Below are positions 1-64,000 of a stretch of DNA of 64,000 nt, one piece after another; position 1 is the stretch's first letter, and each line of letters begins with the position of its first letter. The notes under the pieces are model-generated. The model was not told where the DNA came from. It ran no database searches and saw nothing but the letters and a program-made list of their open reading frames with translations. The DNA is taken from sequence record PP968062.1. One strand, 5' to 3'. Both the position numbers and the translations under genes were made by a program. The DNA comes from Pseudomonas phage HPP-Temi.

Positions 1-150
1 CGTCCATTCTATTCCACAATTCGGCCAGCATGATGGGGTAATCTTCTCGCTTAGCTCCGCCATCTTCAAACTGTTCTAGTAGGGCAGAATACAGTTGTTT
101 TTTCGAAAGTGGCTGGAGTGCCCGTAACCAGCGGCGTAGCGTATTAATCA
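1..150 (-). CDS. hypothetical protein, N-terminal fragment (gene continues beyond window start)
   Basis: ATG at 150-148 preceded by AGGGAG RBS; open reading frame runs to window edge (MINTLRRWLRALQPLSKKQLYSALLEQFEDGGAKR...). Confidence 0.4.
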
Positions 151-226
151 TATAGAAAACTCCCTAATCCGCATTTTATGGCATATTGTTATTCCGTTGA
201 GTATTTCTCAACAGTGAGGTAGTAAA

Positions 227-739
227 ATGGAAACTCCGATCCCGGCGTTCATCCCGACAGAACCAGAGGTTATGTACTCTGAGCTTTCGTATGAAGATCA
301 GCTGAAGCTTACACAGAACGTGAAGCATCGCATTCTTCATGGTGTAATGACGTCCCGTGTAGACGGCGTCATTCCAACTGACAAAGAATCCATTGACTCG
401 ATGTTGAAAGTCATGGACTCTATGGATCGTACAACTATTCAGAACCGTCGGACTCAGATTGAAGCCGAAGGTAACAAGTCTGCTCGCGACCTCGTTGAAT
501 CGATGGCGGAGTTCATTAAACAAGCCAAGAACAAGAACCCGTTTGTGGCTGTACCCGGTGAAGATGGTAAAGGTGCTGAACCCACCGTTACCGAAGAAGA
601 TCTGGGCGAATTTGAACATGCTGCCGGTGAAGGTGAGATCGGCGTTATCAGTGAGACTTCTGAAGAGTTCAACGAACGTATGCGGGCTGACTTCGAGAGA
701 CGTTCCCGTGAAGAAGAAGCTGCATTCGGTCTTGTTTGA
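227..739 (+). CDS. hypothetical acidic protein
   Basis: 170-aa ORF with GAGGTAG RBS 7 nt upstream; protein-like composition, whereas the overlapping minus-strand ORF 176..745 translates to low-complexity nonsense. Confidence 0.55.
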   Translation: METPIPAFIPTEPEVMYSELSYEDQLKLTQNVKHRILHGVMTSRVDGVIPTDKESIDSMLKVMDSMDRTTIQNRRTQIEAEGNKSARDLVESMAEFIKQAKNKNPFVAVPGEDGKGAEPTVTEEDLGEFEHAAGEGEIGVISETSEEFNERMRADFERRSREEEAAFGLV

Positions 740-742
740 CGA

Positions 743-776
743 CATAAAGCCCAGCCGATTAGGGCTGGGCTTTATG
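743..776. terminator. palindromic stem-loop (CATAAAGCCCAGCC-GATTA-GGCTGGGCTTTATG), bidirectional terminator candidate
   Basis: perfect inverted repeat between convergent genes 227..739(+) and 780..1439(-); member of window-wide hairpin family. Confidence 0.6.
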
Positions 777-779
777 CTG

Positions 780-1439
780 TTATCGATCGATAGCTACATC
801 GTCGAAGTAACCGTTTTCATCGATGTGGATTTCAACGGTTGGTGGCTCGTATTCACGCATAGTCTTACGGACGGTTTCTTCTGTGGTTTTGACCAGTTCG
901 TCTTGTAACTTTTTTGCGAAGAGAACGCTTCCTGCCATGAGTGCAACACTAGCAATAGCACCTTTGTTTTGAGAGGCCAATTCCAGTGCGGGTCCGATAT
1001 TATCTTTCAGGCGACTGAAAAATCCTTTAACGCTCGATTCTTCTTTCTCCGATGGGATCGGCTGTAGTGTATCGAATACGTTCCCTGGCCAATTCTTAAC
1101 TCGGCGCCACTTCTCGCAGATAGCACCGAAATCAGTGATACCTTGCGCGAACCAATCGAAGATGAATCGATTAGTGGAAATCTTAAGGGTGATCTGATCA
1201 CCTGGTACAAATTCTTCACGAATCCATTTAACAATGTTTTCTTCGTAGAAGATTTCTTCTTTGTTGAAATCGTTCTTACTGGGAACGATTAACATTAGAT
1301 CCAATTCGACTTTGGTCTTATCGATTATTGTTTCATTTACACGCTCGATACATTCTTCGAGCCTGCATACAGTGTTAAGGAATTCGGCTTCGGTTAAACC
1401 GGTTGTTTTTACAGTCCAAAGAAAAGGGATGTTGCTCAT
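780..1439 (-). CDS. hypothetical protein
   Basis: 219-aa ORF, AGGTAAA RBS upstream of ATG at 1439. Confidence 0.6.
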   Translation of the reverse strand: MSNIPFLWTVKTTGLTEAEFLNTVCRLEECIERVNETIIDKTKVELDLMLIVPSKNDFNKEEIFYEENIVKWIREEFVPGDQITLKISTNRFIFDWFAQGITDFGAICEKWRRVKNWPGNVFDTLQPIPSEKEESSVKGFFSRLKDNIGPALELASQNKGAIASVALMAGSVLFAKKLQDELVKTTEETVRKTMREYEPPTVEIHIDENGYFDDVAIDR

Positions 1440-1565
1440 GAGTATTTACCTAGGTCTATTTAAAAGAACTGTAGGATAAAAGAATATAAAGAGCCTCCTC
1501 CTTATTCTTTAGTCCTACATATCCTTACCTCTCAGGTAAACCTTTCCCATGAACAGACATCTCCT

Positions 1566-2003
1566 TTACTTCTTCCACATCCGATAGATGTGACAACTTG
1601 TAAGGGTGAGCATTGTTCCCATAAACAATGCGGCCATTATATCGCTAGCACTCTCCTCTTCTTTCTTGTCATTCTGGTGTATGTAATCGTAATACTGTTT
1701 CTGCTCCTCTTTTACTTCAACGGAGTCATCAAGATCAATACCAACTAATAAACGCCATTCGTGATCGAGTATCCTAAATTCAGAAAGGATTGTTTCAGTG
1801 AGCTGTTCTTTAACCCACTCCCCATTACGTCCTCTATGAAGACACCAATACTCGCCTTTCTCTTTACAGATGTGACGCTCAACGCCTCGATAATAGAAAC
1901 GGAAATGTTTAATTACTTCTCTTATCGAATCGATGTACAACAGATCCGTTAAACGATCGACAGCAAAGTGGCTTCTAAGGACCTCTATGCTGCGAGTAGT
2001 CAT
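1566..2003 (-). CDS. hypothetical protein with C-terminal hydrophobic segment
   Basis: 145-aa ORF; C-terminal IMAALFMGTMLTLTS hydrophobic stretch. Confidence 0.5.
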   Translation of the reverse strand: MTTRSIEVLRSHFAVDRLTDLLYIDSIREVIKHFRFYYRGVERHICKEKGEYWCLHRGRNGEWVKEQLTETILSEFRILDHEWRLLVGIDLDDSVEVKEEQKQYYDYIHQNDKKEEESASDIMAALFMGTMLTLTSCHIYRMWKK

Positions 2004-2223
2004 TCGACGTTGATCGGTGTGGCATCTGCCTCATCGATCGTTGTAGAGCATTCTGGAGCGGTTTGGAATAGGTCTCCTCCAAAGGCAATGGTAGCACCAA
2101 TGACAACGCCGATGCTAATAGCGGTTACGATTTTCCAGTTCATGATAATTACCTCTTTTAAACAAGCCGTATCCGAGGATAAAGCTCAAATAGGTAATAT
2201 AGATCTGAAAAAAATTTTATTGA

Positions 2224-2256
2224 CATAAAGCCCTCTCCCGAAGGAGAGGGCATATG
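2224..2256. terminator. palindromic stem-loop GCCCTCTCC-CGAA-GGAGAGGGC flanked by CATAAA/CATATG
   Basis: hairpin family member directly after stop of 2269..2661(-); stem identical to copy at 51816. Confidence 0.6.
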
Positions 2257-2268
2257 CCTATTTACAAC

Positions 2269-2661
2269 TTACTTGAAGATACCAGCTTTGTAACCTTCAA
2301 CAACAGCTTTCGCCTCAGTTACAGAAAGTTCGTTGATGTGGGTACGCAGCGCCACCACCGCTTTGATGGTGTAGTCGGTATCAGCAACTTCACGCCAGTT
2401 ACCCTTACCTTTGGCCAGCTCTACATCCTGAACGTACAGAGCAGCCTTGAGAAGAGCCATGTTACGTTCAATCGTCTTCATGTCCATCTCCACGAGCTGT
2501 TGCAGGTGAGACAGGGACATATCGGACGCTTCACGAACATCGTCCATGAACGAACGGTTGTCGGCGTTGTTCAGGATATCGCGAGTGAGGGTAGCCAGAT
2601 TACCAGCAGTTGCGGTCAGGTTAACGAGGTGACCAGCGTATTTCTGAGCAAGAGTAGTCAT
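2269..2661 (-). CDS. hypothetical protein
   Basis: 130-aa ORF; AAGGA RBS upstream of ATG at 2661. Confidence 0.6.
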   Translation of the reverse strand: MTTLAQKYAGHLVNLTATAGNLATLTRDILNNADNRSFMDDVREASDMSLSHLQQLVEMDMKTIERNMALLKAALYVQDVELAKGKGNWREVADTDYTIKAVVALRTHINELSVTEAKAVVEGYKAGIFK

Positions 2662-2682
2662 TTTATATTCCTTTCGTTGGGT

Positions 2683-3384
2683 TTAGAACGGGAGGTAACG
2701 ACGGATACGCCACTCGTTTTCGGAGGGCGTAGTTTGGAACATCTTTACATAGTAGTCAATGAACGCGACACGGTAGACTTCACCGTATTCGCCAATTACG
2801 AACAGACGATCGATAGGACCGGCCTTAGCCAGCGCCTCTATGACGTTCTTGTCTTCAGCCACCTGACGATGCACCTCTTTAAGAGAAGCGTCGTACAGAG
2901 CTTGTTTGGCAGCTTCCTCAGCCTCTTGTATCTTACGCTCTTCCGATGCAGCGTAAGCTTCGCCGTAAGTACGACGAGCGAAGAGGATGTCTACTGCTTC
3001 ACCAGCGGACATGGAGTTAAACAGACCAGTTACAGCGGCCCATACGCCAGTCGGAGGAGTGGACTTGATGATCTTGTTGTAGCTTTCCAGCGGGATGACA
3101 AACTCACGGAACTTGGTGTCCGTCAGATCGCGGAGTTGCCAGGACTCTTCGTTGTTGTCGCGCTCATGGAACTGCCAACCGGTTTCATTTGAAGCTGAGC
3201 GTATCAAATTCATGGGAACACGACGGTGGAACATCGGAACGTTGGCGATATCGATCAGCGATTGACTACTGCCTTCGGTAGCGATCAGATCCAGCGAATT
3301 CTTAACCCCGTACACTTTGCACAGGAAATCGATGGAATAAGTCACACCAACCGCTACATCATGAGAGAGGTCTTTGTTAAACAT
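2683..3384 (-). CDS. hypothetical protein
   Basis: ORF track shows 2683..3492; I place the start at internal ATG 3384 (MFNKDLSH...), which sits 4 nt after the stop of upstream gene 3377..3733 and has an AAGGA RBS. Confidence 0.5.
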   Translation of the reverse strand: MFNKDLSHDVAVGVTYSIDFLCKVYGVKNSLDLIATEGSSQSLIDIANVPMFHRRVPMNLIRSASNETGWQFHERDNNEESWQLRDLTDTKFREFVIPLESYNKIIKSTPPTGVWAAVTGLFNSMSAGEAVDILFARRTYGEAYAASEERKIQEAEEAAKQALYDASLKEVHRQVAEDKNVIEALAKAGPIDRLFVIGEYGEVYRVAFIDYYVKMFQTTPSENEWRIRRYLPF

Positions 3385-3733
3385 GGAAGATATCCTTAAA
3401 AAGATGTTTGTTAGCATGTACGATGTAGTTGCATTCCGTATGCAATGCGATCGTGCGGTCGATTGTGTGAAGAAGATCGCCGACTTCATCATCGGTCAGT
3501 GTACATGTCCATTGAGTAAGTTGGATGTATCCACCAACATCCTCTTTGTAATGGCCGTAGACAGTAGCATCTGGTCGACCACCACGCATTGCAAAGATGA
3601 AAGCGTCACCACTGATATCAAGATCGTAGTAATGTCCATGCTCTGATCTGAGTGTAACGAACATCCGCGTAGGACACCTTTTAATAAGGCGTATACGCTT
3701 GGCTAACCGATTTATACTGTCTACGTTAAACAT
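3377..3733 (-). CDS. hypothetical protein
   Basis: 118-aa ORF; AAGGA RBS before ATG at 3733. Confidence 0.5.
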   Translation of the reverse strand: MFNVDSINRLAKRIRLIKRCPTRMFVTLRSEHGHYYDLDISGDAFIFAMRGGRPDATVYGHYKEDVGGYIQLTQWTCTLTDDEVGDLLHTIDRTIALHTECNYIVHANKHLFKDIFHV

Positions 3734-3749
3734 GGGTAGTCCTTGACGA

Positions 3750-4061
3750 TTAGACGTCAGTGAGTAACTCCTCGTAGCACTTACCCGTTTGCAGATCCAG
3801 ACTATCCTGTTCAGTGAGATCCTGACCAGAATCGTACTTCATGAATGCGTGTAGGTAGGCTGTGGAGACTGTGCGGGTATTGAAGAACTTGGCATAAACC
3901 AAGAAACGATCGATATCCTCTTTAGGATCGACCGTAGCTACAGCGAAGCAGTCGATGTCACGGCCAGGGAGAGTTTGTTCAAAGCGATAGATGGATATCA
4001 CCTTGTTTTCATCGTCATCCCGATAGCCGCATTCCAGCAGTCTGTGTGTCTGGATGTTCAT
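3750..4061 (-). CDS. hypothetical protein
   Basis: 103-aa ORF; start ATG overlaps stop of upstream gene as ATGA (translational coupling). Confidence 0.5.
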   Translation of the reverse strand: MNIQTHRLLECGYRDDDENKVISIYRFEQTLPGRDIDCFAVATVDPKEDIDRFLVYAKFFNTRTVSTAYLHAFMKYDSGQDLTEQDSLDLQTGKCYEELLTDV

Positions 4062-4432
4062 TTCGCTACTCCGTTCATTTCAACCAGGATATTGCGATAG
4101 TGCATCCCGGTGATGGTGCGGAAGTTGTTGATCATGGTATCCGTACGGCTGTTATGTACCGAGGTACCTTTGCTGATGGCACGCGATACGTCCTGGAGAG
4201 CGATGACTTCCTTGAGGGGAGGAACTCCATTGGCGATCCATTGGTCCATCACAGCTTGAACTTCTTCCTGGACCTTATCACGAATACCCATCTTCTGTTC
4301 GTGCTTTTTGTAGATACGCTTGTTCTTGGTGCGATGCAGGATTTCCCAGGACATCCAGTGGGAACGTGCTGAACGTTGGATTTCAGCGATATCGAACTTC
4401 AGTGCAGCTTCCAAACGCGACATGTGTTTCAT
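4058..4432 (-). CDS. hypothetical basic protein, possible DNA-binding/regulatory
   Basis: 124-aa ORF; AAGGA RBS 9 nt upstream of ATG; basic, helix-rich composition; function not recognisable. Confidence 0.5.
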   Translation of the reverse strand: MKHMSRLEAALKFDIAEIQRSARSHWMSWEILHRTKNKRIYKKHEQKMGIRDKVQEEVQAVMDQWIANGVPPLKEVIALQDVSRAISKGTSVHNSRTDTMINNFRTITGMHYRNILVEMNGVAK

Positions 4433-4507
4433 GAGTATTTCCTTTTTACATGAGTGTTAATATCACATTTGTAATATAGGGTTTAAAAGGGTTTAAATGT
4501 AACTCAA

Positions 4508-4538
4508 CATAAAGCCTCCCTTCGGAGAGGCATTTATA
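4508..4538. terminator. stem-loop with UUCG tetraloop flanked by CATAAAGCC/GGCATTTAT
   Basis: imperfect member of the hairpin family, immediately after the stop of 4539..4883(-). Confidence 0.45.
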
Positions 4539-4883
4539 TCAGCATGATGCTCTCAGTAGGTACGAAGACGTACCCACAATAGACTTCAACAAAGAACGCC
4601 AGTGTTGGTTGTGTAAGCCCTCTAGGAGCTCCACCACAACCCCATCCCGCCAATTGGCGGTAAGGACACACATTTCACCAAAAGACACCGTAAACAGCGT
4701 TTTAGACCGTTTCTCGGGGACATGTATTCGAAGTTCTCCCAAGAATAGTTTAGCTTGATTCCTGAAGATGTATTCGAACCGACTAGTAATAGCGGAAAGA
4801 TCATGTCGGTAATGTGGTAATAGGAGATAGTAGAAGTTCTCAAGGATTACTTCTAATGTCTCCACTCTTTCTTGTTCTGTCAT
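4539..4883 (-). CDS. hypothetical protein, translationally coupled to the upstream SbcC-like gene
   Basis: 114-aa ORF; ATGA overlap with stop of 4880..7372. Confidence 0.5.
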   Translation of the reverse strand: MTEQERVETLEVILENFYYLLLPHYRHDLSAITSRFEYIFRNQAKLFLGELRIHVPEKRSKTLFTVSFGEMCVLTANWRDGVVVELLEGLHNQHWRSLLKSIVGTSSYLLRASC

Positions 4884-7372
4884 TTGATGGTAACGTTTTT
4901 GTTATAGGCTTCGGGTACAGTGATATTAGTCGGGTTAATGACTACAATCTCTGCGTTGTTGAAAGCACCATGAGTGGATTGGAAGTGACTGATAAAAAAC
5001 ACTTGTTTGAATTGACCGTTTTCAATTAGACGAGAAATGAACGGGATTAAGTTTGCGCGGTGTTGTTCATCAAAGGTACGACCAAACTCATCGAGGTACA
5101 ACGGCATGTCTTCCAAACCCAGGAATTTCAGAATAGCCATCTTGAAAGCAAAGTTCACAATCTCAAGTTGGCTATCAGAACCATAGGAAATGTCAGGTGC
5201 CATTACTTGACCACCAGCCACCTTAAGTGGGAAGTTATAGTCAAGTTCTTCTCTTTCTACTTTGGAGGGCAGTACTTCCATTGGGTAGGTCCATACCTCA
5301 TCAATGACCGCATTTACGATGTAAGTAACACCTTGAAGGAAGCCCAGCATATAACGACCCAACAGACCTCCATTAGGGGACAGAGACTTGATTAGAATCC
5401 CAAGGTCACTATGGATTTCAGTTGCGTTAGTTACTTCGTTCTCCAGAGTACGGATAGTCGTTTCACGTTGTTCCATCTGAGTTAGTTGACGAGTAGTTTC
5501 CGCCAGCTTAACTTGAATGGTTCCAATCTCTTCACTGTAAGCACGGTCCAGCAGATACTCAGCGTGACGTTCTACTTTATCAGTCCACATCTCGTAACGA
5601 TCCAGTACGTCATGAATACGTTTGTTGTTACGGAGAATGGATTGCTCACCAGTGCGTAGATCTTGCATGTACTGATTGATATCGGAAGCTTTAACGTACA
5701 TGACGTTGATTTCAGTTTCCAATTCCTCTGCTCGCCGTTTCATATAACCGATAGCGTCTTTGTCAATCTCGGCAATAACCTTAAGACGTTTCTCTACGTT
5801 CTGCGCCAGCGCCAGTTCAGTGCAGGACATTACGTAAGCACGCATTGCAGTATGCCATTGCAATGCATCGGTTTTATGTAGCGCAGGGGTACGGTACATG
5901 ATCATGTTACCACCGCAGTAATCCCAAAGCTCGTTGAATTCAGGATAGTCTTTGGTAAGCGACATGAACTGGAACACATAACTGGAATAGTCTTGGAACT
6001 TCTCCAAATACTCAGCTACTTCTTTCTGTTCAGCTTCAATACGATCAACCGCTTCATGCAGTTTAACCTTAGAAGCTTCCAGGGCTTCTCCTTCTGAAGG
6101 ATCAACCCCTGGTTTGAACTCGTGAGTACAAGATGGACATACAACTGTCTCACAACCTTTCAAACGGTTAAGACGACTATTAACTTGATCGATCTTATCG
6201 TTTACTTGGAAGAGGATATTACGTAGCTCTTTTTGACGTTCTTGTTTCTTTGTGGCTTCTTCACGGTTCATCCAGCCGTCGCCGTTATCCGGGAAGCTAG
6301 TGAGTAGATCAAACCAACGATCGAACATACCATCAAGTTTACAGATTGGGTCAGCACCATTCGTATTGAATTTAACGATTGGGAACTGACCAGTGTAAGC
6401 ACGCATGACCGCCAGATTAGATTCAACATTAGCAAGGTTAGTTGCATGTTGTTGTTTCAGAGCATCGATCTCTTCTTCCGATACTTCTATAGAAGACGGA
6501 GCGTTAGTACGAAGCTTTTCCAGTTCTTCTGCCAGCCGGTTAATAACCGCATTGATCGAAGAGTACTGTTCGGATACACGGTTGAACTCGTTTTGATATT
6601 CGCCGTGGTTAGCTACACGAATAGCAGCCGGTAGCATCGGATAATCTTTCAGACAAGCACGGGCATCATTCAGGATAGATTCCAGTTCTTGCTCAGCTTG
6701 TTGTACATTGGAGAAAGCTGGACGAAGATCGTTTTGCTTCTCTTGGAACAGTTTGTTCAGACGACGAGTAAGACGGGAAGTCTCTTCTCGCATCAGCGTC
6801 ATCTCACTGTCACTAAAGATATCATGGTTCTCAGTGACCAGACGTTTAGTGATAAGATCGATTACACCTTTTTGACTACGGTGTTCTTGTTTGATATCTC
6901 GGTAGATATCTAACGCATAGGTAAGATCCACAGTGGACATACGGGTAAGAATCTCACGGCGTTTAGCCGTGGACATACCAGTGAACTTAATACGACCAGT
7001 TGCGATCTCATGGATCTCACGGGTCAGTCCAAATTCTTGTAGGCAAAGTTCTTCTTGGATTTTGAAAGTACCGCCACTGTTCAGTTCTTCGTTGTTACGA
7101 AGGAACGAGTGACGACCAGTGCCATGTCCATAAACGGAATGCAACACGTAGAGGTTGCCTTGGTGATAGCAATGGAATTCTTTAAAGCCATCTTTATCGA
7201 AGTTTGTATGCCGAGAAGGCAACGGAGTCAGTTCGTCCATAACGGAAGACTTACCGGAACCATTCGACCCCAACATAATCATCATGTTCTTGGTGGGAGT
7301 CCACTCGAAGAATTGAACGTTGGCAGTCATAAGACGTTTGAACTTCTTCAAACGTAGGAGAGTGATTTGCAT
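4880..7372 (-). CDS. SbcC/Rad50/T4 gp46-like SMC-family recombination ATPase
   Basis: N-terminal P-loop GSNGSGKSS; long coiled-coil middle; central CxxC zinc-hook (VVCPSCTHEF); C-terminal Walker B (PLYLDEFG) and H-loop (FISHF). Confidence 0.8.
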   Translation of the reverse strand: MQITLLRLKKFKRLMTANVQFFEWTPTKNMMIMLGSNGSGKSSVMDELTPLPSRHTNFDKDGFKEFHCYHQGNLYVLHSVYGHGTGRHSFLRNNEELNSGGTFKIQEELCLQEFGLTREIHEIATGRIKFTGMSTAKRREILTRMSTVDLTYALDIYRDIKQEHRSQKGVIDLITKRLVTENHDIFSDSEMTLMREETSRLTRRLNKLFQEKQNDLRPAFSNVQQAEQELESILNDARACLKDYPMLPAAIRVANHGEYQNEFNRVSEQYSSINAVINRLAEELEKLRTNAPSSIEVSEEEIDALKQQHATNLANVESNLAVMRAYTGQFPIVKFNTNGADPICKLDGMFDRWFDLLTSFPDNGDGWMNREEATKKQERQKELRNILFQVNDKIDQVNSRLNRLKGCETVVCPSCTHEFKPGVDPSEGEALEASKVKLHEAVDRIEAEQKEVAEYLEKFQDYSSYVFQFMSLTKDYPEFNELWDYCGGNMIMYRTPALHKTDALQWHTAMRAYVMSCTELALAQNVEKRLKVIAEIDKDAIGYMKRRAEELETEINVMYVKASDINQYMQDLRTGEQSILRNNKRIHDVLDRYEMWTDKVERHAEYLLDRAYSEEIGTIQVKLAETTRQLTQMEQRETTIRTLENEVTNATEIHSDLGILIKSLSPNGGLLGRYMLGFLQGVTYIVNAVIDEVWTYPMEVLPSKVEREELDYNFPLKVAGGQVMAPDISYGSDSQLEIVNFAFKMAILKFLGLEDMPLYLDEFGRTFDEQHRANLIPFISRLIENGQFKQVFFISHFQSTHGAFNNAEIVVINPTNITVPEAYNKNVTIK

Positions 7373-7440
7373 TGGTAAGCCCTTAATATCGTACGTTACC
7401 CTATAGGACTATGGTCACAAGTATTTATTCAGAGGAACCT

Positions 7441-8250
7441 ATGGAAGCTTCAATTTTTAAACTGGTAAGTATTGGTCGTGTAGCAGCAAATAAAGAACGT
7501 GCATCTCGGCATGTAGATGTACTCCCGGTTGAACTGGCGACCGGTACCGATGGTGAGGTAACATTCGATCCTCAGCAAGAAACACTACAAGGCTTTGATG
7601 CTGAAGGTAATCAGTACAACGTCAAAGCAACAACCACACGTACCACTAACTGTGAGTGGTTACCGAATGAAGATAACCGTGTAACACCACCCGATGTACG
7701 TCGTAACGAGATCGTTGAGATCTGGCGTATGGGTGACACTGATCAATATTACTGGCGGAGCATGGGTCTACGGAATAACCTACGTACACTAGAATCCGTT
7801 GTATTTGCCTGGAACGCTTCTCCTAAACCTGGTGGCGCCGGTATTGACTTCTCGTCTTGCTATTTCATGGCTATCTCTGCTCATGACAAGCATTGGACTA
7901 TTGGTACCTCTAAAGCCAACGGTGAAGCTTTTGCTTATACGTTCCAGATCAATACTGATTACGGTGCCGTGTATATCAAAGATGACGTAGGACAGTTGAT
8001 TGAACTCGATTCTAAAGAACGCCGCCTACAATTGAAGAATGCTGATAATAGCTTCTTGAAAGTAGAGCGTCAATGGATCGAGATGTCTGCTGACGATCAC
8101 ATCAAAATGACTGTTGGTGGGACCACGATGGAACTTAAGCCTGCATCCATTGATACGAAGACATCAAACACCACGTTGAATAGTTCTGGTACTCACACAA
8201 CTATAGCTGGTCACATCATCGAACAAACTGGTAGATGGGATATTCTCTAA
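7441..8250 (+). CDS. baseplate central spike protein (gp5 / gpV-like) candidate
   Basis: ATG 7441 with AGAGGA RBS (ORF track start 7411 has none); ~270 aa, beta-rich with Thr/Ser-rich C-terminus; immediately followed by a PAAR gene overlapping as TAATG. Confidence 0.5.
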
Positions 8251-8516
8251 TGAGTGGAGTAGCCGTTTGTAATATAGATTCTGCTGGGGGTACGATCCGT
8301 GCCTCTGGTAACTCAACTGGCTTCTATCGTGGACAACCTATTGCTGTACTAGGTGATCCTGTAGATAACCATGGTCGTTCTCCTCACAGTAGTGCACGTA
8401 TGACTCAAGCATCTATTAAAGCTTTTATCAAAGGCGTACCGATTGTTCTCCAGGGAATGTCTGCTAGTTGTGGACACACTGCTACTGGGCGACCGGATGC
8501 GACATGTAATCAATGA
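8250..8516 (+). CDS. PAAR-repeat spike-tip protein (T4 gp5.4-like)
   Basis: 88-aa protein with PAAR-type motifs ([19 protein letters not shown]); start overlaps upstream stop (TAATG). Confidence 0.7.
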
Positions 8517-8518
8517 CA

Positions 8519-8552
8519 ACATAAAGCCCTCCCGACTGGGAGGGCTTATGCC
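8519..8552. terminator. palindromic stem-loop ATAAAGCCCTCCC-GACT-GGGAGGGCTTATG
   Basis: between convergent genes 8250..8516(+) and 8554..9738(-). Confidence 0.6.
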
Positions 8553-8553
8553 G

Positions 8554-9738
8554 TTAAACGCCTTCAGCTTCGTAATGCTTGATGCAGTGACTAATGAAAG
8601 TCAGATACACGTTAAGCGATACAGCCAACCAGTGAGTATAGAAACCCATGGGTTCAGCGAGCTTCTTCGAAATCTCACCGATGATAGATAGAACAGCGTT
8701 GTAGGATTTACCTGCTGTTTCACCTTGTTCGGCGATCTGACGAATAGCGTCGTCCACAACTACCTTGACCGTGGCAAAGTCCCGCTGACCCGCTTCAGCC
8801 TTCTCTGCAAGAGAAAGGATGCTGGAGATCAACTGGGTGATTTCACTCAATGTGCGGACAGAAGGTACATCGATCTCACGGTCAGAACGGTCAGCTACGT
8901 TAAGCTGGAGTTCTGCGAACTGCATTGTGAACGAACGTCTTACAACATCCTCGTTCGCTACTTTACTATTACCCAGCATCTGAGTGATTACATCAGGCGG
9001 AGTATAGATGAACGCAACGTTGCCCGGTAGGACAACAGAACGATGAACACCTTTCTCGGCAGTAGTCAATTCACGCGCTTGTAGCGGTGCATGACCCGGC
9101 GGAGGAGTAAAGTCACGTTGAAGGATATTTGCAAACGTTTCAACCACTTCACCTGCTACTTCGTTAACACTGGAATCCTTAGATGCTTCCAAGATGTTCA
9201 AGAACGAACGAGAGCTATTCCGAGCAATCTTTGTAACGGATCGGGGGTAATGGTTAAGAATGTAGTTGGTCAGGTCTTTGATGTCGTTCAGGTGGTTGAG
9301 ATCCAACCCCACGAAGTTGCCATCGATAGATAGACGCTGTACACCAGCTACAGACATTTTCTGATAAGTAGTAGCCGAACCCAGTTTACCTAGACGCCGA
9401 CTAATACTTTCTTGGGTACGACGGACACGACGGATGCTACCGGTGAATTTGACGTAGAAAGAGTTAAGCAATTCCCAGATATAGCGGACAATATCACGGG
9501 TAGCTTTCGCAGCCGCGATGATACCTTCTTTAATTGCTCTCAGAGTAATCTTAGAACCTTCTTTGATATCAAAGTCAGGATCGATACTCTCAAGGGCTAC
9601 CGAGATTACCTCAGCAGTAGCCCCTGTTACTTCGTCACGTCCAACCAGCAGATCGCGGTAGCGCTCTAGGGAAGTACTCAGACGTTGGATCTTGTCCAAG
9701 TCAGCCGTTACTTCGTTCCATTGTGCTAGATAGGACAT
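8554..9738 (-). CDS. hypothetical virion-associated protein, paralog of 9750..11510
   Basis: 394 aa; shares blocks (GVQRLSIDGNFVG vs GLQRLSIGKEFVG, and others) with the next gene. Confidence 0.6.
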   Translation of the reverse strand: MSYLAQWNEVTADLDKIQRLSTSLERYRDLLVGRDEVTGATAEVISVALESIDPDFDIKEGSKITLRAIKEGIIAAAKATRDIVRYIWELLNSFYVKFTGSIRRVRRTQESISRRLGKLGSATTYQKMSVAGVQRLSIDGNFVGLDLNHLNDIKDLTNYILNHYPRSVTKIARNSSRSFLNILEASKDSSVNEVAGEVVETFANILQRDFTPPPGHAPLQARELTTAEKGVHRSVVLPGNVAFIYTPPDVITQMLGNSKVANEDVVRRSFTMQFAELQLNVADRSDREIDVPSVRTLSEITQLISSILSLAEKAEAGQRDFATVKVVVDDAIRQIAEQGETAGKSYNAVLSIIGEISKKLAEPMGFYTHWLAVSLNVYLTFISHCIKHYEAEGV

Positions 9739-9749
9739 GTGTTCACCCC

Positions 9750-11510
9750 TTAGGCTTTCTCGCCTTCGATTACATCGCCGTGTTCAGCTTTCAGCATAGC
9801 TTCGAGGATAGCGATCTCGGACTTAACCAGGTTCAGGCAGTAGCCAGTGAACAGATGGTTAGCGTTAGCAGTTTGACGAGCCAGGGTAATGGCAAGCAGA
9901 CTGGAGATAGCGGAGTTATCGTCGCCCGCCAGTATTGCACCGAACAGGAAGCTCGAACCTTTAGAGTTGACGTTCTGAGCCAGTTCGTTCAGTTTGCTAC
10001 GACCTTCAACAGCTGCTTCGATTTTGTTCAGCAGTTGTTCAGTTGCACGGATAACCGATACGGCTTCACCAGCAGACATGGTCTTAACGGATTCAGCACC
10101 ACCATAGCTATCACCACCCGGAATAACCGAGAAGTTGATGTTCACAGCGTTGTTGAAGTTGAACGACTTGTCGTTGTTGTAATCAGTGTTGACACCAACG
10201 AACATTGCGCGGTTACCCGGCAGGATATCGGACATATGTACAGAGGTGCTGTTCAGCATACCGCTCGGTACTTTACCTTTATCACTGGAGTTAACGTTCT
10301 TAAAACCACGGAAGGACTGAGCCAGGATGTCATCGATAGCGTCCAGCATTTCAGCAGCCAGACCAGCTTTAGCACCGAAGTAGTAGCCAGCTTTGCTGTC
10401 GAACTTCTTCAGGATCTCAGAAAGCTTGCTAGGCCAGTTGATCAGAACGATATCGGCAGCATGCTCTACTTTCTTGATAGCTTCAGGGCTATCACCGACG
10501 AATTCTTTACCGATGGACAGACGTTGCAGGCCACCGATCTTGATTTCCTTACCACCATCGAGGACACCGACTTTGCTACGCAGCGAACGCAGGCGTTCTT
10601 TCAGTTTGGTAGCGTCTTGAGTGAAGGAGCGCCAGAAGTCCATCAGAGCATTGAAGATACGCATCAGAACGTTACGAGCAGCTTCCAACAGAGATTTCAT
10701 CTTAGCGGACAGTTTGCTTTCGGTGGCGTCGCGAGCAGAAGTATGCTTATCGCTGTCATCAAGTTCTTCAACCGATACTACAGTTTCACTGAAGAAGTCT
10801 TTGTCGATTTGCTCAAGACCAATACGCATGGTCTCAGCTAGTTCGCTGGTAACTTCGTAGCCGTTCTCGCGCATACCGCGGAGAACACCCAGATAACGCT
10901 CAACAGAAGCCTTGGCGTTTTCGATGTCATCCATGTCGGCGGCGATTTCGTTTACGATAGCGCCCTTGGCATCGGTAGCAGAGGTCAACCCATCGGCGGT
11001 CAGAGCTTCAACAGCTTCGTCGATGTCCTGAACCATATCGTCAGCTTCGCCAACGGATTCGGTTTCACCGGATTCGATGGTATCCAGACCTTCATTGTGC
11101 TCTTCTACAGAAGTAGTAGTAGCAACGTTACCGTCATTAGCAGATACTTCGTCGGGAGAGCCAGCTACATCGCCCAGGCCAGTTTGGTCTACGGCAGTAA
11201 CGTGGTTCTCTACTGTGTCAGAAGCTTGAACACTGGTAACGTCTACAGTCTGAGCAGTACCATCGCCACCACCTTCGGTCGGGCCAGGTTCAGTAGTCTG
11301 AGTGTTGGTTACGGAAGCATCAACTTCATCAGCATCCGGCTTTTCACCTTCATCGCCTTTCAGTTGAGGTTCGAGATCATTTTTGCCTTCCAGATCAACA
11401 TTCTGATCTTGGGCATTGGTGACGGTACCGGTTGCTTTATTCTCGACTTCCTCGGTGATGGATTCGTTCGAGATGCTACGGCACAGATCAAAAAGGTTAG
11501 CGCGAGCCAT
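9750..11510 (-). CDS. hypothetical virion-associated protein with acidic N-terminal region, paralog of 8554..9738
   Basis: ORF track start 11525 is a TTG; ATG at 11510 (MARANLF) has a GGAG RBS; ~120 aa acidic/low-complexity N-terminus, then paralogous core. Confidence 0.6.
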   Translation of the reverse strand: MARANLFDLCRSISNESITEEVENKATGTVTNAQDQNVDLEGKNDLEPQLKGDEGEKPDADEVDASVTNTQTTEPGPTEGGGDGTAQTVDVTSVQASDTVENHVTAVDQTGLGDVAGSPDEVSANDGNVATTTSVEEHNEGLDTIESGETESVGEADDMVQDIDEAVEALTADGLTSATDAKGAIVNEIAADMDDIENAKASVERYLGVLRGMRENGYEVTSELAETMRIGLEQIDKDFFSETVVSVEELDDSDKHTSARDATESKLSAKMKSLLEAARNVLMRIFNALMDFWRSFTQDATKLKERLRSLRSKVGVLDGGKEIKIGGLQRLSIGKEFVGDSPEAIKKVEHAADIVLINWPSKLSEILKKFDSKAGYYFGAKAGLAAEMLDAIDDILAQSFRGFKNVNSSDKGKVPSGMLNSTSVHMSDILPGNRAMFVGVNTDYNNDKSFNFNNAVNINFSVIPGGDSYGGAESVKTMSAGEAVSVIRATEQLLNKIEAAVEGRSKLNELAQNVNSKGSSFLFGAILAGDDNSAISSLLAITLARQTANANHLFTGYCLNLVKSEIAILEAMLKAEHGDVIEGEKA

Positions 11511-11563
11511 TTGTATACTCCACAATTGCGGGGGATTTCGTGAGTTTAAACTACATAAGGTTG

Positions 11564-12193
11564 TTAAGGCAGCAGATTATTATCTCTGATGATTTGCTCA
11601 AGGATAAGGTTCCGTTGCTTCAGTAGTGCGTTGGCATTTTCAAGCTCTACGACACGAGCATAATCGGTCGTACGATTCTTAATCTTACCTTGGCGTGCTG
11701 CTTCACGAGTCTCATGGACTGCTGGAGTAACAGCGTCTGACAAAGGCATAATGCCGAAGTGAATTTGCGGGTTTACGCCAATAACATCGCTAACTGCGTT
11801 TGCGGCAGCAGTTGCGGCTGTATCAAGAATAACGTCGTCTGGTAATGCACCGAGAGACAAAGTCATGATAACTTGGTTATAAGGCTTCGAGCTCAGATCC
11901 GGATAAGACTTGATATAACTCGATGGAACGTAAACCGGAGGATATTTCGGGGACAGCAGTGTTACGATTACATGACCTTGCTGTCGATCTGTTGCTACGC
12001 GAGCCTCATCAATTTTCCAAGGCTTATAATAAAGATCATAAACACTACGACCATTATTTTCTACGTCTTCGAAGTAACGGATAGCACCGCACTCGTAAAG
12101 TTCAGCTTTCTCAAGAACGTTATTAAACGGAGGAAGCAGAACGTATAGCCCCTTAGTACCAATAGGTGGGACCATCATGTTGTTAGTGGCCAT
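11564..12193 (-). CDS. hypothetical protein (probable virion/baseplate module)
   Basis: 209-aa ORF in co-directional structural block. Confidence 0.55.
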   Translation of the reverse strand: MATNNMMVPPIGTKGLYVLLPPFNNVLEKAELYECGAIRYFEDVENNGRSVYDLYYKPWKIDEARVATDRQQGHVIVTLLSPKYPPVYVPSSYIKSYPDLSSKPYNQVIMTLSLGALPDDVILDTAATAAANAVSDVIGVNPQIHFGIMPLSDAVTPAVHETREAARQGKIKNRTTDYARVVELENANALLKQRNLILEQIIRDNNLLP

Positions 12194-12242
12194 GCATCAT
12201 ACTCACTATTGAATTGTCATGTAATTGGCAATGAAAGTAAAG

Positions 12243-12266
12243 AGTGGCTTGAATTACCAAGCCACT
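12243..12266. terminator. stem-loop AGTGGCTTG-AATTAC-CAAGCCACT followed by TCTTTT
   Basis: perfect 9-bp inverted repeat in the 77-nt gap between 11564..12193 and 12271..12729; not of the CATAAAG family. Confidence 0.35.
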
Positions 12267-12270
12267 TCTT

Positions 12271-12729
12271 TTAATACTGACGGTAAATCAATTCAGACAA
12301 CTGCCAGTAATATTTATTACTCCACTTATCAGTGAACAGTGTTACGCGGATAGCTTCACCACTATCAAAATAGTAGTAACCGTTTTGATCCATATACGGA
12401 TATGCTGAACGTAGTCGTTCCAAACTACCACTTGGAGTTTCAAATAGAACAGCACCACCTTGCAATTGCATACCAGTTGGCATGACGATATCACAAGCTG
12501 TTCCAGGAACATAGTTCGCATTGTATTTCAGAACCAAACCTACTCCGTAATCAGCCTGATATCCTTCAGGTTCACTAAGAACGATAATCGTGTTATGATA
12601 CTTAGCGATATCGAGCTTAACTACGTGATAAGTAGATCCGTCATGGTTAGCTTTGTCGGGATAACTCTTCACTACAAGTTGATTAGGAGCTTCGACAAAG
12701 TTCCAACATTCTGTTGGGTTAACAGCCAT
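12271..12729 (-). CDS. hypothetical protein
   Basis: 152-aa ORF. Confidence 0.55.
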   Translation of the reverse strand: MAVNPTECWNFVEAPNQLVVKSYPDKANHDGSTYHVVKLDIAKYHNTIIVLSEPEGYQADYGVGLVLKYNANYVPGTACDIVMPTGMQLQGGAVLFETPSGSLERLRSAYPYMDQNGYYYFDSGEAIRVTLFTDKWSNKYYWQLSELIYRQY

Positions 12730-12736
12730 AGGTCAC

Positions 12737-13159
12737 CTACATGTTACTGTATTCGAAATATGGACCACGTATGATCCAACGAATAACAGGGTTATCGTCT
12801 TCATCTTTCCATACAACTCGAAGAATCTCTACCCCTTGTCCAGGAAGGAAGCCTAATTGGACACCATTACGTTTACCAAGCCAACGTTCAGGTACGTTAA
12901 AGAGAATAGAGCGTTCGGTTCGGTTAAAAACCTTAAAACGAACACGTTGAGTATCAGGCATATCGGGTAGATCTAGATAGAAGAAGAAGCTGTCACCACG
13001 ATTACCGTTTGCTGCGTCTTTGCCATTGAACGTACCACCAGTCAGAATAAGAGTACTATCTAGAATCTCTTTATTCGTGCTAACGATTTCACCACCAGGA
13101 CCATCACGCGAAATATCGAGTGTAATGATAGCTGGCCAGCTTACACACATATCAGCCAT
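12737..13159 (-). CDS. hypothetical protein
   Basis: 140-aa ORF. Confidence 0.55.
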   Translation of the reverse strand: MADMCVSWPAIITLDISRDGPGGEIVSTNKEILDSTLILTGGTFNGKDAANGNRGDSFFFYLDLPDMPDTQRVRFKVFNRTERSILFNVPERWLGKRNGVQLGFLPGQGVEILRVVWKDEDDNPVIRWIIRGPYFEYSNM

Positions 13160-13169
13160 TTTAAGCTCC

Positions 13170-14744
13170 TTACACTAGAGTCTCGTATGTACGACCCTGC
13201 CCGCCGTTGTACAGCCAAGCAATCTCTTCAGGTTCCAATGCGCGCCAGCAAAGACCAACTTCATCCGCTGCTCCATTATAGGAAGTGTTACTGAAGATCT
13301 CACCGAATTGCAGTCCGTTATAAGAAGCACTACTTGGAGTAGTAATCTCACGACGGATCATAGGGCCGCCATTGAGAGAGATCTCAAGGTAACGATCTTT
13401 AACTTGGAGTACCAGGAACTGCCATTGCCCATTACCCATACCTTGACCACCAGTAGACACAGTTGTCTCAGCGTCGTTAGCATTTCGGGTAAAGCCGCGC
13501 CATCCATTCGCTGCTTGATACGACAGTCCAAACTTACAACCGTAGTACTGGCCGAACTTACCGAGAGTAAGAACGTATTCTTGTGCAACAGAAGGAGCGT
13601 TGACTTTGAACCAGCCGAACATAGAGATACCACTATTATAACTACCGAAGCTACCTTCGGCGCCAGAAGCTTTAATAATGTTCAGAGCTTTACCGACTTT
13701 ACCGTCAATGGTGTTATCGGAGTTCAAGCCAAAGTTCATACCACCGTGAGAGTCGATAGCGATACCTTCCATAGCGTACCAACTAATCAGGTTATCCTTG
13801 ATCTCACTACCAATGGTCTTACCCTGTATCAAATCACCAGAGATAGCCCATTCCCACTTACTGGTTGCGGTATCCCAACGGATTGCAGTACCACGAACTG
13901 TACCACCTTGTTTAATGGCGATAACGCTCCAATCGGGGAGGTAGTATGTATTACGAGATAAAGCTTCAGGATCGAACGGTAGGTCATGACCAGAGTTATT
14001 CACAATAATCCATTCATGTCCCGGTACTAATACTTCAGAATCATTCTCGTGATATGCTGGCCAGTTCAAAGAAGGAATCTTTTGACCTTCAGGGATAGGC
14101 TCTAGTACATAGACTCGATTACCGTTCTGTTGCACCGTGAAAGAAACATACGAACCTGGGTTACCAAACTGACCGGGAATATAGTTGGAGATGTTACCTT
14201 CGAAGATATGTTCATAGAACTTATCACCGGGTTCTGGATCTGGTCCAGGGGTATTACCGCCAGAGTGAAGCCATAGTACCAATTCACCCGTGAAATAGAT
14301 GGAGTTGTAGACAGACTTCAATAGCCAGTTAGGTCCGACCTTACCACCGGTATAATCGATAGAGGCTTCGGCAGTCCAAGCATCGGTCTTAGTCAAGTTC
14401 AACTTAGACTTCTTGGCTACTTCATTCAGTACAGCTACGGAGGTTTTCATCCCTTGAACTTTCGTTACTTCTTCAGCAGTCCAGTAAGGATTTTTAATGT
14501 AATCGTTGATATTGAACCGATCATAATAGAAATCATAGATCGTATCGTACGACGTACCTTTCTGAATGAAGACCACAGACTGGTTGGGACGTTCTTGCGT
14601 AGCGGCCGGTTGTACGCGCAACACACGTGAGTTACTCTGAGTTAGACCCAGACTAGCGTATCGAGCGTTAATCGCTTTATAAAGCCCAACAAGGGGGTTA
14701 GCCCCTAACGGGTTGTCCGCCAGAGAAATAGAAATTTGACGCAT
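13170..14744 (-). CDS. putative tail fibre / receptor-binding protein with C-terminal concanavalin-A/LamG-like lectin fold
   Basis: 524 aa; C-terminal third is Gly/aromatic-rich, resembling LamG/ConA-like jelly-roll domains; domain call is tentative. Confidence 0.45.
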   Translation of the reverse strand: MRQISISLADNPLGANPLVGLYKAINARYASLGLTQSNSRVLRVQPAATQERPNQSVVFIQKGTSYDTIYDFYYDRFNINDYIKNPYWTAEEVTKVQGMKTSVAVLNEVAKKSKLNLTKTDAWTAEASIDYTGGKVGPNWLLKSVYNSIYFTGELVLWLHSGGNTPGPDPEPGDKFYEHIFEGNISNYIPGQFGNPGSYVSFTVQQNGNRVYVLEPIPEGQKIPSLNWPAYHENDSEVLVPGHEWIIVNNSGHDLPFDPEALSRNTYYLPDWSVIAIKQGGTVRGTAIRWDTATSKWEWAISGDLIQGKTIGSEIKDNLISWYAMEGIAIDSHGGMNFGLNSDNTIDGKVGKALNIIKASGAEGSFGSYNSGISMFGWFKVNAPSVAQEYVLTLGKFGQYYGCKFGLSYQAANGWRGFTRNANDAETTVSTGGQGMGNGQWQFLVLQVKDRYLEISLNGGPMIRREITTPSSASYNGLQFGEIFSNTSYNGAADEVGLCWRALEPEEIAWLYNGGQGRTYETLV

Positions 14745-14756
14745 GTGTATCCCCTA

Positions 14757-14789
14757 AATAAAAAGAGAGGGTTTCCCCTCTCTTTTATG
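14757..14789. terminator. palindromic stem-loop AAAAGAGAGGG-TTTC-CCCTCTCTTTTATG
   Basis: between co-directional genes; ends with TTTATGTCGTTA like other family members. Confidence 0.55.
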
Positions 14790-14792
14790 TCG

Positions 14793-16100
14793 TTAGGACA
14801 GTTCTTCTACGCTGGACTTAGCCACGACCATGTAGTTGACGTTCTTGAAGTAAGCGCTTGCATAGATCACGTTATCACGGATCATACGAGATACACCTTG
14901 AGGAACGGAACTATAACGAGTCATCCCTTCAGCTGCTTTTAACAGCTTCGAGAACAGCATCATCCATTCAATCGTTTCAGGCGAAGATTTGTTGATATCA
15001 CCAGTGTCATTAGTTACCAGTTGATAGTCTTTAAACTTCTGCGAGAATTGAGTGATGCCATTACGGTTCTGCGGGTTACCCAGCACAGAGAATGCAATGG
15101 ACTTGTAGGTGTTCGAAGAGAGTTCGAACTTGTTGTCTACGTAGGTCTGAGTATAACCAGGACCACGTGCAGTGCGACGGATCAGGGGCAGACGCTTGCG
15201 ATGGTCAACAGTAGGACTGTAAGTACCAGCACGATAGTCAGCTTGTTCGATGGAATACTGGTTCCAGAACGGAGTAAAGATGAACTCGGTCGTCATGAAC
15301 AGGTCAGGAAGAATAACTTCCCAGTCAGTCCGAGGATGAGTAGAGTCTTTCAGGAGTTCTTCAACGATCTTGTCCTTAATAAGGTCAGGGTTGTTACCTG
15401 CCTCACCATAGACGATCGCAATCCAGTAAGCCGGGAAACGCATGCTGTCATCACGAGGGTTGTGATATTCGAACATGAATGCCCGTTGATGGGTGTACGG
15501 ATACTGGGCACGCTTGGCTTGTACTTCCTCAATCTTTTCGACGAGGTCGTAATCAGCTAGCAACTGCTTAACGATAAGAGGGTCTTTGAAGAAGTCATCA
15601 AACGGAACGATCGGGTGAACGATCTCGATTACGTATTCATCGTACTGTGCTGCAAACGATTCGTCTGCAAGCCAAATGTTCATCTGGTTAGCTTCAGTGC
15701 CTACCAGTACGAACTCAACCCACTCGGGCATCCAGATACTACCGTTAGAGATCATTTGACCGCTACGGAAAGTCTTGATGACACCGTTGAATTCTGCCAT
15801 TACCAGCTGACGCAGTACGTTCGGATCAGAACCGATTGTACCAGCGATAGACTGCTGATAAATATATTCCCCAAGCTTCAGAACTTGATCTTTATTGTTA
15901 CCGGCAACATCAACGACGTTTCCATCCTTTACGCTATGAAAAGAAACAAAAACAACGTTTGGTGCGGACGTACCGGTGTGGAAAGTCTTGTCCTTTGCAT
16001 AGGTTGCGCTGTTCGACGAAAGTTCGCCGAGCTTCGCTACAGTTTCTGGGGCATTCGAAATGAGTGCAGGGAAACTATAAAAGCCTTTCAAATTGTACAT
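14793..16100 (-). CDS. hypothetical virion structural protein
   Basis: 435-aa ORF, last gene of the minus-strand structural block before the divergent region. Confidence 0.6.
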   Translation of the reverse strand: MYNLKGFYSFPALISNAPETVAKLGELSSNSATYAKDKTFHTGTSAPNVVFVSFHSVKDGNVVDVAGNNKDQVLKLGEYIYQQSIAGTIGSDPNVLRQLVMAEFNGVIKTFRSGQMISNGSIWMPEWVEFVLVGTEANQMNIWLADESFAAQYDEYVIEIVHPIVPFDDFFKDPLIVKQLLADYDLVEKIEEVQAKRAQYPYTHQRAFMFEYHNPRDDSMRFPAYWIAIVYGEAGNNPDLIKDKIVEELLKDSTHPRTDWEVILPDLFMTTEFIFTPFWNQYSIEQADYRAGTYSPTVDHRKRLPLIRRTARGPGYTQTYVDNKFELSSNTYKSIAFSVLGNPQNRNGITQFSQKFKDYQLVTNDTGDINKSSPETIEWMMLFSKLLKAAEGMTRYSSVPQGVSRMIRDNVIYASAYFKNVNYMVVAKSSVEELS

Positions 16101-16289
16101 GTGCTATCCTCATGAGCGAGAGATCGATGGTCTTCCATCTATAAAATCAGTCACTCCGCTTGTGCTTAATTAAAACGTCGGGTATACTAATGCTTTTACA
16201 CGGTTAGTATATTGTCTTCAATGTCTATTGATCTCAGCCATCCACGGCTTTTATGGGTAGGCGCAATGTCTAACTGAACAGAGGATATC
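16101..16289. promoter_or_regulatory. 189-bp AT-rich divergent intergenic region (candidate promoters for both flanking blocks)
   Basis: longest non-coding gap in the first half; separates divergent 14793..16100(-) and 16290..(+); contains TATACT / TATATTGT elements. Confidence 0.3.
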
Positions 16290-16577
16290 ATGCTCAGTTT
16301 AACTGCAAAAGCCTTGCTCCTGTTGTGGCCCTTCCTTAAGCGCGCGATCTTCGGTGACCGCACTGTTCGGGAAGTGATGCTGGAAAACAAGCACGTTACG
16401 TTTATGTTTGCGATGGTACTGGTATTGGCCATGTCGCTCATGTTAACTATCGGCGAGTTGAATGATGTTAAGTCAGAGAACTGGAAGTTGAAACAACGTC
16501 CTGAGTGTGTTTGCGAGGTCAACTCGATTGAGTCGCTTCAGGCTCGTCGTAAACTTCTTGGTGAAATTCTGAAATAA
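16290..16577 (+). CDS. small membrane protein (TM helix + C-terminal coiled-coil; i-spanin-like)
   Basis: 95 aa; GAGGA RBS; TM segment FMFAMVLVLAMSLMLTIG followed by charged helical tail. Confidence 0.45.
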   Translation: MLSLTAKALLLLWPFLKRAIFGDRTVREVMLENKHVTFMFAMVLVLAMSLMLTIGELNDVKSENWKLKQRPECVCEVNSIESLQARRKLLGEILK

Positions 16578-16603
16578 CCTTTAATGGGCTATAGGTGAAC
16601 CAC

Positions 16604-17014
16604 ATGTCTAAAAAATATTTGCTAGTACTTTGTTTGATTCTTTCTGGTTGCATGATTTATGCACCTAAGTACACCACACAGACTGTGGTTCAACAAGAGA
16701 CAACTTCCAGTTGGGAATATATCCAACCGCAAACTAAAACAATAACGGAAGTGAAAGAACGAGTTATACAAACACCAGTCACAGAACAAAAGCGTCCGTT
16801 AGCAAGCTGTGAACCGTTTGTACTCCCACGGACTGCGTCACTCCCGGAGAAACCGAACGAAGAAGAATTGGCGAGTGCGTCAACTTCAGAAGAAATCGAT
16901 CGGAGACTCTCGGAATACGTAGACGAACTTCGTCAGTACAATGTTGCCGAACGATCTAAAATTGAGCAAGCCCACCAAAAGTGGTTAGATCGCTGTCAAA
17001 GAAAACTCAACTGA
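16604..17014 (+). CDS. lipoprotein (signal peptide + lipobox LILSGC; o-spanin-like or exclusion lipoprotein)
   Basis: ATG 16604 with AGGTGA RBS (ORF track start 16595 is a GTG); MSKKYLLVLCLILSG-C lipobox; Pro-rich then helical C-terminus. Confidence 0.6.
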   Translation: MSKKYLLVLCLILSGCMIYAPKYTTQTVVQQETTSSWEYIQPQTKTITEVKERVIQTPVTEQKRPLASCEPFVLPRTASLPEKPNEEELASASTSEEIDRRLSEYVDELRQYNVAERSKIEQAHQKWLDRCQRKLN

Positions 17015-17056
17015 TTTATAATTTAGTTAAGAATCTGTTGACAGAGGTAAAAAACG

Positions 17057-18502
17057 ATGTGCGACGGTATAGTGCTTTACACCGATGGATCATTCCGTCA
17101 GGGTCTAGCAGGTTGGGGAGTCCATGGTTACACTTACACCAACGATCCGATGAAATCGAAAGCCGCTACTAAACAGCAGCCTACGGCATCGGGTTATCAG
17201 GATGTCGGTGCCGAGGATACATGTACAGTTATTGAATATATCGACTCCTTCGGTAAGGTGGTCGATAATCCGACGAATAACACTGCTGAGCTTAGTGCTG
17301 CGATTAACGGCTTTATGATTGCCGATGCTTCTAAGGCAAACAAGCTGACCATGTTAATGGACAGTGAGTATGTTCGTAAGGGGCTTGAATCTTATCTTCC
17401 TAAATGGATTAAAAACAATTGGGTGAAGGTAGACGGTAATCCAGTAGCCAACAAAGATCTATGGATTGCTCTGAACCAGCAAAAAATGGACTGGCTTAAG
17501 AACGGCCGTAAACTGGAACTCAAGTGGGTTAAAGGCCACTCGGGAGATATGGGTAATGAGAAAGCCGATGTCAACGCACTTCGCGGAGGCGGTGCTTCGG
17601 TTACACCAAAAACAGTTAAAGTTGAAGGCGCAGCCATCAACAAGCTGAAGAAAGTTCAGATGAATCCACTGATCATGGAATCTCGTCTGCTCTTTGGAAT
17701 CAACAGTGGGAAACCCTCGGATGGGACCTACTACATGTACAACCTCGGAAGTATGCACAATGCTGGCCATCGTCCGCGGGATACAGCCAAAGACAAATTG
17801 GCAAAAGCAGACCTGCTACTTGGGAGAAGGATTTCCGAAGCGACCTTTGGAGTCTATAAATCTCGGGAACCAGACGAGTATTTAGAGAATCTAATTGAGC
17901 TACATACGAAAGCATTTGGGACTGACCTCCCAGAACTCGGTATTCTCAATCTGGGTAATGCTTGTGGAGCGAAACAGCGTCAACAAATCGAAAGCTTGGG
18001 ACTTGATGCTCTCATGCGCTTCGATGATATCTTCGTTCTTGCAACGCCAGATATGGGTCTCATTAGTAGGACTCTCAACCCACCCCGTATGGCTAACGAT
18101 GCGGTAAGCATGTTTAACGTGCTGGAACGTCGTCTGGCGGAATACACGGCGGGAACGATAGGAGAGTCGGTTCACAAAATCGACATTACCGACCATCTGT
18201 ACGAAACTGTACAATCCGGTAAGAAGACGGTTACTCAACTCAAGAAGTCTATCACCCAAAATACTCCACACCTTGATATTCCGATCGAGTACAAGGGACA
18301 GAAGGTTGCTGTTCGATTAGCATTGACAATTGACATTCCTTCCCGTAACCAGCTCGCTCGGATAAGTTGTGAGGGCATCAAGGTGGAAGTACTGATTGTG
18401 GCGACTGGACCGTTAGCCTATTCATACTCGACTGTGTTTGTAACTGATGATGGTTCTGCCATCTATGAAGCACCTTACACACAGTTCATTCTGAAAAAAT
18501 AG
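17057..18502 (+). CDS. RNase HI-domain protein with ~300-aa uncharacterised C-terminal extension
   Basis: N-terminal 175 aa match E. coli RnhA catalytic motifs (LYTDGS, NNTAELSAAI, DSEYV, W-NNW, NKDLW, WVKGHSG-GNE-AD); strong GAGGTAAAAAACG-ATG RBS. Confidence 0.8.
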   Translation: MCDGIVLYTDGSFRQGLAGWGVHGYTYTNDPMKSKAATKQQPTASGYQDVGAEDTCTVIEYIDSFGKVVDNPTNNTAELSAAINGFMIADASKANKLTMLMDSEYVRKGLESYLPKWIKNNWVKVDGNPVANKDLWIALNQQKMDWLKNGRKLELKWVKGHSGDMGNEKADVNALRGGGASVTPKTVKVEGAAINKLKKVQMNPLIMESRLLFGINSGKPSDGTYYMYNLGSMHNAGHRPRDTAKDKLAKADLLLGRRISEATFGVYKSREPDEYLENLIELHTKAFGTDLPELGILNLGNACGAKQRQQIESLGLDALMRFDDIFVLATPDMGLISRTLNPPRMANDAVSMFNVLERRLAEYTAGTIGESVHKIDITDHLYETVQSGKKTVTQLKKSITQNTPHLDIPIEYKGQKVAVRLALTIDIPSRNQLARISCEGIKVEVLIVATGPLAYSYSTVFVTDDGSAIYEAPYTQFILKK

Positions 18503-18512
18503 TGGGTAACTC

Positions 18513-18923
18513 ATGAGCCTTATTAGCAGATTCTTGAGGCTGGAAGAAAACCCGTTCAAGTTGTTCTGGATGTATATCTGGAAACACTTGGATAACGGCT
18601 TCAAACGGATGTGCGTAATGGCGTCATTGCATGCCGCACTGGTGCAGTGTCGCGATCACGAATGCGAGCGGATATCTTCGCTTAATTCAGTGATGCGTCT
18701 TGTGAGGGATGAAAGCGCCTTACGCCTACCAACGTTATTTGGACCCTACGTTTGGAAAGGCATCCTCCCTATCGAGAAGGTTGATCTTGAATCTGACAAG
18801 TACTTCGAAAGGATCGCTCGAAAGACTCCCTGCTGGCTTCTTTATACAGACAAGGAAACTTTCGTAAATGAACTTAAGCAATTGGTACACCATTGCATGA
18901 AGGAACGACAGGCGACAGCTTAA
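18513..18923 (+). CDS. hypothetical protein
   Basis: 136-aa ORF followed immediately by a family hairpin. Confidence 0.5.
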   Translation: MSLISRFLRLEENPFKLFWMYIWKHLDNGFKRMCVMASLHAALVQCRDHECERISSLNSVMRLVRDESALRLPTLFGPYVWKGILPIEKVDLESDKYFERIARKTPCWLLYTDKETFVNELKQLVHHCMKERQATA

Positions 18924-18926
18924 CGG

Positions 18927-18958
18927 CATAAAGCCCCACCTACGGGTGGGGCAATATG
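18927..18958. terminator. palindromic stem-loop CATAAAGCCCCACC-TAC-GGGTGGGGCAATATG
   Basis: between convergent 18513..18923(+) and 18991..20004(-). Confidence 0.6.
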
Positions 18959-18990
18959 TTGTCTTAGGTAAAAGAATAGTGACAGCTTAA

Positions 18991-20004
18991 TTAAAGCTCA
19001 CGGAGTTGCTTTTCAGTGGCAGCCAGTACGTTGTTGGTTTCGATGATGCGTGTCATCTGAATGGAATACCATTCAACCCACTTAGCAACCTGGGTAAGTT
19101 CTTCGGACATCATCTTAGCGAATTCACTAGATGTCTTAACATCGCCGTCTTTACCGATACGTTCCATTAGTGCAGTTACGGTTTGGCTCAGAGCCTCTAC
19201 TGCACCCTTAACGGTGGATGTATCGCCACCTTTAAGGATAGAGTTGATTTCGAACATGTGCTGTTCAGATTCAACGAAATCATTCAGAGAGCTATACAGC
19301 TTACCGAAAGAAGCAGTCGATTGACGGTTAGCAGCAAAGAACTGAGCATCAGCTTTGATTAGCTGATCGATCGAATGATCAATATCGATACCGTATTGGA
19401 AGTCACGGCGTTCAGCACGATCTTCCGGAGTAGTTAGATAGTGACCAAAGCGTGCAGTTGCAGGCTTGATTACTTTCTCTACTACTTGAGCCATTACCTG
19501 AGCACGGCCAACCAAACCAGCGGTATAAGGGAGCATCTCACCTTTAAAGCCAGTCGGCTGAGGAACGATTTCTTTCTCTACTTCGAAGTAATCCAGAGTT
19601 ACAACGAAACCTTTCATGGAGAGAGGGTTCAGTGGTAGTAGGGGGTCGTAGTTCCACGTAGTCAGATAGCGGAAACCATCTTTGATATGGACACCCATGT
19701 TGGATACTTTACGAGAGAACCAGTTAGACACGTTACCGATGTAACCAGCTTCGGTGGAAATAGTACCGAGGGCATCGAATAGTTTGTCTGTAGGAGTTTG
19801 GTCGATCGGGAGAGCTTCAGTCTCCGGAGTCTGTTCCGCAGCTTGAGGACTACCTTCAGTGAAGAACTTGTTTTGAGAGCTATCAAAGATAACATCATCA
19901 GTCTGGATGTTTTCGTTGGAAGGCTTCTCAGCGTATTTGTTAATAAAACTATTTAGCATGGCTGTTTTCCTATGGTGTACAAGAGTTGCGAATTCTCTAA
20001 ACAT
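18991..20004 (-). CDS. hypothetical protein
   Basis: 337-aa ORF, only minus-strand gene inside the plus-strand island. Confidence 0.6.
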   Translation of the reverse strand: MFREFATLVHHRKTAMLNSFINKYAEKPSNENIQTDDVIFDSSQNKFFTEGSPQAAEQTPETEALPIDQTPTDKLFDALGTISTEAGYIGNVSNWFSRKVSNMGVHIKDGFRYLTTWNYDPLLPLNPLSMKGFVVTLDYFEVEKEIVPQPTGFKGEMLPYTAGLVGRAQVMAQVVEKVIKPATARFGHYLTTPEDRAERRDFQYGIDIDHSIDQLIKADAQFFAANRQSTASFGKLYSSLNDFVESEQHMFEINSILKGGDTSTVKGAVEALSQTVTALMERIGKDGDVKTSSEFAKMMSEELTQVAKWVEWYSIQMTRIIETNNVLAATEKQLREL

Positions 20005-20061
20005 AAAATTACTCTCAATATCAATAAAGTGATTGGCTAATCACTAAAAAAGGTAATATCA

Positions 20062-21501
20062 ATGTTCGCGAAACACTTCCAACGTCCGGCCTTCCGTCCG
20101 GCGATCAACATCGGTTGTTTGATGGATGTCTCTACCGGTAAATATGAACAAGGTAAGCACGGTGAGATGATCTGCAACGGCGGCCTTGGTCCAATGACTG
20201 GTATCGCTTCCCGTCCTAACAACTTTAAAACAGCCCTGGCTGTTTATATGCTGGCGATGGTTCGTCGGGCAATGCCTGGTTCTCACGGCATGATCTATGA
20301 TACGGAGGGTACTCTTAACCCGGTGGCTCGTTTCAGTAGCCTGGCTGAACAGTTTAGCGATCTCCAGAAGATCGATTGGGAACACGATGAACAATTCATG
20401 TTCACTGACCTTTCTCGCTATACTGGTGACGAGTTCTTCAAACTCTTCCGTACTGCTCTGGGTGAGAAAGAGAAAGCAGAGAAAGAATATCAACGCACTA
20501 CTCCGTTCCTTGACGTTGAAGGTAACAATAAGAAGTGCATGTATCCGACTACTGGTCTGATCGATAGCTTTTCTAAGTTCATCGTTACTGCTGTTTCGGA
20601 TATGTACGAAAAGAACGCCATTGGTGCTTCCGGTAACAACACCGACGCAATGACCAACGGTAAGGCAAAGAACCAGCTGTTCAACCAACTGCCTCAGGTA
20701 TGTGCTAAGACTGGTACTTACATCGTACTGACTGCACACACTGGTGACATCATCCAAATGGAGATGTACCCGACTGACAAACGTAACCTTTCTCACATGA
20801 AGAAAGATACCGTTCTGAAAGGTGTGAGCTCTGGCTTCTACTCGCTACCTAACAACGTGTTCTCTATCGAATCGAATAAGCCTCTGATCAACAAAGAGAA
20901 GATGCCGCTGTATCCGATCGATAACTCCACGGCTATGGAAGGTGACACTGACCTTAAGATCCTCGAAGTAATGAACCTTCGTGGTAAAGGTGGTATCACT
21001 GGTCTTCCATTCCACATCGTGGTATCGCAGACTGAAGGTGTACTCCCGTCACTGACCGAGTTCCACTACTGCAAAGAGAATGGTTGGGGTATTGGCGGTA
21101 ACCTGCTGAACTACTACATTGAACTCTGTCCGGATATCAAGCTTAGTCGTACCACTGTACGTAAGAAGCTGATGGAAAATGAATCTCTTCGTCGCGCTGT
21201 TGAAATTCAATCTGAGATGCTTCAACTGATTCAGTTCCAACGTTGGACAGCTGAAGACGTGTGCGATCCGAAGACACTGTACGAAGATCTGAAAGCAATG
21301 GGTTACGATTGGGATAATATCCTGACCAATACTCGTGGCTATTGGATGTGTGAAGAAGACGAAGCTCTCACTGAGAAGAAGTTCCTCTCCACCTACGATC
21401 TTCTGCGCATGCGTACCGGTGATTACAAACCTTACTGGATGACCGATGATGAACGTGCTAAAATTATTCCGCTGGATCTGGCCAAAGCCAAAGCAGCCTA
21501 A
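20062..21501 (+). CDS. RecA/UvsX-like recombinase-fold protein (divergent P-loop)
   Basis: G..GPMTGIASRPNNFKTALAVYMLAMV aligns with the RecA P-loop region; KFIVTAVSDMYEKNAIGASGNNTDAMTNGKAKNQLFNQLPQVCAKTGTYIVLTAH parallels RecA LIVVDSVAAL...MGLAARMMSQAMRKL...LIFINQ. Confidence 0.5.
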   Translation: MFAKHFQRPAFRPAINIGCLMDVSTGKYEQGKHGEMICNGGLGPMTGIASRPNNFKTALAVYMLAMVRRAMPGSHGMIYDTEGTLNPVARFSSLAEQFSDLQKIDWEHDEQFMFTDLSRYTGDEFFKLFRTALGEKEKAEKEYQRTTPFLDVEGNNKKCMYPTTGLIDSFSKFIVTAVSDMYEKNAIGASGNNTDAMTNGKAKNQLFNQLPQVCAKTGTYIVLTAHTGDIIQMEMYPTDKRNLSHMKKDTVLKGVSSGFYSLPNNVFSIESNKPLINKEKMPLYPIDNSTAMEGDTDLKILEVMNLRGKGGITGLPFHIVVSQTEGVLPSLTEFHYCKENGWGIGGNLLNYYIELCPDIKLSRTTVRKKLMENESLRRAVEIQSEMLQLIQFQRWTAEDVCDPKTLYEDLKAMGYDWDNILTNTRGYWMCEEDEALTEKKFLSTYDLLRMRTGDYKPYWMTDDERAKIIPLDLAKAKAA

Positions 21502-21577
21502 GGAAGGGGTCGTAATAGTCGACCCTATCCCGTCTGACCGAAGTCAACTAGGTTCTATTCACGATGCAGTTCCTCAT

Positions 21578-21850
21578 ATGCAGGAACTAGGCATTAATGA
21601 TCATAGCGATCTGATGGTGGATTCGAAACAGAACGATTGGTACAGTCGTTACAGAAACAGTCCGCAATACCAGCCAGTTATTGCACCACTGATCACGAGA
21701 CGTCCTATAACGCATCAGGGAGGCCGTGGATACGCTTCTGGACGCGGAGCTGAGGATTTGGACCTGAGTGACACAGTCTTTTCTGTAGAGGTCGCTGCGG
21801 CCCTTACCACTGATAGTAGTTCTCCCAGTGATTCTACTAGCTATGATTAA
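21578..21850 (+). CDS. possible small ORF (~90 aa) in otherwise non-coding 400-bp region
   Basis: in-frame ATG of ORF 21446..21850 lying beyond the preceding gene; followed by a family hairpin; no strong RBS. Confidence 0.25.
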   Translation: MQELGINDHSDLMVDSKQNDWYSRYRNSPQYQPVIAPLITRRPITHQGGRGYASGRGAEDLDLSDTVFSVEVAAALTTDSSSPSDSTSYD

Positions 21851-21853
21851 CAA

Positions 21854-21884
21854 CATAGACGGGAGCTCGCGCTCCCTCTATGCC
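21854..21884. terminator. stem-loop CATAGACGGGAGC-TCGC-GCTCCCTCTATGCC
   Basis: divergent member of the hairpin family, 15 nt upstream of 21899 start. Confidence 0.45.
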
Positions 21885-21898
21885 AAGTAGGTATCCCA

Positions 21899-22246
21899 AT
21901 GAACGTCTATACTTATCAAATCGCTAAATGGCGAAAGGTTAGACGGAAGCACATCTTTCCCTTGGATACAACTATAAAGAGTGGCGAAGAGCTATTAGCC
22001 CCTACCTGGAATATGGTAATGGGCCATAAAGCCGGAACGATCACTGACGAACAATACGAGGAGGTCTATATGGACCTTCTTGCCGAACGCTACGTAGCGT
22101 TCCCAGATTACTTCGAGTGGCTAACTGGGTTGGAAGAGGTTGCACTAGGATGTTACTGTCCAGCCGGAAAGTTCTGCCACCGACATTTGCTTGTTAAATT
22201 CTTAAAAGAAATAGTAGAGGTAAACTACCTAGGCGAAATAGAGTAG
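21899..22246 (+). CDS. hypothetical protein with CxC...CH cysteine cluster (DUF4326-like?)
   Basis: 115 aa; GCYCPAGKFCHRHLL motif; family assignment from memory only. Confidence 0.45.
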   Translation: MNVYTYQIAKWRKVRRKHIFPLDTTIKSGEELLAPTWNMVMGHKAGTITDEQYEEVYMDLLAERYVAFPDYFEWLTGLEEVALGCYCPAGKFCHRHLLVKFLKEIVEVNYLGEIE

Positions 22247-22267
22247 TTACCTGATCAGGAAATTCCC

Positions 22268-22588
22268 ATGACTAACACCATTGATTACCGCGCTGTTATT
22301 TTCCAGCGTACTCGTGCCGTTGACGTTGAGGTTGCAGAGGATCTGTACCGACGTATGCCTGTTATCACCGATCTGGCAAACCTTAACCAGTTCTTCCATT
22401 TACTGTTGGCTCAATACAAGATCAACACTTTGGAACTACGGTGCACTCTTAACGAAGTGAATGACTTTGAAGTGTGGTGGCGGAATTTCTCCACTAACTT
22501 CATTCCTCTCTTCCGTAAGAAGCGCCTCCCTCCCTGTACTGATACCGCAGCGATGCCCATGTATCACTGCGAGTCTAAATCAATCTGA
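22268..22588 (+). CDS. hypothetical protein
   Basis: 106-aa ORF. Confidence 0.5.
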   Translation: MTNTIDYRAVIFQRTRAVDVEVAEDLYRRMPVITDLANLNQFFHLLLAQYKINTLELRCTLNEVNDFEVWWRNFSTNFIPLFRKKRLPPCTDTAAMPMYHCESKSI

Positions 22589-22623
22589 GTAATCGTATGC
22601 TCTTTTGATTTATAGAGGTGATC

Positions 22624-23298
22624 ATGAAGCCCAATCGTAAAGTCCTTGAACAAGAGATTCTCTATTTCATCGACATGTTCCGACCTGGGAGTGAAAACGT
22701 TAAGATCTATCAGGAACTCTTTGATCGTTACTCGGACGAAGAGTTCTTTGAATGGATGGAACGTTTAGAGGCTGGCGAAGTACTGGCTCTCTATGCTCCC
22801 AACCTAGAAGAACCAACTCTGAGCATTGCACAGAACTATAAAGTCGCTGATGCCCTTGGATTTGAGCTCTTCCAACACCTGATCCTAACTGACCCAGGTA
22901 CTGGTCAAGTATATAAGACTCAGAATAAACACCTTGTCGGTATGGTGCCTCTGCGTCGACAAGTACAGATGCTAGCTAAGAAGGCTTCTATTCCCGGCTC
23001 TAACACGGTCGTGGATGAACGTTCTGGTCAAGCGACTGGTGACAGTAAGGGTGCACGACTATCCGCTCCAGAGATCCAGGTTAACGCCTCTAAAGGTCTT
23101 AACAACATGGTTCTTGAACTTATTAAGTTCCGTGGTGGCGACGAGAAGGCGTACAACGCCATGAACCGTTCTATCATTGAAACTGGTGAAGCCTCTCTGG
23201 ATTCTATTATGGCTGAGACGCCTTCGCAAGTTAAGTCTAACAAGACCATGTCTGTCTATCTGAAGGCTATGCACTTGCAGAACAACCTCGTGGGGTAA
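22624..23298 (+). CDS. hypothetical protein
   Basis: ATG 22624 with AGAGGTGA RBS (ORF track start 22618 is a GTG). Confidence 0.55.
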   Translation: MKPNRKVLEQEILYFIDMFRPGSENVKIYQELFDRYSDEEFFEWMERLEAGEVLALYAPNLEEPTLSIAQNYKVADALGFELFQHLILTDPGTGQVYKTQNKHLVGMVPLRRQVQMLAKKASIPGSNTVVDERSGQATGDSKGARLSAPEIQVNASKGLNNMVLELIKFRGGDEKAYNAMNRSIIETGEASLDSIMAETPSQVKSNKTMSVYLKAMHLQNNLVG

Positions 23299-23300
23299 CA

Positions 23301-23777
23301 ATGGCTATTAACAATCCAGAAGCAGGTATTAGCGAAGTATTGCAGAATGCCCTAGGGGTTGCTATTAGTGAACTGGTATCTGTCGATGACTCTTTAGTTG
23401 TTGCACAGATCCTAGAGCATATTAGCGAACTTCGAAACAACATGATGATCTCCAGTTTTAACGATCGAGTTATCATCAATCAGATTTGGAGCGGTATCCG
23501 TTCTAAGCAAGATGTACTAGGTAGCTTACTGTCTACTGTTACGACCTTCACCATGGAGATCGAGAACGTAGATGTAGCTATTGAATATCTCTGTAAACGA
23601 ATCGTACCGTTTACTCCAGATTCGGCAATGGTTGACCGTGAACTACTGGGTAAGGCTGCTAATGTAGACGAGCTCTATGGTACGTTCCAACAGAATCATT
23701 GGTTGTTCTTCCTTGTGTATGCTTCTACACAACTTCGCCATGTTAACAACATTATTGCACAGGCGAAAATAGCATGA
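23301..23777 (+). CDS. hypothetical protein
   Basis: 158-aa ORF, 2 nt after the previous stop. Confidence 0.5.
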   Translation: MAINNPEAGISEVLQNALGVAISELVSVDDSLVVAQILEHISELRNNMMISSFNDRVIINQIWSGIRSKQDVLGSLLSTVTTFTMEIENVDVAIEYLCKRIVPFTPDSAMVDRELLGKAANVDELYGTFQQNHWLFFLVYASTQLRHVNNIIAQAKIA

Positions 23778-24535
23778 TCAAACGTATTCTGGTTCCTCTT
23801 GATGTATTACTCGACACTCGTTTGGGTGTCATGCGTACGCTTAACAAGGAGGCAGCAGAACGATTGGTTTCCACAAAGGAATATTGGCTTCGTGAAAATG
23901 ACGACTGGACTGCCTTAACAGGCGGTCTAGTTACCACGGAGCAATTCAAAGAAGCTTATGCTGATCGTGGTGGGGATAACTCCGCTGATACTATCAACGC
24001 TTCTATCCTAACAGGTATCAGTCCGTTCTTGATGCGTATCCTTGCAGAAGACCATGTAAACAGAATGGATAACATGGGTAACCCTGAAGACGAGATTGGT
24101 TTAACCATTAACGTCTGGCCGTATAAACTCCCTGGAGATGTTGTCGATGATCTAGAGACAATTATCCAAGAGATCTATGGTGAGGAAATGCCCGTCGAAG
24201 TGGTTAGTCATCCTCTAGAGGAACTTACTCCTAAATTTCTGGATGCTCTCTACTCAATGTATCTTACTTATGATTTCCATGAGTGGATGCATACGCATTA
24301 TCTGGCTCTGTCTCAAGTACAGATGCCATGCTTTAACTTTATCGGACCTAAGCTATTCGAACGTGATGTTAGTAAACTCACCGTAGAAGAGAAGAAATTC
24401 GAACTATTCAAGTTCCGTGTTGAACGTTTGATTCATATGGACTTTGAATTCATTGATGCTAAATATTTCTCTATGTTAAGGCCCGGAGAAAATGGTATCG
24501 AGTTAGAACAAGACGACATAAAAGCCCAGGGTTGA
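23774..24535 (+). CDS. hypothetical protein
   Basis: 253-aa ORF, ATGA overlap with upstream gene; stop codon lies inside the following hairpin. Confidence 0.55.
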   Translation: MIKRILVPLDVLLDTRLGVMRTLNKEAAERLVSTKEYWLRENDDWTALTGGLVTTEQFKEAYADRGGDNSADTINASILTGISPFLMRILAEDHVNRMDNMGNPEDEIGLTINVWPYKLPGDVVDDLETIIQEIYGEEMPVEVVSHPLEELTPKFLDALYSMYLTYDFHEWMHTHYLALSQVQMPCFNFIGPKLFERDVSKLTVEEKKFELFKFRVERLIHMDFEFIDAKYFSMLRPGENGIELEQDDIKAQG

Positions 24536-24550
24536 TCCCTGGGCTTTATG
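24517..24550. terminator. palindromic stem-loop CATAAAAGCCCAGGG-TTGAT-CCCTGGGCTTTATGCCG
   Basis: between convergent 23774..24535(+) and 24560..27871(-). Confidence 0.6.
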
Positions 24551-24559
24551 CCGCTATTA

Positions 24560-27500
24560 TTAGTAGCCAGCACCTTTGGCACCGATCCATTCACTACCAT
24601 CCCACAGAAGGGTGATGACAGTTTTGGTGGCGGCCAGTTCAGGAGCAGTCGAATCATTCCACTTGAACTTACCGGTGAAGGTAGGCATTACAGCACCTGC
24701 CAGTACCAGTACAGCTGTGACCATACGACCAGTCGGACCATCGGCCAGAGTGATTGCACGTTGAGCAGAAGCATCGACGTTGTAGCACTGTTGGTTAGCC
24801 GGAGTCAGGGTGAATGCTGCGTTTACCGAAGAAGTCTTCAGGCTGTAGGTGTCGAAACCTTTAGTGATTTCTACCCAAGCAGAAGTACCAGCAGCGGTAG
24901 TCTGACGACCGAAGACCTTAGTAGCGTCAACAGCCGGTTCCGGAATGGTTACCAGTTCTTTCCACTCGCCTTTGGAACGAGTGTAGTTCTTGGCATCCGG
25001 AGCATCCGCAGCGATGATTGCAGCAGGTACTTCTACCCAGCTGGACACGCCAGCAACAGTAGTCTTACGAGCGTACAGTTTGTCATCGTTAGCGGTTTCA
25101 GGAACTACAGCAGCCCAAGCACCGTCTTTACGAGCGTATGCCTTACCATCACTTGCGGCGTCTTTGAAGATTTCAGTCTCAACCCAAGACTTAGTACCTT
25201 TCAGTACGAAGAACTTGTTCTCGTCGTTACCAGTCGGATTCGGGGCAGCGGGTACCCAAGAACCTTTAGAACGAGAGAAGACACCAGTGGCAGCAGCAAC
25301 GTCTTCAACTACAGCAATGCCGAGTTCGAACGGAGCCCACTCAGTAGTACCGTCAGCTTTACCTTTACGAACGTATTGTTCGCCTTCAGCAGCAGCTTCA
25401 ACTTCGTCTACGAGTAGCGGAGCCCAACCCATCTGGTAACGGACCATCTTCTTGTTCTGGTCGACGGTTTCTACTTCAGCAACCGGTACGTCCAGCAGTT
25501 GGATGAACTCTTTCCAGCCTTGAGCATCGCGATACCAAACCTTACCGGATTTGTCCAAGCACCAGTCGTCTTGTACACCGATAGTGTTGTTCGGGGTGTC
25601 TACGCCTTGCGGCAGAATTACCCAACGGGAACCTTTGTCACCCTTAGCACCTTGGATACCACGAGGACCAACGATACCCTGATCACCCTTATCGCCTTTC
25701 TCACCTTTAGCACCAACAGTGAAGCTACCCAGGTTCAGGTACTTCTCAGTGTCATCGGCACCATCAACAGCCCACACGTAAAGTTCTTTCGAACCTTCCG
25801 GACCTACAGAGTAAGCGTTACCTACTGTGTTAGTCGGATGTGCTGTTTTCAGAGCGGCTTCAGTCGGGTAGTCACCCATGATCTTGATGCCTTGGCCAAT
25901 TTCGCCTTGGTCACCTTTGATACCCTGAGGACCATCATCACCCTTCGGACCCTGGATGTTGAACGGACCGTCGTAGGTATTCGTCGAGCGGTTAGCTACG
26001 TAGATTACCTTAACAGTGTCATCACCTTGGATCTCGGAAACGATGTAGGCTTCGCCGTCAGCAGGATCGGTTTCACCAGCTACCAGTTCAGGTAGTTGAG
26101 ATACATCACCAACTTCACCAACGATACGCATGGATTGACCACGCTCACCTTGGTCACCTTTCTGACCGATAGGGCCTGCGGAAACGAACTGGGTACCGCT
26201 AACGTTTACGTAGACATCACCACCTTTAACAACAACGGCTTTACCTTTGTTGTCAGCCGAAGCCGGAGGTACTTCTTCTACGGTGTTAACGATGGCGATA
26301 ATCTCGAAGTTCTCACCTGGATCACCCTTAGGACCTGCGTCGCCAGTATCACCTTTCGAGCCGGCATCACCTTTGTCCCCTTTATCACCCTTGTCGCCTT
26401 TCGCACCAGTGTGAGTACCAAGGTCAACCCAGACACCATCGATGAACATGTAGAGGTGGCGGTTATCAGCAGCTACCCAAGCTTCCTGTTCTTGCGGATC
26501 CGGAATTGCTTGGATTGCAGCCAGGTCAGCCAGTACGCCGGAGATTACAAGGTTCTTACCACCGTCACCGGTGTCACCTTTATCCCCTTTCAGACCAGTA
26601 TCACCCTTGTCACCTTTATCCCCTTTGTCGCCTTTCTCACCCTTGAACTGGCCAAGGTTGATCAGGTCGCCTTCGGAAGCAACGGGAGTTTTGGAAACGT
26701 AGTACAGAGTGTTAACGTCACGGACAGCGTAGGCTTTCTTGATAACAAGAGTAGAGCCAGCAGCCAGCAGGTCAGTCATGGTCGGATAGGTACCGAGGAT
26801 TTCCAGGTTTTCACCAGGAGCACCATCGACACCGTTGGCACCAGGCTCACCCGGATCACCTTTATCGCCCTTGTCACCTTTAGGACCGTCGCCACCAAGG
26901 ACGCCGTCTTCACCCTTATCACCCTTCGGACCTTGCCAGGTACCCAGGTCCATCCACTTGTTCTCGTCTACGGAGAACACGAACAGATGACGAACACCTT
27001 CTACCATTACGGAGTAGGCTTCTTCGGGTTTGGAATCACCAGCCAGGGGAAGATCACCTACGGAAGCCAGGTCAGCTTTGATGGTGAACGGTGTGGCATC
27101 TTTACCGGGGTTACCGGTATCGCCTTTCAGACCCTTATCGCCTTTATCGCCCTTGTCACCAGTATCACCTTTAGGACCCTGGGGACCCTGCGGTACGATC
27201 TGAATGTATGCGTAGTTGTCCGGGAAGATATCCTCTTCACCAGCTTTCAGCATGAAGGTGTAAAGAGCGTTCTTCCAACCATAGGTATCGCCTTTGGCGG
27301 CCAGCGGAGGCAGTTCTTGGTTGTCGGGCCATTGACCACGGATAACCAGACCAGTACCTTCCGGTCCACGCATATCACCGGAGTTAATCCACTGACCTTT
27401 ATCCGGCGAACCAGATTCAGGAGCAGACCAAACCATCAGGACGGTGTCAGTAGCGCCACGGACGAACCAAGCATCACCGAATTCCCAAGTATCGATGGGA

Positions 27501-27871
27501 GCAATGTTGGTATCGAAGTCGTCTTTAGTTACGGTACTTTTGATATTGGTAACAGGGCCCGGTTCACCCGGATCACCTTGCAGACCAGTATCACCTTTAG
27601 CGCCGTCTTCGCCTTTCAGCGATTCCAGCCACTCGGCTTCTGTACCTTGATAACCGGCATCAACTGCCAGTTGGAATGCGGATTTACCATCCGCACCGTC
27701 GTCACCTTTCAGACCTTCAATTTCTGTCGGATCTTTAAAAGTGGTAGCCAGGCCAGCCCCGGTCGAAACCGGGATCTTGCCTGCAACTACCGCAAGAGGA
27801 TCGTCCTCGGTCGAAATACGCTTAGGTAGTTCACCGTTAACGAAAATTTCAAATGCGGATTCACCAGCCAT
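24560..27871 (-). CDS. collagen-like repeat tail fibre protein (1103 aa)
   Basis: multiple (G-X-Y)n blocks dominated by GDKGDKGDKGD plus GEPGP/GPQGPKG triplets; N-terminus carries KSAFQLAVDAGYQGTEAEWLESLKG module shared with the two following genes; TAATG coupling to upstream gene. Confidence 0.8.
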   Translation of the reverse strand: MAGESAFEIFVNGELPKRISTEDDPLAVVAGKIPVSTGAGLATTFKDPTEIEGLKGDDGADGKSAFQLAVDAGYQGTEAEWLESLKGEDGAKGDTGLQGDPGEPGPVTNIKSTVTKDDFDTNIAPIDTWEFGDAWFVRGATDTVLMVWSAPESGSPDKGQWINSGDMRGPEGTGLVIRGQWPDNQELPPLAAKGDTYGWKNALYTFMLKAGEEDIFPDNYAYIQIVPQGPQGPKGDTGDKGDKGDKGLKGDTGNPGKDATPFTIKADLASVGDLPLAGDSKPEEAYSVMVEGVRHLFVFSVDENKWMDLGTWQGPKGDKGEDGVLGGDGPKGDKGDKGDPGEPGANGVDGAPGENLEILGTYPTMTDLLAAGSTLVIKKAYAVRDVNTLYYVSKTPVASEGDLINLGQFKGEKGDKGDKGDKGDTGLKGDKGDTGDGGKNLVISGVLADLAAIQAIPDPQEQEAWVAADNRHLYMFIDGVWVDLGTHTGAKGDKGDKGDKGDAGSKGDTGDAGPKGDPGENFEIIAIVNTVEEVPPASADNKGKAVVVKGGDVYVNVSGTQFVSAGPIGQKGDQGERGQSMRIVGEVGDVSQLPELVAGETDPADGEAYIVSEIQGDDTVKVIYVANRSTNTYDGPFNIQGPKGDDGPQGIKGDQGEIGQGIKIMGDYPTEAALKTAHPTNTVGNAYSVGPEGSKELYVWAVDGADDTEKYLNLGSFTVGAKGEKGDKGDQGIVGPRGIQGAKGDKGSRWVILPQGVDTPNNTIGVQDDWCLDKSGKVWYRDAQGWKEFIQLLDVPVAEVETVDQNKKMVRYQMGWAPLLVDEVEAAAEGEQYVRKGKADGTTEWAPFELGIAVVEDVAAATGVFSRSKGSWVPAAPNPTGNDENKFFVLKGTKSWVETEIFKDAASDGKAYARKDGAWAAVVPETANDDKLYARKTTVAGVSSWVEVPAAIIAADAPDAKNYTRSKGEWKELVTIPEPAVDATKVFGRQTTAAGTSAWVEITKGFDTYSLKTSSVNAAFTLTPANQQCYNVDASAQRAITLADGPTGRMVTAVLVLAGAVMPTFTGKFKWNDSTAPELAATKTVITLLWDGSEWIGAKGAGY

Positions 27872-30339
27872 TATACAACTTCCTCAAGTTCAACGCGCAT
27901 CAGACCGGATGTGTTAGATACGGAGTTAGCGGCGTCGCAGTTATACCAACTATTGCCATTCTTGACGGTGTAAGTGTTTACAGCGTCGGCATCGTCAGCT
28001 TTATAGGTGAAGTTCAGAGAGCCGCTGGCACCTTTCGACAGGTTAGAGCAACGCAACTTACCAGTCATGGTCACGGTGGTACCAATAGCACCTTCACGGT
28101 TAGGGAAAGCAGCAATAGACATGGTACGCAGAACGAAACCACCGATGGTGTATTCACCACCAGACTTCAGTGCGTTGACAGCAACACCAGCAAGGCCTTT
28201 ACCCGATACACCAGCAAAGTTGAAGATACCCTTGGCATCGTTATCATGAACGAGCAGGGTACGTGTCCATACTTTCTTGGCTGCATCACCAACCCATGCC
28301 GCAGCATCCCAATTTCCGCCAGGAGCATCCATCGAAGGTGCTTCAGCCAGAGACTGAGTAGAGGTGATGGTGATGGTGTGACGCTGAACAACAGTACCTG
28401 CATTACCACCGGAGCGCAGACGAGCAGCCGGAGTAGTGACAGTCAGTTCCGGAGCAACGTTAGCGATCTTAACGATCGTGGACGCAGTTGCGGAGCTACC
28501 GTTGGCAGCACGTTGTGCAGTGATAGTCAGGTTGTTAGTCAGGTCATTGTAATCACCTGCCAGATAGCTAACAGTTTTAGCTGCTTCTACTTGGGTCGGA
28601 TTGGTTACAGTCAGCTGACCATTTGCCGAGGTGTAAGTAGCGCTGGAAGCGTTAGTTACAGTGTTCGCTACGGTTGCATCTTCACCAGCTTTGACGGCTT
28701 GTTGGCCAGCCGGGTAAGTTACAGTACCGAAGGAGATAGTCGGCTTCAGGTTGTTCAGCTTAACGACGTTAACTTTCTCAACAGTACCAGCCACATCGGA
28801 CTTATACCAAGCAGAGAAGCTACCGGAAGCTTTCTTAACACGGATGCTGAACGGATGGTTGGCAGCGGTGTTACCACGGTCGGCAATAACCAGACCAGTA
28901 ACGTTGTGCGTCTTACCGGCAGTCAGAGTACCAGTCTTAGCAACGAATGCACCTTCATCACGGATTTCATAACCAACAACATCTTGGTCAGAAGTAAAGG
29001 TGATGGACATTACGTCACCGGCTTTCAGTTCGGTCTGTGCACCCGGATAGTTACCAGTGAAGGTAGCGGCAGTGATTACAGGAGCAGAATCCATAGTCAC
29101 GTTAGCAGCAGCCTTAGCGCCGTCTTCGTGAGTAGCTTCTACTTTAACCGGATCTGCGCCAACCGGAGCCGGCAGATTGACAGTTGCTTCACCAGTCCAC
29201 ATCGGAGCATTAGCGCCGGCGGTCAGTGCAACATCAACACCGTTTACTTTAACAACCGGACGATAGTTGGTGTGGCCAGTGATAGCAGCGACTTTTACCT
29301 TAACGTCACGAGTGGACGAGGAGCACTGTACCAGGGAGAAGCCATCAGCCGACTTAACTTTGTCGCCAACGTTGTCAGCAGCGTTTACCGGAGTGATGTC
29401 AGTGATGAATACACCACCGTTAACGCCTTTCGGTTCAGCCAGGGATTTGTTGAACTCTTCTTCAGTACCGATGAAGCCACCGTCTACAGCGGATTCATAT
29501 GCCGACTTACCATTAGCACCTTCAAGGCTTTCCAGCCATTGTTCTTCAGTGCCCACAAAGCCGCCATCTTTAGCGATCTGATAAGCGGACTTACCATCAG
29601 CGCCGTGAAGGCTTTCGAGATATTCAGCTTCGGTGCCTTGGAAACCAGCATCAACTGCCAGTTCATAAGCGGACTTGCCGTCAGCACCATCAACACCGTC
29701 ATCACCTTTGGTGCCGTCAACGCCATGTAGGGATTCCAGGTACTCAGCTTCGGTACCAGTGAAACCACCTTCTACTGCGAGAGCATAGGCAGACTTACCA
29801 TCGGTGCCAGTATCACCCTTATCGCCTTTGTCCCCTTTATCACCGGTGTCGCCTTTCTCACCTTTCAGCGAGGCAACGAACTCAGCTTCGGTACCAGTGA
29901 AACCGGTATCCAGGGCGGATTGATAAGCAGATTTACCAACGAGAGTTGCAAGGAATTCTTGTTCAGTGCCGGTGTAGCCATTATCAACAGCTACTTCATA
30001 GATGGATTTACCTACGGCACCATCTTTACCGTCATCGCCCTTGAGGGAAGCGAGGAATTCGTCTTCGGTACCTACGAAACCTTGCTGGAGAGCAAGCTGA
30101 TAAATACCTTGACCTTTCAGGCTTTCGAGCCACTGTTGTTCAGTGCCAACGAAACCATTCTTAACAGCAACCTCGTAGGCCGAGAGACCTTCGTTGTTGC
30201 GGATCTTGGAGACCATGAGACGGAAGTTCTTATAAGAACCATCGGGCTCACGACGAATAACTTCTACAAACTCTTCACCAGTGATGGTGTTAAGAGGCTG
30301 CATTCCGGAAATCATGCCCGGACTGGATTTAATGGCCAT
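27871..30339 (-). CDS. tail fibre protein with 8 copies of the 25-aa KSAYEVAV-NGF-GTE-EWL-SLKG module interleaved with short collagen triplets, plus beta-rich C-terminal domain
   Basis: ORF track start 30372 is a TTG; ATG 30339 has an AAGGA RBS; repeats read directly from translation. Confidence 0.75.
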   Translation of the reverse strand: MAIKSSPGMISGMQPLNTITGEEFVEVIRREPDGSYKNFRLMVSKIRNNEGLSAYEVAVKNGFVGTEQQWLESLKGQGIYQLALQQGFVGTEDEFLASLKGDDGKDGAVGKSIYEVAVDNGYTGTEQEFLATLVGKSAYQSALDTGFTGTEAEFVASLKGEKGDTGDKGDKGDKGDTGTDGKSAYALAVEGGFTGTEAEYLESLHGVDGTKGDDGVDGADGKSAYELAVDAGFQGTEAEYLESLHGADGKSAYQIAKDGGFVGTEEQWLESLEGANGKSAYESAVDGGFIGTEEEFNKSLAEPKGVNGGVFITDITPVNAADNVGDKVKSADGFSLVQCSSSTRDVKVKVAAITGHTNYRPVVKVNGVDVALTAGANAPMWTGEATVNLPAPVGADPVKVEATHEDGAKAAANVTMDSAPVITAATFTGNYPGAQTELKAGDVMSITFTSDQDVVGYEIRDEGAFVAKTGTLTAGKTHNVTGLVIADRGNTAANHPFSIRVKKASGSFSAWYKSDVAGTVEKVNVVKLNNLKPTISFGTVTYPAGQQAVKAGEDATVANTVTNASSATYTSANGQLTVTNPTQVEAAKTVSYLAGDYNDLTNNLTITAQRAANGSSATASTIVKIANVAPELTVTTPAARLRSGGNAGTVVQRHTITITSTQSLAEAPSMDAPGGNWDAAAWVGDAAKKVWTRTLLVHDNDAKGIFNFAGVSGKGLAGVAVNALKSGGEYTIGGFVLRTMSIAAFPNREGAIGTTVTMTGKLRCSNLSKGASGSLNFTYKADDADAVNTYTVKNGNSWYNCDAANSVSNTSGLMRVELEEVV

Positions 30340-30432
30340 TACGTATTCCTTTGTTGGAGAGAGTCTTCGCAACTACTCGTGCACGTCTTAAAAGGAAAAT
30401 AAGACTCATAGAGTAGTGTATTATTTCAGCAA

Positions 30433-30464
30433 CATAAAGGAGTCCCTAATGGGACTCCAGTATG
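30433..30464. terminator. palindromic stem-loop CATAAAGGAGTCCC-TAAT-GGGACTCCAGTATGCC
   Basis: between co-directional fibre genes. Confidence 0.55.
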
Positions 30465-30504
30465 CCTTTTAGAGAGCATCTATCTGGAGTTGCGACTACG
30501 AAAC

Positions 30505-31521
30505 TTATGCCACTACGGCTGGGTCGAGTTTCCAAGCACCGGTATCATCTTTAGTGAAACCAATTTGTGCCAGGAGAGCATGGACGCCCTTAGAGGTAGC
30601 AAAGCCTTCGTCATCGAGACCTTCGATGACAGTAGCTTCATCAGCTTTAGTCGGGATTTCCAGATCAGGGAGTTGTTCTGCTTTCAGCTTGCCGTTCTCA
30701 TCGAGATCGGCTTTAGCTGCGAGAGCATCAACAAGTCCAGTAACCTTATCAACGGCAATACCAGCGTCAATGATGGCTTGAACTTCATCGGCGTTAAGAC
30801 CGCCAACTTGTGCACCACCCAGAGTTACGCCATCATGCAGATAGAGCTTCTTGTGTTCCAGGTCAATGAAGAACGTACCCTCAGCACCTTTGTGCGCAGC
30901 TGCTTCTAGAGCAGAACCACGACGGTGTTGAAGGAGTAGTTTAGCCACAGCATCAGCGCGACCTTCTTCAAACGAAACTACTTTACCGTCTTCAGAAACA
31001 ACAACACCAATTTGTTGCAGAGTTGCCATTACAGCGCTCGGAACGTCTTTGGTGTAAATCTTACGATCCAGTTCTTTCTTCTGTTGACGGGAGATCGGTT
31101 TGTCTGCGTCGGCAGTGTTATCGACCTTGTCAAGTTTCGCAAACGAGAGATCCAGAATCTTCCACTCAGGAAGACCAATCTCGTTTACGGTCAGAACCAT
31201 GCCTTTGTCCTCAGGGAGGATTTCGAACAGGGGAGCGGTAGCAGCAGACCACTGGGCCTCGGTACCTTCGTAACCTTGTTCTACGGCAGTTTGATAAGCT
31301 GACTTACCAACAAGGGATTTCAACCACTCTTCTTCAGTACCAGTGAAACCACCTTTGACGGCGCCGTCAAAAGCAGAAGCACCTACACGTAGCTTATCAG
31401 CAAGTACACGGAAGTTCTTGAAAGAACCGTCGGCATTGCGAGCAACAACCTCTACGAACTCCTGCCCAGTTAGTGCAGACAGGAGGTCGAGTTCAGAAAC
31501 CTTTTTCTTTTCATCAGCCAT
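30505..31521 (-). CDS. fibre-associated protein sharing the N-terminal FVEV-R-DGS-KNFR + SAY-AV-GF-GTE-EW module
   Basis: 338 aa; N-terminal ~90 aa align with N-terminus of 27871..30339. Confidence 0.7.
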   Translation of the reverse strand: MADEKKKVSELDLLSALTGQEFVEVVARNADGSFKNFRVLADKLRVGASAFDGAVKGGFTGTEEEWLKSLVGKSAYQTAVEQGYEGTEAQWSAATAPLFEILPEDKGMVLTVNEIGLPEWKILDLSFAKLDKVDNTADADKPISRQQKKELDRKIYTKDVPSAVMATLQQIGVVVSEDGKVVSFEEGRADAVAKLLLQHRRGSALEAAAHKGAEGTFFIDLEHKKLYLHDGVTLGGAQVGGLNADEVQAIIDAGIAVDKVTGLVDALAAKADLDENGKLKAEQLPDLEIPTKADEATVIEGLDDEGFATSKGVHALLAQIGFTKDDTGAWKLDPAVVA

Positions 31522-31655
31522 CTTAGATGTCCTTCAGGGTTGGCTGCGTTACACTTATTCTTTTAACCCAATGACACCACCTCCAAACCTGGGGAAGTAT
31601 CAGGTTAACGAAATCCTTCTCTTAGTGTTACCACTGATAAAAGAACAGGTGGACG

Positions 31656-32435
31656 CTAAGCCCGATGTTTCGAAACTTTATCTTCGAACAACTTGTAGAT
31701 CTCAGCTAGGGTACGAGGTACACCTTTATTGCTAAAGATCGACGGGTTTGCTTTAGCCGGTTTCGGGAATAGAACTTCACCTAGAGTTTTCTGGTCTGCG
31801 GAAAGGAACTTCTTAGCGCCGGAGGCACCGAGGAAGTGAGCGAGGTATAGATCGGTATCAGTCGGCTCGCGATCGAGCACAGGACGCAATACAGACGCAT
31901 TACCTTTGAGGAACTCTGCGCCCATGAGAGCATTGACACGAGGATCTTTACGGAGAGCCCTAGTGGGGTCTTTTGGGATTCCGTATTTAGAACCATGTGC
32001 TTTGATCATGTCGTCCCAAGTTGCATCCAGGAACTGGAACCAACCAGTAGCCGTAGACGTGCCTGCTTTGACGAGATAATCGAATGCCGATTCAATGGAA
32101 GCAAATGTAGCCAGCAATCGAGGTTCGACTCCGGTCATTGCTCCTACCGCATTCAGTGTGGGCATTGCAGCAGCCCGAGATTTGTTAGCAGCCGGTTTAG
32201 GAATAGCTTCCCATTTAGCAGGAACTTGTGCAGAAGAGCTCAGTTCAGCCAGAGTTGCAGGCCCAACCTTTCCGTCAACACCCAGACCCCGAGAGGTTTG
32301 GAAATCACGAACAGCTTTCTCTGTATCTCCACCGAAGATTCCGTCAGTGCTAACTGCGTATCCTGCGACCCGAAGTTTCATTTGTAGATCTTCCACAGCA
32401 GAGCCGCGGTCGCCACGTTTGAGTACAGTACCCAT
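31656..32435 (-). CDS. endolysin: N-terminal peptidoglycan-binding domain + C-terminal lytic-transglycosylase-like domain (phiKZ gp144 architecture)
   Basis: LKRGDRGSAVEDLQMKLRVAGY...DGIFGGDTEKAVRDFQ...LGVDGKVGPATL matches PG_binding_1; 259 aa, same length class as phiKZ gp144; GGAGA RBS. Confidence 0.75.
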   Translation of the reverse strand: MGTVLKRGDRGSAVEDLQMKLRVAGYAVSTDGIFGGDTEKAVRDFQTSRGLGVDGKVGPATLAELSSSAQVPAKWEAIPKPAANKSRAAAMPTLNAVGAMTGVEPRLLATFASIESAFDYLVKAGTSTATGWFQFLDATWDDMIKAHGSKYGIPKDPTRALRKDPRVNALMGAEFLKGNASVLRPVLDREPTDTDLYLAHFLGASGAKKFLSADQKTLGEVLFPKPAKANPSIFSNKGVPRTLAEIYKLFEDKVSKHRA

Positions 32436-32450
32436 GTCTGTCTCCAGTAA

Positions 32451-32984
32451 TTAATGTTCCAATTCTCGAATTACTCCATCTTCCATCAGACGGTAACCAC
32501 CATCTTCCAGGAGACGAGCATATTGGTTGCCTTCTACCATTTCGACAGTAATCATAGTCGAACCGTAGTAAGCGTAACTACCAGTCATCGCGACGAGTTC
32601 ATATTGGAACACGTCGTCTTTTGTATTGATAACAGTGGTAGAGAAGGATAGATCGTCCGGACCGAAAGTCATCTTACGGGAGCGGTTGATCTCTTCTGCG
32701 ATGGCCGCAGGTGTAGCCACCCCAGATAGCTTAATGGACGGATTAGGTCCAAGGCAGTCAGGGTGAGACAGTTCCAGACGACGATAAACGAACCAGTCTT
32801 TGAGACTGGCTTTATTATCGATCATCTCGATATAAGTACGTCCCGGAACACCCGAAGTCGGACTGAAGAACATGTCTTCAAAGTTTACGAATTCGTCTTG
32901 AATGTTCTTATGCTTAGACGTTTCCCGAATCAGACGGCACAGGGCCGCACGAGACGGGAGGTTATAAGGAAAACGATCGCTCAT
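32451..32984 (-). CDS. hypothetical protein
   Basis: 177-aa ORF between lysis genes. Confidence 0.5.
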   Translation of the reverse strand: MSDRFPYNLPSRAALCRLIRETSKHKNIQDEFVNFEDMFFSPTSGVPGRTYIEMIDNKASLKDWFVYRRLELSHPDCLGPNPSIKLSGVATPAAIAEEINRSRKMTFGPDDLSFSTTVINTKDDVFQYELVAMTGSYAYYGSTMITVEMVEGNQYARLLEDGGYRLMEDGVIRELEH

Positions 32985-33074
32985 TGTTAAACCCTCAATT
33001 GTGGTTTACAAAATTTACTTAACCCACATAGCATTATAAAAGCCCCTCCAATTAAGGAGGGGCTAATATTATTG

Positions 33075-33479
33075 TTACTGAGTAGAAATTACCATCTTTA
33101 AGATCTCAATGAGACCAAGACCTAGGGTCTTAAAGATATCAGCAACTTCACTACTCATCGGTCCGTCTGTATTGATAACGCTTACAACAACACCAGTGGA
33201 CAGAATAGCAAGCAAAGCACTTGCAGTCAAAATGGAACTGCGGTAAGTATCACTAGCTCGATGACCAGTGTATTCCTTTTCCAGTAACACGTTCTGTTTG
33301 CTAAGATCAGACAGCGAATAGATCTCTGTCAGAACTTCATCAGCAGTTGTATTACCGTCAACACGTGCACTACCATCGGCATGCAACATACCGTTCAGGT
33401 ACGCTACGATTTGACGATAGTTAGGAGCCTTCGACAAAGGCTTATTGCCCATGTCACTTAGTATTTGTTCTAGAGTCAT
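33075..33479 (-). CDS. small membrane protein, holin candidate
   Basis: single TM segment (ILTASALLAILSTGVVVSVI); position in the lysis cassette; start ambiguous (33518, 33479 with GGAGA RBS, or 33452). Confidence 0.35.
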   Translation of the reverse strand: MTLEQILSDMGNKPLSKAPNYRQIVAYLNGMLHADGSARVDGNTTADEVLTEIYSLSDLSKQNVLLEKEYTGHRASDTYRSSILTASALLAILSTGVVVSVINTDGPMSSEVADIFKTLGLGLIEILKMVISTQ

Positions 33480-33789
33480 AGCTTCTCTCCATCTCCGACT
33501 GTTTTGTATCCCAGTCACGGAGCTTCTCGATTTGTAGATTACACGAACCGAGATAATCGGTTTGGAGTAGCCAGTGATCAGTCATCAGTAGGAAGCGTGC
33601 TTCCCAAGGATCCGTGATACCAGCGACCTTATACCGATCTGGAGCTTTGATGAGGTCATCAGCTGATGGCGGAGGAGCTACGTAGCAAAGTTGTTTGAAG
33701 CTACTTGGTACCGCACTGCGCGTCCAGTCGTTTGGCTTTGCAGTAGTGCTCGTGCATCCTGTTAGCAAGGGTGACAAGAGCAACATCAT
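33454..33789 (-). CDS. o-spanin (outer-membrane lipoprotein, Rz1-like), overlapping i-spanin gene out of frame
   Basis: MM start 33789 inside i-spanin gene; signal peptide + lipobox LLTGC; Pro-rich (PPPSADD). Confidence 0.6.
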   Translation of the reverse strand: MMLLLSPLLTGCTSTTAKPNDWTRSAVPSSFKQLCYVAPPPSADDLIKAPDRYKVAGITDPWEARFLLMTDHWLLQTDYLGSCNLQIEKLRDWDTKQSEMERSYDSRTNTK

Positions 33790-34207
33790 CAGTAACACCG
33801 CTACTAGTTTCAGCGGTGGAGGTGGGATTTGACCGAATTGGTTCTTCCCTAGCTTTTTCCACAGGGACATCTTTTTCAGTAGGCCACTTGACCCCTGTTT
33901 GTCCGGATAAGTTAATGTACTCATCAATCACTCCTGCTCGTGATTGTTCTAGCTCTCTCAGCTCATCGACTTTTTGAGTGGTATATTGACTTACGGTTTC
34001 GTCAGTGATGGCAGCAGACTTACCTTGCATTTCCACTTTGACTTCTAGTTGACTATTCTTTTCAACTAGAGCGCCATTGTGAACAAGCTCATCAGTATAC
34101 TGGTTATAGAAGAACCACAGTCCAAGCCCACCGGTGATAACTACACCGATAAACACCCAATTAAACCACTTGATGTTTTTTAACCAGTTGAACATATTAC
34201 CTCTCAC
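33701..34207 (-). CDS. i-spanin (inner-membrane, Rz-like)
   Basis: N-terminal TM helix (WVFIGVVITGGLGLWFF), coiled-coil periplasmic domain; 3' end overlapped by o-spanin ORF. Confidence 0.6.
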   Translation of the reverse strand: MRGNMFNWLKNIKWFNWVFIGVVITGGLGLWFFYNQYTDELVHNGALVEKNSQLEVKVEMQGKSAAITDETVSQYTTQKVDELRELEQSRAGVIDEYINLSGQTGVKWPTEKDVPVEKAREEPIRSNPTSTAETSSGVTDDVALVTLANRMHEHYCKAKRLDAQCGTK

Positions 34208-34774
34208 CTAGAACAACTGTGTAAGGAAGTAGTATCCGATTGCTACGGCATCGATGGAGTGTTCGTCCAGTTGATTATGATCAACCTCACCCCATACAAC
34301 ATCAGTTCTACTTACTAGTGCACGTCGTACGTCTTCTTTATCCGTACCCTTAATCTTCTTCATACCCACATTAGTCTTAACCGTTGTAGGGTCTACCATG
34401 TAAAGCGGTATAAAGGGATCGTACTCAAAAAGAGCACTTCGTATCACAGCAACACATTCCACGAGGGCAGCAAAGCTTGTAGCGAATCTACCTAAGTAGT
34501 TAGATTCTACTATAACTGCGTGTGGACGATGTGTCCTTAAGAAGTCTAGTATCAAATCTCGCATGATCATCAAGCGGACAACTCGACTACCATGCAATTC
34601 CCCAAACGTTGTATAGTCAGGGTGCGTATCTCTAAGAACGGAAGTGTAAGCTGTTTTAACATTCACGCCGACATTCTTAAAGTCGTGTTCCAGCAGAGCC
34701 TGACCCAAGTTGGAAGAACCTGGGTCAAACGATGCTACACGAAATGGTTCATCGCTCTTAGGCACCTGCAACAT
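34208..34774 (-). CDS. RuvC-like Holliday-junction resolvase
   Basis: ASFDPGSSNLGQAL near N-terminus and C-terminal DEHSIDAVAIGYY match RuvC/A22 catalytic acidic motifs. Confidence 0.65.
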   Translation of the reverse strand: MLQVPKSDEPFRVASFDPGSSNLGQALLEHDFKNVGVNVKTAYTSVLRDTHPDYTTFGELHGSRVVRLMIMRDLILDFLRTHRPHAVIVESNYLGRFATSFAALVECVAVIRSALFEYDPFIPLYMVDPTTVKTNVGMKKIKGTDKEDVRRALVSRTDVVWGEVDHNQLDEHSIDAVAIGYYFLTQLF

Positions 34775-34784
34775 AACTAAGTCC

Positions 34785-35681
34785 TTATACGAACTTAGCT
34801 ACGTTTACAGCCTTGTCACCAAGAGTCGGTTCAACGCCGCCGATATCGAAAGTCAGGTTCAGACCGTTCGAGTTATAACCAATCGGGTGGTTAGTAGCGA
34901 TGTGTACGTTTACTTGGCAAGCGATTACTTCGAGATACTGGAACGAACCGCCTGAACCAGCAGGTGCATCAACCTTACGGTCTACACCAGAGCACAGACC
35001 AATTTCCGAGATGATCGGAGAACGAGTCGATGCAGTACGGATACGGTGAGCGTTAGTGATCTCGATGATATCTTCAGCAGACAAGCTTACCTTAACGATA
35101 GCCGATGCAGAGATGTTCTTGTTCGAGCCAATAACAGTGCCGTTGTTCGAGATTGCTGGAGGAACAGGGTTGAGGTCATCAACTGTCGGAGTGTACGGCT
35201 TCGGTGTAGGGATACCGTTGATTACTTCGATTTCCAGAAGCTGAGGTTGCACACCAGTAACGTTGATTCGTAAACCGTAGTAAGCGATGTAGTTCTTACC
35301 ATTATGGGATTCAGGAACCCGCAGGCAGAAACGATCACGCTGGGCCGCTGGAAGATCGTCATTGACTTCACGGAGTACGAAAGGGATGTGGTTATACAGT
35401 GCAGCATGGTTGGAGCGGTGAATACGGTTCTCTACTTCGTCAGAGCCGTCAGCAGCTTTAACAGTGTAGTGACCCATGTTACCGATTACCATGTAGCGGA
35501 CGTTCGGGATTTCACCAGCAGCTGGGGTAATACCATTCTGTACGCCGAACTTCTCGTTAAGAGTAGTGTGAGCGATTACACGGAACGGAGATAGACCGAG
35601 ATACTTGGTGGTTTGCAGATACGATGCATAGCACGTACGTACTACGTTGATAATCTGCTGATCGATAGGGTTGCTAGCCAT
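34785..35681 (-). CDS. hypothetical protein (possibly structural)
   Basis: 298-aa ORF. Confidence 0.55.
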
Positions 35682-35734
35682 TCTTTTAATCCTTGACTTA
35701 GAAAGTTCATTGTACCATTGTGTAAGAATTTTTA

Positions 35735-35763
35735 GCTTGCCTCCCTTTGGGGAGGCTTATGCC
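35735..35763. terminator. stem-loop GCCTCCC-TTTG-GGGAGGC followed by TTATGCCGTTA
   Basis: hairpin family member lacking the left CATAAAG arm. Confidence 0.5.
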
Positions 35764-35764
35764 G

Positions 35765-36253
35765 TTAGGTGTACTGTTGGAAGTCACCACGTATCATTAC
35801 ACATGCCCACAACTGACCATGGTCGGACTTGGGAATAGCGTGAACGGTACTCAAGTTGAAAGCGATCTGCTCGCCTTTACGAAGTTCAACAAGACGACCG
35901 TTAAGTTGGATAGATTGGCGGTCAGTCAATGCAGTAGCAATGATAGTACCCGAACCAGGTTTATCTACCCAGGTAGTCATCTGATCGAGGAATCCACGTC
36001 CAGCAGGAATATCAAGGAACCAACCCTGAACTGCTTTCTTTTGGATATCTTCGTGGAAACCAATACGGAAGGTTTCACGTTGAGCTGCGGTCCAATCAAA
36101 CCACTTTGCATAATTGTAGATGCTCAGTGCTTTGGTCTTGTTCTTACCGATACGACAACGCGAACCATAGGAATCTTTGTACTTAACCTGACGGGAAAGC
36201 TTTACCAGAGTTTCCACTTCCTCATCGGTAAGGGGTTCGAAATGTTTATACAT
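35765..36253 (-). CDS. hypothetical protein, tentatively cupin/2OG-Fe(II)-oxygenase-like
   Basis: FHEDIQ (HxD) then TVHAIP His ~76 aa later and a downstream Arg; weak, motif-only. Confidence 0.3.
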   Translation of the reverse strand: MYKHFEPLTDEEVETLVKLSRQVKYKDSYGSRCRIGKNKTKALSIYNYAKWFDWTAAQRETFRIGFHEDIQKKAVQGWFLDIPAGRGFLDQMTTWVDKPGSGTIIATALTDRQSIQLNGRLVELRKGEQIAFNLSTVHAIPKSDHGQLWACVMIRGDFQQYT

Positions 36254-36260
36254 GTCTGTC

Positions 36261-36818
36261 CTACTCGTAGAGATAGATGAGAACGAAACGAAGATGTTTC
36301 ACAGGAGGTACAGAATGCGGTGGAGTTTTGGCAGGGAAGATTACAGCTCTTCCGGGAACGTCTGGGATGAACTCACCATCTAGGTCAAGTCCATCTCCAT
36401 TATCGCACAAAGCAATGACCATATTAAATCGGTACATTGCAATGTCGATATGCTCCGGCATACCAAAACCAACCTCGTACATATTAACACATGCTTCTTT
36501 GGGTTTTATTCCATCGATGGTAGGTGCAATTTCAAACAGATAATCACTAAGCTCTTTTGGCATCTGTCCATTACCAAGGAACCAGTAGTTTGCTTCCACT
36601 GTACCCTTGGTAGGGATACTATTTATCTTCTTGCGATTGTACCATCTTGCACGAGGTAGCGCTTTTAAGTACTCCACCAGTCTTTCACTAACTGGTTGCG
36701 AAAACACGACCGCCTTCGATGTTTCTTGGGCCAATGAGTTCATGGAGACCGCCTTCGAAGGTAGCAGCTCGATCTTCGGCTTCTTGCTCATTGGTAATGT
36801 ATTCGTAGTTGGGATCAT
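36261..36818 (-). CDS. putative 2OG-Fe(II) oxygenase (prolyl-4-hydroxylase-like)
   Basis: PEHIDIAMY (HxD), PPHSV His 47 aa later, KHLRF Arg 9 aa after; N-terminus overlaps the 3' end of 36688..37284, so the true start may be internal. Confidence 0.35.
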   Translation of the reverse strand: MIPTTNTLPMSKKPKIELLPSKAVSMNSLAQETSKAVVFSQPVSERLVEYLKALPRARWYNRKKINSIPTKGTVEANYWFLGNGQMPKELSDYLFEIAPTIDGIKPKEACVNMYEVGFGMPEHIDIAMYRFNMVIALCDNGDGLDLDGEFIPDVPGRAVIFPAKTPPHSVPPVKHLRFVLIYLYE

Positions 36819-37284
36819 TCTGATAGAACTCTTTGTGATTTCGACTAGTATCTTTACAGAGTTTGATATAGTCTAGCATCTCACTAAGTTCAGTAAGTTC
36901 AAGACCGGTCTTCTCTGCAAGAGCCACGATTGCACGCCCAAGCACGTTTACTTGTTCTACGACAGGATAACGTTGAGTGATCTTGTAAGCCATCTGGTTG
37001 TCCAGCTGTGCTTCATAGATCAGACGAGGACCTTCGTTCTCTCCAAGAATAGAGTAGTTCTTTTCCCAGGTTCCATCGTCATTGATGGTGAGGTCACCGA
37101 CAACTCGGTCACCATTAAACAGATCCATGTTGTCTTCAACATAGATCACGTTTGGGTTATCTGGATCGCATTGATCGATAGTCATCGAAGTAGCAACGAT
37201 GAACTTACCATTCAGACGGTTAAAACAAAGGACAACAGGTTTACGACCCTTTTCAGGTTCTGGTACATTATGAAAATCGAACAT
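36688..37284 (-). CDS. hypothetical protein
   Basis: 198-aa ORF; 3' end overlaps next ORF by up to 130 nt in a different frame. Confidence 0.5.
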   Translation of the reverse strand: MFDFHNVPEPEKGRKPVVLCFNRLNGKFIVATSMTIDQCDPDNPNVIYVEDNMDLFNGDRVVGDLTINDDGTWEKNYSILGENEGPRLIYEAQLDNQMAYKITQRYPVVEQVNVLGRAIVALAEKTGLELTELSEMLDYIKLCKDTSRNHKEFYQNDPNYEYITNEQEAEDRAATFEGGLHELIGPRNIEGGRVFATS

Positions 37285-37296
37285 GTGTAATTTCCT

Positions 37297-38661
37297 TTAG
37301 ACGATTCGAGTGAGACTACTACCGTTACGGCGCATTACAACCATTGTTGGCATTTTGCGACCATTGTTGAAGTCCAGCAAGTATTGAGCAAATCCATAAC
37401 CACCATCAGCAATCTGCGAGATATTTGCCTGGAGAGCACTGATAGCAGCTTGAGCGCTAGCATAACGTCCACCAGCATAATAGTGCCCACGTGCATTGGC
37501 ATTATAAGTCGCAAATAGATCACGGAAGTGAACGATTTGTCCATTACCCATAATGCAGTAGTCAGACGGGATATTTGGACGACCTTGAGGATCAGTTCCA
37601 GTAGGAGGCCATGGAGTTGGGAACGACGTAACGAATTGTTTTAACTCAAAACGAGTGATGTTCCAAATGTTACTAGCGTCAAGGTCAACTCGCGCTGGGA
37701 AATACAATTGTTCCCAACCTACACCAGCTAACAGTTTAGACGTAAATGCACGCTGTGTACGGTGAAGCCGTTGTGCATAGACTGCATCAATCTCGGCTTT
37801 GCTGTACAGGTTCATGATTGCCAGTGTTAACCCATGTGGGTTATTTTGATTACGGATGTGGTCTGTAAGCTTTGGAATCAAAATGGATTGGATTAGATTA
37901 AAGATACCTCCAATTGGCATATACACATTGGTAAGAGTAGTATCTGTTGACTGGGCTTTTGTGGCCATTGGCCAGTTATTAATTAGACCCAACTTAATCT
38001 TTGTCTTATCCGAAGAGTGCGGGTTATTTTCATCGGTTATGTGAGCATTCACCCGATTGATATAGTTTTGCACTTCGTCTTTCGCAAGCTGAACGTAATA
38101 TTTGTAATAGTCCGTACCAGAAGCGAGAATCGCAGTTCGCCCGGCTGCCCATGCATCACCTAAACGGTTAATATTGACAACTGTGGACTCAAGACCATAC
38201 AACTGCCAATACTCATGCATGTGTTCAGATGGAGTATATGCAGTCGGCTTACCGATGATTTCTTCCCAAGTAAACTTAAGATTAGTCTCATCTATTTTCT
38301 CCATCAGTGCTTTGAGTTCTTTTACAGAAACACTGAAGAATCCACCAACTGCATGGTATTCCACTCGAACGACTGGAGTGACAGAAGCATTGGTGATAAC
38401 CACAAGGCCCATCACATTCTGCCCAGTCATTTCAGAAAGCTTTTCGTAGTGATAGGTTAAAACATAGTCCTTACCACGTACGAGTGCTTTACCAGTAGAG
38501 TCCCTTAGTACAAAGCCATTCGTATAGAAACCACCATGGGTACAAACGAACACACGATGCTTCTTACCAGGAACTTGAATTAGAGTGTGTTCCTCACCTT
38601 TAATCCAGTTATCTGGATCTTCACCAGTAAGGTCAAGCTCAAGAAAAGTAATATCGTTCAT
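37297..38661 (-). CDS. tail fibre protein, paralog A (T4 gp12/gp34-type 'phage tail fibre repeat')
   Basis: 454 aa; motifs HITDENNPHSSDKTKIKLGLINNWPMATKAQ and HIRNQNNPHGLT; N-terminal ~110 aa homologous to the next three fibre genes. Confidence 0.7.
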   Translation of the reverse strand: MNDITFLELDLTGEDPDNWIKGEEHTLIQVPGKKHRVFVCTHGGFYTNGFVLRDSTGKALVRGKDYVLTYHYEKLSEMTGQNVMGLVVITNASVTPVVRVEYHAVGGFFSVSVKELKALMEKIDETNLKFTWEEIIGKPTAYTPSEHMHEYWQLYGLESTVVNINRLGDAWAAGRTAILASGTDYYKYYVQLAKDEVQNYINRVNAHITDENNPHSSDKTKIKLGLINNWPMATKAQSTDTTLTNVYMPIGGIFNLIQSILIPKLTDHIRNQNNPHGLTLAIMNLYSKAEIDAVYAQRLHRTQRAFTSKLLAGVGWEQLYFPARVDLDASNIWNITRFELKQFVTSFPTPWPPTGTDPQGRPNIPSDYCIMGNGQIVHFRDLFATYNANARGHYYAGGRYASAQAAISALQANISQIADGGYGFAQYLLDFNNGRKMPTMVVMRRNGSSLTRIV

Positions 38662-40068
38662 TTATACCTTCCAGGAATTTAGCAATGTATCAAACACAGC
38701 GAAACCAACGGAGTTAATATACGTTGTGATTGCACCGTTACCAGTACCGATACCCCAGCCACCAAGATAACGGAAGATGGCCGTTGTACCAGCAGGGTGG
38801 TTCCTACCTAGCACGTTGTTCAACTGAGCTTCAGCGTTTGCACCATTAGGATCGAACGATCCAGCAGCGTAAATAACACTCTTTGGTTTATCGATCCAGG
38901 CTTCTTGAATATCGACCCAATGAAGCCAACTGGCGGCGTCAGCTGATGCAGGAACAAGGAATGCGTAGTTACTGGCCGGTGGGATTACCCCACTTGCAAA
39001 CGTTTGTGGTGGTAACAGACCTGTCTTTATCTGTCCAAGGATTTCGTTTGTGCGAGTGTACTCATAAAGCTCTTGGAATGTCATTCCATTGTTAGTCGTA
39101 TTGTTATTGGCATCTTTAACACCACCAATACGATCAGTACTGTTAACAGTTTCACCACGGTTGTAATAGTTCCCAGCTACTTGCTGGTGTTCTTGAACTG
39201 TATACGTACCGAGTTTGGCGGCTGTCTCTTTGTGAGGGTTATTACGGTCCTCAATGTGCGCTTGTAGAATCGGTATGAAATTCTTATCGATACTTTGTTT
39301 AGCGCGTAATGGCGTAGCATAACGATCAAGGATATCCCCATTGGCTGCTTCAGCTTGATCTTTAGTAGCAATAGCAGCATTCTTCACTTTTTCAAGCTGT
39401 ACTTTTGCAGCTGTGAGTTTGTGAGGGTTATTACGATCGTTAATGTGGGTAGTAAGACGTTGTTCGATGGAGGTAAGCTCATCTCCAACTAAAGCCAGTT
39501 CAGCTTTATATTGATCAAACAGAGCGTCCATATCTTTCTTTACGAACTTCTCACCAGCGGCGGTGATTCGCTTAAGTAGTAATACTTGAGGCGTAAACCC
39601 ATATAGTTCCCACAATGCGTGTAGGTGGCCGTTAGGTTTATAATCATCCGGTTTACCAGTGATGTTGTTCCAATGGATTTTCCGAGTATTGTTGATCAAC
39701 CCAAGTGCTTGGTTAGCGATCGCTTTACCAAGGTTACAGTAAACACCACCGACCATTTGGGCATCAACCCTGATCTCATGGTGAACCCGAGGGTTCTTAA
39801 TGACAATAACTGCAAAAGCTGGAAGACCAGTCTTCTTAGTAATCTCTGGATGCATCTGAGTGCATTGAAAATCGTCCTTCTCTTTTAACACATAGCCACG
39901 ACCATCGATCATGTGCAAGTTGTTATTATAGAAGTACCCTTTATCCAGAACAATCACCCGATATGGCAGACCAGCTTGATCTGCCAAGTTGTGGTATTCT
40001 CCACGCGTGCGGTTATTGAAACAAGTGCCCGTCCCATCATAGGGAAGAGCGTGAAGTAATGGGTTCAT
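38662..40068 (-). CDS. tail fibre protein, paralog B
   Basis: 468 aa; HINDRNNPHKLTAAKVQLEKVKN and HIEDRNNPHKETAAKLGTY repeats; stop abuts start of paralog A. Confidence 0.7.
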   Translation of the reverse strand: MNPLLHALPYDGTGTCFNNRTRGEYHNLADQAGLPYRVIVLDKGYFYNNNLHMIDGRGYVLKEKDDFQCTQMHPEITKKTGLPAFAVIVIKNPRVHHEIRVDAQMVGGVYCNLGKAIANQALGLINNTRKIHWNNITGKPDDYKPNGHLHALWELYGFTPQVLLLKRITAAGEKFVKKDMDALFDQYKAELALVGDELTSIEQRLTTHINDRNNPHKLTAAKVQLEKVKNAAIATKDQAEAANGDILDRYATPLRAKQSIDKNFIPILQAHIEDRNNPHKETAAKLGTYTVQEHQQVAGNYYNRGETVNSTDRIGGVKDANNNTTNNGMTFQELYEYTRTNEILGQIKTGLLPPQTFASGVIPPASNYAFLVPASADAASWLHWVDIQEAWIDKPKSVIYAAGSFDPNGANAEAQLNNVLGRNHPAGTTAIFRYLGGWGIGTGNGAITTYINSVGFAVFDTLLNSWKV

Positions 40069-40078
40069 GTTGATTCCT

Positions 40079-41446
40079 TTAGATTGGTACCCAACCTTGA
40101 CCTGGGATATTCATAGAAGCGTAAAGAATGTCGTATACACCGTTCCACGCACCGTTACCAGCACCCCAAGCTTTAGTTTCGCGAATATAGTAGAAAACAA
40201 TACTATTCAAACGCATGTTAGAGAATGGGGGTGTAGTAGCAACCATTGCGTTTGCTTGTGCTTGAGTGATATTGACGTTGAAAGATGCAAATGCAACATC
40301 ACCACTACCGCCTTGAGGTAGAAGCGACAATAGAGCGTCAATATTAGTCCAGTTCCGATTGTTATCGAGAACAGCACGATTATTCAGAATACCACGACCG
40401 AGTCGACCAAGAGGAAGTTTACCTTGATCGTAGTTAGTGAAAGCATTCGCCGGGATGTCTTTACGATACAACTGTAGAATCTGGCTGTATGTCATATCCT
40501 GATTTAACCAGAATCCAAGGTTAGAGTTTTCAACAACCTCATTCCGTAGATATTTGGTATTAGCTAGAGCATTCACTTCTTGCTTGCTATGGGTATTCAA
40601 TTGCGCATTGGTAACACCATGCACATTACCTCGGGCGTCAATGTGTGCTTGTAACGGATCACCACCAAGTTTACTTACTTCAGCAGCTGAAAGCTGTGGG
40701 GTAAGATAAAGCTCGTTAGATAAACCAGCGATAGCCTCAGCAAGACTTGCCACGCGGTAGTTTTCTACAAGTCCTAGACCTACATGTTCTTTTGTATCGA
40801 CGTGCGGGTTTGCTTTATCTTGGATGTGTAAATCGAGTCGATTATTAAAGCGTTGTAAGAAACGATCATATTCGGCTTTTACATCTACTCGAAACTCAGC
40901 TTCTGCGTTACCAAGCTGACCAGTAATCGCACGAGAGATATTCTCAATCTCGTTGTTAAATGGTTGATAAGTATCTAGACGCCAACGCAGTGCAGCGAGT
41001 TCACCGGGACCATAAACTGGTTCAGTACCATTGTAGTCCAGCCACTTAGGAACATAGTCCGATGGTTTGGTTTTCCAGAAGTTAACGTAGTCTTGAATAA
41101 CGGTGAAACTGAATGCTACATCCCCGCCGACCATTTGGGCCGACAGATAGATCTTACCAGTGCGGGTCCGGTCTAAGAAGACGATACCACTAGCAATTTC
41201 CAGACCAAAGAACTCACTCGCCTGCTTATGGAAATAAGTGACGATGTAGTCTTTATTAGGGATGAGCTGAATATATTTCGAATCGAATACCTTGAGACTC
41301 TTTACATAGAAGCCACCATGGTACATCGTAACCATCTTGAACGGGAACCCCGAGATCGGAGTCAACGTTACATCTTCGCTACCTACCAGGTTATTCGGAT
41401 CACGTCCGGTCTTATCTAACGGTAGTTGTACGATTACATCGGACAT
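40079..41446 (-). CDS. tail fibre protein, paralog C
   Basis: 455 aa; HIQDKANPHVDTKEHVGLGLVENY and HIDARGNVHGVTNAQL repeats. Confidence 0.7.
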   Translation of the reverse strand: MSDVIVQLPLDKTGRDPNNLVGSEDVTLTPISGFPFKMVTMYHGGFYVKSLKVFDSKYIQLIPNKDYIVTYFHKQASEFFGLEIASGIVFLDRTRTGKIYLSAQMVGGDVAFSFTVIQDYVNFWKTKPSDYVPKWLDYNGTEPVYGPGELAALRWRLDTYQPFNNEIENISRAITGQLGNAEAEFRVDVKAEYDRFLQRFNNRLDLHIQDKANPHVDTKEHVGLGLVENYRVASLAEAIAGLSNELYLTPQLSAAEVSKLGGDPLQAHIDARGNVHGVTNAQLNTHSKQEVNALANTKYLRNEVVENSNLGFWLNQDMTYSQILQLYRKDIPANAFTNYDQGKLPLGRLGRGILNNRAVLDNNRNWTNIDALLSLLPQGGSGDVAFASFNVNITQAQANAMVATTPPFSNMRLNSIVFYYIRETKAWGAGNGAWNGVYDILYASMNIPGQGWVPI

Positions 41447-41523
41447 TTATTTTCTCCAAATTGAACAAAAGATAGAACCACCGTGCTTTTACACACAGTG
41501 ATTCCATCTGATGCCAGGGTAAG

Positions 41524-41847
41524 TTACAAACGATCGTAAGCGTCGTTGAACGACTTTTCTATCGCCTTGAAGATATTCTCCTCGGCGTAGTTATCTACCC
41601 GTTTAGGTGTCATGAACGAAGAGTTGTTCGTGCCGCCCTTAGCTTGATCTTGCTGTGCTGGTAGCCAGTCAGGTACGTTACCTAGACCGATGTCGCGAGG
41701 AGTCAGTTCGTGCACGTTACCTTTTGCAAGGATGTGTCCGTTCAGACGATCGCGGCAACTGCGCAACAGGTTGAGAACGATATTGTTAAACTGACCAATA
41801 TTGTTCTTCAACTTATCAAGCTCAACGCGGAATACTGTCATAGTCAT
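41524..41847 (-). CDS. small protein carrying a single tail-fibre repeat (fibre-gene remnant or assembly factor)
   Basis: 107 aa; GHILAKGNVHELTPRDIGLGNVPDWLPAQQ...NNSSFMTPKRV parallels HIAATGNVHGMVPKDIGLGNVPNYPAATPQQ...NNSTLMTPYTV in 41864..44152. Confidence 0.45.
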   Translation of the reverse strand: MTMTVFRVELDKLKNNIGQFNNIVLNLLRSCRDRLNGHILAKGNVHELTPRDIGLGNVPDWLPAQQDQAKGGTNNSSFMTPKRVDNYAEENIFKAIEKSFNDAYDRL

Positions 41848-41863
41848 CTTGAAAGTCTCCTAA

Positions 41864-44152
41864 TTAAGGGATCACGATTTCCGTCCCACCTTGCCAGATG
41901 AGAGCGTTAGTCGGAGAGTCACCCCAGAATTCTGCGTAGCCTAGGTTGTTCACAGTTACAGTGTAGCCGTTACCAGCAGCTGCACCATAGAAAGGTGCAG
42001 ACCCGTAAGGAATTTCCAACTGACCGTTTTCGTTACTACCGAATACTGCTACGTCTGTGTCCATGTTCTCAATGTTGGTAGGATCACGGCGGATCGAAAC
42101 AACGTGGTGTCCATATGTACCAGAGATAGAACTAACGTTAACAAGAGTATTCGCTTTTACGAACTTCTGATCTTTAGAAGACCATACGTCCAGAGTGGAG
42201 GTCACTTCAGTCAACTTGAAGGTCGGTGTATAAGTAATCTCGTACACACGGATACGTCCACCTGCCGGAGTGGTGGTGGAGTTAGTGCCGTAGAACACCA
42301 GATACTTAGAACCAAGGCGAATGTCACCAATTTTCCAACCACCGGTCAGCTGTGCAGCCAGAACCGGAGTTGCCGCAGCGACCCAATCAGCAGCACCGAT
42401 AGCAGTATAGGTCGGATCACCGGAAGCCGGAGTCTTCTCTACAATAGCCATCTTACGAGCATCGGCAAGTTCGGTAGCTACCCACATTTCGGTTACCATA
42501 TCGCTCTCGGCATAAACCTGGGTTACTGCTCCACCGGCGATCTTCATGATCTTACCTTCAACGGAGTCGGAACTCGGCTTGACCTGTACGTAGAGCTCGG
42601 TCTTAGAACCCCATATTGCGATCATTGCGTTAGCCTGATTGAAACCAGCACCGGCAGCCCAACCAGCAGGAATAACCAGCTTGGCAGAACCAGCGGAACG
42701 AATACCATCACCTTGCGACCAGGTACCGGCCTGATAATCATACACAGTCGGAACAAGATGGTAATCGGCGTCTTTCAAACTCAACCAAGTCCAGGCACCA
42801 CCTTTAACAGGAGTAGTCGGATAAGCAGCTTTACCAGCAGGCTCAGACATGTACATTGCATCAGCGGCACCGTTAAACAGTGCATATGCAGCGTAGCCAG
42901 ACTGAGCACCTTGGATCTTATTCATACGAGCTTTATCCTGTTCTCCAGGAGGAGTCGGATCATTGAAGCTAATATCGGCAGAAGATGTAATACCTTCCTG
43001 GATCTTAGCAGTCAGCTCTTTCAAGATACCATTGATATCATCGTTCGACGGGAACTTAGCTTCCCATTCAGCAGGAGTTTCTCCACCGAATGTATCCGCG
43101 TCGCCACCCGAACCACCACCAGCGGCGATCTTCTGATCGATCTCTTGCTTGGTATAGGTACCGATCTTACCCGGAGTGATATTGTGCGGGTTGTTATCGG
43201 TAAGGTGCTTGTTGAAATCAATGATCAATTGATCCAGACGCGGGTCACCTTGTACTGCTTGGATAAGCAGAGACACCGTATACGGAGTCATCAAGGTACT
43301 GTTGTTAGTCGGATCAACAGCCTGTTGTGGAGTTGCAGCAGGATAGTTGGGAACGTTACCCAGACCAATGTCTTTCGGAACCATTCCGTGAACGTTACCA
43401 GTTGCTGCAATGTGTGCGTTCAGAGGTTTCAGAGCATACTCTTGAATACCCAGAAGCATACCACGCGGATTTACAAACAGGTCATTACGGTTTGCGTCCT
43501 TGTGCTGTTGGTCCGTTGCCATCGAGAAGTTGGGAACGTTACCCAGAAGGACTTGGGTCTTGTTAACACGGTGAGGGTTATTAAAGTCTTTCAAGTGAGA
43601 CTCAGTGGTACCAGAAGCAGTAGCTTCCATGATATCACCAAGACGCTTCAGAGAATCGTTAATCTCTTTAGAACCCACCAGACTGTCGATCGGTTGATCG
43701 TGGTCAAGAGGCGGGAACGAGGCAGGGAGTACATCGATATTACCCCATGCACGAATCAGCGGGTTATACTGTCGACGAGACAGTTCCGCCAGAATAGCCT
43801 GATCGCTAAAGCCCCACTGCCCACCGATAGTCCGATAGTCAAGACGTGCTTGACCGGCGATAGAGCGTTTCATGAAGCGGATAGAACCAGCGATCGGTCG
43901 ACCAATAGAATCCATTGCTTCGATGAAACGGTGGCCGATCATGTAATCGATGCCTTCTACATACAGAGCACCGGTCTGGTTGTTCCGTACTTTAAGAGAG
44001 TCGACAAAGAAAGGGGCCGCTTTCGGAATAATGAAATAGTAATCGGTAGGGCCGGGTACTTGCAGGGTTTGCACTTCCCCTGTGATGAGGTTAGCGGGGT
44101 TTGTCCCGTGCAGATCCTCGTCATATAGACCAGTTGTACTAACGGTGGACAT
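41864..44152 (-). CDS. large tail fibre protein, paralog D (762 aa)
   Basis: N-terminal domain homologous to paralogs A-C; three NPH/NVH...GLGNVPN repeats; long Ala/Gly-rich beta C-terminal domain. Confidence 0.7.
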   Translation of the reverse strand: MSTVSTTGLYDEDLHGTNPANLITGEVQTLQVPGPTDYYFIIPKAAPFFVDSLKVRNNQTGALYVEGIDYMIGHRFIEAMDSIGRPIAGSIRFMKRSIAGQARLDYRTIGGQWGFSDQAILAELSRRQYNPLIRAWGNIDVLPASFPPLDHDQPIDSLVGSKEINDSLKRLGDIMEATASGTTESHLKDFNNPHRVNKTQVLLGNVPNFSMATDQQHKDANRNDLFVNPRGMLLGIQEYALKPLNAHIAATGNVHGMVPKDIGLGNVPNYPAATPQQAVDPTNNSTLMTPYTVSLLIQAVQGDPRLDQLIIDFNKHLTDNNPHNITPGKIGTYTKQEIDQKIAAGGGSGGDADTFGGETPAEWEAKFPSNDDINGILKELTAKIQEGITSSADISFNDPTPPGEQDKARMNKIQGAQSGYAAYALFNGAADAMYMSEPAGKAAYPTTPVKGGAWTWLSLKDADYHLVPTVYDYQAGTWSQGDGIRSAGSAKLVIPAGWAAGAGFNQANAMIAIWGSKTELYVQVKPSSDSVEGKIMKIAGGAVTQVYAESDMVTEMWVATELADARKMAIVEKTPASGDPTYTAIGAADWVAAATPVLAAQLTGGWKIGDIRLGSKYLVFYGTNSTTTPAGGRIRVYEITYTPTFKLTEVTSTLDVWSSKDQKFVKANTLVNVSSISGTYGHHVVSIRRDPTNIENMDTDVAVFGSNENGQLEIPYGSAPFYGAAAGNGYTVTVNNLGYAEFWGDSPTNALIWQGGTEIVIP

Positions 44153-44240
44153 CGCGCCCTCCTTTAAAGCGCTAGCGCGCGGTTGTTAGCGTAATGATGT
44201 GAAATTCACATAAGATTGTCCGATCTTTTCTAACGGAGAC

Positions 44241-45527
44241 ATGACAATGTACGTGCTTGTACGTTCTAGGTATCGCGCTAGTCGCCGAGGTGGTCGGTGG
44301 CAGGAAGCGGACTTTACAAATGAGCCAGTTACAACACTGGCTGCAAAATATGGGGATGTCTATCTCTACATCGAATATCCAGGCCAAGGCCAACCTGTAA
44401 CTAAAGCACTGCATTGGGTTAATGTTACTAACTGGTTGAATGGTGTTGGACCGGCAGTTACTGTTCAACAGTGGCTGACTTCTTTAGGGAATACCGCTCT
44501 TCCTTTTGATAAGGAACTCCCTAATGAGAAAATTCGTTTGGTGAAGTATGCCCAGGCATGGCACTGTGGCTATAATTTTACCCCGGTTGCTCGTGGTGGA
44601 CACCCTCTTGACCAAGGGAGTGACTTCCATAAGGAAGATCTCCTTATGACTCACCCGAAGCACCAACCGGCAAAGATCCGAGACTACTCGATGATCTCTG
44701 TCAACGGTTACTTCCATCTCTGTGACTATACCACTGCTGGTGTTCGTATTATCGATGGCAATACAACGCTTCGTAAATGTAACGATAACCAGATTGGTGT
44801 ATATAGCTTCGAGACTATCGGTAAGCTTCAGTTCGTACCTATCGTCGACAACATGATCAGTGGACTCAATCCTACTGCTCCTCTGTGGGACGGTGCTTAT
44901 CTTACTATGCCTGCCAATATCGACATCAAGAACAAAACTGTACTACTGGTTACTGGTGGTTATCTGAACGTTCTGTCGAGTGTGTATAACCGTGTTGGTG
45001 AAAGGACCTGGCGAGTACAGTTCGGGAACATGATGTTCTTGGATCGTTATTTGGAATCCTATCACGCTATGGATTTGTCTTCCCTTGGGTTGACTATTGA
45101 TCCAGAGAACCCGACTCTATTCAATGTCGATGAACTTAAAGATAACGAAGTCATTCGCAAGTACCTGACCTTGAGTCAGAGCTTCTTTGTGATCGTTGAT
45201 TCTATTTCGTTCTTCCAAGAGTACGAAGCAATTGAGTATCTCAATCTACCTGGCCGTTATTTTGATAACAAATACGATCGTGCTCCTCTGGTTGGCGCGT
45301 ACGGTAGAATGCTAGATTATCACACCATCAAAGAACCTCATAAGGAGGGTATCTATCCTCAACATGAGAATATGTACGTTTACTGTGCTGTGTTGAACCG
45401 TCGGAATGCTTACGATGCAAATACACGCGCATGGCCTAAACAACAGTCTGTAGATGGTGGTCGTTATCCAGCTCATCCGTATCGCGATGAGACGGCATAT
45501 TACCGTATTCTCGGTGTTGAAGGCTAA
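44241..45527 (+). CDS. hypothetical protein
   Basis: 428-aa ORF on opposite strand to the fibre block, followed by a family hairpin. Confidence 0.6.
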   Translation: MTMYVLVRSRYRASRRGGRWQEADFTNEPVTTLAAKYGDVYLYIEYPGQGQPVTKALHWVNVTNWLNGVGPAVTVQQWLTSLGNTALPFDKELPNEKIRLVKYAQAWHCGYNFTPVARGGHPLDQGSDFHKEDLLMTHPKHQPAKIRDYSMISVNGYFHLCDYTTAGVRIIDGNTTLRKCNDNQIGVYSFETIGKLQFVPIVDNMISGLNPTAPLWDGAYLTMPANIDIKNKTVLLVTGGYLNVLSSVYNRVGERTWRVQFGNMMFLDRYLESYHAMDLSSLGLTIDPENPTLFNVDELKDNEVIRKYLTLSQSFFVIVDSISFFQEYEAIEYLNLPGRYFDNKYDRAPLVGAYGRMLDYHTIKEPHKEGIYPQHENMYVYCAVLNRRNAYDANTRAWPKQQSVDGGRYPAHPYRDETAYYRILGVEG

Positions 45528-45532
45528 GACAA

Positions 45533-45563
45533 CATATTGCCCGGCTCAAGGCCGGGCTTTATG
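45533..45563. terminator. palindromic stem-loop CATATTGCCCGGC-TCAA-GGCCGGGCTTTATGTCG
   Basis: between convergent 44241..45527(+) and 45567..48293(-). Confidence 0.6.
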
Positions 45564-45566
45564 TCG

Positions 45567-48293
45567 TTAGCGGAAGTCAGATGTATCTTCTTCTTCCTCT
45601 TCATCCTTTTCAGCAGCCGCCATCGGATCTTCAAGACCTTCAGGGTTAGGCTTATCTTCAGGATTGACGTCTTCAGAAGGACTATCACTAAAATCCATGT
45701 CGTCTTCTGGGGTATCGGTAGGTGTATCACCAGTGCCGCCATCAACACCCAGATCGGTTTGATCGTCAGGCATATCGGAGAACGAGTCATCTTGTCCACC
45801 GGTATCAGAACTATCGTCACCACCTGCGTTCCAATCACCGCCACCTCCACCACCCATGTCGTCAGCACCTTCAATGGTGGACTTATATTTGGCTTCGAGG
45901 CGTTTCTTGGATTCTTGTTGATGCTTAGCGTAACTAAGGATTGCAGAACCCACAGTTTCCTGTTGTACGTTCAGCCAGTCAAGCAGGCTGAACGCAGGCT
46001 TATCCCCATCCATCTCTGTAAGGACGTTAAGTTCCGGAAGGATATTGTGGGTAGCCATGAACTTACGTTTAAACAGGGCTTTAAGCTGAACCATCACTTG
46101 GTCAGACAGACCGGGAATAGAAGTGAACTCATCAGGGAAGAGCTCGCTAGTGATGTAGTTTTCGAGACCCATAGTCAGCAGTCGATCGTAAGCATCCATC
46201 GATTCAGCTTGACGTTCATGTTGAGTGTTGTCCGGTGCAGGCAGGGATACTTCAATTGCCGTAATGAACTCATCAACTACTTCTTCTACAGTTAGCGGTT
46301 TAAGCTCAGGAGAAGTGAGCATGTCAACATTGTCTTGAACGATCTTGTACATTTGGTTACGCAGGATAGAGCTGTGCGTTACAAACGACTTAACGAACTT
46401 AGATAGGTGTTGGCAGAACGCCTTTTGTTTCTCTTTAACACGACGGGACATTACCAGGTCGTTTTGCACAACAGAGGTAGCGAAGTCAGGAGAAGACATC
46501 GGGTCCACTTTCTCCGGAGGAACGCCCATACCGGAAATGTGCATACGGCGCAGGCGATCCTGAAGATCAGGGTTACCAGCGTTGACGTTAGTATTGTAGT
46601 CGTCGTATTGTACTTTGGTCTCTGCGTAGTCAGCACCGTTAGTGTTGATCTCAAAGTCAAAGCCCGAACGAATCAGGTGATCCATTGCCTGAGTGGGGTC
46701 AGGTGCAGCCAGAGGGAAACTCCGGTGAGCGGATTCCATGATGTTCGATTGAATGTTACTGATCGTTTGTTCCGGGTCAGTATCATCCGGGTCTAGAGTA
46801 ATGCTAACACGTTTACGACCTACTGCGTTACGCATACCACCAATAGCTTCTGCCATCAACAGAGTAGAACGCATGGTTGCGATTACTTTCGAACGAGACA
46901 GCAGGGTTTCACCAATACCGTTTTCGTTATAGTCGAATGCAATATAAACCAGAAGCTCGGCTGGAATGAATACCAGTTGGGTGTGTTTAGCTTTCCAGGA
47001 GCGGTACAACATGATCCGTTGGATTTCTTCAGTCAGACCGATTTCAATCTCTTGGTCATACATGCCGTTACGTAGACGGTTATTTAGATCGTTTACGATA
47101 ATGGCGTTATATGTTTGTTGGATCTCATCCACTTCGAAGTCTTGCTTAGAAGTGTTAGCACCCATTGCTTCCCGAGTAAGACGAAGAACCTCAGAACTGT
47201 TGTCGTTGTTCTTACCACCTTTCCATCCCGATTGGAGTTCGCCGTAGAAGTCACGTGTCGAATCCTTAGAGAGAGGGTAGCCATGTTGGTCGACTAGGAG
47301 GAAATAACCGATGTGTTCATGAGGTCGCCCTTGAATGAATACCGGAACAATAGACTCCATTGGCAAAGGCAGAGTCAGCGGATGACCTACCGATGGACGG
47401 TTCATGTACTTAGGCGAAGTAATTACCTGAGTGTGTTCAGTACCACCCAGACGATTTTGATACAGTTGTTCAATCTCTGCGTTACCGAACTTGTGGACAG
47501 CATTCTCCATAGAGATCTGATTACCACGAAGCTTACGAGCAATGTTCATTTCACGAACACGCTGAGACATAGACGGGACTTTGAGGATATTGAAATTGTC
47601 GGTTACAGTGAGTAGCTTGTCACCGCGAATACGGTTAACAGAAGCATTATCATGGTAACCTTCCAGAGAGATATTGTTCTTCTCAGGATGACCTAAGAAA
47701 CCAAGGTTTTCAGTCGTGGTGTTTTGGACACGATCTCTAATAGAAGAAAAGGTTTCCATCGACACCTGACGACGACCATTGATAAGGTTATCTAGAACGT
47801 TCTCTGGGAGAACTGCAAGAATCGAAGCCCCTTTACGGAACAAGCAATCCCGAAGGATCAGGTCCAGGCGGTCGTTAATCTTATAGTCTCGTTTAAAGTA
47901 CGTTTCAACTGGCTCTAACAATAGCTTAGAAATTTCACTATCAAAGATAGCTGGGTCGATAGCAAATGTAAGGTCCGTATCCGAAAGTGCTTTAGGATCG
48001 ATGATACTACCGACATATACAGTTTCTACCAGCTCTAAGTCTGGCAGCAATTGCATAATAGAGTCGGAGTCAACGATCTCTTGCAAAGTATCACGCGACA
48101 CCTTATCTAATGTGAAACGGTTTACGTTCACACGAGGCTTAGCTGCTTCGCTGCCAATTGCGTTCGGGTCCTTACGCAACAGGTTGAGGAGGGCGTTAGT
48201 CGGAGTTGCTTTCGATCCTAGTCGGAGCGTTTGCAACTTTGGGTACGCTACCTCATTCGTTTGTCGAGCCATTTGAAGCTCCTCGTTTAACAA
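45567..48293 (-). CDS. large virion protein with acidic Gly/Asp-rich C-terminal tail (portal protein candidate)
   Basis: 908 aa; C-terminal ~110 aa are GGGGGGDWNAGGDDSSDTGG...EEEEEDTSDFR; size matches the portal class of phiKZ-like phages; no sequence-level confirmation. Confidence 0.5.
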   Translation of the reverse strand: MLNEELQMARQTNEVAYPKLQTLRLGSKATPTNALLNLLRKDPNAIGSEAAKPRVNVNRFTLDKVSRDTLQEIVDSDSIMQLLPDLELVETVYVGSIIDPKALSDTDLTFAIDPAIFDSEISKLLLEPVETYFKRDYKINDRLDLILRDCLFRKGASILAVLPENVLDNLINGRRQVSMETFSSIRDRVQNTTTENLGFLGHPEKNNISLEGYHDNASVNRIRGDKLLTVTDNFNILKVPSMSQRVREMNIARKLRGNQISMENAVHKFGNAEIEQLYQNRLGGTEHTQVITSPKYMNRPSVGHPLTLPLPMESIVPVFIQGRPHEHIGYFLLVDQHGYPLSKDSTRDFYGELQSGWKGGKNNDNSSEVLRLTREAMGANTSKQDFEVDEIQQTYNAIIVNDLNNRLRNGMYDQEIEIGLTEEIQRIMLYRSWKAKHTQLVFIPAELLVYIAFDYNENGIGETLLSRSKVIATMRSTLLMAEAIGGMRNAVGRKRVSITLDPDDTDPEQTISNIQSNIMESAHRSFPLAAPDPTQAMDHLIRSGFDFEINTNGADYAETKVQYDDYNTNVNAGNPDLQDRLRRMHISGMGVPPEKVDPMSSPDFATSVVQNDLVMSRRVKEKQKAFCQHLSKFVKSFVTHSSILRNQMYKIVQDNVDMLTSPELKPLTVEEVVDEFITAIEVSLPAPDNTQHERQAESMDAYDRLLTMGLENYITSELFPDEFTSIPGLSDQVMVQLKALFKRKFMATHNILPELNVLTEMDGDKPAFSLLDWLNVQQETVGSAILSYAKHQQESKKRLEAKYKSTIEGADDMGGGGGGDWNAGGDDSSDTGGQDDSFSDMPDDQTDLGVDGGTGDTPTDTPEDDMDFSDSPSEDVNPEDKPNPEGLEDPMAAAEKDEEEEEDTSDFR

Positions 48294-48307
48294 GTGAGTA
48301 AATTACC

Positions 48308-50476
48308 ATGAGTAGCATGTATTTTGGAGTTTACCGTGACGATGTCATGCGACTAGCAAGGTCGGTGATTATCAAGTTTTCTGAAATCGCGAATCAGATT
48401 AATTCCCGGCTTAAAGAAGTCGGTCACGAAGCTGATCCAGCACGACCGGAAACTTGGAAATATTACAAGAACCTTGCTGGTGAATATCATGAAACAGATG
48501 TCATGATGACCGTGCGTTCCGCGGATACTCTTGAAATAATCGATTTCACAAAAGAAAATCTGGCGCTTCACCGCGCTACTGCGCGAGAGTATATTCCGGG
48601 TAGCGTTCTGTATAACAGTCTCGTAAGACAGTTCCCAGAACAGGCCGGTTTGATCACCGGAATCCTATATCCAATTGACATCCAAACGGCAATAGATTCA
48701 AATGATGGGGATATTTTGTACTTTGATCCGAAGTATGTGGAGGATAACGAATACTCGTTCTTCCATCAACTACAATCGTGGGTCAACGTATTTATCACCC
48801 GGTGGTATAACGCTCAGTTTAACTTGACTGACGATCTATACCTTGCAAACTTCCTTGGGCACCTTTATACAAGGTTGCCTGTAGCGATTATGTTGATTCG
48901 TCTACGTAATGCCAAGACTAATGAAGCACACAGTTATCACGTAACCGAGTATCTCGCCTCGCACCAAGGCTTGGATGAATTCATTCCTTATCTCTCTCTG
49001 GAGCAACGCTTGTGGCTCTACCGGAACATTGCCTTCCTGGAACGTAACGCCGGTAAGAAAGAGATTTGGCAACGGCTGGTTAAGAATATTCTGACTCCCC
49101 GCGGTATTCCGCTTATTAGCTTCACCATTGAGCAGAACAGTTCCAAGATGCCTGAACAACATCGACCATCCGTGGACATGGTTAAGCACGACGTTAACTT
49201 CCCGATCGTTCAAGAAGGCCAAGAGACCACTACGGTAGCTGACGTACTGGAACGTGAAGACGATCTAGCCCGTGAGAACCCGTTAGTACGCTTTGATGCT
49301 GAACAAGAGATCACTGATAAGATGGGCTCTGATCAGTACAGTTGGCTTCGTACTAAAGTGCTGGACTCTGAGGTCATTGACCGTTCGAATAGTTCTGTAC
49401 GTTCTCTCATGAGCGTTCTACTTAATGAGTGGTTGCATCTGGCTTCTAGCGACAAATATCGTGCTTATGTTCAGATCCCTAACCCAAGGACCGGCGAGTT
49501 CATGACCATGACTGTAAAGGATGCGTTCATCGTAATGCTTTACACTTATGCCAAAGCTCGTGATATCCCAACGGATAACATTCCTAGTCTTGTGGCCTAT
49601 GAGGTTCTTCGTGACAAGCTTCCGACGTTTGCTGAACTACGTCCTGCTGTAGATAAACGGATCGTTAAAGATAAGTTGATCACAGCTGTACAGGATATGG
49701 TTACTCCGATGGGTAACTATATCTCTACCGAACAGTTCTACTTGGATTGCGTGCGGTTGCATAAGGAATACCTATTGCAATGGGAGATGTATTCGTTCCA
49801 AGAACACCCAGCTGGACGTTCCTATTGCGAGCAACTGGTTAAGTTCCATTACATGCACCGGATGTGTAAATTAGCTCCTCCGAATACTAAGTTCGAAGAC
49901 TACTTCAAGAAGGCGTCGTTTGATATTCTTAATCTGAATAAGACCGAAGCTGAACAAATGTGCATGGACTGTATCAACATTGCAACTGGTTCTAACTTGG
50001 TACGTGTGATTACTCTGGGTGAGGTTCAACGTGAGCTGCTTCGTCTGATGGGTCGTCTGTCCAGCTATCCGCTTCAGTATTTACGTAATGTTAGCTTCAC
50101 TGATTTCCATATCCTCGGTATGGTTGTGCCGCGCGTAGGCGATATCAGTGTAGACGCAGCCGGTAACTATATTTGTAACGTTGCTGTACAGAACGTTAAA
50201 GCTTATCGCACTCAGGCCGGACATACTTACCGCATTGTGGATGACTCGACATCACCGTATGTTGATTATGTTTATTCTCAGTACGACAAGTTCTGGATAA
50301 ATCCATTTGTAGAAGTACGTGATCTCAGTTATGCTAATGCTCACTACTATATCCCTGTTAACGGTGTAAACGTTTCGAACGTGGTTATCGAAACCATTGA
50401 CAATCCGAATACCACTGGTGATCTGGATAACTACAAGAACTCCACTGATCCAGCTTGGCCCAAACTTAAGGAGTAA
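48308..50476 (+). CDS. hypothetical protein (722 aa)
   Basis: long ORF, first of three co-directional translationally coupled genes. Confidence 0.65.
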   Translation: MSSMYFGVYRDDVMRLARSVIIKFSEIANQINSRLKEVGHEADPARPETWKYYKNLAGEYHETDVMMTVRSADTLEIIDFTKENLALHRATAREYIPGSVLYNSLVRQFPEQAGLITGILYPIDIQTAIDSNDGDILYFDPKYVEDNEYSFFHQLQSWVNVFITRWYNAQFNLTDDLYLANFLGHLYTRLPVAIMLIRLRNAKTNEAHSYHVTEYLASHQGLDEFIPYLSLEQRLWLYRNIAFLERNAGKKEIWQRLVKNILTPRGIPLISFTIEQNSSKMPEQHRPSVDMVKHDVNFPIVQEGQETTTVADVLEREDDLARENPLVRFDAEQEITDKMGSDQYSWLRTKVLDSEVIDRSNSSVRSLMSVLLNEWLHLASSDKYRAYVQIPNPRTGEFMTMTVKDAFIVMLYTYAKARDIPTDNIPSLVAYEVLRDKLPTFAELRPAVDKRIVKDKLITAVQDMVTPMGNYISTEQFYLDCVRLHKEYLLQWEMYSFQEHPAGRSYCEQLVKFHYMHRMCKLAPPNTKFEDYFKKASFDILNLNKTEAEQMCMDCINIATGSNLVRVITLGEVQRELLRLMGRLSSYPLQYLRNVSFTDFHILGMVVPRVGDISVDAAGNYICNVAVQNVKAYRTQAGHTYRIVDDSTSPYVDYVYSQYDKFWINPFVEVRDLSYANAHYYIPVNGVNVSNVVIETIDNPNTTGDLDNYKNSTDPAWPKLKE

Positions 50477-50478
50477 TC

Positions 50479-51357
50479 ATGTACATCACGAGAGACTACC
50501 TCCAGTCTACTCCTTGGACATCCATCATTGACATGATTAATGATGCTTGTTTTACCCAGCTGTTTCCGGGTAGTACCAAGCTTGAGAAGTTCGAACCTTT
50601 GAATGGGACCAAGACTCGTATTGTCATTAGTGTTAATCGCAGTGAGGCTCCCGGCAATCTGTTGCCGGAAGTCCCGCTCGATACTTATACGTACGATAGA
50701 CTGGATCTAACTACGTTCTTCCGTCAAACTCAAGTTCTGGATATTTCCGGGATTGATGTTCCATTCTCCTCGATGGATATCGTAGAGAAGCTATCGGAGT
50801 TGAACAACATTGTTTTTGATGTGGATGACTTCGAACACACTGAGTATAATGTCTTCAATCAAGAGTTCATTCTACGGGCTAACAAAGAGTCTCTACGTTT
50901 CGTGGGGTTCTTAAGAGTACGTCTTATCAATACAATCCGTGTTGATCTTTCTGTACAATCCAAGGTTGAATTCCCTACCGTAGGTAAACCAGACAACGTT
51001 ACTGCTGGTGACGTTACTCTAATCAATGGGACCTACTACATCACTGGTTATGACTTCTCTGCACATAGAGAATACCTACGTCATCAGACTAAGGCTGGTA
51101 CACATCCAGATCCTAAGAAGATGGCAGCTATTCTCGCTGAGGTGACGAAGAAGCCTTGGACTGCGGTAAAGACACCAGCTTCGCACAACATCGCTTATAC
51201 AGAAGAATTCGGGGTATTAAAGTATCGCGTCATTTATAACGGTGTCGTACTTCCACGCTTCACTAAGCGGACTGATATTCAAAACGTTCTAGTCATCGAA
51301 CTGCACAAGACTCTGTGTCAAGATGTGGTTGGTGAAATTCGTATTCACTATAACTAG
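50479..51357 (+). CDS. hypothetical protein
   Basis: 292-aa ORF, 2 nt after upstream stop. Confidence 0.6.
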   Translation: MYITRDYLQSTPWTSIIDMINDACFTQLFPGSTKLEKFEPLNGTKTRIVISVNRSEAPGNLLPEVPLDTYTYDRLDLTTFFRQTQVLDISGIDVPFSSMDIVEKLSELNNIVFDVDDFEHTEYNVFNQEFILRANKESLRFVGFLRVRLINTIRVDLSVQSKVEFPTVGKPDNVTAGDVTLINGTYYITGYDFSAHREYLRHQTKAGTHPDPKKMAAILAEVTKKPWTAVKTPASHNIAYTEEFGVLKYRVIYNGVVLPRFTKRTDIQNVLVIELHKTLCQDVVGEIRIHYN

Positions 51358-51359
51358 GA

Positions 51360-51794
51360 GTGATTATGCACGTATCAAACATGCGGGTTAAACTACTCCA
51401 GCAGTTTAGTCTACAGAACAAACTAGAACCCGCGATTCGACCTGAAGATGTTATCTGGACAAACATTGAAATCTGGTTAGAGAATGGTAATAACTCAAGA
51501 GCTACCATTCAAGCTCTGGCAAGTAGTAATCATTTCAAAGGACAGCGTACTATCAATTTCAATCGATACAGAATCGAAGAAGCATTGCGTGGCGTTGTTA
51601 TTCCCGGAAAACGTTCTGACTACTCGACTATCCACGATGTAGTTAAAGTACTGCGGGATAAGGTTACTGCACCAGTAGATACCGAAGAATTCCTTGATGG
51701 TCCTCTTGTTGGTAACACGGTTATTCTGAAGCCGACTATTCGCTCCATGGCGTACATTCCTACGTCGCAGATCGAACTAAGCTTCGCTGAATAA
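51360..51794 (+). CDS. hypothetical protein
   Basis: 144-aa ORF followed by an A-tract and a family hairpin. Confidence 0.55.
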   Translation: MIMHVSNMRVKLLQQFSLQNKLEPAIRPEDVIWTNIEIWLENGNNSRATIQALASSNHFKGQRTINFNRYRIEEALRGVVIPGKRSDYSTIHDVVKVLRDKVTAPVDTEEFLDGPLVGNTVILKPTIRSMAYIPTSQIELSFAE

Positions 51795-51815
51795 AAAAAA
51801 AAAATAAAAGCAGCT

Positions 51816-51842
51816 GCCCTCTCCCGAAGGAGAGGGCTTATG
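51816..51842. terminator. stem-loop GCCCTCTCC-CGAA-GGAGAGGGC + TTATGCCGTTA, preceded by A12 tract
   Basis: 22-nt stem-loop identical to the copy at 2231..2252; between convergent genes. Confidence 0.6.
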
Positions 51843-51871
51843 CCGTTATTGCCTTTGTTCAATGATAGTCT

Positions 51872-52573
51872 TTACACGAGCGCCACGAAAGTACCGTCTT
51901 TGAAACCGACCTTACACTTAGCTTCATCGTACCACACGTCCACACCCATACGAGCGAGACCTTCGATAACGTACTTGTCGTAGTTACCTTTACCGCGCAT
52001 CACCGACTTCAGTTGGCGGGTCAACATGGTGTGGTTTGTAGACATGAACATACCCGGAACATCCAAGTCTTTCACACGCAGGTTACGCGGCAGCAGAGAC
52101 TCCATGGTGATGTTCAGGAGTTCCATGCGACGCAGGTCTTCGCGGAGAGCGCGGACGTTGTACACCATGGCCAGGCGAATGTCACCGCCGTTGCGGAGAT
52201 GTTCTTCGGTCAGGTGAGGTAGAGTTGCAGTGGGATCGACCAGAAGAGCACGTTCACCGGTGGTGTGTACTACAGGATCGAGGTAGGGATTGTGAACAAC
52301 GTATTCGCCATTGACCCAGCGATACAGATCCAGCGTGGAGGTAACCTTATAAATCATTTCCGGATCACCGCGCAGGGGCAGGTCGTCTACGGACAGTACG
52401 TCGATGGTCATGCTCTCTCCTTTAGCTTTCTGAAGTACAACCGGTTCATCGGCGACGTCGATGATAGTATCGAAGAAATCCGGAGATTGTTCTTCGTCAC
52501 GCAGAGCATTGCCAAATAGCTGGCGATGGGACGGAACGAAGATGGATTTAACAGCGTCGATTACTTGGTTCAT
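51872..52573 (-). CDS. hypothetical protein
   Basis: 233-aa ORF. Confidence 0.6.
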   Translation of the reverse strand: MNQVIDAVKSIFVPSHRQLFGNALRDEEQSPDFFDTIIDVADEPVVLQKAKGESMTIDVLSVDDLPLRGDPEMIYKVTSTLDLYRWVNGEYVVHNPYLDPVVHTTGERALLVDPTATLPHLTEEHLRNGGDIRLAMVYNVRALREDLRRMELLNITMESLLPRNLRVKDLDVPGMFMSTNHTMLTRQLKSVMRGKGNYDKYVIEGLARMGVDVWYDEAKCKVGFKDGTFVALV

Positions 52574-52625
52574 TTTGCAATTTCCTTTTGATTAGGGGAG
52601 TTATATCACCTCTGTGATATAGGCT

Positions 52626-53165
52626 TTATTTATCTTTAAATACAGGGTTATCGAAATCGTCTTTATAGAGGATGTCGAAACCCACGATATCAGCCACGTG
52701 CTCACGCTCATTCAACTGGTAACGGAAACCAATAGTCAGAGGCAGGAGATCGTACAGGTCGTTCATATCACGTGCCAGGGGACCAGCCGAGGTAATATCC
52801 AGGATCAGTGCGTTTGAGACGTCGATGCCATTACCTTGTCGGATATGCCAGTTATCGAGAGTGGCACATACGCGATTAGCATCAACAACCAGTGCACGGA
52901 GGATCATGTTTTCTGGGGAAGACACTGCTACCTTCGGATGACCCAGTTCAATACCAGACAACAGGAGTTCATTCTTCTTAACGAAGGACGAGTTCTCCCA
53001 GAGGTACAGCTGGCTCAACGTTCGAGCATGTTCTACAACCGCTTCAACACGTCCTTTACCCAATTGAGCCATGTCACGACGAAGACCTTCAACCATGCGC
53101 TGGCGCATCTCTTCAAAAGAGATAGTTACACGAAACTTTGCACTCGGAAGTTTTTCGAATTTCAT
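52626..53165 (-). CDS. hypothetical protein
   Basis: 179-aa ORF. Confidence 0.55.
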   Translation of the reverse strand: MKFEKLPSAKFRVTISFEEMRQRMVEGLRRDMAQLGKGRVEAVVEHARTLSQLYLWENSSFVKKNELLLSGIELGHPKVAVSSPENMILRALVVDANRVCATLDNWHIRQGNGIDVSNALILDITSAGPLARDMNDLYDLLPLTIGFRYQLNEREHVADIVGFDILYKDDFDNPVFKDK

Positions 53166-53183
53166 TTCATTCTCCTAGAGGGA

Positions 53184-53208
53184 CATAAAGCCCCTCTAAT
53201 GAGGGGCT
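53184..53208. terminator. stem-loop CATAAAGCCCCTC-TAAT-GAGGGGCT
   Basis: hairpin family member between co-directional genes. Confidence 0.5.
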
Positions 53209-53213
53209 AATTA

Positions 53214-53624
53214 TCAATCGGACAATATATCGAACGTGATGATTTCTTTCAGGATACCATCTACGTTCTTAAGGCCACGGACACCCAGACGCATTGGGAT
53301 ACCATTTTTGATCATCGCGCGTATCCGATCATGGAACGGACCGAATGGACGGATATACACATTGAAGCCGATGAGTTTAGCCTTTTCGTGTACTGGATCA
53401 ATACCGATTACTAAAGCGGCACCGTTATTGCAATTAATAGACGTGGCTCGTTTGTAATCTGTTTCGGTGTTGCCTGTCAGTTTCGGATGTCCGTACTCAC
53501 AAGCAATAGTACCATCGCGTACAGCGTTACTGAACTTAGAGCTTTCGTAATCTGTACGCATGTATTCGGGGAGGCGATTCAAAGCGATGAACTCTGTACC
53601 TACTCCATTGTCAAATGACAGCAT
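53214..53624 (-). CDS. hypothetical protein
   Basis: 136-aa ORF. Confidence 0.55.
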   Translation of the reverse strand: MLSFDNGVGTEFIALNRLPEYMRTDYESSKFSNAVRDGTIACEYGHPKLTGNTETDYKRATSINCNNGAALVIGIDPVHEKAKLIGFNVYIRPFGPFHDRIRAMIKNGIPMRLGVRGLKNVDGILKEIITFDILSD

Positions 53625-53637
53625 GTACTGCTCCTCT

Positions 53638-53668
53638 AAAGAAGCCCCTCCGAAGAGGGGCCTTTATG
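53638..53668. terminator. stem-loop AAAGAAGCCCCTC-CGAA-GAGGGGCCTTTATG
   Basis: hairpin family member between co-directional genes. Confidence 0.55.
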
Positions 53669-53669
53669 T

Positions 53670-55736
53670 TTACTTCAGACGTTTCAGCAGAACAGCTTTC
53701 TCAGTCAGACGACCACGGATCACTTCCAGATAAACACCATCCAGAGTAATCAGACGCATGCGGACGTTTGCCAGACCATTTGCAGTTGCACGAGTGATCA
53801 TGCCTTTCAGTACTTCACGAACAGTCGGGTGGGTACCTTCAGATACCAGAACTGCTTTCTCGTTCAGGATGTTCAGAGTAGCCAGTTGTTCCAGAGTCCA
53901 ACCTACCTGGAAGTTGGTGAACTGGTCGGCTACGCCACGGGTGTTGTCTACTTCGGCCATAGTTACGGCACGGGAGATGATCTGCGCAGCACAAGCCTTC
54001 ACGATTTGCAGAATGTTGGAACCTTTCTTGGTGTTGATGTAATCCAGCAGCTCACCGATGTCATGAGCGAAGTCGTCGATGGTGATGTTCATCGACAGGC
54101 TATCGGCCAGGAAGTCATTGATGGACTTGGTCAGACGATCATTCAAGAAGCGGAAGTAACGAATACTCAGATGACCATTGGTTACCAGTTCTTTCAGTTC
54201 AGTTGCTACGCCGATCAGATCGGTATAGTTAACTAGCTGGCTCAGCTGGTCGAAGGTCTCATCGCTAACGTCCATGTGGTGAACGTTCATCGATTTGTAT
54301 TCATGAGCAGGAATCTCCACGCTCATGGATTCTTCGTCATCTTCGATACCCAGTAGTTCACGCATTGCTGCGCGTACTTCGGATTCGACTTCCAGATCAG
54401 TTGCACCCATGAACACTTGGTTGTCCAGAACTACCGGACGACTTGCTACGGCAGCAAGGCCACCATCTTGCACCAGGCTGGCCACTTCCTCACTAGCCAG
54501 TGCATTGCCACCAATAGTGGAGACGGGAGTTTGTGCAGCGTATACAACGCCGTTAGGACGATATTCACGACGACGCAGGTCATCGTTCAGTTCATGCTTC
54601 AGGTATTCCATTTGCGGGTTCCATTCAACGAATTTCTCTTTTACCACGCCATCCGGGAAACGGACGTAGAAGCGGCAGTAGTGTTCCGGATCAACCAGAG
54701 CACTGTACGGATCTTCGTCACCGACGGTACGTTCCCAATCAACCTGATGTGCCGGTTTGATCAGAACGCCACCGGGATTATGGATCTCATCATACGGACG
54801 GGCGATGTCTACACGGAAACCGGTGGGTTGGTAATACATCGGATCGATCATTACCTGACTGACATCGATCGGTGCCGGCAAATCGGTATCTTCAATTACA
54901 GCAGGTTGCCGCGCTTGAGTCTGGGGTTGTTGAGTGTACATCGGTTGTTGCTCCTGGTTATTGGAGTAGCCACCGTAGATATCAGTACTGACCTCTTCTT
55001 TCGGCATCAAAGGAGCCTGAGAAGGAGTATCATCGTAATACGAACTGGTGGTGCTCGACGTGGTGTTGTTTGTAGTGGTCTGATAGGTGCCAGCCGGCTG
55101 TGCGAACTGTGCCTGAGACGTGGTAGCGAACTGACCCATGTTACCCGGATTGATCGGAGGCAGGTTGCCTGCCATCTGGATACCATTGCCCTGTTGGTAC
55201 ATACCCATCTGCTGTTGTTGCTGCGGACGGTAGTTACCAGACTTGTACGCTTGGATGTCTTGCAGGATCTGCTGGTACATGCCTTGGGCAGTTTGCAGAC
55301 CTTGGAACATGTGCTGAGGAACAGCACCCATTTGTACTAGAGCCGGATAAGATGCTACGCACTGACCCAGGAAGGCTTCGTACATACGCTGAGCGCCCCT
55401 AGGCACTGCATCAGTTTGACTATAGTTCTTGCAGACGCACAGGAACTCGACGAAGTCAACGAGATGTTGACACCACTGCTGGAAGATCTGGTTTTGGAAC
55501 CAGTTCGAGGACAGCAGGTTGTAGGCAAAGATGTGGAGGTTACCTTTGCCAACCGACGATTGTGCAAGCCCACGGAACAGACCAACTGCCTGGAGTACCA
55601 GCTGTTGGTTATTCATCAGGTTCTGGCTAAGTTGGAGTTGAGGTACCCGATCATTACCAGCCGGCAGATTACCATTGAAGGTGCTCTGATCGACTTGTTG
55701 GCAGGAGACCGGGAGTTGAGCTTGTTGGTTGTACAT
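53670..55736 (-). CDS. hypothetical protein with N-terminal Q/N-rich low-complexity (prion-like) region
   Basis: 688 aa; residues ~130-260 are Gln/Asn/Tyr/Gly/Thr-rich (QQQQMGMYQQGNGIQMAGN...TTNNTTSSTTSSYYDD). Confidence 0.65.
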   Translation of the reverse strand: MYNQQAQLPVSCQQVDQSTFNGNLPAGNDRVPQLQLSQNLMNNQQLVLQAVGLFRGLAQSSVGKGNLHIFAYNLLSSNWFQNQIFQQWCQHLVDFVEFLCVCKNYSQTDAVPRGAQRMYEAFLGQCVASYPALVQMGAVPQHMFQGLQTAQGMYQQILQDIQAYKSGNYRPQQQQQMGMYQQGNGIQMAGNLPPINPGNMGQFATTSQAQFAQPAGTYQTTTNNTTSSTTSSYYDDTPSQAPLMPKEEVSTDIYGGYSNNQEQQPMYTQQPQTQARQPAVIEDTDLPAPIDVSQVMIDPMYYQPTGFRVDIARPYDEIHNPGGVLIKPAHQVDWERTVGDEDPYSALVDPEHYCRFYVRFPDGVVKEKFVEWNPQMEYLKHELNDDLRRREYRPNGVVYAAQTPVSTIGGNALASEEVASLVQDGGLAAVASRPVVLDNQVFMGATDLEVESEVRAAMRELLGIEDDEESMSVEIPAHEYKSMNVHHMDVSDETFDQLSQLVNYTDLIGVATELKELVTNGHLSIRYFRFLNDRLTKSINDFLADSLSMNITIDDFAHDIGELLDYINTKKGSNILQIVKACAAQIISRAVTMAEVDNTRGVADQFTNFQVGWTLEQLATLNILNEKAVLVSEGTHPTVREVLKGMITRATANGLANVRMRLITLDGVYLEVIRGRLTEKAVLLKRLK

Positions 55737-55759
55737 CTGACTTTTCCTATTTAAGAAGT

Positions 55760-57388
55760 TTAAGAGACGAAGCGTTGTTGCGCTTTGTCAATAAGTTCAC
55801 GATCTTCTTCACGTCGTTCAACCAATCCGTCGTATCTCACGTTGACGAAGAGGTTGAGTCGGCCACGACCATCCGGGTTGTTCTTCGGTTGGTTTTTATA
55901 CTGACCCACTTCCGCAATCGAAGCGTGGATGAGACGAGAGCTATCGCCGATAAGCGACTTGTTGTGCGCCTTGGATGTCTTAGCGCGATCCTGCGGTACA
56001 AGAATTGAAGTTACCTTAATAACCTTGCTATCACCAGGAGACGACAGCGTATCGAGCTCGCCGTGTTCACTGGTGAGTTTCTTGATGCAGGTGTTGAGCT
56101 TAAACGAACGTTTCAGGGCATCGTTGATTTCCTGTCCAGTCCATTCTTTATCTTTACGGCCTTGGAAGGTATACGCAAACATAGAGACAGCATAGTTAAA
56201 CTCTGCCATCACATACCGGAGAATACTCAGGCGTTTGTCGTACATGCTGGTTTCATCGATGTCGGTGGCGTAAAGGTGGTGCGCCATGTCCGTCATGATT
56301 GCATACAGCAGTTCCCAGATAGTGTTAACCTTCACTCCAACAGAACGAAGTTCTTCGATGGTCATCTCATCGAGCGAGTTGTTGAAACTATCCAGGTGGG
56401 ATTCGATGTTCTCTGCAATCTTACCCTGGTGCTCGAAGTCACCAAAGATCATCAGACCCAGGATGATCCGCCACAGCTGTTTGTTATCCATGTAGCTCGG
56501 CTCATAGAACCGGCTTGGGAAAGCATCCACAACGTACCAGAAACCTGCGACCAATCGACGAATGAAATCCGTCTCTTTCTCTTTAGGTAGAACCAGTACC
56601 ATGTCCCCAGTTGGATGGCGACGTTTCAGAACAGCGGATTCGTAAACGTTCCACTGATCACGAGGATACTCAGACTCAGGGAAGTCTTTCAGATAACCAA
56701 TTTGTACATCTACTCCACCCCAGCGCTTGAACGTTTCAACAACGCCAAACTCACAGAAGAAGTAATGAGCCAGACACGACTCAATGTGCTGTCGGTTATC
56801 AAGATCACGTTTGGTACGCTTGGACATCTCGTTGTGAATCTGAGACCAGATCACGTACATCACTTCACGCTGACCATTGCACATGTAGTGGTGGTCAACT
56901 TGTTTGAACGTGAGTTTAGCTCGACGGAACGGAATGAAGATACTACCATTCAGAACCGAGAAGCCTACGTCAGTCAATACCGGGGAGATCGAATAGGTAG
57001 CACCGTTCAGAGTGCAGATACCGCCATCACGAACATAAGGTAGAAGTACCCGACGTGGGAACATCATTTCGCCTTTATAGCTCGTGATCAATTCGATCAT
57101 GTACGTGTTGCTCTCTGCGATATTGGCTACTCGCTTCGAACCGTACTCACGGGTGATCTCTTCGAAATGTACCTCAGGTTTACACAGACGGTTTCCATGA
57201 TACTTGAAGTCAGCAGGGAACAGCGCCGAGTTGATCTCGAACAACTTATCTACATAGGCACGAGTTGCGTTCATGCCTGTATCAGGGTTGATCTCCATCA
57301 TGTGCTTTACTGCAAGACCGTTGGCTAGGTCTTTGTTGAGCTTAGGTGTGACACCATCAATCCTGCCGATTACATACGGGTCCATCAC
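55760..57388 (-). CDS. hypothetical protein (542 aa)
   Basis: long ORF adjacent to capsid block; no motif recognised (checked for RNAP beta/beta' signatures, none found). Confidence 0.65.
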   Translation of the reverse strand: MMDPYVIGRIDGVTPKLNKDLANGLAVKHMMEINPDTGMNATRAYVDKLFEINSALFPADFKYHGNRLCKPEVHFEEITREYGSKRVANIAESNTYMIELITSYKGEMMFPRRVLLPYVRDGGICTLNGATYSISPVLTDVGFSVLNGSIFIPFRRAKLTFKQVDHHYMCNGQREVMYVIWSQIHNEMSKRTKRDLDNRQHIESCLAHYFFCEFGVVETFKRWGGVDVQIGYLKDFPESEYPRDQWNVYESAVLKRRHPTGDMVLVLPKEKETDFIRRLVAGFWYVVDAFPSRFYEPSYMDNKQLWRIILGLMIFGDFEHQGKIAENIESHLDSFNNSLDEMTIEELRSVGVKVNTIWELLYAIMTDMAHHLYATDIDETSMYDKRLSILRYVMAEFNYAVSMFAYTFQGRKDKEWTGQEINDALKRSFKLNTCIKKLTSEHGELDTLSSPGDSKVIKVTSILVPQDRAKTSKAHNKSLIGDSSRLIHASIAEVGQYKNQPKNNPDGRGRLNLFVNVRYDGLVERREEDRELIDKAQQRFVS

Positions 57389-57393
57389 CCCTC

Positions 57394-58431
57394 CTATCGC
57401 TTTCGGAAAATCTTTTCGAGCAATGCATCTGCCTTGGCTACTTCTGCAATGAAGTCCACGACAGTTCCGACAGAGATATCTCTAAACAGAATGATATCTC
57501 TGATTGCCAAAGGTTCTGGCTCTTCGTCATACAGATGTCGATGGAACATATCGAAACAATCCATTCTACGCTGAGCGTCCTCTTTGGACATTCCTTTCGT
57601 TCCCTCCTTTACAGCTTCTCTCCATTCACGTAGACTGGAATAGATGCCATACTTTTTAAAGTCTCCAGGCTTGATAACAATTGCTTTCGCATTATCTCGC
57701 CTTGCCGCAAACGTCACATTACCCCTTAGGTTAATATGAATACCAACTGGCATATCTGGCATGAAGACAGGCTTCACTTCTAGCAAGTCGCTGCCGAAAG
57801 GCATAAACACGCTTTCAGTTATTCGCTCATCGTCTACAAAGTAGGCGACCGTAGTTGTGGTTGTCCAGATGATATCCTCTTGTCGATAGAGATCATCATT
57901 CTTAGAGAAGAAACAATCACGAGGGAAGAACGTTGTCTTCTTAACTCGATCAGTGGACACCACTTGTACGTTTAGCGCTTCGATCCAAAGCCCATACGGA
58001 TCAGTATCAATGTGATCTAGATCAACGATGAAATAGAAGTCCAGTTCACATGGAGTATTGGTTCCTTTGTTCTTGACAGAGTTAACCAGTTTCTCCAGAT
58101 ACTCTTGGGATAGGTTAGGCCAATGCTTGAGCATAGCACCTACGTTCAACTTAACGTCACCACCCCAAGTGAAGTTGATGCAGACTACAAGTCTGTTCTC
58201 AATTCGGTTTGTTCCAGGTAGATCTAATACCACACCACTACCATCGATGATGCTGATCTCGTGGGTCGACTGATTCAGGTATCGAACTCGTTTGTCAACA
58301 AGCCCTTGTCCGAAGAAGATGTTTTGGAAGACAGATGTTTGCCACCTGTCCATGTAAGACGTGTCCAGAGGACAGTCCAATACAGGATCGTCCTCAATGT
58401 GTCCCGCTCGGGAACGGTTGATCTGTACCAT
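57394..58431 (-). CDS. hypothetical protein
   Basis: 345-aa ORF. Confidence 0.6.
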   Translation of the reverse strand: MVQINRSRAGHIEDDPVLDCPLDTSYMDRWQTSVFQNIFFGQGLVDKRVRYLNQSTHEISIIDGSGVVLDLPGTNRIENRLVVCINFTWGGDVKLNVGAMLKHWPNLSQEYLEKLVNSVKNKGTNTPCELDFYFIVDLDHIDTDPYGLWIEALNVQVVSTDRVKKTTFFPRDCFFSKNDDLYRQEDIIWTTTTTVAYFVDDERITESVFMPFGSDLLEVKPVFMPDMPVGIHINLRGNVTFAARRDNAKAIVIKPGDFKKYGIYSSLREWREAVKEGTKGMSKEDAQRRMDCFDMFHRHLYDEEPEPLAIRDIILFRDISVGTVVDFIAEVAKADALLEKIFRKR

Positions 58432-58873
58432 TTAAAACTATCCTATCCAATCTCATCTCTACTGGACGCCCTTGACGCCTACTCCGTTCTTGACGAGGCT
58501 TATATCGATCCGTCGTTGATACTTCCGGATTTCTATAATCTCTTCCTCCACGTTTCCCGTGCGCAACACGCGTTTTACCTTTACCCTTCCGCGTGCTGCG
58601 CGTACGCTGTTTTTCTTCAGGGTTACCTCCTGATTCTTTACAGCGTCCATTGGCAATATTAACCTGACGCATTTGCTTCTCGAATCGATTAGCAAAACGG
58701 GTCATATTCTCATCCTGACTAGGATGAAGTTTTTTGGTCGGTTGAGAGTTGGATTGGTAAGACGTATCATTACCAACAGTAGTATCTTTTTCCTGGACGA
58801 CAATGTCGCCGGGATTCATTTGGGTTTCACTGAGCTCTCGCTCAACATGACTCCCGTGTGCACTCCAGAACAT
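58394..58873 (-). CDS. small highly basic (K/R-rich) protein, possible nucleic-acid-binding / internal head protein
   Basis: 159 aa, AGAGGA RBS 8 nt upstream; overlaps 5' end of 57394..58431 by 38 nt. Confidence 0.4.
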   Translation of the reverse strand: MFWSAHGSHVERELSETQMNPGDIVVQEKDTTVGNDTSYQSNSQPTKKLHPSQDENMTRFANRFEKQMRQVNIANGRCKESGGNPEEKQRTRSTRKGKGKTRVAHGKRGGRDYRNPEVSTTDRYKPRQERSRRQGRPVEMRLDRIVLNGTDQPFPSGTH

Positions 58874-58944
58874 TGTCTGATCCTCTAATTGGGGAATATT
58901 TCATCATCACTGTAATATAGATTTGAAATATTTTTTAATGACGA

Positions 58945-58978
58945 CATAAAGCCTCTACCCGAAGGTAGAGGCTTTATG
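58945..58978. terminator. palindromic stem-loop CATAAAGCCTCTACC-CGAA-GGTAGAGGCTTTATGCC
   Basis: perfect family member ~110 nt downstream of the major capsid gene stop. Confidence 0.6.
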
Positions 58979-59088
58979 CCAGCAGTCAGCTTTACACTTC
59001 CGCTTTACCGCTCCAGGCGGCGGGCCACTCCGTCTTCAAGATAACGGGTAGTTCCATTCTCAAGCTTACGGAAGGTTCCCTTTCCAGT

Positions 59089-61314
59089 TCAACCCTTAAC
59101 GGCGTCGACCAGGGGCTTGTTCCACTGAGACTCACCCATCACTTCTTCGAAGCCAGTAACGTCGAATTCGAGAGCGAACGGGATGTTGTTTACGTGCAGG
59201 TTGAACGGAATCGCAGCGATTTCGCGAGTAACTTGCTGGCCACCACGGGTGATCGGCAGGTCGGCGATTACGGTCGATACGTAGTAGAATTGACCGAAGC
59301 TGAGGATGTCGTTCTCTTGCGGGTTCTTACGAGTCGGAACCACTACCAGTTTACCGTCGAACAGTTCGTTGTTGGTCGATACCAGGTCGTATTCCAGGTA
59401 AGCGCCCAGGGTACGATCGTCGCCCTTGGTCATCAGGTAGTTAGCGATCTCTTTGTCCGAGCAGAACAGGAACATCGGACGCTCGTCTTGGTTGCCGGAG
59501 ATCACACGGAAGGCTGCTTCGATGTTGGATTCACGGTAGGCCGGGAACAGTACACCTTTAACAGCGTTCAGGATTGCCGAGCAGACATCTTCCCAACGGT
59601 CTTGCGACTTCAGGGTGTCGATCATGTCAGGCAGGTGCAGCTTCTTGTAGCGGTAGGTCGGACGCATTACTGCGGACAGAGCACCTTCAACAGCACCGAA
59701 CTGCGGACGGTCGAAACCGTTAGCGGTTACTTCTTTCAGCTGAGCCAGGTAGTTCAGCAGGCGCTTAACAGCGTTGTTGCTGTTACGGATGTTGGTGTTG
59801 ACAGTCAGAGCCTTAACAACTTCGCCCGGACCTTCTTCGTCCATGGTGCTCAGCGGCAGGGTTACCGGAGCGTGCATCGGAATCGGGTGACGGAATTGCA
59901 GGGCACGAGTTTGCAGCAGGTGACCACGCTGACGACGGTTGGTGTTGGTGAAGCGGGTATCGAGGTCGAAACCAACGATTTCCATTTCGCCAATGCTGTC
60001 GACCAGTGCTTTACCATCGCCAGTTTCCAGATCGATACGACGCTTGTCTTCGTCCAGGATACGGTCGATAGTTACTTCACCAATGGTGAAGCGGCTGTCG
60101 CCACGGCTCAGGCTAACGTGACCGCTGAATTGCATGCTCAGACGCAGAACCCACTTACGTTGTTCCAGTTCTTTCATGCCAGCAGTTTGAGCTGCATCAG
60201 TAGTACGAGTAACGGCCGATACGGTCAGGTCGTCAGACCAGAAGTCGATCTTGGCGCCACGGGTATCACCAACCAGGTCCGGCTGGAACACTGCGCGCGG
60301 CAGACGTTCGGTTTGGAACTTGATGACTTTACCTTGGAACTTCACGTACAGAGCCTTCAGGCGGCCCGACGGATCGATGGTGTCCGAAATGTCCAGCATG
60401 CCTTTGTTGATCAGCAGGTTGGCGTTCGAGTTACCCATCAGGTCCAGTTTAACGCCCGGCTTCAGCGGAGCAGTTTCGATGGACATGTTTTGTTCGTTGA
60501 TAACGGTTACCGGAGGCAGCAGAGCCGGATCAGCGAAGTACTTCAGGTTGGTACCAGCAGGATCGATGGCCGGGATCAGTGCAGTGCACTCGTCGTCCAG
60601 GATGGACGGATCACGATAGGCTTCAACCATGTTGACTTCTTGGTTGTCGAGCTTCTGACCGGAAACAGCGTGGTAAACGTCTTTCATTACCGCGATGTAC
60701 GGCAGTACCTGAACCACACCGCCCTCGATCGGGTTGATTACGGTGGTCGGATAGATACGCTCAGCGAACTCGTCCTGACGGGAAGCAGCCAGGTTATAAC
60801 CAACGGTCACAACGCGGAAGTCACGCTGGGATTTCTCGTTGTAGTTTTCCAGACCAACGCCAGCAGCAGCTTCGAAAGTTTGGATCGAACCAGCCGGGCC
60901 ATCAAAGCGGTGTTCTACCGAAATGACGTTCTTGTCAGTGGAAGCAATTTTCTTACCAACTTGTTTCAGAGCCTTAACGTACTCAGTGGAGTTGGACATT
61001 GCCAGAGCAGCCATGGTAGCGGCCGACAGTTGGTTCTCGCCTACACGGCTTGCAGCGCCTTCGAAGGATTCGAAGCCACAGGTACGGGCGATCTTTTGCA
61101 GGCTAGCGTACATGCCAGCAGCGCTTTGAGCATCTTCGTCGCTCAGTTGACCGAAGGATTCCAGGCCGATTTTACTGATCAGTTTGCTACCGGCAGACAG
61201 AACGCTGTCACCGTAGTCTTTTTCCAGATCCAGTTTACCCAGGAAGTTTTCCATGGAGAAACGAGTCAGGTTTTGTTCGCCGTTCACTTTGAACAGAGCT
61301 TTAAGGTCTTTCAT
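59089..61314 (-). CDS. major capsid protein, phiKZ gp120-type (741 aa)
   Basis: size and overall character match the ~740-750-aa major capsid proteins of phiKZ-like jumbo phages; strong expression context (terminator downstream, RBS AGGA). Confidence 0.75.
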   Translation of the reverse strand: MKDLKALFKVNGEQNLTRFSMENFLGKLDLEKDYGDSVLSAGSKLISKIGLESFGQLSDEDAQSAAGMYASLQKIARTCGFESFEGAASRVGENQLSAATMAALAMSNSTEYVKALKQVGKKIASTDKNVISVEHRFDGPAGSIQTFEAAAGVGLENYNEKSQRDFRVVTVGYNLAASRQDEFAERIYPTTVINPIEGGVVQVLPYIAVMKDVYHAVSGQKLDNQEVNMVEAYRDPSILDDECTALIPAIDPAGTNLKYFADPALLPPVTVINEQNMSIETAPLKPGVKLDLMGNSNANLLINKGMLDISDTIDPSGRLKALYVKFQGKVIKFQTERLPRAVFQPDLVGDTRGAKIDFWSDDLTVSAVTRTTDAAQTAGMKELEQRKWVLRLSMQFSGHVSLSRGDSRFTIGEVTIDRILDEDKRRIDLETGDGKALVDSIGEMEIVGFDLDTRFTNTNRRQRGHLLQTRALQFRHPIPMHAPVTLPLSTMDEEGPGEVVKALTVNTNIRNSNNAVKRLLNYLAQLKEVTANGFDRPQFGAVEGALSAVMRPTYRYKKLHLPDMIDTLKSQDRWEDVCSAILNAVKGVLFPAYRESNIEAAFRVISGNQDERPMFLFCSDKEIANYLMTKGDDRTLGAYLEYDLVSTNNELFDGKLVVVPTRKNPQENDILSFGQFYYVSTVIADLPITRGGQQVTREIAAIPFNLHVNNIPFALEFDVTGFEEVMGESQWNKPLVDAVKG

Positions 61315-61387
61315 GTTTGATTCCTACGCAGGATGGGTTTTGGTTATTACAAAATATCTTGTCAAACAAAGCTGGTATTTTCCGGAT

Positions 61388-61924
61388 TCAGCTTTGCGAC
61401 TCCAGATAATAAGTGAAGAGATTTGTTGCCATTACTTGCTCAAATGGGCAAGCTCTAGTCAGCTCGCTAATCATACTATCAAAGAAAGTATGGTTAGCCT
61501 TGATTGTGAGCCGGTCAGGATCGCTTGAACCAGTGTGCAGACTCTTCTGCACCGCAACCCAAAGATACTCATCTACAGGATAAAGGCTATAAACACTGAT
61601 ATAATCAGAGTCGTTAGCTTTACGTAGTGCCAAGTTAGCAATACGTTCCCCTAAACGATTATGCAATTCTTGCATCTTGAATTGATTTTCGTCTTCGGTG
61701 GTTGCCACTTGGGCGATCCCGACTATCGGACTGTCGGCTTTCTCGATCTGAGTGCCTTGACAGAACCGGAAGGGGAATTCATTGATAGCAGCGTCGATCT
61801 CCGCAAGGTCATTTACCGAGCTTACGGAAGCTATATAGTTGGGGCAGAGTAGCTTAGTAAACTGCACGCCATCAGCTTTGTACTGATCATAGACTGCTTC
61901 GGGGATAACAAGTAACTTGATCAT
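61388..61924 (-). CDS. hypothetical protein
   Basis: 178-aa ORF upstream of capsid gene. Confidence 0.55.
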   Translation of the reverse strand: MIKLLVIPEAVYDQYKADGVQFTKLLCPNYIASVSSVNDLAEIDAAINEFPFRFCQGTQIEKADSPIVGIAQVATTEDENQFKMQELHNRLGERIANLALRKANDSDYISVYSLYPVDEYLWVAVQKSLHTGSSDPDRLTIKANHTFFDSMISELTRACPFEQVMATNLFTYYLESQS

Positions 61925-62061
61925 CGGGATATTGACCTATTGTGGGACCAAGGCTATTAAGTGTCTACATAGGAATATATACTTAATTCGGAGACAAATT
62001 ACTTACGATAAAAATGATACACGGTACATCATTTTAAATTTACTAAAAGGATGCGGTTCAA

Positions 62062-63600
62062 ATGTCCTCCCCAAAACAGCTTCTTGTCAGTTGCGTTACC
62101 CTACTTTGCCTGGAACATCGCCCTGATTCTCCAGCTTCTCCTTCTACCGAACTGATAGACAAAATCGTTGGTTCTCTTGAAATTAAAGAAACTACCGTAG
62201 ACCACGATCATGGTCGTCAGACTTTCCTTGAACTGCGTAAGTTGGTTCAAGATCTTAATAAGAAGGTTAAGCACGAATTCCCGAGCATTGCTGAAGTTCT
62301 GCAATCTGTGCAAGTAAGTTGCCGTGAAGAGAACTATCTGTACGAAGCCGTGCTGAATGGTGTTAATGAGAACTTCCCAGATGGGATGGCCATTATGCAT
62401 CGGATTAACTCCTATCGCCGTTCGCTTAATGAATACATCAACGATGAAACTATTAAAGCGATCATGAAGGAGTATTCTGCTAAGCTTCTGTTTAACCGTG
62501 GTGGCGGTAATGATATCGCTGGTATGATCAACGAGATGGGCGCTAAGCTTGATCCTTATGTAAAGGCTCGTGCTGAAAGTCGACATCCCGCTGAAATGGG
62601 TTGCCTTGATTTTGACAACCCTGAAGGTGTAGAAGAATTCTTCGAAGCTGTACAAACTACTTTGTCTGCTGATGGTGCATTCAAATTAGGTTGGAAAGGT
62701 TTCAACCGAGTATTGGGTAGTTTGGGTGCTTTCCGTCGTGGTGAGTTCATTACCACTGCGGCACTGCAACACAACTTTAAGTCTTACCTGGTTATGCTGT
62801 TGTTCGTTCACGTGGCTCTGTTCAACAAGCCGTATATGCGTGACAAGTCTAAGAAGCCTCTGCTTCTGTTTGCAACTCTTGAAAACGAAATCGCTGACAA
62901 CCTTCTGACCATCTACAAATACATCCGTGAAAACGAAACGGGTGAGGAAGTCATTGTTAAGGACATCGACAAGCGTGAAGCAGCTGCTTATGTTTGTGCT
63001 CGTCTGGAAGAGAATGGCTTCAAAGTTAAGATGGTTCGTTTCGACCCAACCGAGTTTACCATTGGTGGTTTCACTAACTACCTTGATGGTCTGCAAAGCC
63101 AAGGTTACGAACTTCAGTTCCTGGTAGTTGATTACCTGAACATGCTGCCTAAAACTGGTCTGGATGCGAAAGTAGCTGGTGACGACATTCGTCTGTTGTT
63201 CCGTCGGATGCGTAACTATACTACTCCTCGTGGTATTACTTTCATTAGTCCTCATCAGCTAGGTTCTGACGCTCTGCAACTTATGCGTGAGAACACTGAA
63301 GACTTTGTTAAGGTAGTAGCGAACAAAGGTTACTACGATGGATGTCGTCGTCTGGGTCAAGAACCTGACCTAGAACTGTTCCACCACATCATCCGCCATA
63401 AGGGCAAAGCGTATCTCGCTATTCAGCGAGGTAAACACCGTAACACTGTAACTGGTGAAGAGGATCAGTATGTCCTGTTGCCATTCAGTAACATCGGTAC
63501 GATCCCATGGGACATTGATAAAGAAGAAGACTACTCGATGAAAGTTGTACCGGGTTCGGTAATCGGTGGTGATCTTGATTCTGACGCTTGGTCCATCTAA
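62062..63600 (+). CDS. DnaB-like (RecA-fold) helicase-domain protein lacking a canonical Walker A
   Basis: C-terminal LQFLVVDYLNML...DDIRLLFRRMRNYTTPRGITFISPHQLG parallels DnaB LIVIDYLQLM...EISRSLKALAKEL.VPVVALSQLNR; no GxxxxGK[ST] found. Confidence 0.4.
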   Translation: MSSPKQLLVSCVTLLCLEHRPDSPASPSTELIDKIVGSLEIKETTVDHDHGRQTFLELRKLVQDLNKKVKHEFPSIAEVLQSVQVSCREENYLYEAVLNGVNENFPDGMAIMHRINSYRRSLNEYINDETIKAIMKEYSAKLLFNRGGGNDIAGMINEMGAKLDPYVKARAESRHPAEMGCLDFDNPEGVEEFFEAVQTTLSADGAFKLGWKGFNRVLGSLGAFRRGEFITTAALQHNFKSYLVMLLFVHVALFNKPYMRDKSKKPLLLFATLENEIADNLLTIYKYIRENETGEEVIVKDIDKREAAAYVCARLEENGFKVKMVRFDPTEFTIGGFTNYLDGLQSQGYELQFLVVDYLNMLPKTGLDAKVAGDDIRLLFRRMRNYTTPRGITFISPHQLGSDALQLMRENTEDFVKVVANKGYYDGCRRLGQEPDLELFHHIIRHKGKAYLAIQRGKHRNTVTGEEDQYVLLPFSNIGTIPWDIDKEEDYSMKVVPGSVIGGDLDSDAWSI

Positions 63601-63604
63601 TGAC

Positions 63605-63636
63605 ATAAATGCCTTCCCTCCGGGGAAGGCTTTATT
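63605..63636. terminator. palindromic stem-loop CATAAATGCCTTCCC-TCCG-GGGAAGGCTTTATTC
   Basis: hairpin family member right after stop of 62062..63600. Confidence 0.55.
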
Positions 63637-63660
63637 CACAAATTCACAAGAGTAAATAGC

Positions 63661-64000
63661 ATGAGTTGTATTGACGCACTGATTGATAACCTAAAGGGTT
63701 ACCTTCGTTTCAATCTACAACAACGTCATGGTACTACTGTTCTGGTACATGTGGCATCCCAAAACCTCTATAAAGTAAAATTCGAAGTAGCTAAGCTTTT
63801 CATTAATGCATTAGATGGCATGGAAGTTGACTTCCTTACAATGTCCGCCAATGAGATCATGGAGAAGGGTGAGCGTTATCGAGCATCCCTGTTCTTTAGT
63901 CATCATCTCCATATCGACATTAAGCAGAAAGCTGCCCCATATCCAGATGGTGATTTCCTTGGAGTGGACGTAACCAACTATTCCAAATACTTCTACGATA
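63661..64000 (+). CDS. hypothetical protein, 5' fragment (continues beyond window end)
   Basis: ATG at 63661, ORF open to the window edge (MSCIDALIDNLKGYLRF...). Confidence 0.4.
   Translation, partial: MSCIDALIDNLKGYLRFNLQQRHGTTVLVHVASQNLYKVKFEVAKLFINALDGMEVDFLTMSANEIMEKGERYRASLFFSHHLHIDIKQKAAPYPDGDFLGVDVTNYSKYFYD

Follow-up and report, generated by a model that had tools for sequence, protein, structure and literature searches.

Intergenic stem-loops of Pseudomonas phage HPP-Temi as probable intrinsic transcription terminators of the phiKZ family

The stem-loops repeated between the genes of HPP-Temi are, with high probability, intrinsic hairpin-type transcription terminators of the same conserved family as is found in phiKZ and 201phi2-1. 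The 64-kb stretch of DNA analyzed (the window) derives from a phiKZ-like jumbo Pseudomonas phage with about 82–86% identity to PA1C and PS119XW; HPP-Temi is Pawinskivirus-like and distinct from phiKZ. There is direct support for the existence of the family, its distribution, the covariation of its stems and its orthology, by position, to phiKZ hairpins at which RNA 3' ends are mapped, and terminators of 201phi2-1 have been assayed with reporters (PMC11512511). Termination by the copies in the window itself, the RNA polymerase acted on and the sites at which the next transcripts start in HPP-Temi are inferred.

Distribution in the window

All 16 stem-loops listed in an earlier, sequence-only reading are present and GC-rich, some displaced by 1–6 nt, and a 17th member that it had not listed lies at 33032-33064. 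A separate hairpin at 12243-12266 falls outside the family. An unbiased scan for perfect stems of ≥7 bp with ≥5 G-C pairs and loops of 3–8 nt returned 18 hairpins, against 3.2 ± 1.8 (maximum 7) in windows simulated under a first-order Markov model. Fifteen of the 18 are intergenic, intergenic DNA being 4.8% of the window, and a sixteenth, at 24521-24547, runs across a stop codon; the intergenic density is about 98-fold above that of coding sequence. The two hairpins truly within genes, at 41980 and 50651, both lack a TTAT/TATG flank. A covariance model, built from a seed of 20 copies and run over the window with filters off, matched the family at intergenic copies only and recovered three copies kept out of the seed, that at 51816 among them. 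Its sole extra match was noise (E=0.84), and it failed to recover the copy at 21854. By both model and hairpin scan, the number of family copies inside genes is zero, rather than a density equal to that between them. The sequence TTATKYYGT occurs 14 times in the window (4.8 expected), 11 of these adjoining a hairpin, while GGCTTTATG with up to one mismatch occurs 25 times (10.8 expected), and the published phiKZ terminator motif with up to three mismatches has three matches (0 expected).

Among gaps of at least 20 bp the element is present in 17 of 37, which is fewer than the nearly every gap first claimed. It is found in all six convergent gaps, in 11 of 24 co-directional gaps and in none of the seven divergent gaps of the window. 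The siting between convergent and also co-directional genes, the folding of the hairpin on either strand and the shortness of the U-tract (UUUAU) were all described correctly at the outset, and together point to terminator-like behavior.

Architecture of the element

The window consensus is GACATAAAGCCCnCCC....GGnnGGGCTTTATGTCGTTA, and the full palindrome reads TAA-CRR-CATAAA-stem-TTTATG-YYG-TTA, which includes the stop codon of the neighboring gene at a fixed spacing of 9 nt from the stem. The RNA form has a C-rich arm, mostly a tetraloop (12 of 16 loops) and a G-rich arm, with a stem of -9 to -18 kcal/mol followed by UUUAUG(YYGU). The palindromic extent of the elements reaches 34–46 bp. A flank at first regarded as conserved beyond the palindrome actually forms the outer part of this longer palindrome, and the TTA in it is the neighbor's TAA stop codon read from the opposite strand; perfect palindromy, ascribed to every copy, holds for those at 743 and 58945 (34 nt) and for no other. 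In three copies (14757, 35735 and 53638) the consensus flank is antisense. Conservation of the TTTATGYYGT 3' flank is above background (mean score 7.3 vs 4.4). The stems covary, with 87.8% of cells paired vs 70.6% in shuffles, and both-side changes in 46 stem cells vs 12.9, a count that overstates the independent evidence since both strands of palindromic copies are included and the alignment was fitted to the model.

Comparison with phiKZ, 201phi2-1 and close relatives

A terminator motif, 5'-BCCYCCCCHWWDGGGRRGGBYTTATKYYGT-3', was derived from 61 phiKZ sites by ONT-cappable-seq (Putzeys et al. 2024, Microlife; PMC10914365, Fig. 5B, Suppl. Table S4). Its hairpin composition, YTTATKYYGT 3' flank, and intergenic and convergent-gap siting all match HPP-Temi, and the density is similar (61 in 280 kb of phiKZ and 17 in the 64-kb window), whereas the individual stem sequences are unlike. 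The published logo emphasizes the 3' flank only, while in HPP-Temi the 5' flank TAA-CRR-CATAAA, stop codon included, is conserved as its mirror image. The window-built model, applied to 100 kb of phiKZ, matched about 20 intergenic loci. Thirteen window copies lie in gene gaps syntenic with phiKZ hairpins, at low nucleotide identity, and RNA 3' ends are mapped at at least 10 of these 13 hairpins (T numbers below). The mapped 3' ends in phiKZ lie 2–8 nt past the stem, mostly 5–8 nt, at or just beyond the G of TATG, and several of the orthologues (T054, T063, T065) are not classed as intrinsic by ARNold (PMC10914365). In the closer relatives PA1C and PS119XW, all 17 copies occur at the same positions in one or the other; stems are kept and loops vary, and hairpins 8519, 14757 and 12243 show compensatory changes.

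In 201phi2-1, which differs from HPP-Temi in genus and host, motif A (n=59) is like that of phiKZ and a motif B makes the hairpin longer; eight terminators functioned in an in vivo terminator trap, and 15 bidirectional terminators were reported (PMC11512511). By its published description, motif B resembles the CATAAA/TTTATG and ACRR/YYGT extensions of HPP-Temi. The structural reading of the stem-loops is right and agrees with the published experiments on orthologous elements of both phages.

Individual copies

Elements predicted to be bidirectional terminators are found at five positions, with phiKZ orthologues numbered as in PMC10914365. The perfect palindrome at 743..776 separates the convergent genes 227..739(+) and 780..1439(-), with both stop codons 9 nt off the GC core, and its phiKZ orthologue is a hairpin in the gp168/gp169 gap. 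That at 8520..8550 lies between the convergent genes 8235..8516(+) and 8554..9738(-), carries its compensatory stem changes in PA1C, and corresponds to T076 (167868). The copy at 18927..18958, between genes 18513..18923(+) and 18991..19959(-), keeps its stem but has a different loop in PA1C (T070/T071); the copy at 24517..24550 includes the stop codon of gene 23774..24535(+), with gene 24560..27871(-) converging from the other side (T067/T068); and that at 45533..45563 is placed between 44241..45527(+) and 45567..48272(-) (T059/T060). A further predicted terminator, with no strand assigned, lies at 51816..51842 between genes 51360..51794(+) and 51872..52573(-), and has the same stem as copy 2224.

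Predicted minus-strand terminators include 2224..2256, downstream of gene 2269..2661(-), with sense flank TTTATGTCAA and identical in PA1C; 4508..4537, downstream of gene 4539..4883(-); and 14757..14789, flanked by co-directional (-) genes, with sense tail TTTTTATTT. The last has the consensus TTTTATGTCGTTA on the opposite strand, holding the stop codon of gene 14793..16100, shows an A-U to G-C compensatory change in PA1C, and corresponds to T074 (162450; PMC10914365). Also on this strand are 30433..30464, upstream of the tail-sheath gene 27871..30339(-) (T065 at 147179), and the 17th member, 33032..33064, a hairpin followed by TTTTATAATG (T064 at 145649; PMC10914365). The hairpin at 35739..35761 (copy 35735), downstream of gene 35765..36253(-), has a sense tail without a U-tract, and its consensus flank TTATGCCGTTA, containing the stop codon of that gene, is on the plus strand; a sense-strand 3' end is nevertheless mapped at its orthologue T063 (142947; PMC10914365). 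The predicted terminator 53184..53208(-), again between co-directional (-) genes, has sense flank TTTATGTCC with the next start codon 19 nt on, and the hairpin 53644..53668(-), downstream of gene 53670..55736(-), has TTCTTTAG as its sense tail, with its consensus flank on the plus strand. The perfect palindrome 58945..58978(-) follows the major capsid gene 59089..61314(-), and its orthologue T057 (120629) is of intrinsic class at -18.4 kcal/mol (PMC10914365). On the plus strand, predicted terminators are found at 21854..21882, between co-directional genes 21446..21850 and 21899..22246, with flank TCTATG, and at 63604..63635, downstream of the helicase gene 62062..63600(+) (T054 at 115943; PMC10914365).

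Predicted promoters behind the probable terminators

The sequence-only reading also proposed that each element may both terminate and re-initiate transcription. In such a scheme the non-virion RNA polymerase (nvRNAP) would use the TATG just past the stem as a late promoter (G=+1), so that one transcript ends and the next starts. A TATG does occur on one or both strands of all 16 listed copies; phiKZ late promoters require TATG with G=+1 as their core and depend little on upstream sequence; and in two co-directional gaps the G lies 19 nt (53184) and 17 nt (21854) before the next start codon. Bacteria offer a precedent in promoter-coupled terminators, in which part of a sigma70 promoter is supplied by the DNA of the terminator (Fletcher et al. 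2026, bioRxiv 10.64898/2026.08.19.745784). Such a dual role is nonetheless unlikely here. Among the phiKZ start sites P008-P126 and P001-P003 of the published list (PMC10914365), none falls on a terminator's own TATG. Those listed starts that adjoin terminators (P001, P016, P017, P023, P028, P041, P049, P054, P075, P078 and P099) all lie 10–45 nt past them, at motifs separate from them, although ONT-cappable-seq is not exhaustive, and the same part of the list gives no start at the early box after phiKZ gp120. TATG is retained by 11 of 12 convergent-gap flanks vs 6 of 11 co-directional sense flanks, which counts against restart since firing in a convergent gap would yield antisense RNA only, and the divergent gaps, which need promoters only, hold no element. 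The corresponding position of the phiKZ terminator motif is K (G or T) (PMC10914365), whereas transcription from a promoter TATG is lost or drops sharply with any single substitution. The G is otherwise explained as part of the C-G pair closing the CAUAAA/UUUAUG stem extension (pair 7-63). Finally, the window homologue of P119L, the model late promoter, (CCTATGTAGACA, 61968..61971(-), G=+1 at 61968) is outside the family and has no hairpin; its counterpart among the listed phiKZ starts is P063 at 117616 (PMC10914365).

By homology to phiKZ, transcription would instead restart from separate promoters 10–45 nt downstream of the terminators, and the HPP-Temi positions given here are predictions on that ground. 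An early-promoter-like A/T-rich box ending CTATATTAC lies 24 nt past hairpin 2224, at 2165..2201(-), with the small gene 2000..2143(-) downstream of it, and shares its architecture with the phiKZ early promoters in Suppl. Table S3 (PMC10914365). Similar boxes are found at 4445..4478(-) (…TTTTAAACCCTATATTAC), between hairpin 4508 and ORF 4058..4432(-), and at 58884..58919(-) (…AAATCTATATTAC), behind the capsid-gene terminator 58945 and upstream of an operon with the nvRNAP subunit gene 55760..57385; phiKZ has a matching arrangement, with an early-promoter box after gp120. A late-promoter TATG is predicted for the tail-sheath gene at 30407..30410(-) (CTCTATGAG, G=+1 at 30407), 26 nt past the terminator's own TATG at 30433, from homology to P078 (147221) in the phiKZ list (PMC10914365). 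Another (GCTATG, 33027..33030(-), G=+1 at 33027) probably follows directly after terminator 33032-33064 (33041); phiKZ conserves its flank TTTATAATGCTATGTGG, and there the listed start P075 (145659) sits 10 nt past T064 (PMC10914365).

Improbable alternatives: processing stops and DNA-level repeats

Less probable still is that transcription runs on through the elements and the RNA is then shortened by 3'-to-5' exonucleases as far as a stable hairpin, the elements being 3'-end stabilizers or processing stops. Mapping of 3' ends by ONT-cappable-seq is blind to the difference between termination and such trimming, sense 3' ends occur in phiKZ without a sense U-tract (T063, orthologue of window copy 35735, and T054), and the fixed 9-nt stop codon–stem spacing would fit a hairpin that protects mRNA as well. 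On the other side, the eight 201phi2-1 terminators, picked across sequence motifs, blocked a downstream reporter in vivo (PMC11512511), the conserved TTTATGYYGT flank is needless for a simple exonuclease block, and the early-promoter-like boxes directly behind three copies suggest that transcription units really end there. That the palindromes act at the DNA level, as mobile REP/MITE-like repeats or as protein-binding sites or cruciforms, is highly improbable: their length, the 22-nt identity between two stems (2230-2251 and 51816-51837, an identity recognized early with the first coordinate off by one) and the likeness of cassettes 2224 and 58945 over about 70 nt are outweighed by stems that vary freely while pairing is retained, and so have no fixed recognition sequence, by positions shared with PA1C or PS119XW and, for 13 copies, with phiKZ despite low nucleotide identity, which gives no hint of mobility, by placement that obeys transcription logic (convergent but not divergent gaps), and by copy 4508, whose G-U wobble on the sense strand corresponds to mismatched C and A on the opposite one.

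Probable terminators in HPP-Temi and known elements of other systems

Bacterial bidirectional intrinsic terminators consist of an A-tract, a GC hairpin and a U-tract between convergent genes. Like them, the elements of HPP-Temi are palindromic, with an upstream A-rich tract complementary to the downstream U-rich tract, so that one element can serve both strands, but the bacterial run of 6–8 U is replaced by UUUAU, then the conserved G and YYGU. In an infected cell the elements would encounter the non-canonical multisubunit RNA polymerases of the phage itself. T4-type phages reportedly carry PeSL cassettes (Arbiol et al. 2010), an early promoter plus stem-loop repeated intergenically, which are said to vary in position between genomes and to have been proposed as mediators of modular shuffling; the three terminator + CTATATTAC cassettes of HPP-Temi (2224, 4508 and 58945) are alike in build, but its copies are positionally conserved between genera. 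With promoter-coupled terminators the likeness lies in the closeness of end and start sites of adjacent units, as in the listed phiKZ pair T064/P075 (window orthologue 33027-33064), and the difference in that the HPP-Temi promoters appear to be separate motifs just downstream.

In the proposed mechanism, a stable RNA stem followed by UUUAUG(YYGU) would end the transcript, the HPP-Temi copies acting as intrinsic terminators. Owing to the long palindrome design, a single copy between convergent genes would terminate both transcripts, even supplying the stop codons of both genes, while in a co-directional gap the element would close one transcription unit and the next would begin at a separate promoter lying 10–45 nt beyond it, either an early AT-rich box of the ...CTATATTAC type or a late TATG. 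Although sound, the observation is unexceptional: the stem-loops are HPP-Temi copies of terminators already mapped in its relative phiKZ; the motif is published, the family is known, and its members in HPP-Temi are newly listed.

Genomic Context and Gene Model

The phage from which the window derives is a jumbo phage of Pseudomonas, phiKZ-like and nucleus-forming. By megablast, PA1C and PS119XW (genus Pawinskivirus), BRkr, phiHQ and HHBS36_1 share 82–86% identity with it over the full length, and PhiPA3 gives a patchy match of about 76%. Its gene order matches that of phiKZ from gp117.4 to gp170, and it carries genes for the major capsid protein (59089–61314, minus strand), a subunit of the non-virion RNA polymerase (nvRNAP; 55760–57385), tail sheath, UvsX, RNase H and SbcC. 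All statements on gene context are based on a 66-gene model, for which the proteins of PA1C and PS119XW were searched against the window with tblastn, and in comparisons with relatives the right-hand third of the window was set against PS119XW in place of PA1C.

A Family of Intergenic Stem-Loops

The stem-loops described in the sequence-only reading were confirmed at all 16 sites listed there. When the window was scanned blindly for perfectly paired GC-rich stems, 18 hairpins were returned, compared with 3.2 ± 1.8 in simulated sequence; of these, fifteen are in the intergenic 4.8% of the window and one more overlaps a stop codon, an enrichment of about 98-fold over coding sequence. The flank words are also over-represented, with TTATKYYGT occurring 14 times (4.8 expected), 11 of them adjoining hairpins. 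When 25 oriented copies were aligned with MAFFT, five were misregistered, and the seed was rebuilt from 20 with the rest held out. The covariance model from these 20 copies (R1), used with filters off on both strands, matched only intergenic copies plus one extra at noise level (E = 0.84), and three of the held-out copies, 51816, 35735 and 14757 (named, as throughout, by start coordinate), were recovered. A seventeenth family member was found at 33032–33064 (minus strand; copy 33041). A similar density of the element within coding sequence had been proposed as evidence against the family, but this can be set aside because the covariance model returned only intergenic copies and the scan showed an intergenic excess; no copy lies inside a gene.

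The stems covary strongly among copies. In the PA1C and PS119XW orthologues the stems are kept and the loops drift, with compensatory changes at 8519, 14757 and 12243, the last being a hairpin that was placed outside the family. The RNAalifold consensus of the 20-copy alignment was weak (−7.2 kcal/mol) because stem lengths differ, and pair counts on the model-fitted alignment were more informative but biased towards the model. An Rfam scan of the whole window at gathering thresholds gave no match, and a literature search with TATATTAC was uninformative.

Correspondence to the phiKZ Terminator Motif

Transcript 3′ ends of phiKZ have been mapped by ONT-cappable-seq (Putzeys et al.), and most of the predicted intrinsic terminators share the motif 5′-BCCYCCCCHWWDGGGRRGGBYTTATKYYGT-3′ (61 sites), in which a TTAT region comes after a hairpin; the sites include bidirectional ones located between convergent genes. 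The same motif (motif A) occurs at 59 sites in 201phi2-1, together with another motif that extends the hairpin, and eight of the 201phi2-1 terminators were functional in an in vivo terminator trap. The window consensus is GACATAAAGCCCnCCC....GGnnGGGCTTTATGTCGTTA, with a stem consensus of GCCCnCCC....GGnnGGGC. It has the C-rich 5′ arm, short loop and G-rich 3′ arm of the phiKZ motif (BCCYCCCC-HWWD-GGGRRGG), and YTTATKYYGT follows directly 3′ of the stem (mean flank score 7.3 of 9, background 4.4), with TAT invariant and the G at least 90% conserved. The complete IUPAC motif gave three matches in the window with up to three mismatches (none expected), and stem folding energies are between −8.6 and −17.9 kcal/mol over both strands. 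Because the window consensus is the published motif, the elements are identified as phiKZ-type terminators and, judged by sequence, are additional members of the family published in 2024.

The covariance model, built from the window copies only, detects about 20 intergenic loci when run on 100 kb of phiKZ. For 13 window copies, a hairpin scan located a phiKZ hairpin in the same gene gap (gp168/169, gp163/163.1, gp157/158, gp153/154, gp146/147, gp144.1/145, gp142/143, gp138/139, gp129/130, gp125/126, gp124/125, after gp120, and gp117.4/helicase). The phiKZ orthologues carry mapped 3′ ends (Putzeys et al., Suppl. Table S4), namely T057 (after the capsid gene), T059/T060, T070/T071, T076, T074, T067/T068, T065, T064, T063 and T054, and these lie 2–8 nt past the stem, mostly 5–8 nt. 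The earlier suggestion that the hairpins terminate transcription is supported by the published motif, by these 3′ ends and by the 201phi2-1 terminator trap, all evidence of 3′ ends and termination activity coming from the relatives phiKZ and 201phi2-1.

A canonical bacterial intrinsic terminator has about 6–8 U after the hairpin, whereas the window elements lack such a tract: the typical tail, TTTATG, has 3–4 T before the A, and some copies, such as 35735 with AAGCTAAAAA, have no sense U-tract at all. A generic terminator scan of the first 20 kb flagged only some copies. For copies without a U-tract, it is possible that the hairpin serves only as a processing stop or transcript stabilizer, but the 201phi2-1 reporter assays and the conservation of the 3′ flank make this unlikely for the family as a whole.

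Placement and Palindrome Anatomy

The element had been reported from nearly every intergenic gap, which is an overstatement, as it occupies 17 of the 37 gaps of at least 20 bp. All six convergent gaps and 11 of the 24 co-directional ones have a copy, and the seven divergent gaps have none; full occupancy of the first class with absence from the last is the distribution that terminators, not promoters, predict. The copies lie in intergenic DNA after stop codons, including between convergent genes, and in most the stop codon of the upstream gene is 8–11 nt (mode 9) from the GC core. The right flank, thought to be conserved beyond the palindrome, is actually within a longer one, TAA-CRR-CATAAA-stem-loop-stem-TTTATG-YYG-TTA, which in convergent gaps contains both stop codons. 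This longer palindrome, with a stop codon in fixed register, goes beyond the published logo. Since it extends over both flanks and the stop codon, even flanks with no part in sense termination resemble the motif much more closely than background does (mean 6.75 vs. 4.36; needed flanks, 7.33).

At 14757, 35735 and 53638 the consensus flank is present in the antisense direction only and contains the stop codon of the sense gene. In phiKZ, a sense 3′ end (T063) has been mapped at the orthologue of 35735 despite the lack of a U-tract there, so these three antisense-flank copies probably form 3′ ends too, via termination or trimming. Hairpin stability in co-directional gaps showed no consistent asymmetry between sense and antisense. 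Interpretations of the element as a mobile palindrome (REP/MITE or a T4 PeSL-like cassette), which should vary in presence or position among relatives, or as a DNA-binding palindrome, are contradicted by stems that covary freely, by positions conserved between genera (all copies are at orthologous positions in PA1C or PS119XW, 13 in the same phiKZ gaps) and by a placement that follows transcription direction.

The Embedded TATG

As originally noted, TATG is found in every one of the 16 listed copies, on at least one strand. The late promoters of phiKZ have a TATG core, with the G as +1, that is necessary but not sufficient and is held in a pocket of gp123. The proposal that the TATG of the hairpin is itself a late promoter was not supported, as the phiKZ start sites in the table entries covered below are elsewhere, the gap distribution is unfavorable and the window's homologue of a known late promoter has no hairpin. 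Among entries P001–P003 and P008–P126 of Suppl. Table S3 (Putzeys et al.), the accessible part of that table, none is a start site on a terminator's own TATG or at its G, as judged on the phiKZ orthologues, and the start sites near terminators are 10–45 nt downstream at separate motifs. In these entries, the early promoters P001, P017, P028 and P099 are about 40 nt, and the late promoters P049 (CCCTTATGCTATGT, near 94330 in NC_004629), P054, P075 and P078 are 5–45 nt, past the terminator flank. TATG is retained by 11 of 12 flanks in the window's convergent gaps, positions from which it would drive antisense transcription, but by only 6 of 11 co-directional sense flanks. The element is also missing from all seven divergent gaps, where promoters are to be expected. 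The window's P119L homologue (CCTATGTAGACA, G at 61968), which corresponds to the model late promoter, is without a hairpin. The conserved G is adequately explained by its pairing with C to close the CAUAAA/UUUAUG extension.

It is conceivable, though improbable, that the TATG tail is sensed during elongation by the non-template-strand pocket of gp123 as a pause signal that offsets the short U-tract. In phiKZ, the pocket of this nvRNAP beta-like subunit binds non-template T-3 A-2 T-1 G+1 at late promoters, and it travels with the elongating enzyme because it belongs to a core subunit. A sequence-specific pause would then occur just as the hairpin has formed, and the UUUAU tract would do the work of a long U-tract. 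Sigma70-dependent pausing at −10-like sequences provides a parallel for a pocket-induced pause. Consistent with such a role, the pocket is entirely within gp123, the phiKZ 3′ ends mostly 5–8 nt past the stem are at or just beyond the G, and G is favored there over the other three bases. If correct, one 4-nt word would mark both starts and stops for nvRNAP.

Predicted Promoters Adjacent to the Terminators

The related idea that transcription is terminated and then re-initiated holds for the gaps but not for the element itself: early-like boxes and second TATGs are found behind the terminators, so that re-initiation would belong to adjacent, separate promoters. At 2224, 4508 and 58945, an A/T-rich box ending in CTATATTAC is present 24–33 nt downstream. 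These boxes have the same architecture as phiKZ early promoters in the accessible entries of Table S3, and the phiKZ capsid-gene terminator has the same arrangement, with a box behind it. The box after 58945 precedes the operon encoding the nvRNAP subunit, a position that fits an early promoter, as expected. At copies 33041 and 30433, second TATGs follow that align with the phiKZ late start sites P075 and P078 in those entries. According to the same source, P075 is 10 nt past the 3′ end T064 in phiKZ (NC_004629; T064/P075 at 145649/145659, T046/P054 at 101370/101390), and this 10–20 nt spacing of mapped 3′ ends and late starts implies a very tight coupling of terminators and promoters in this phage group, for which no discussion was found in the accessible part of the published phiKZ text. 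Gaps with a terminator and an adjacent promoter resemble the promoter-coupled terminators recently described in bacteria. The predicted cassettes, with early- and late-class promoters 10–45 nt behind terminators, provide detail beyond the published logo.

The cassettes at 2224 (2165–2256) and 58945 (58884–58978), both on the minus strand, are alike over about 70 nt. The 22-nt identity previously reported between the 2224 and 51816 stems is real, but the coordinates needed correction (2230–2251 and 51816–51837). These similarities suggest that whole cassettes may occasionally be duplicated or gene-converted. Terminator 4508 and its early-promoter-like box are followed immediately by a 124-aa ORF (4058–4432, minus strand). 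PA1C lacks this ORF and has a gap of only about 106 bp at the matching place. The ORF had no Pfam match and has the appearance of an accessory early gene that was inserted.

Other Features of the Window

An 81-nt tRNA-Gly(GCC) was called by ARAGORN at 15864–15944 (minus strand), inside the gp157-like ORF (14793–16100), but is probably a false positive since the Rfam tRNA model has no match there at the gathering threshold. The gp157-like ORF is a single ORF in phiKZ and the window, and is annotated in PA1C as two CDS split near the tRNA call. Three hairpins outside the family occur in co-directional gaps and may represent a second terminator class: 12243–12266 (AGTGGCTTGG...CCAAGCCACT then CTTTAC), with a compensatory change in PA1C; 61315–61387 (CAAAGCTGG...CAGCTTTG), after the upstream neighbor of the capsid gene; and 52574–52625, an AT-rich stem (TATATCAC/GTGATATA) then GGCTTTATTTA. 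A 221 bp gap at 33480–33700 has no called gene, is likewise unannotated in PA1C, and has a strong predicted fold (−73 kcal/mol for the padded gap); it could be an unannotated small gene or non-coding RNA. An sRNA conserved among jumbo phages is mentioned in the 201phi2-1 paper. ORFs of 139 aa (16595–17014, plus strand) and 136 aa (18513–18923, plus strand) lie in stretches unannotated in PA1C, the second at a position corresponding to phiKZ gp154, and neither had a Pfam match.

Implications

The main use of these results is in annotation, as they supply probable transcription-unit boundaries over 64 kb of an uncharacterized phiKZ-like phage. The compact stop-start cassettes could serve as insulated parts in Pseudomonas synthetic biology. 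That the polymerase's own promoter word, TATG, is found inside these terminators raises a question that merits biochemical attention. Between genera, not only the phiKZ terminator family but also the locations of single terminators have been conserved.
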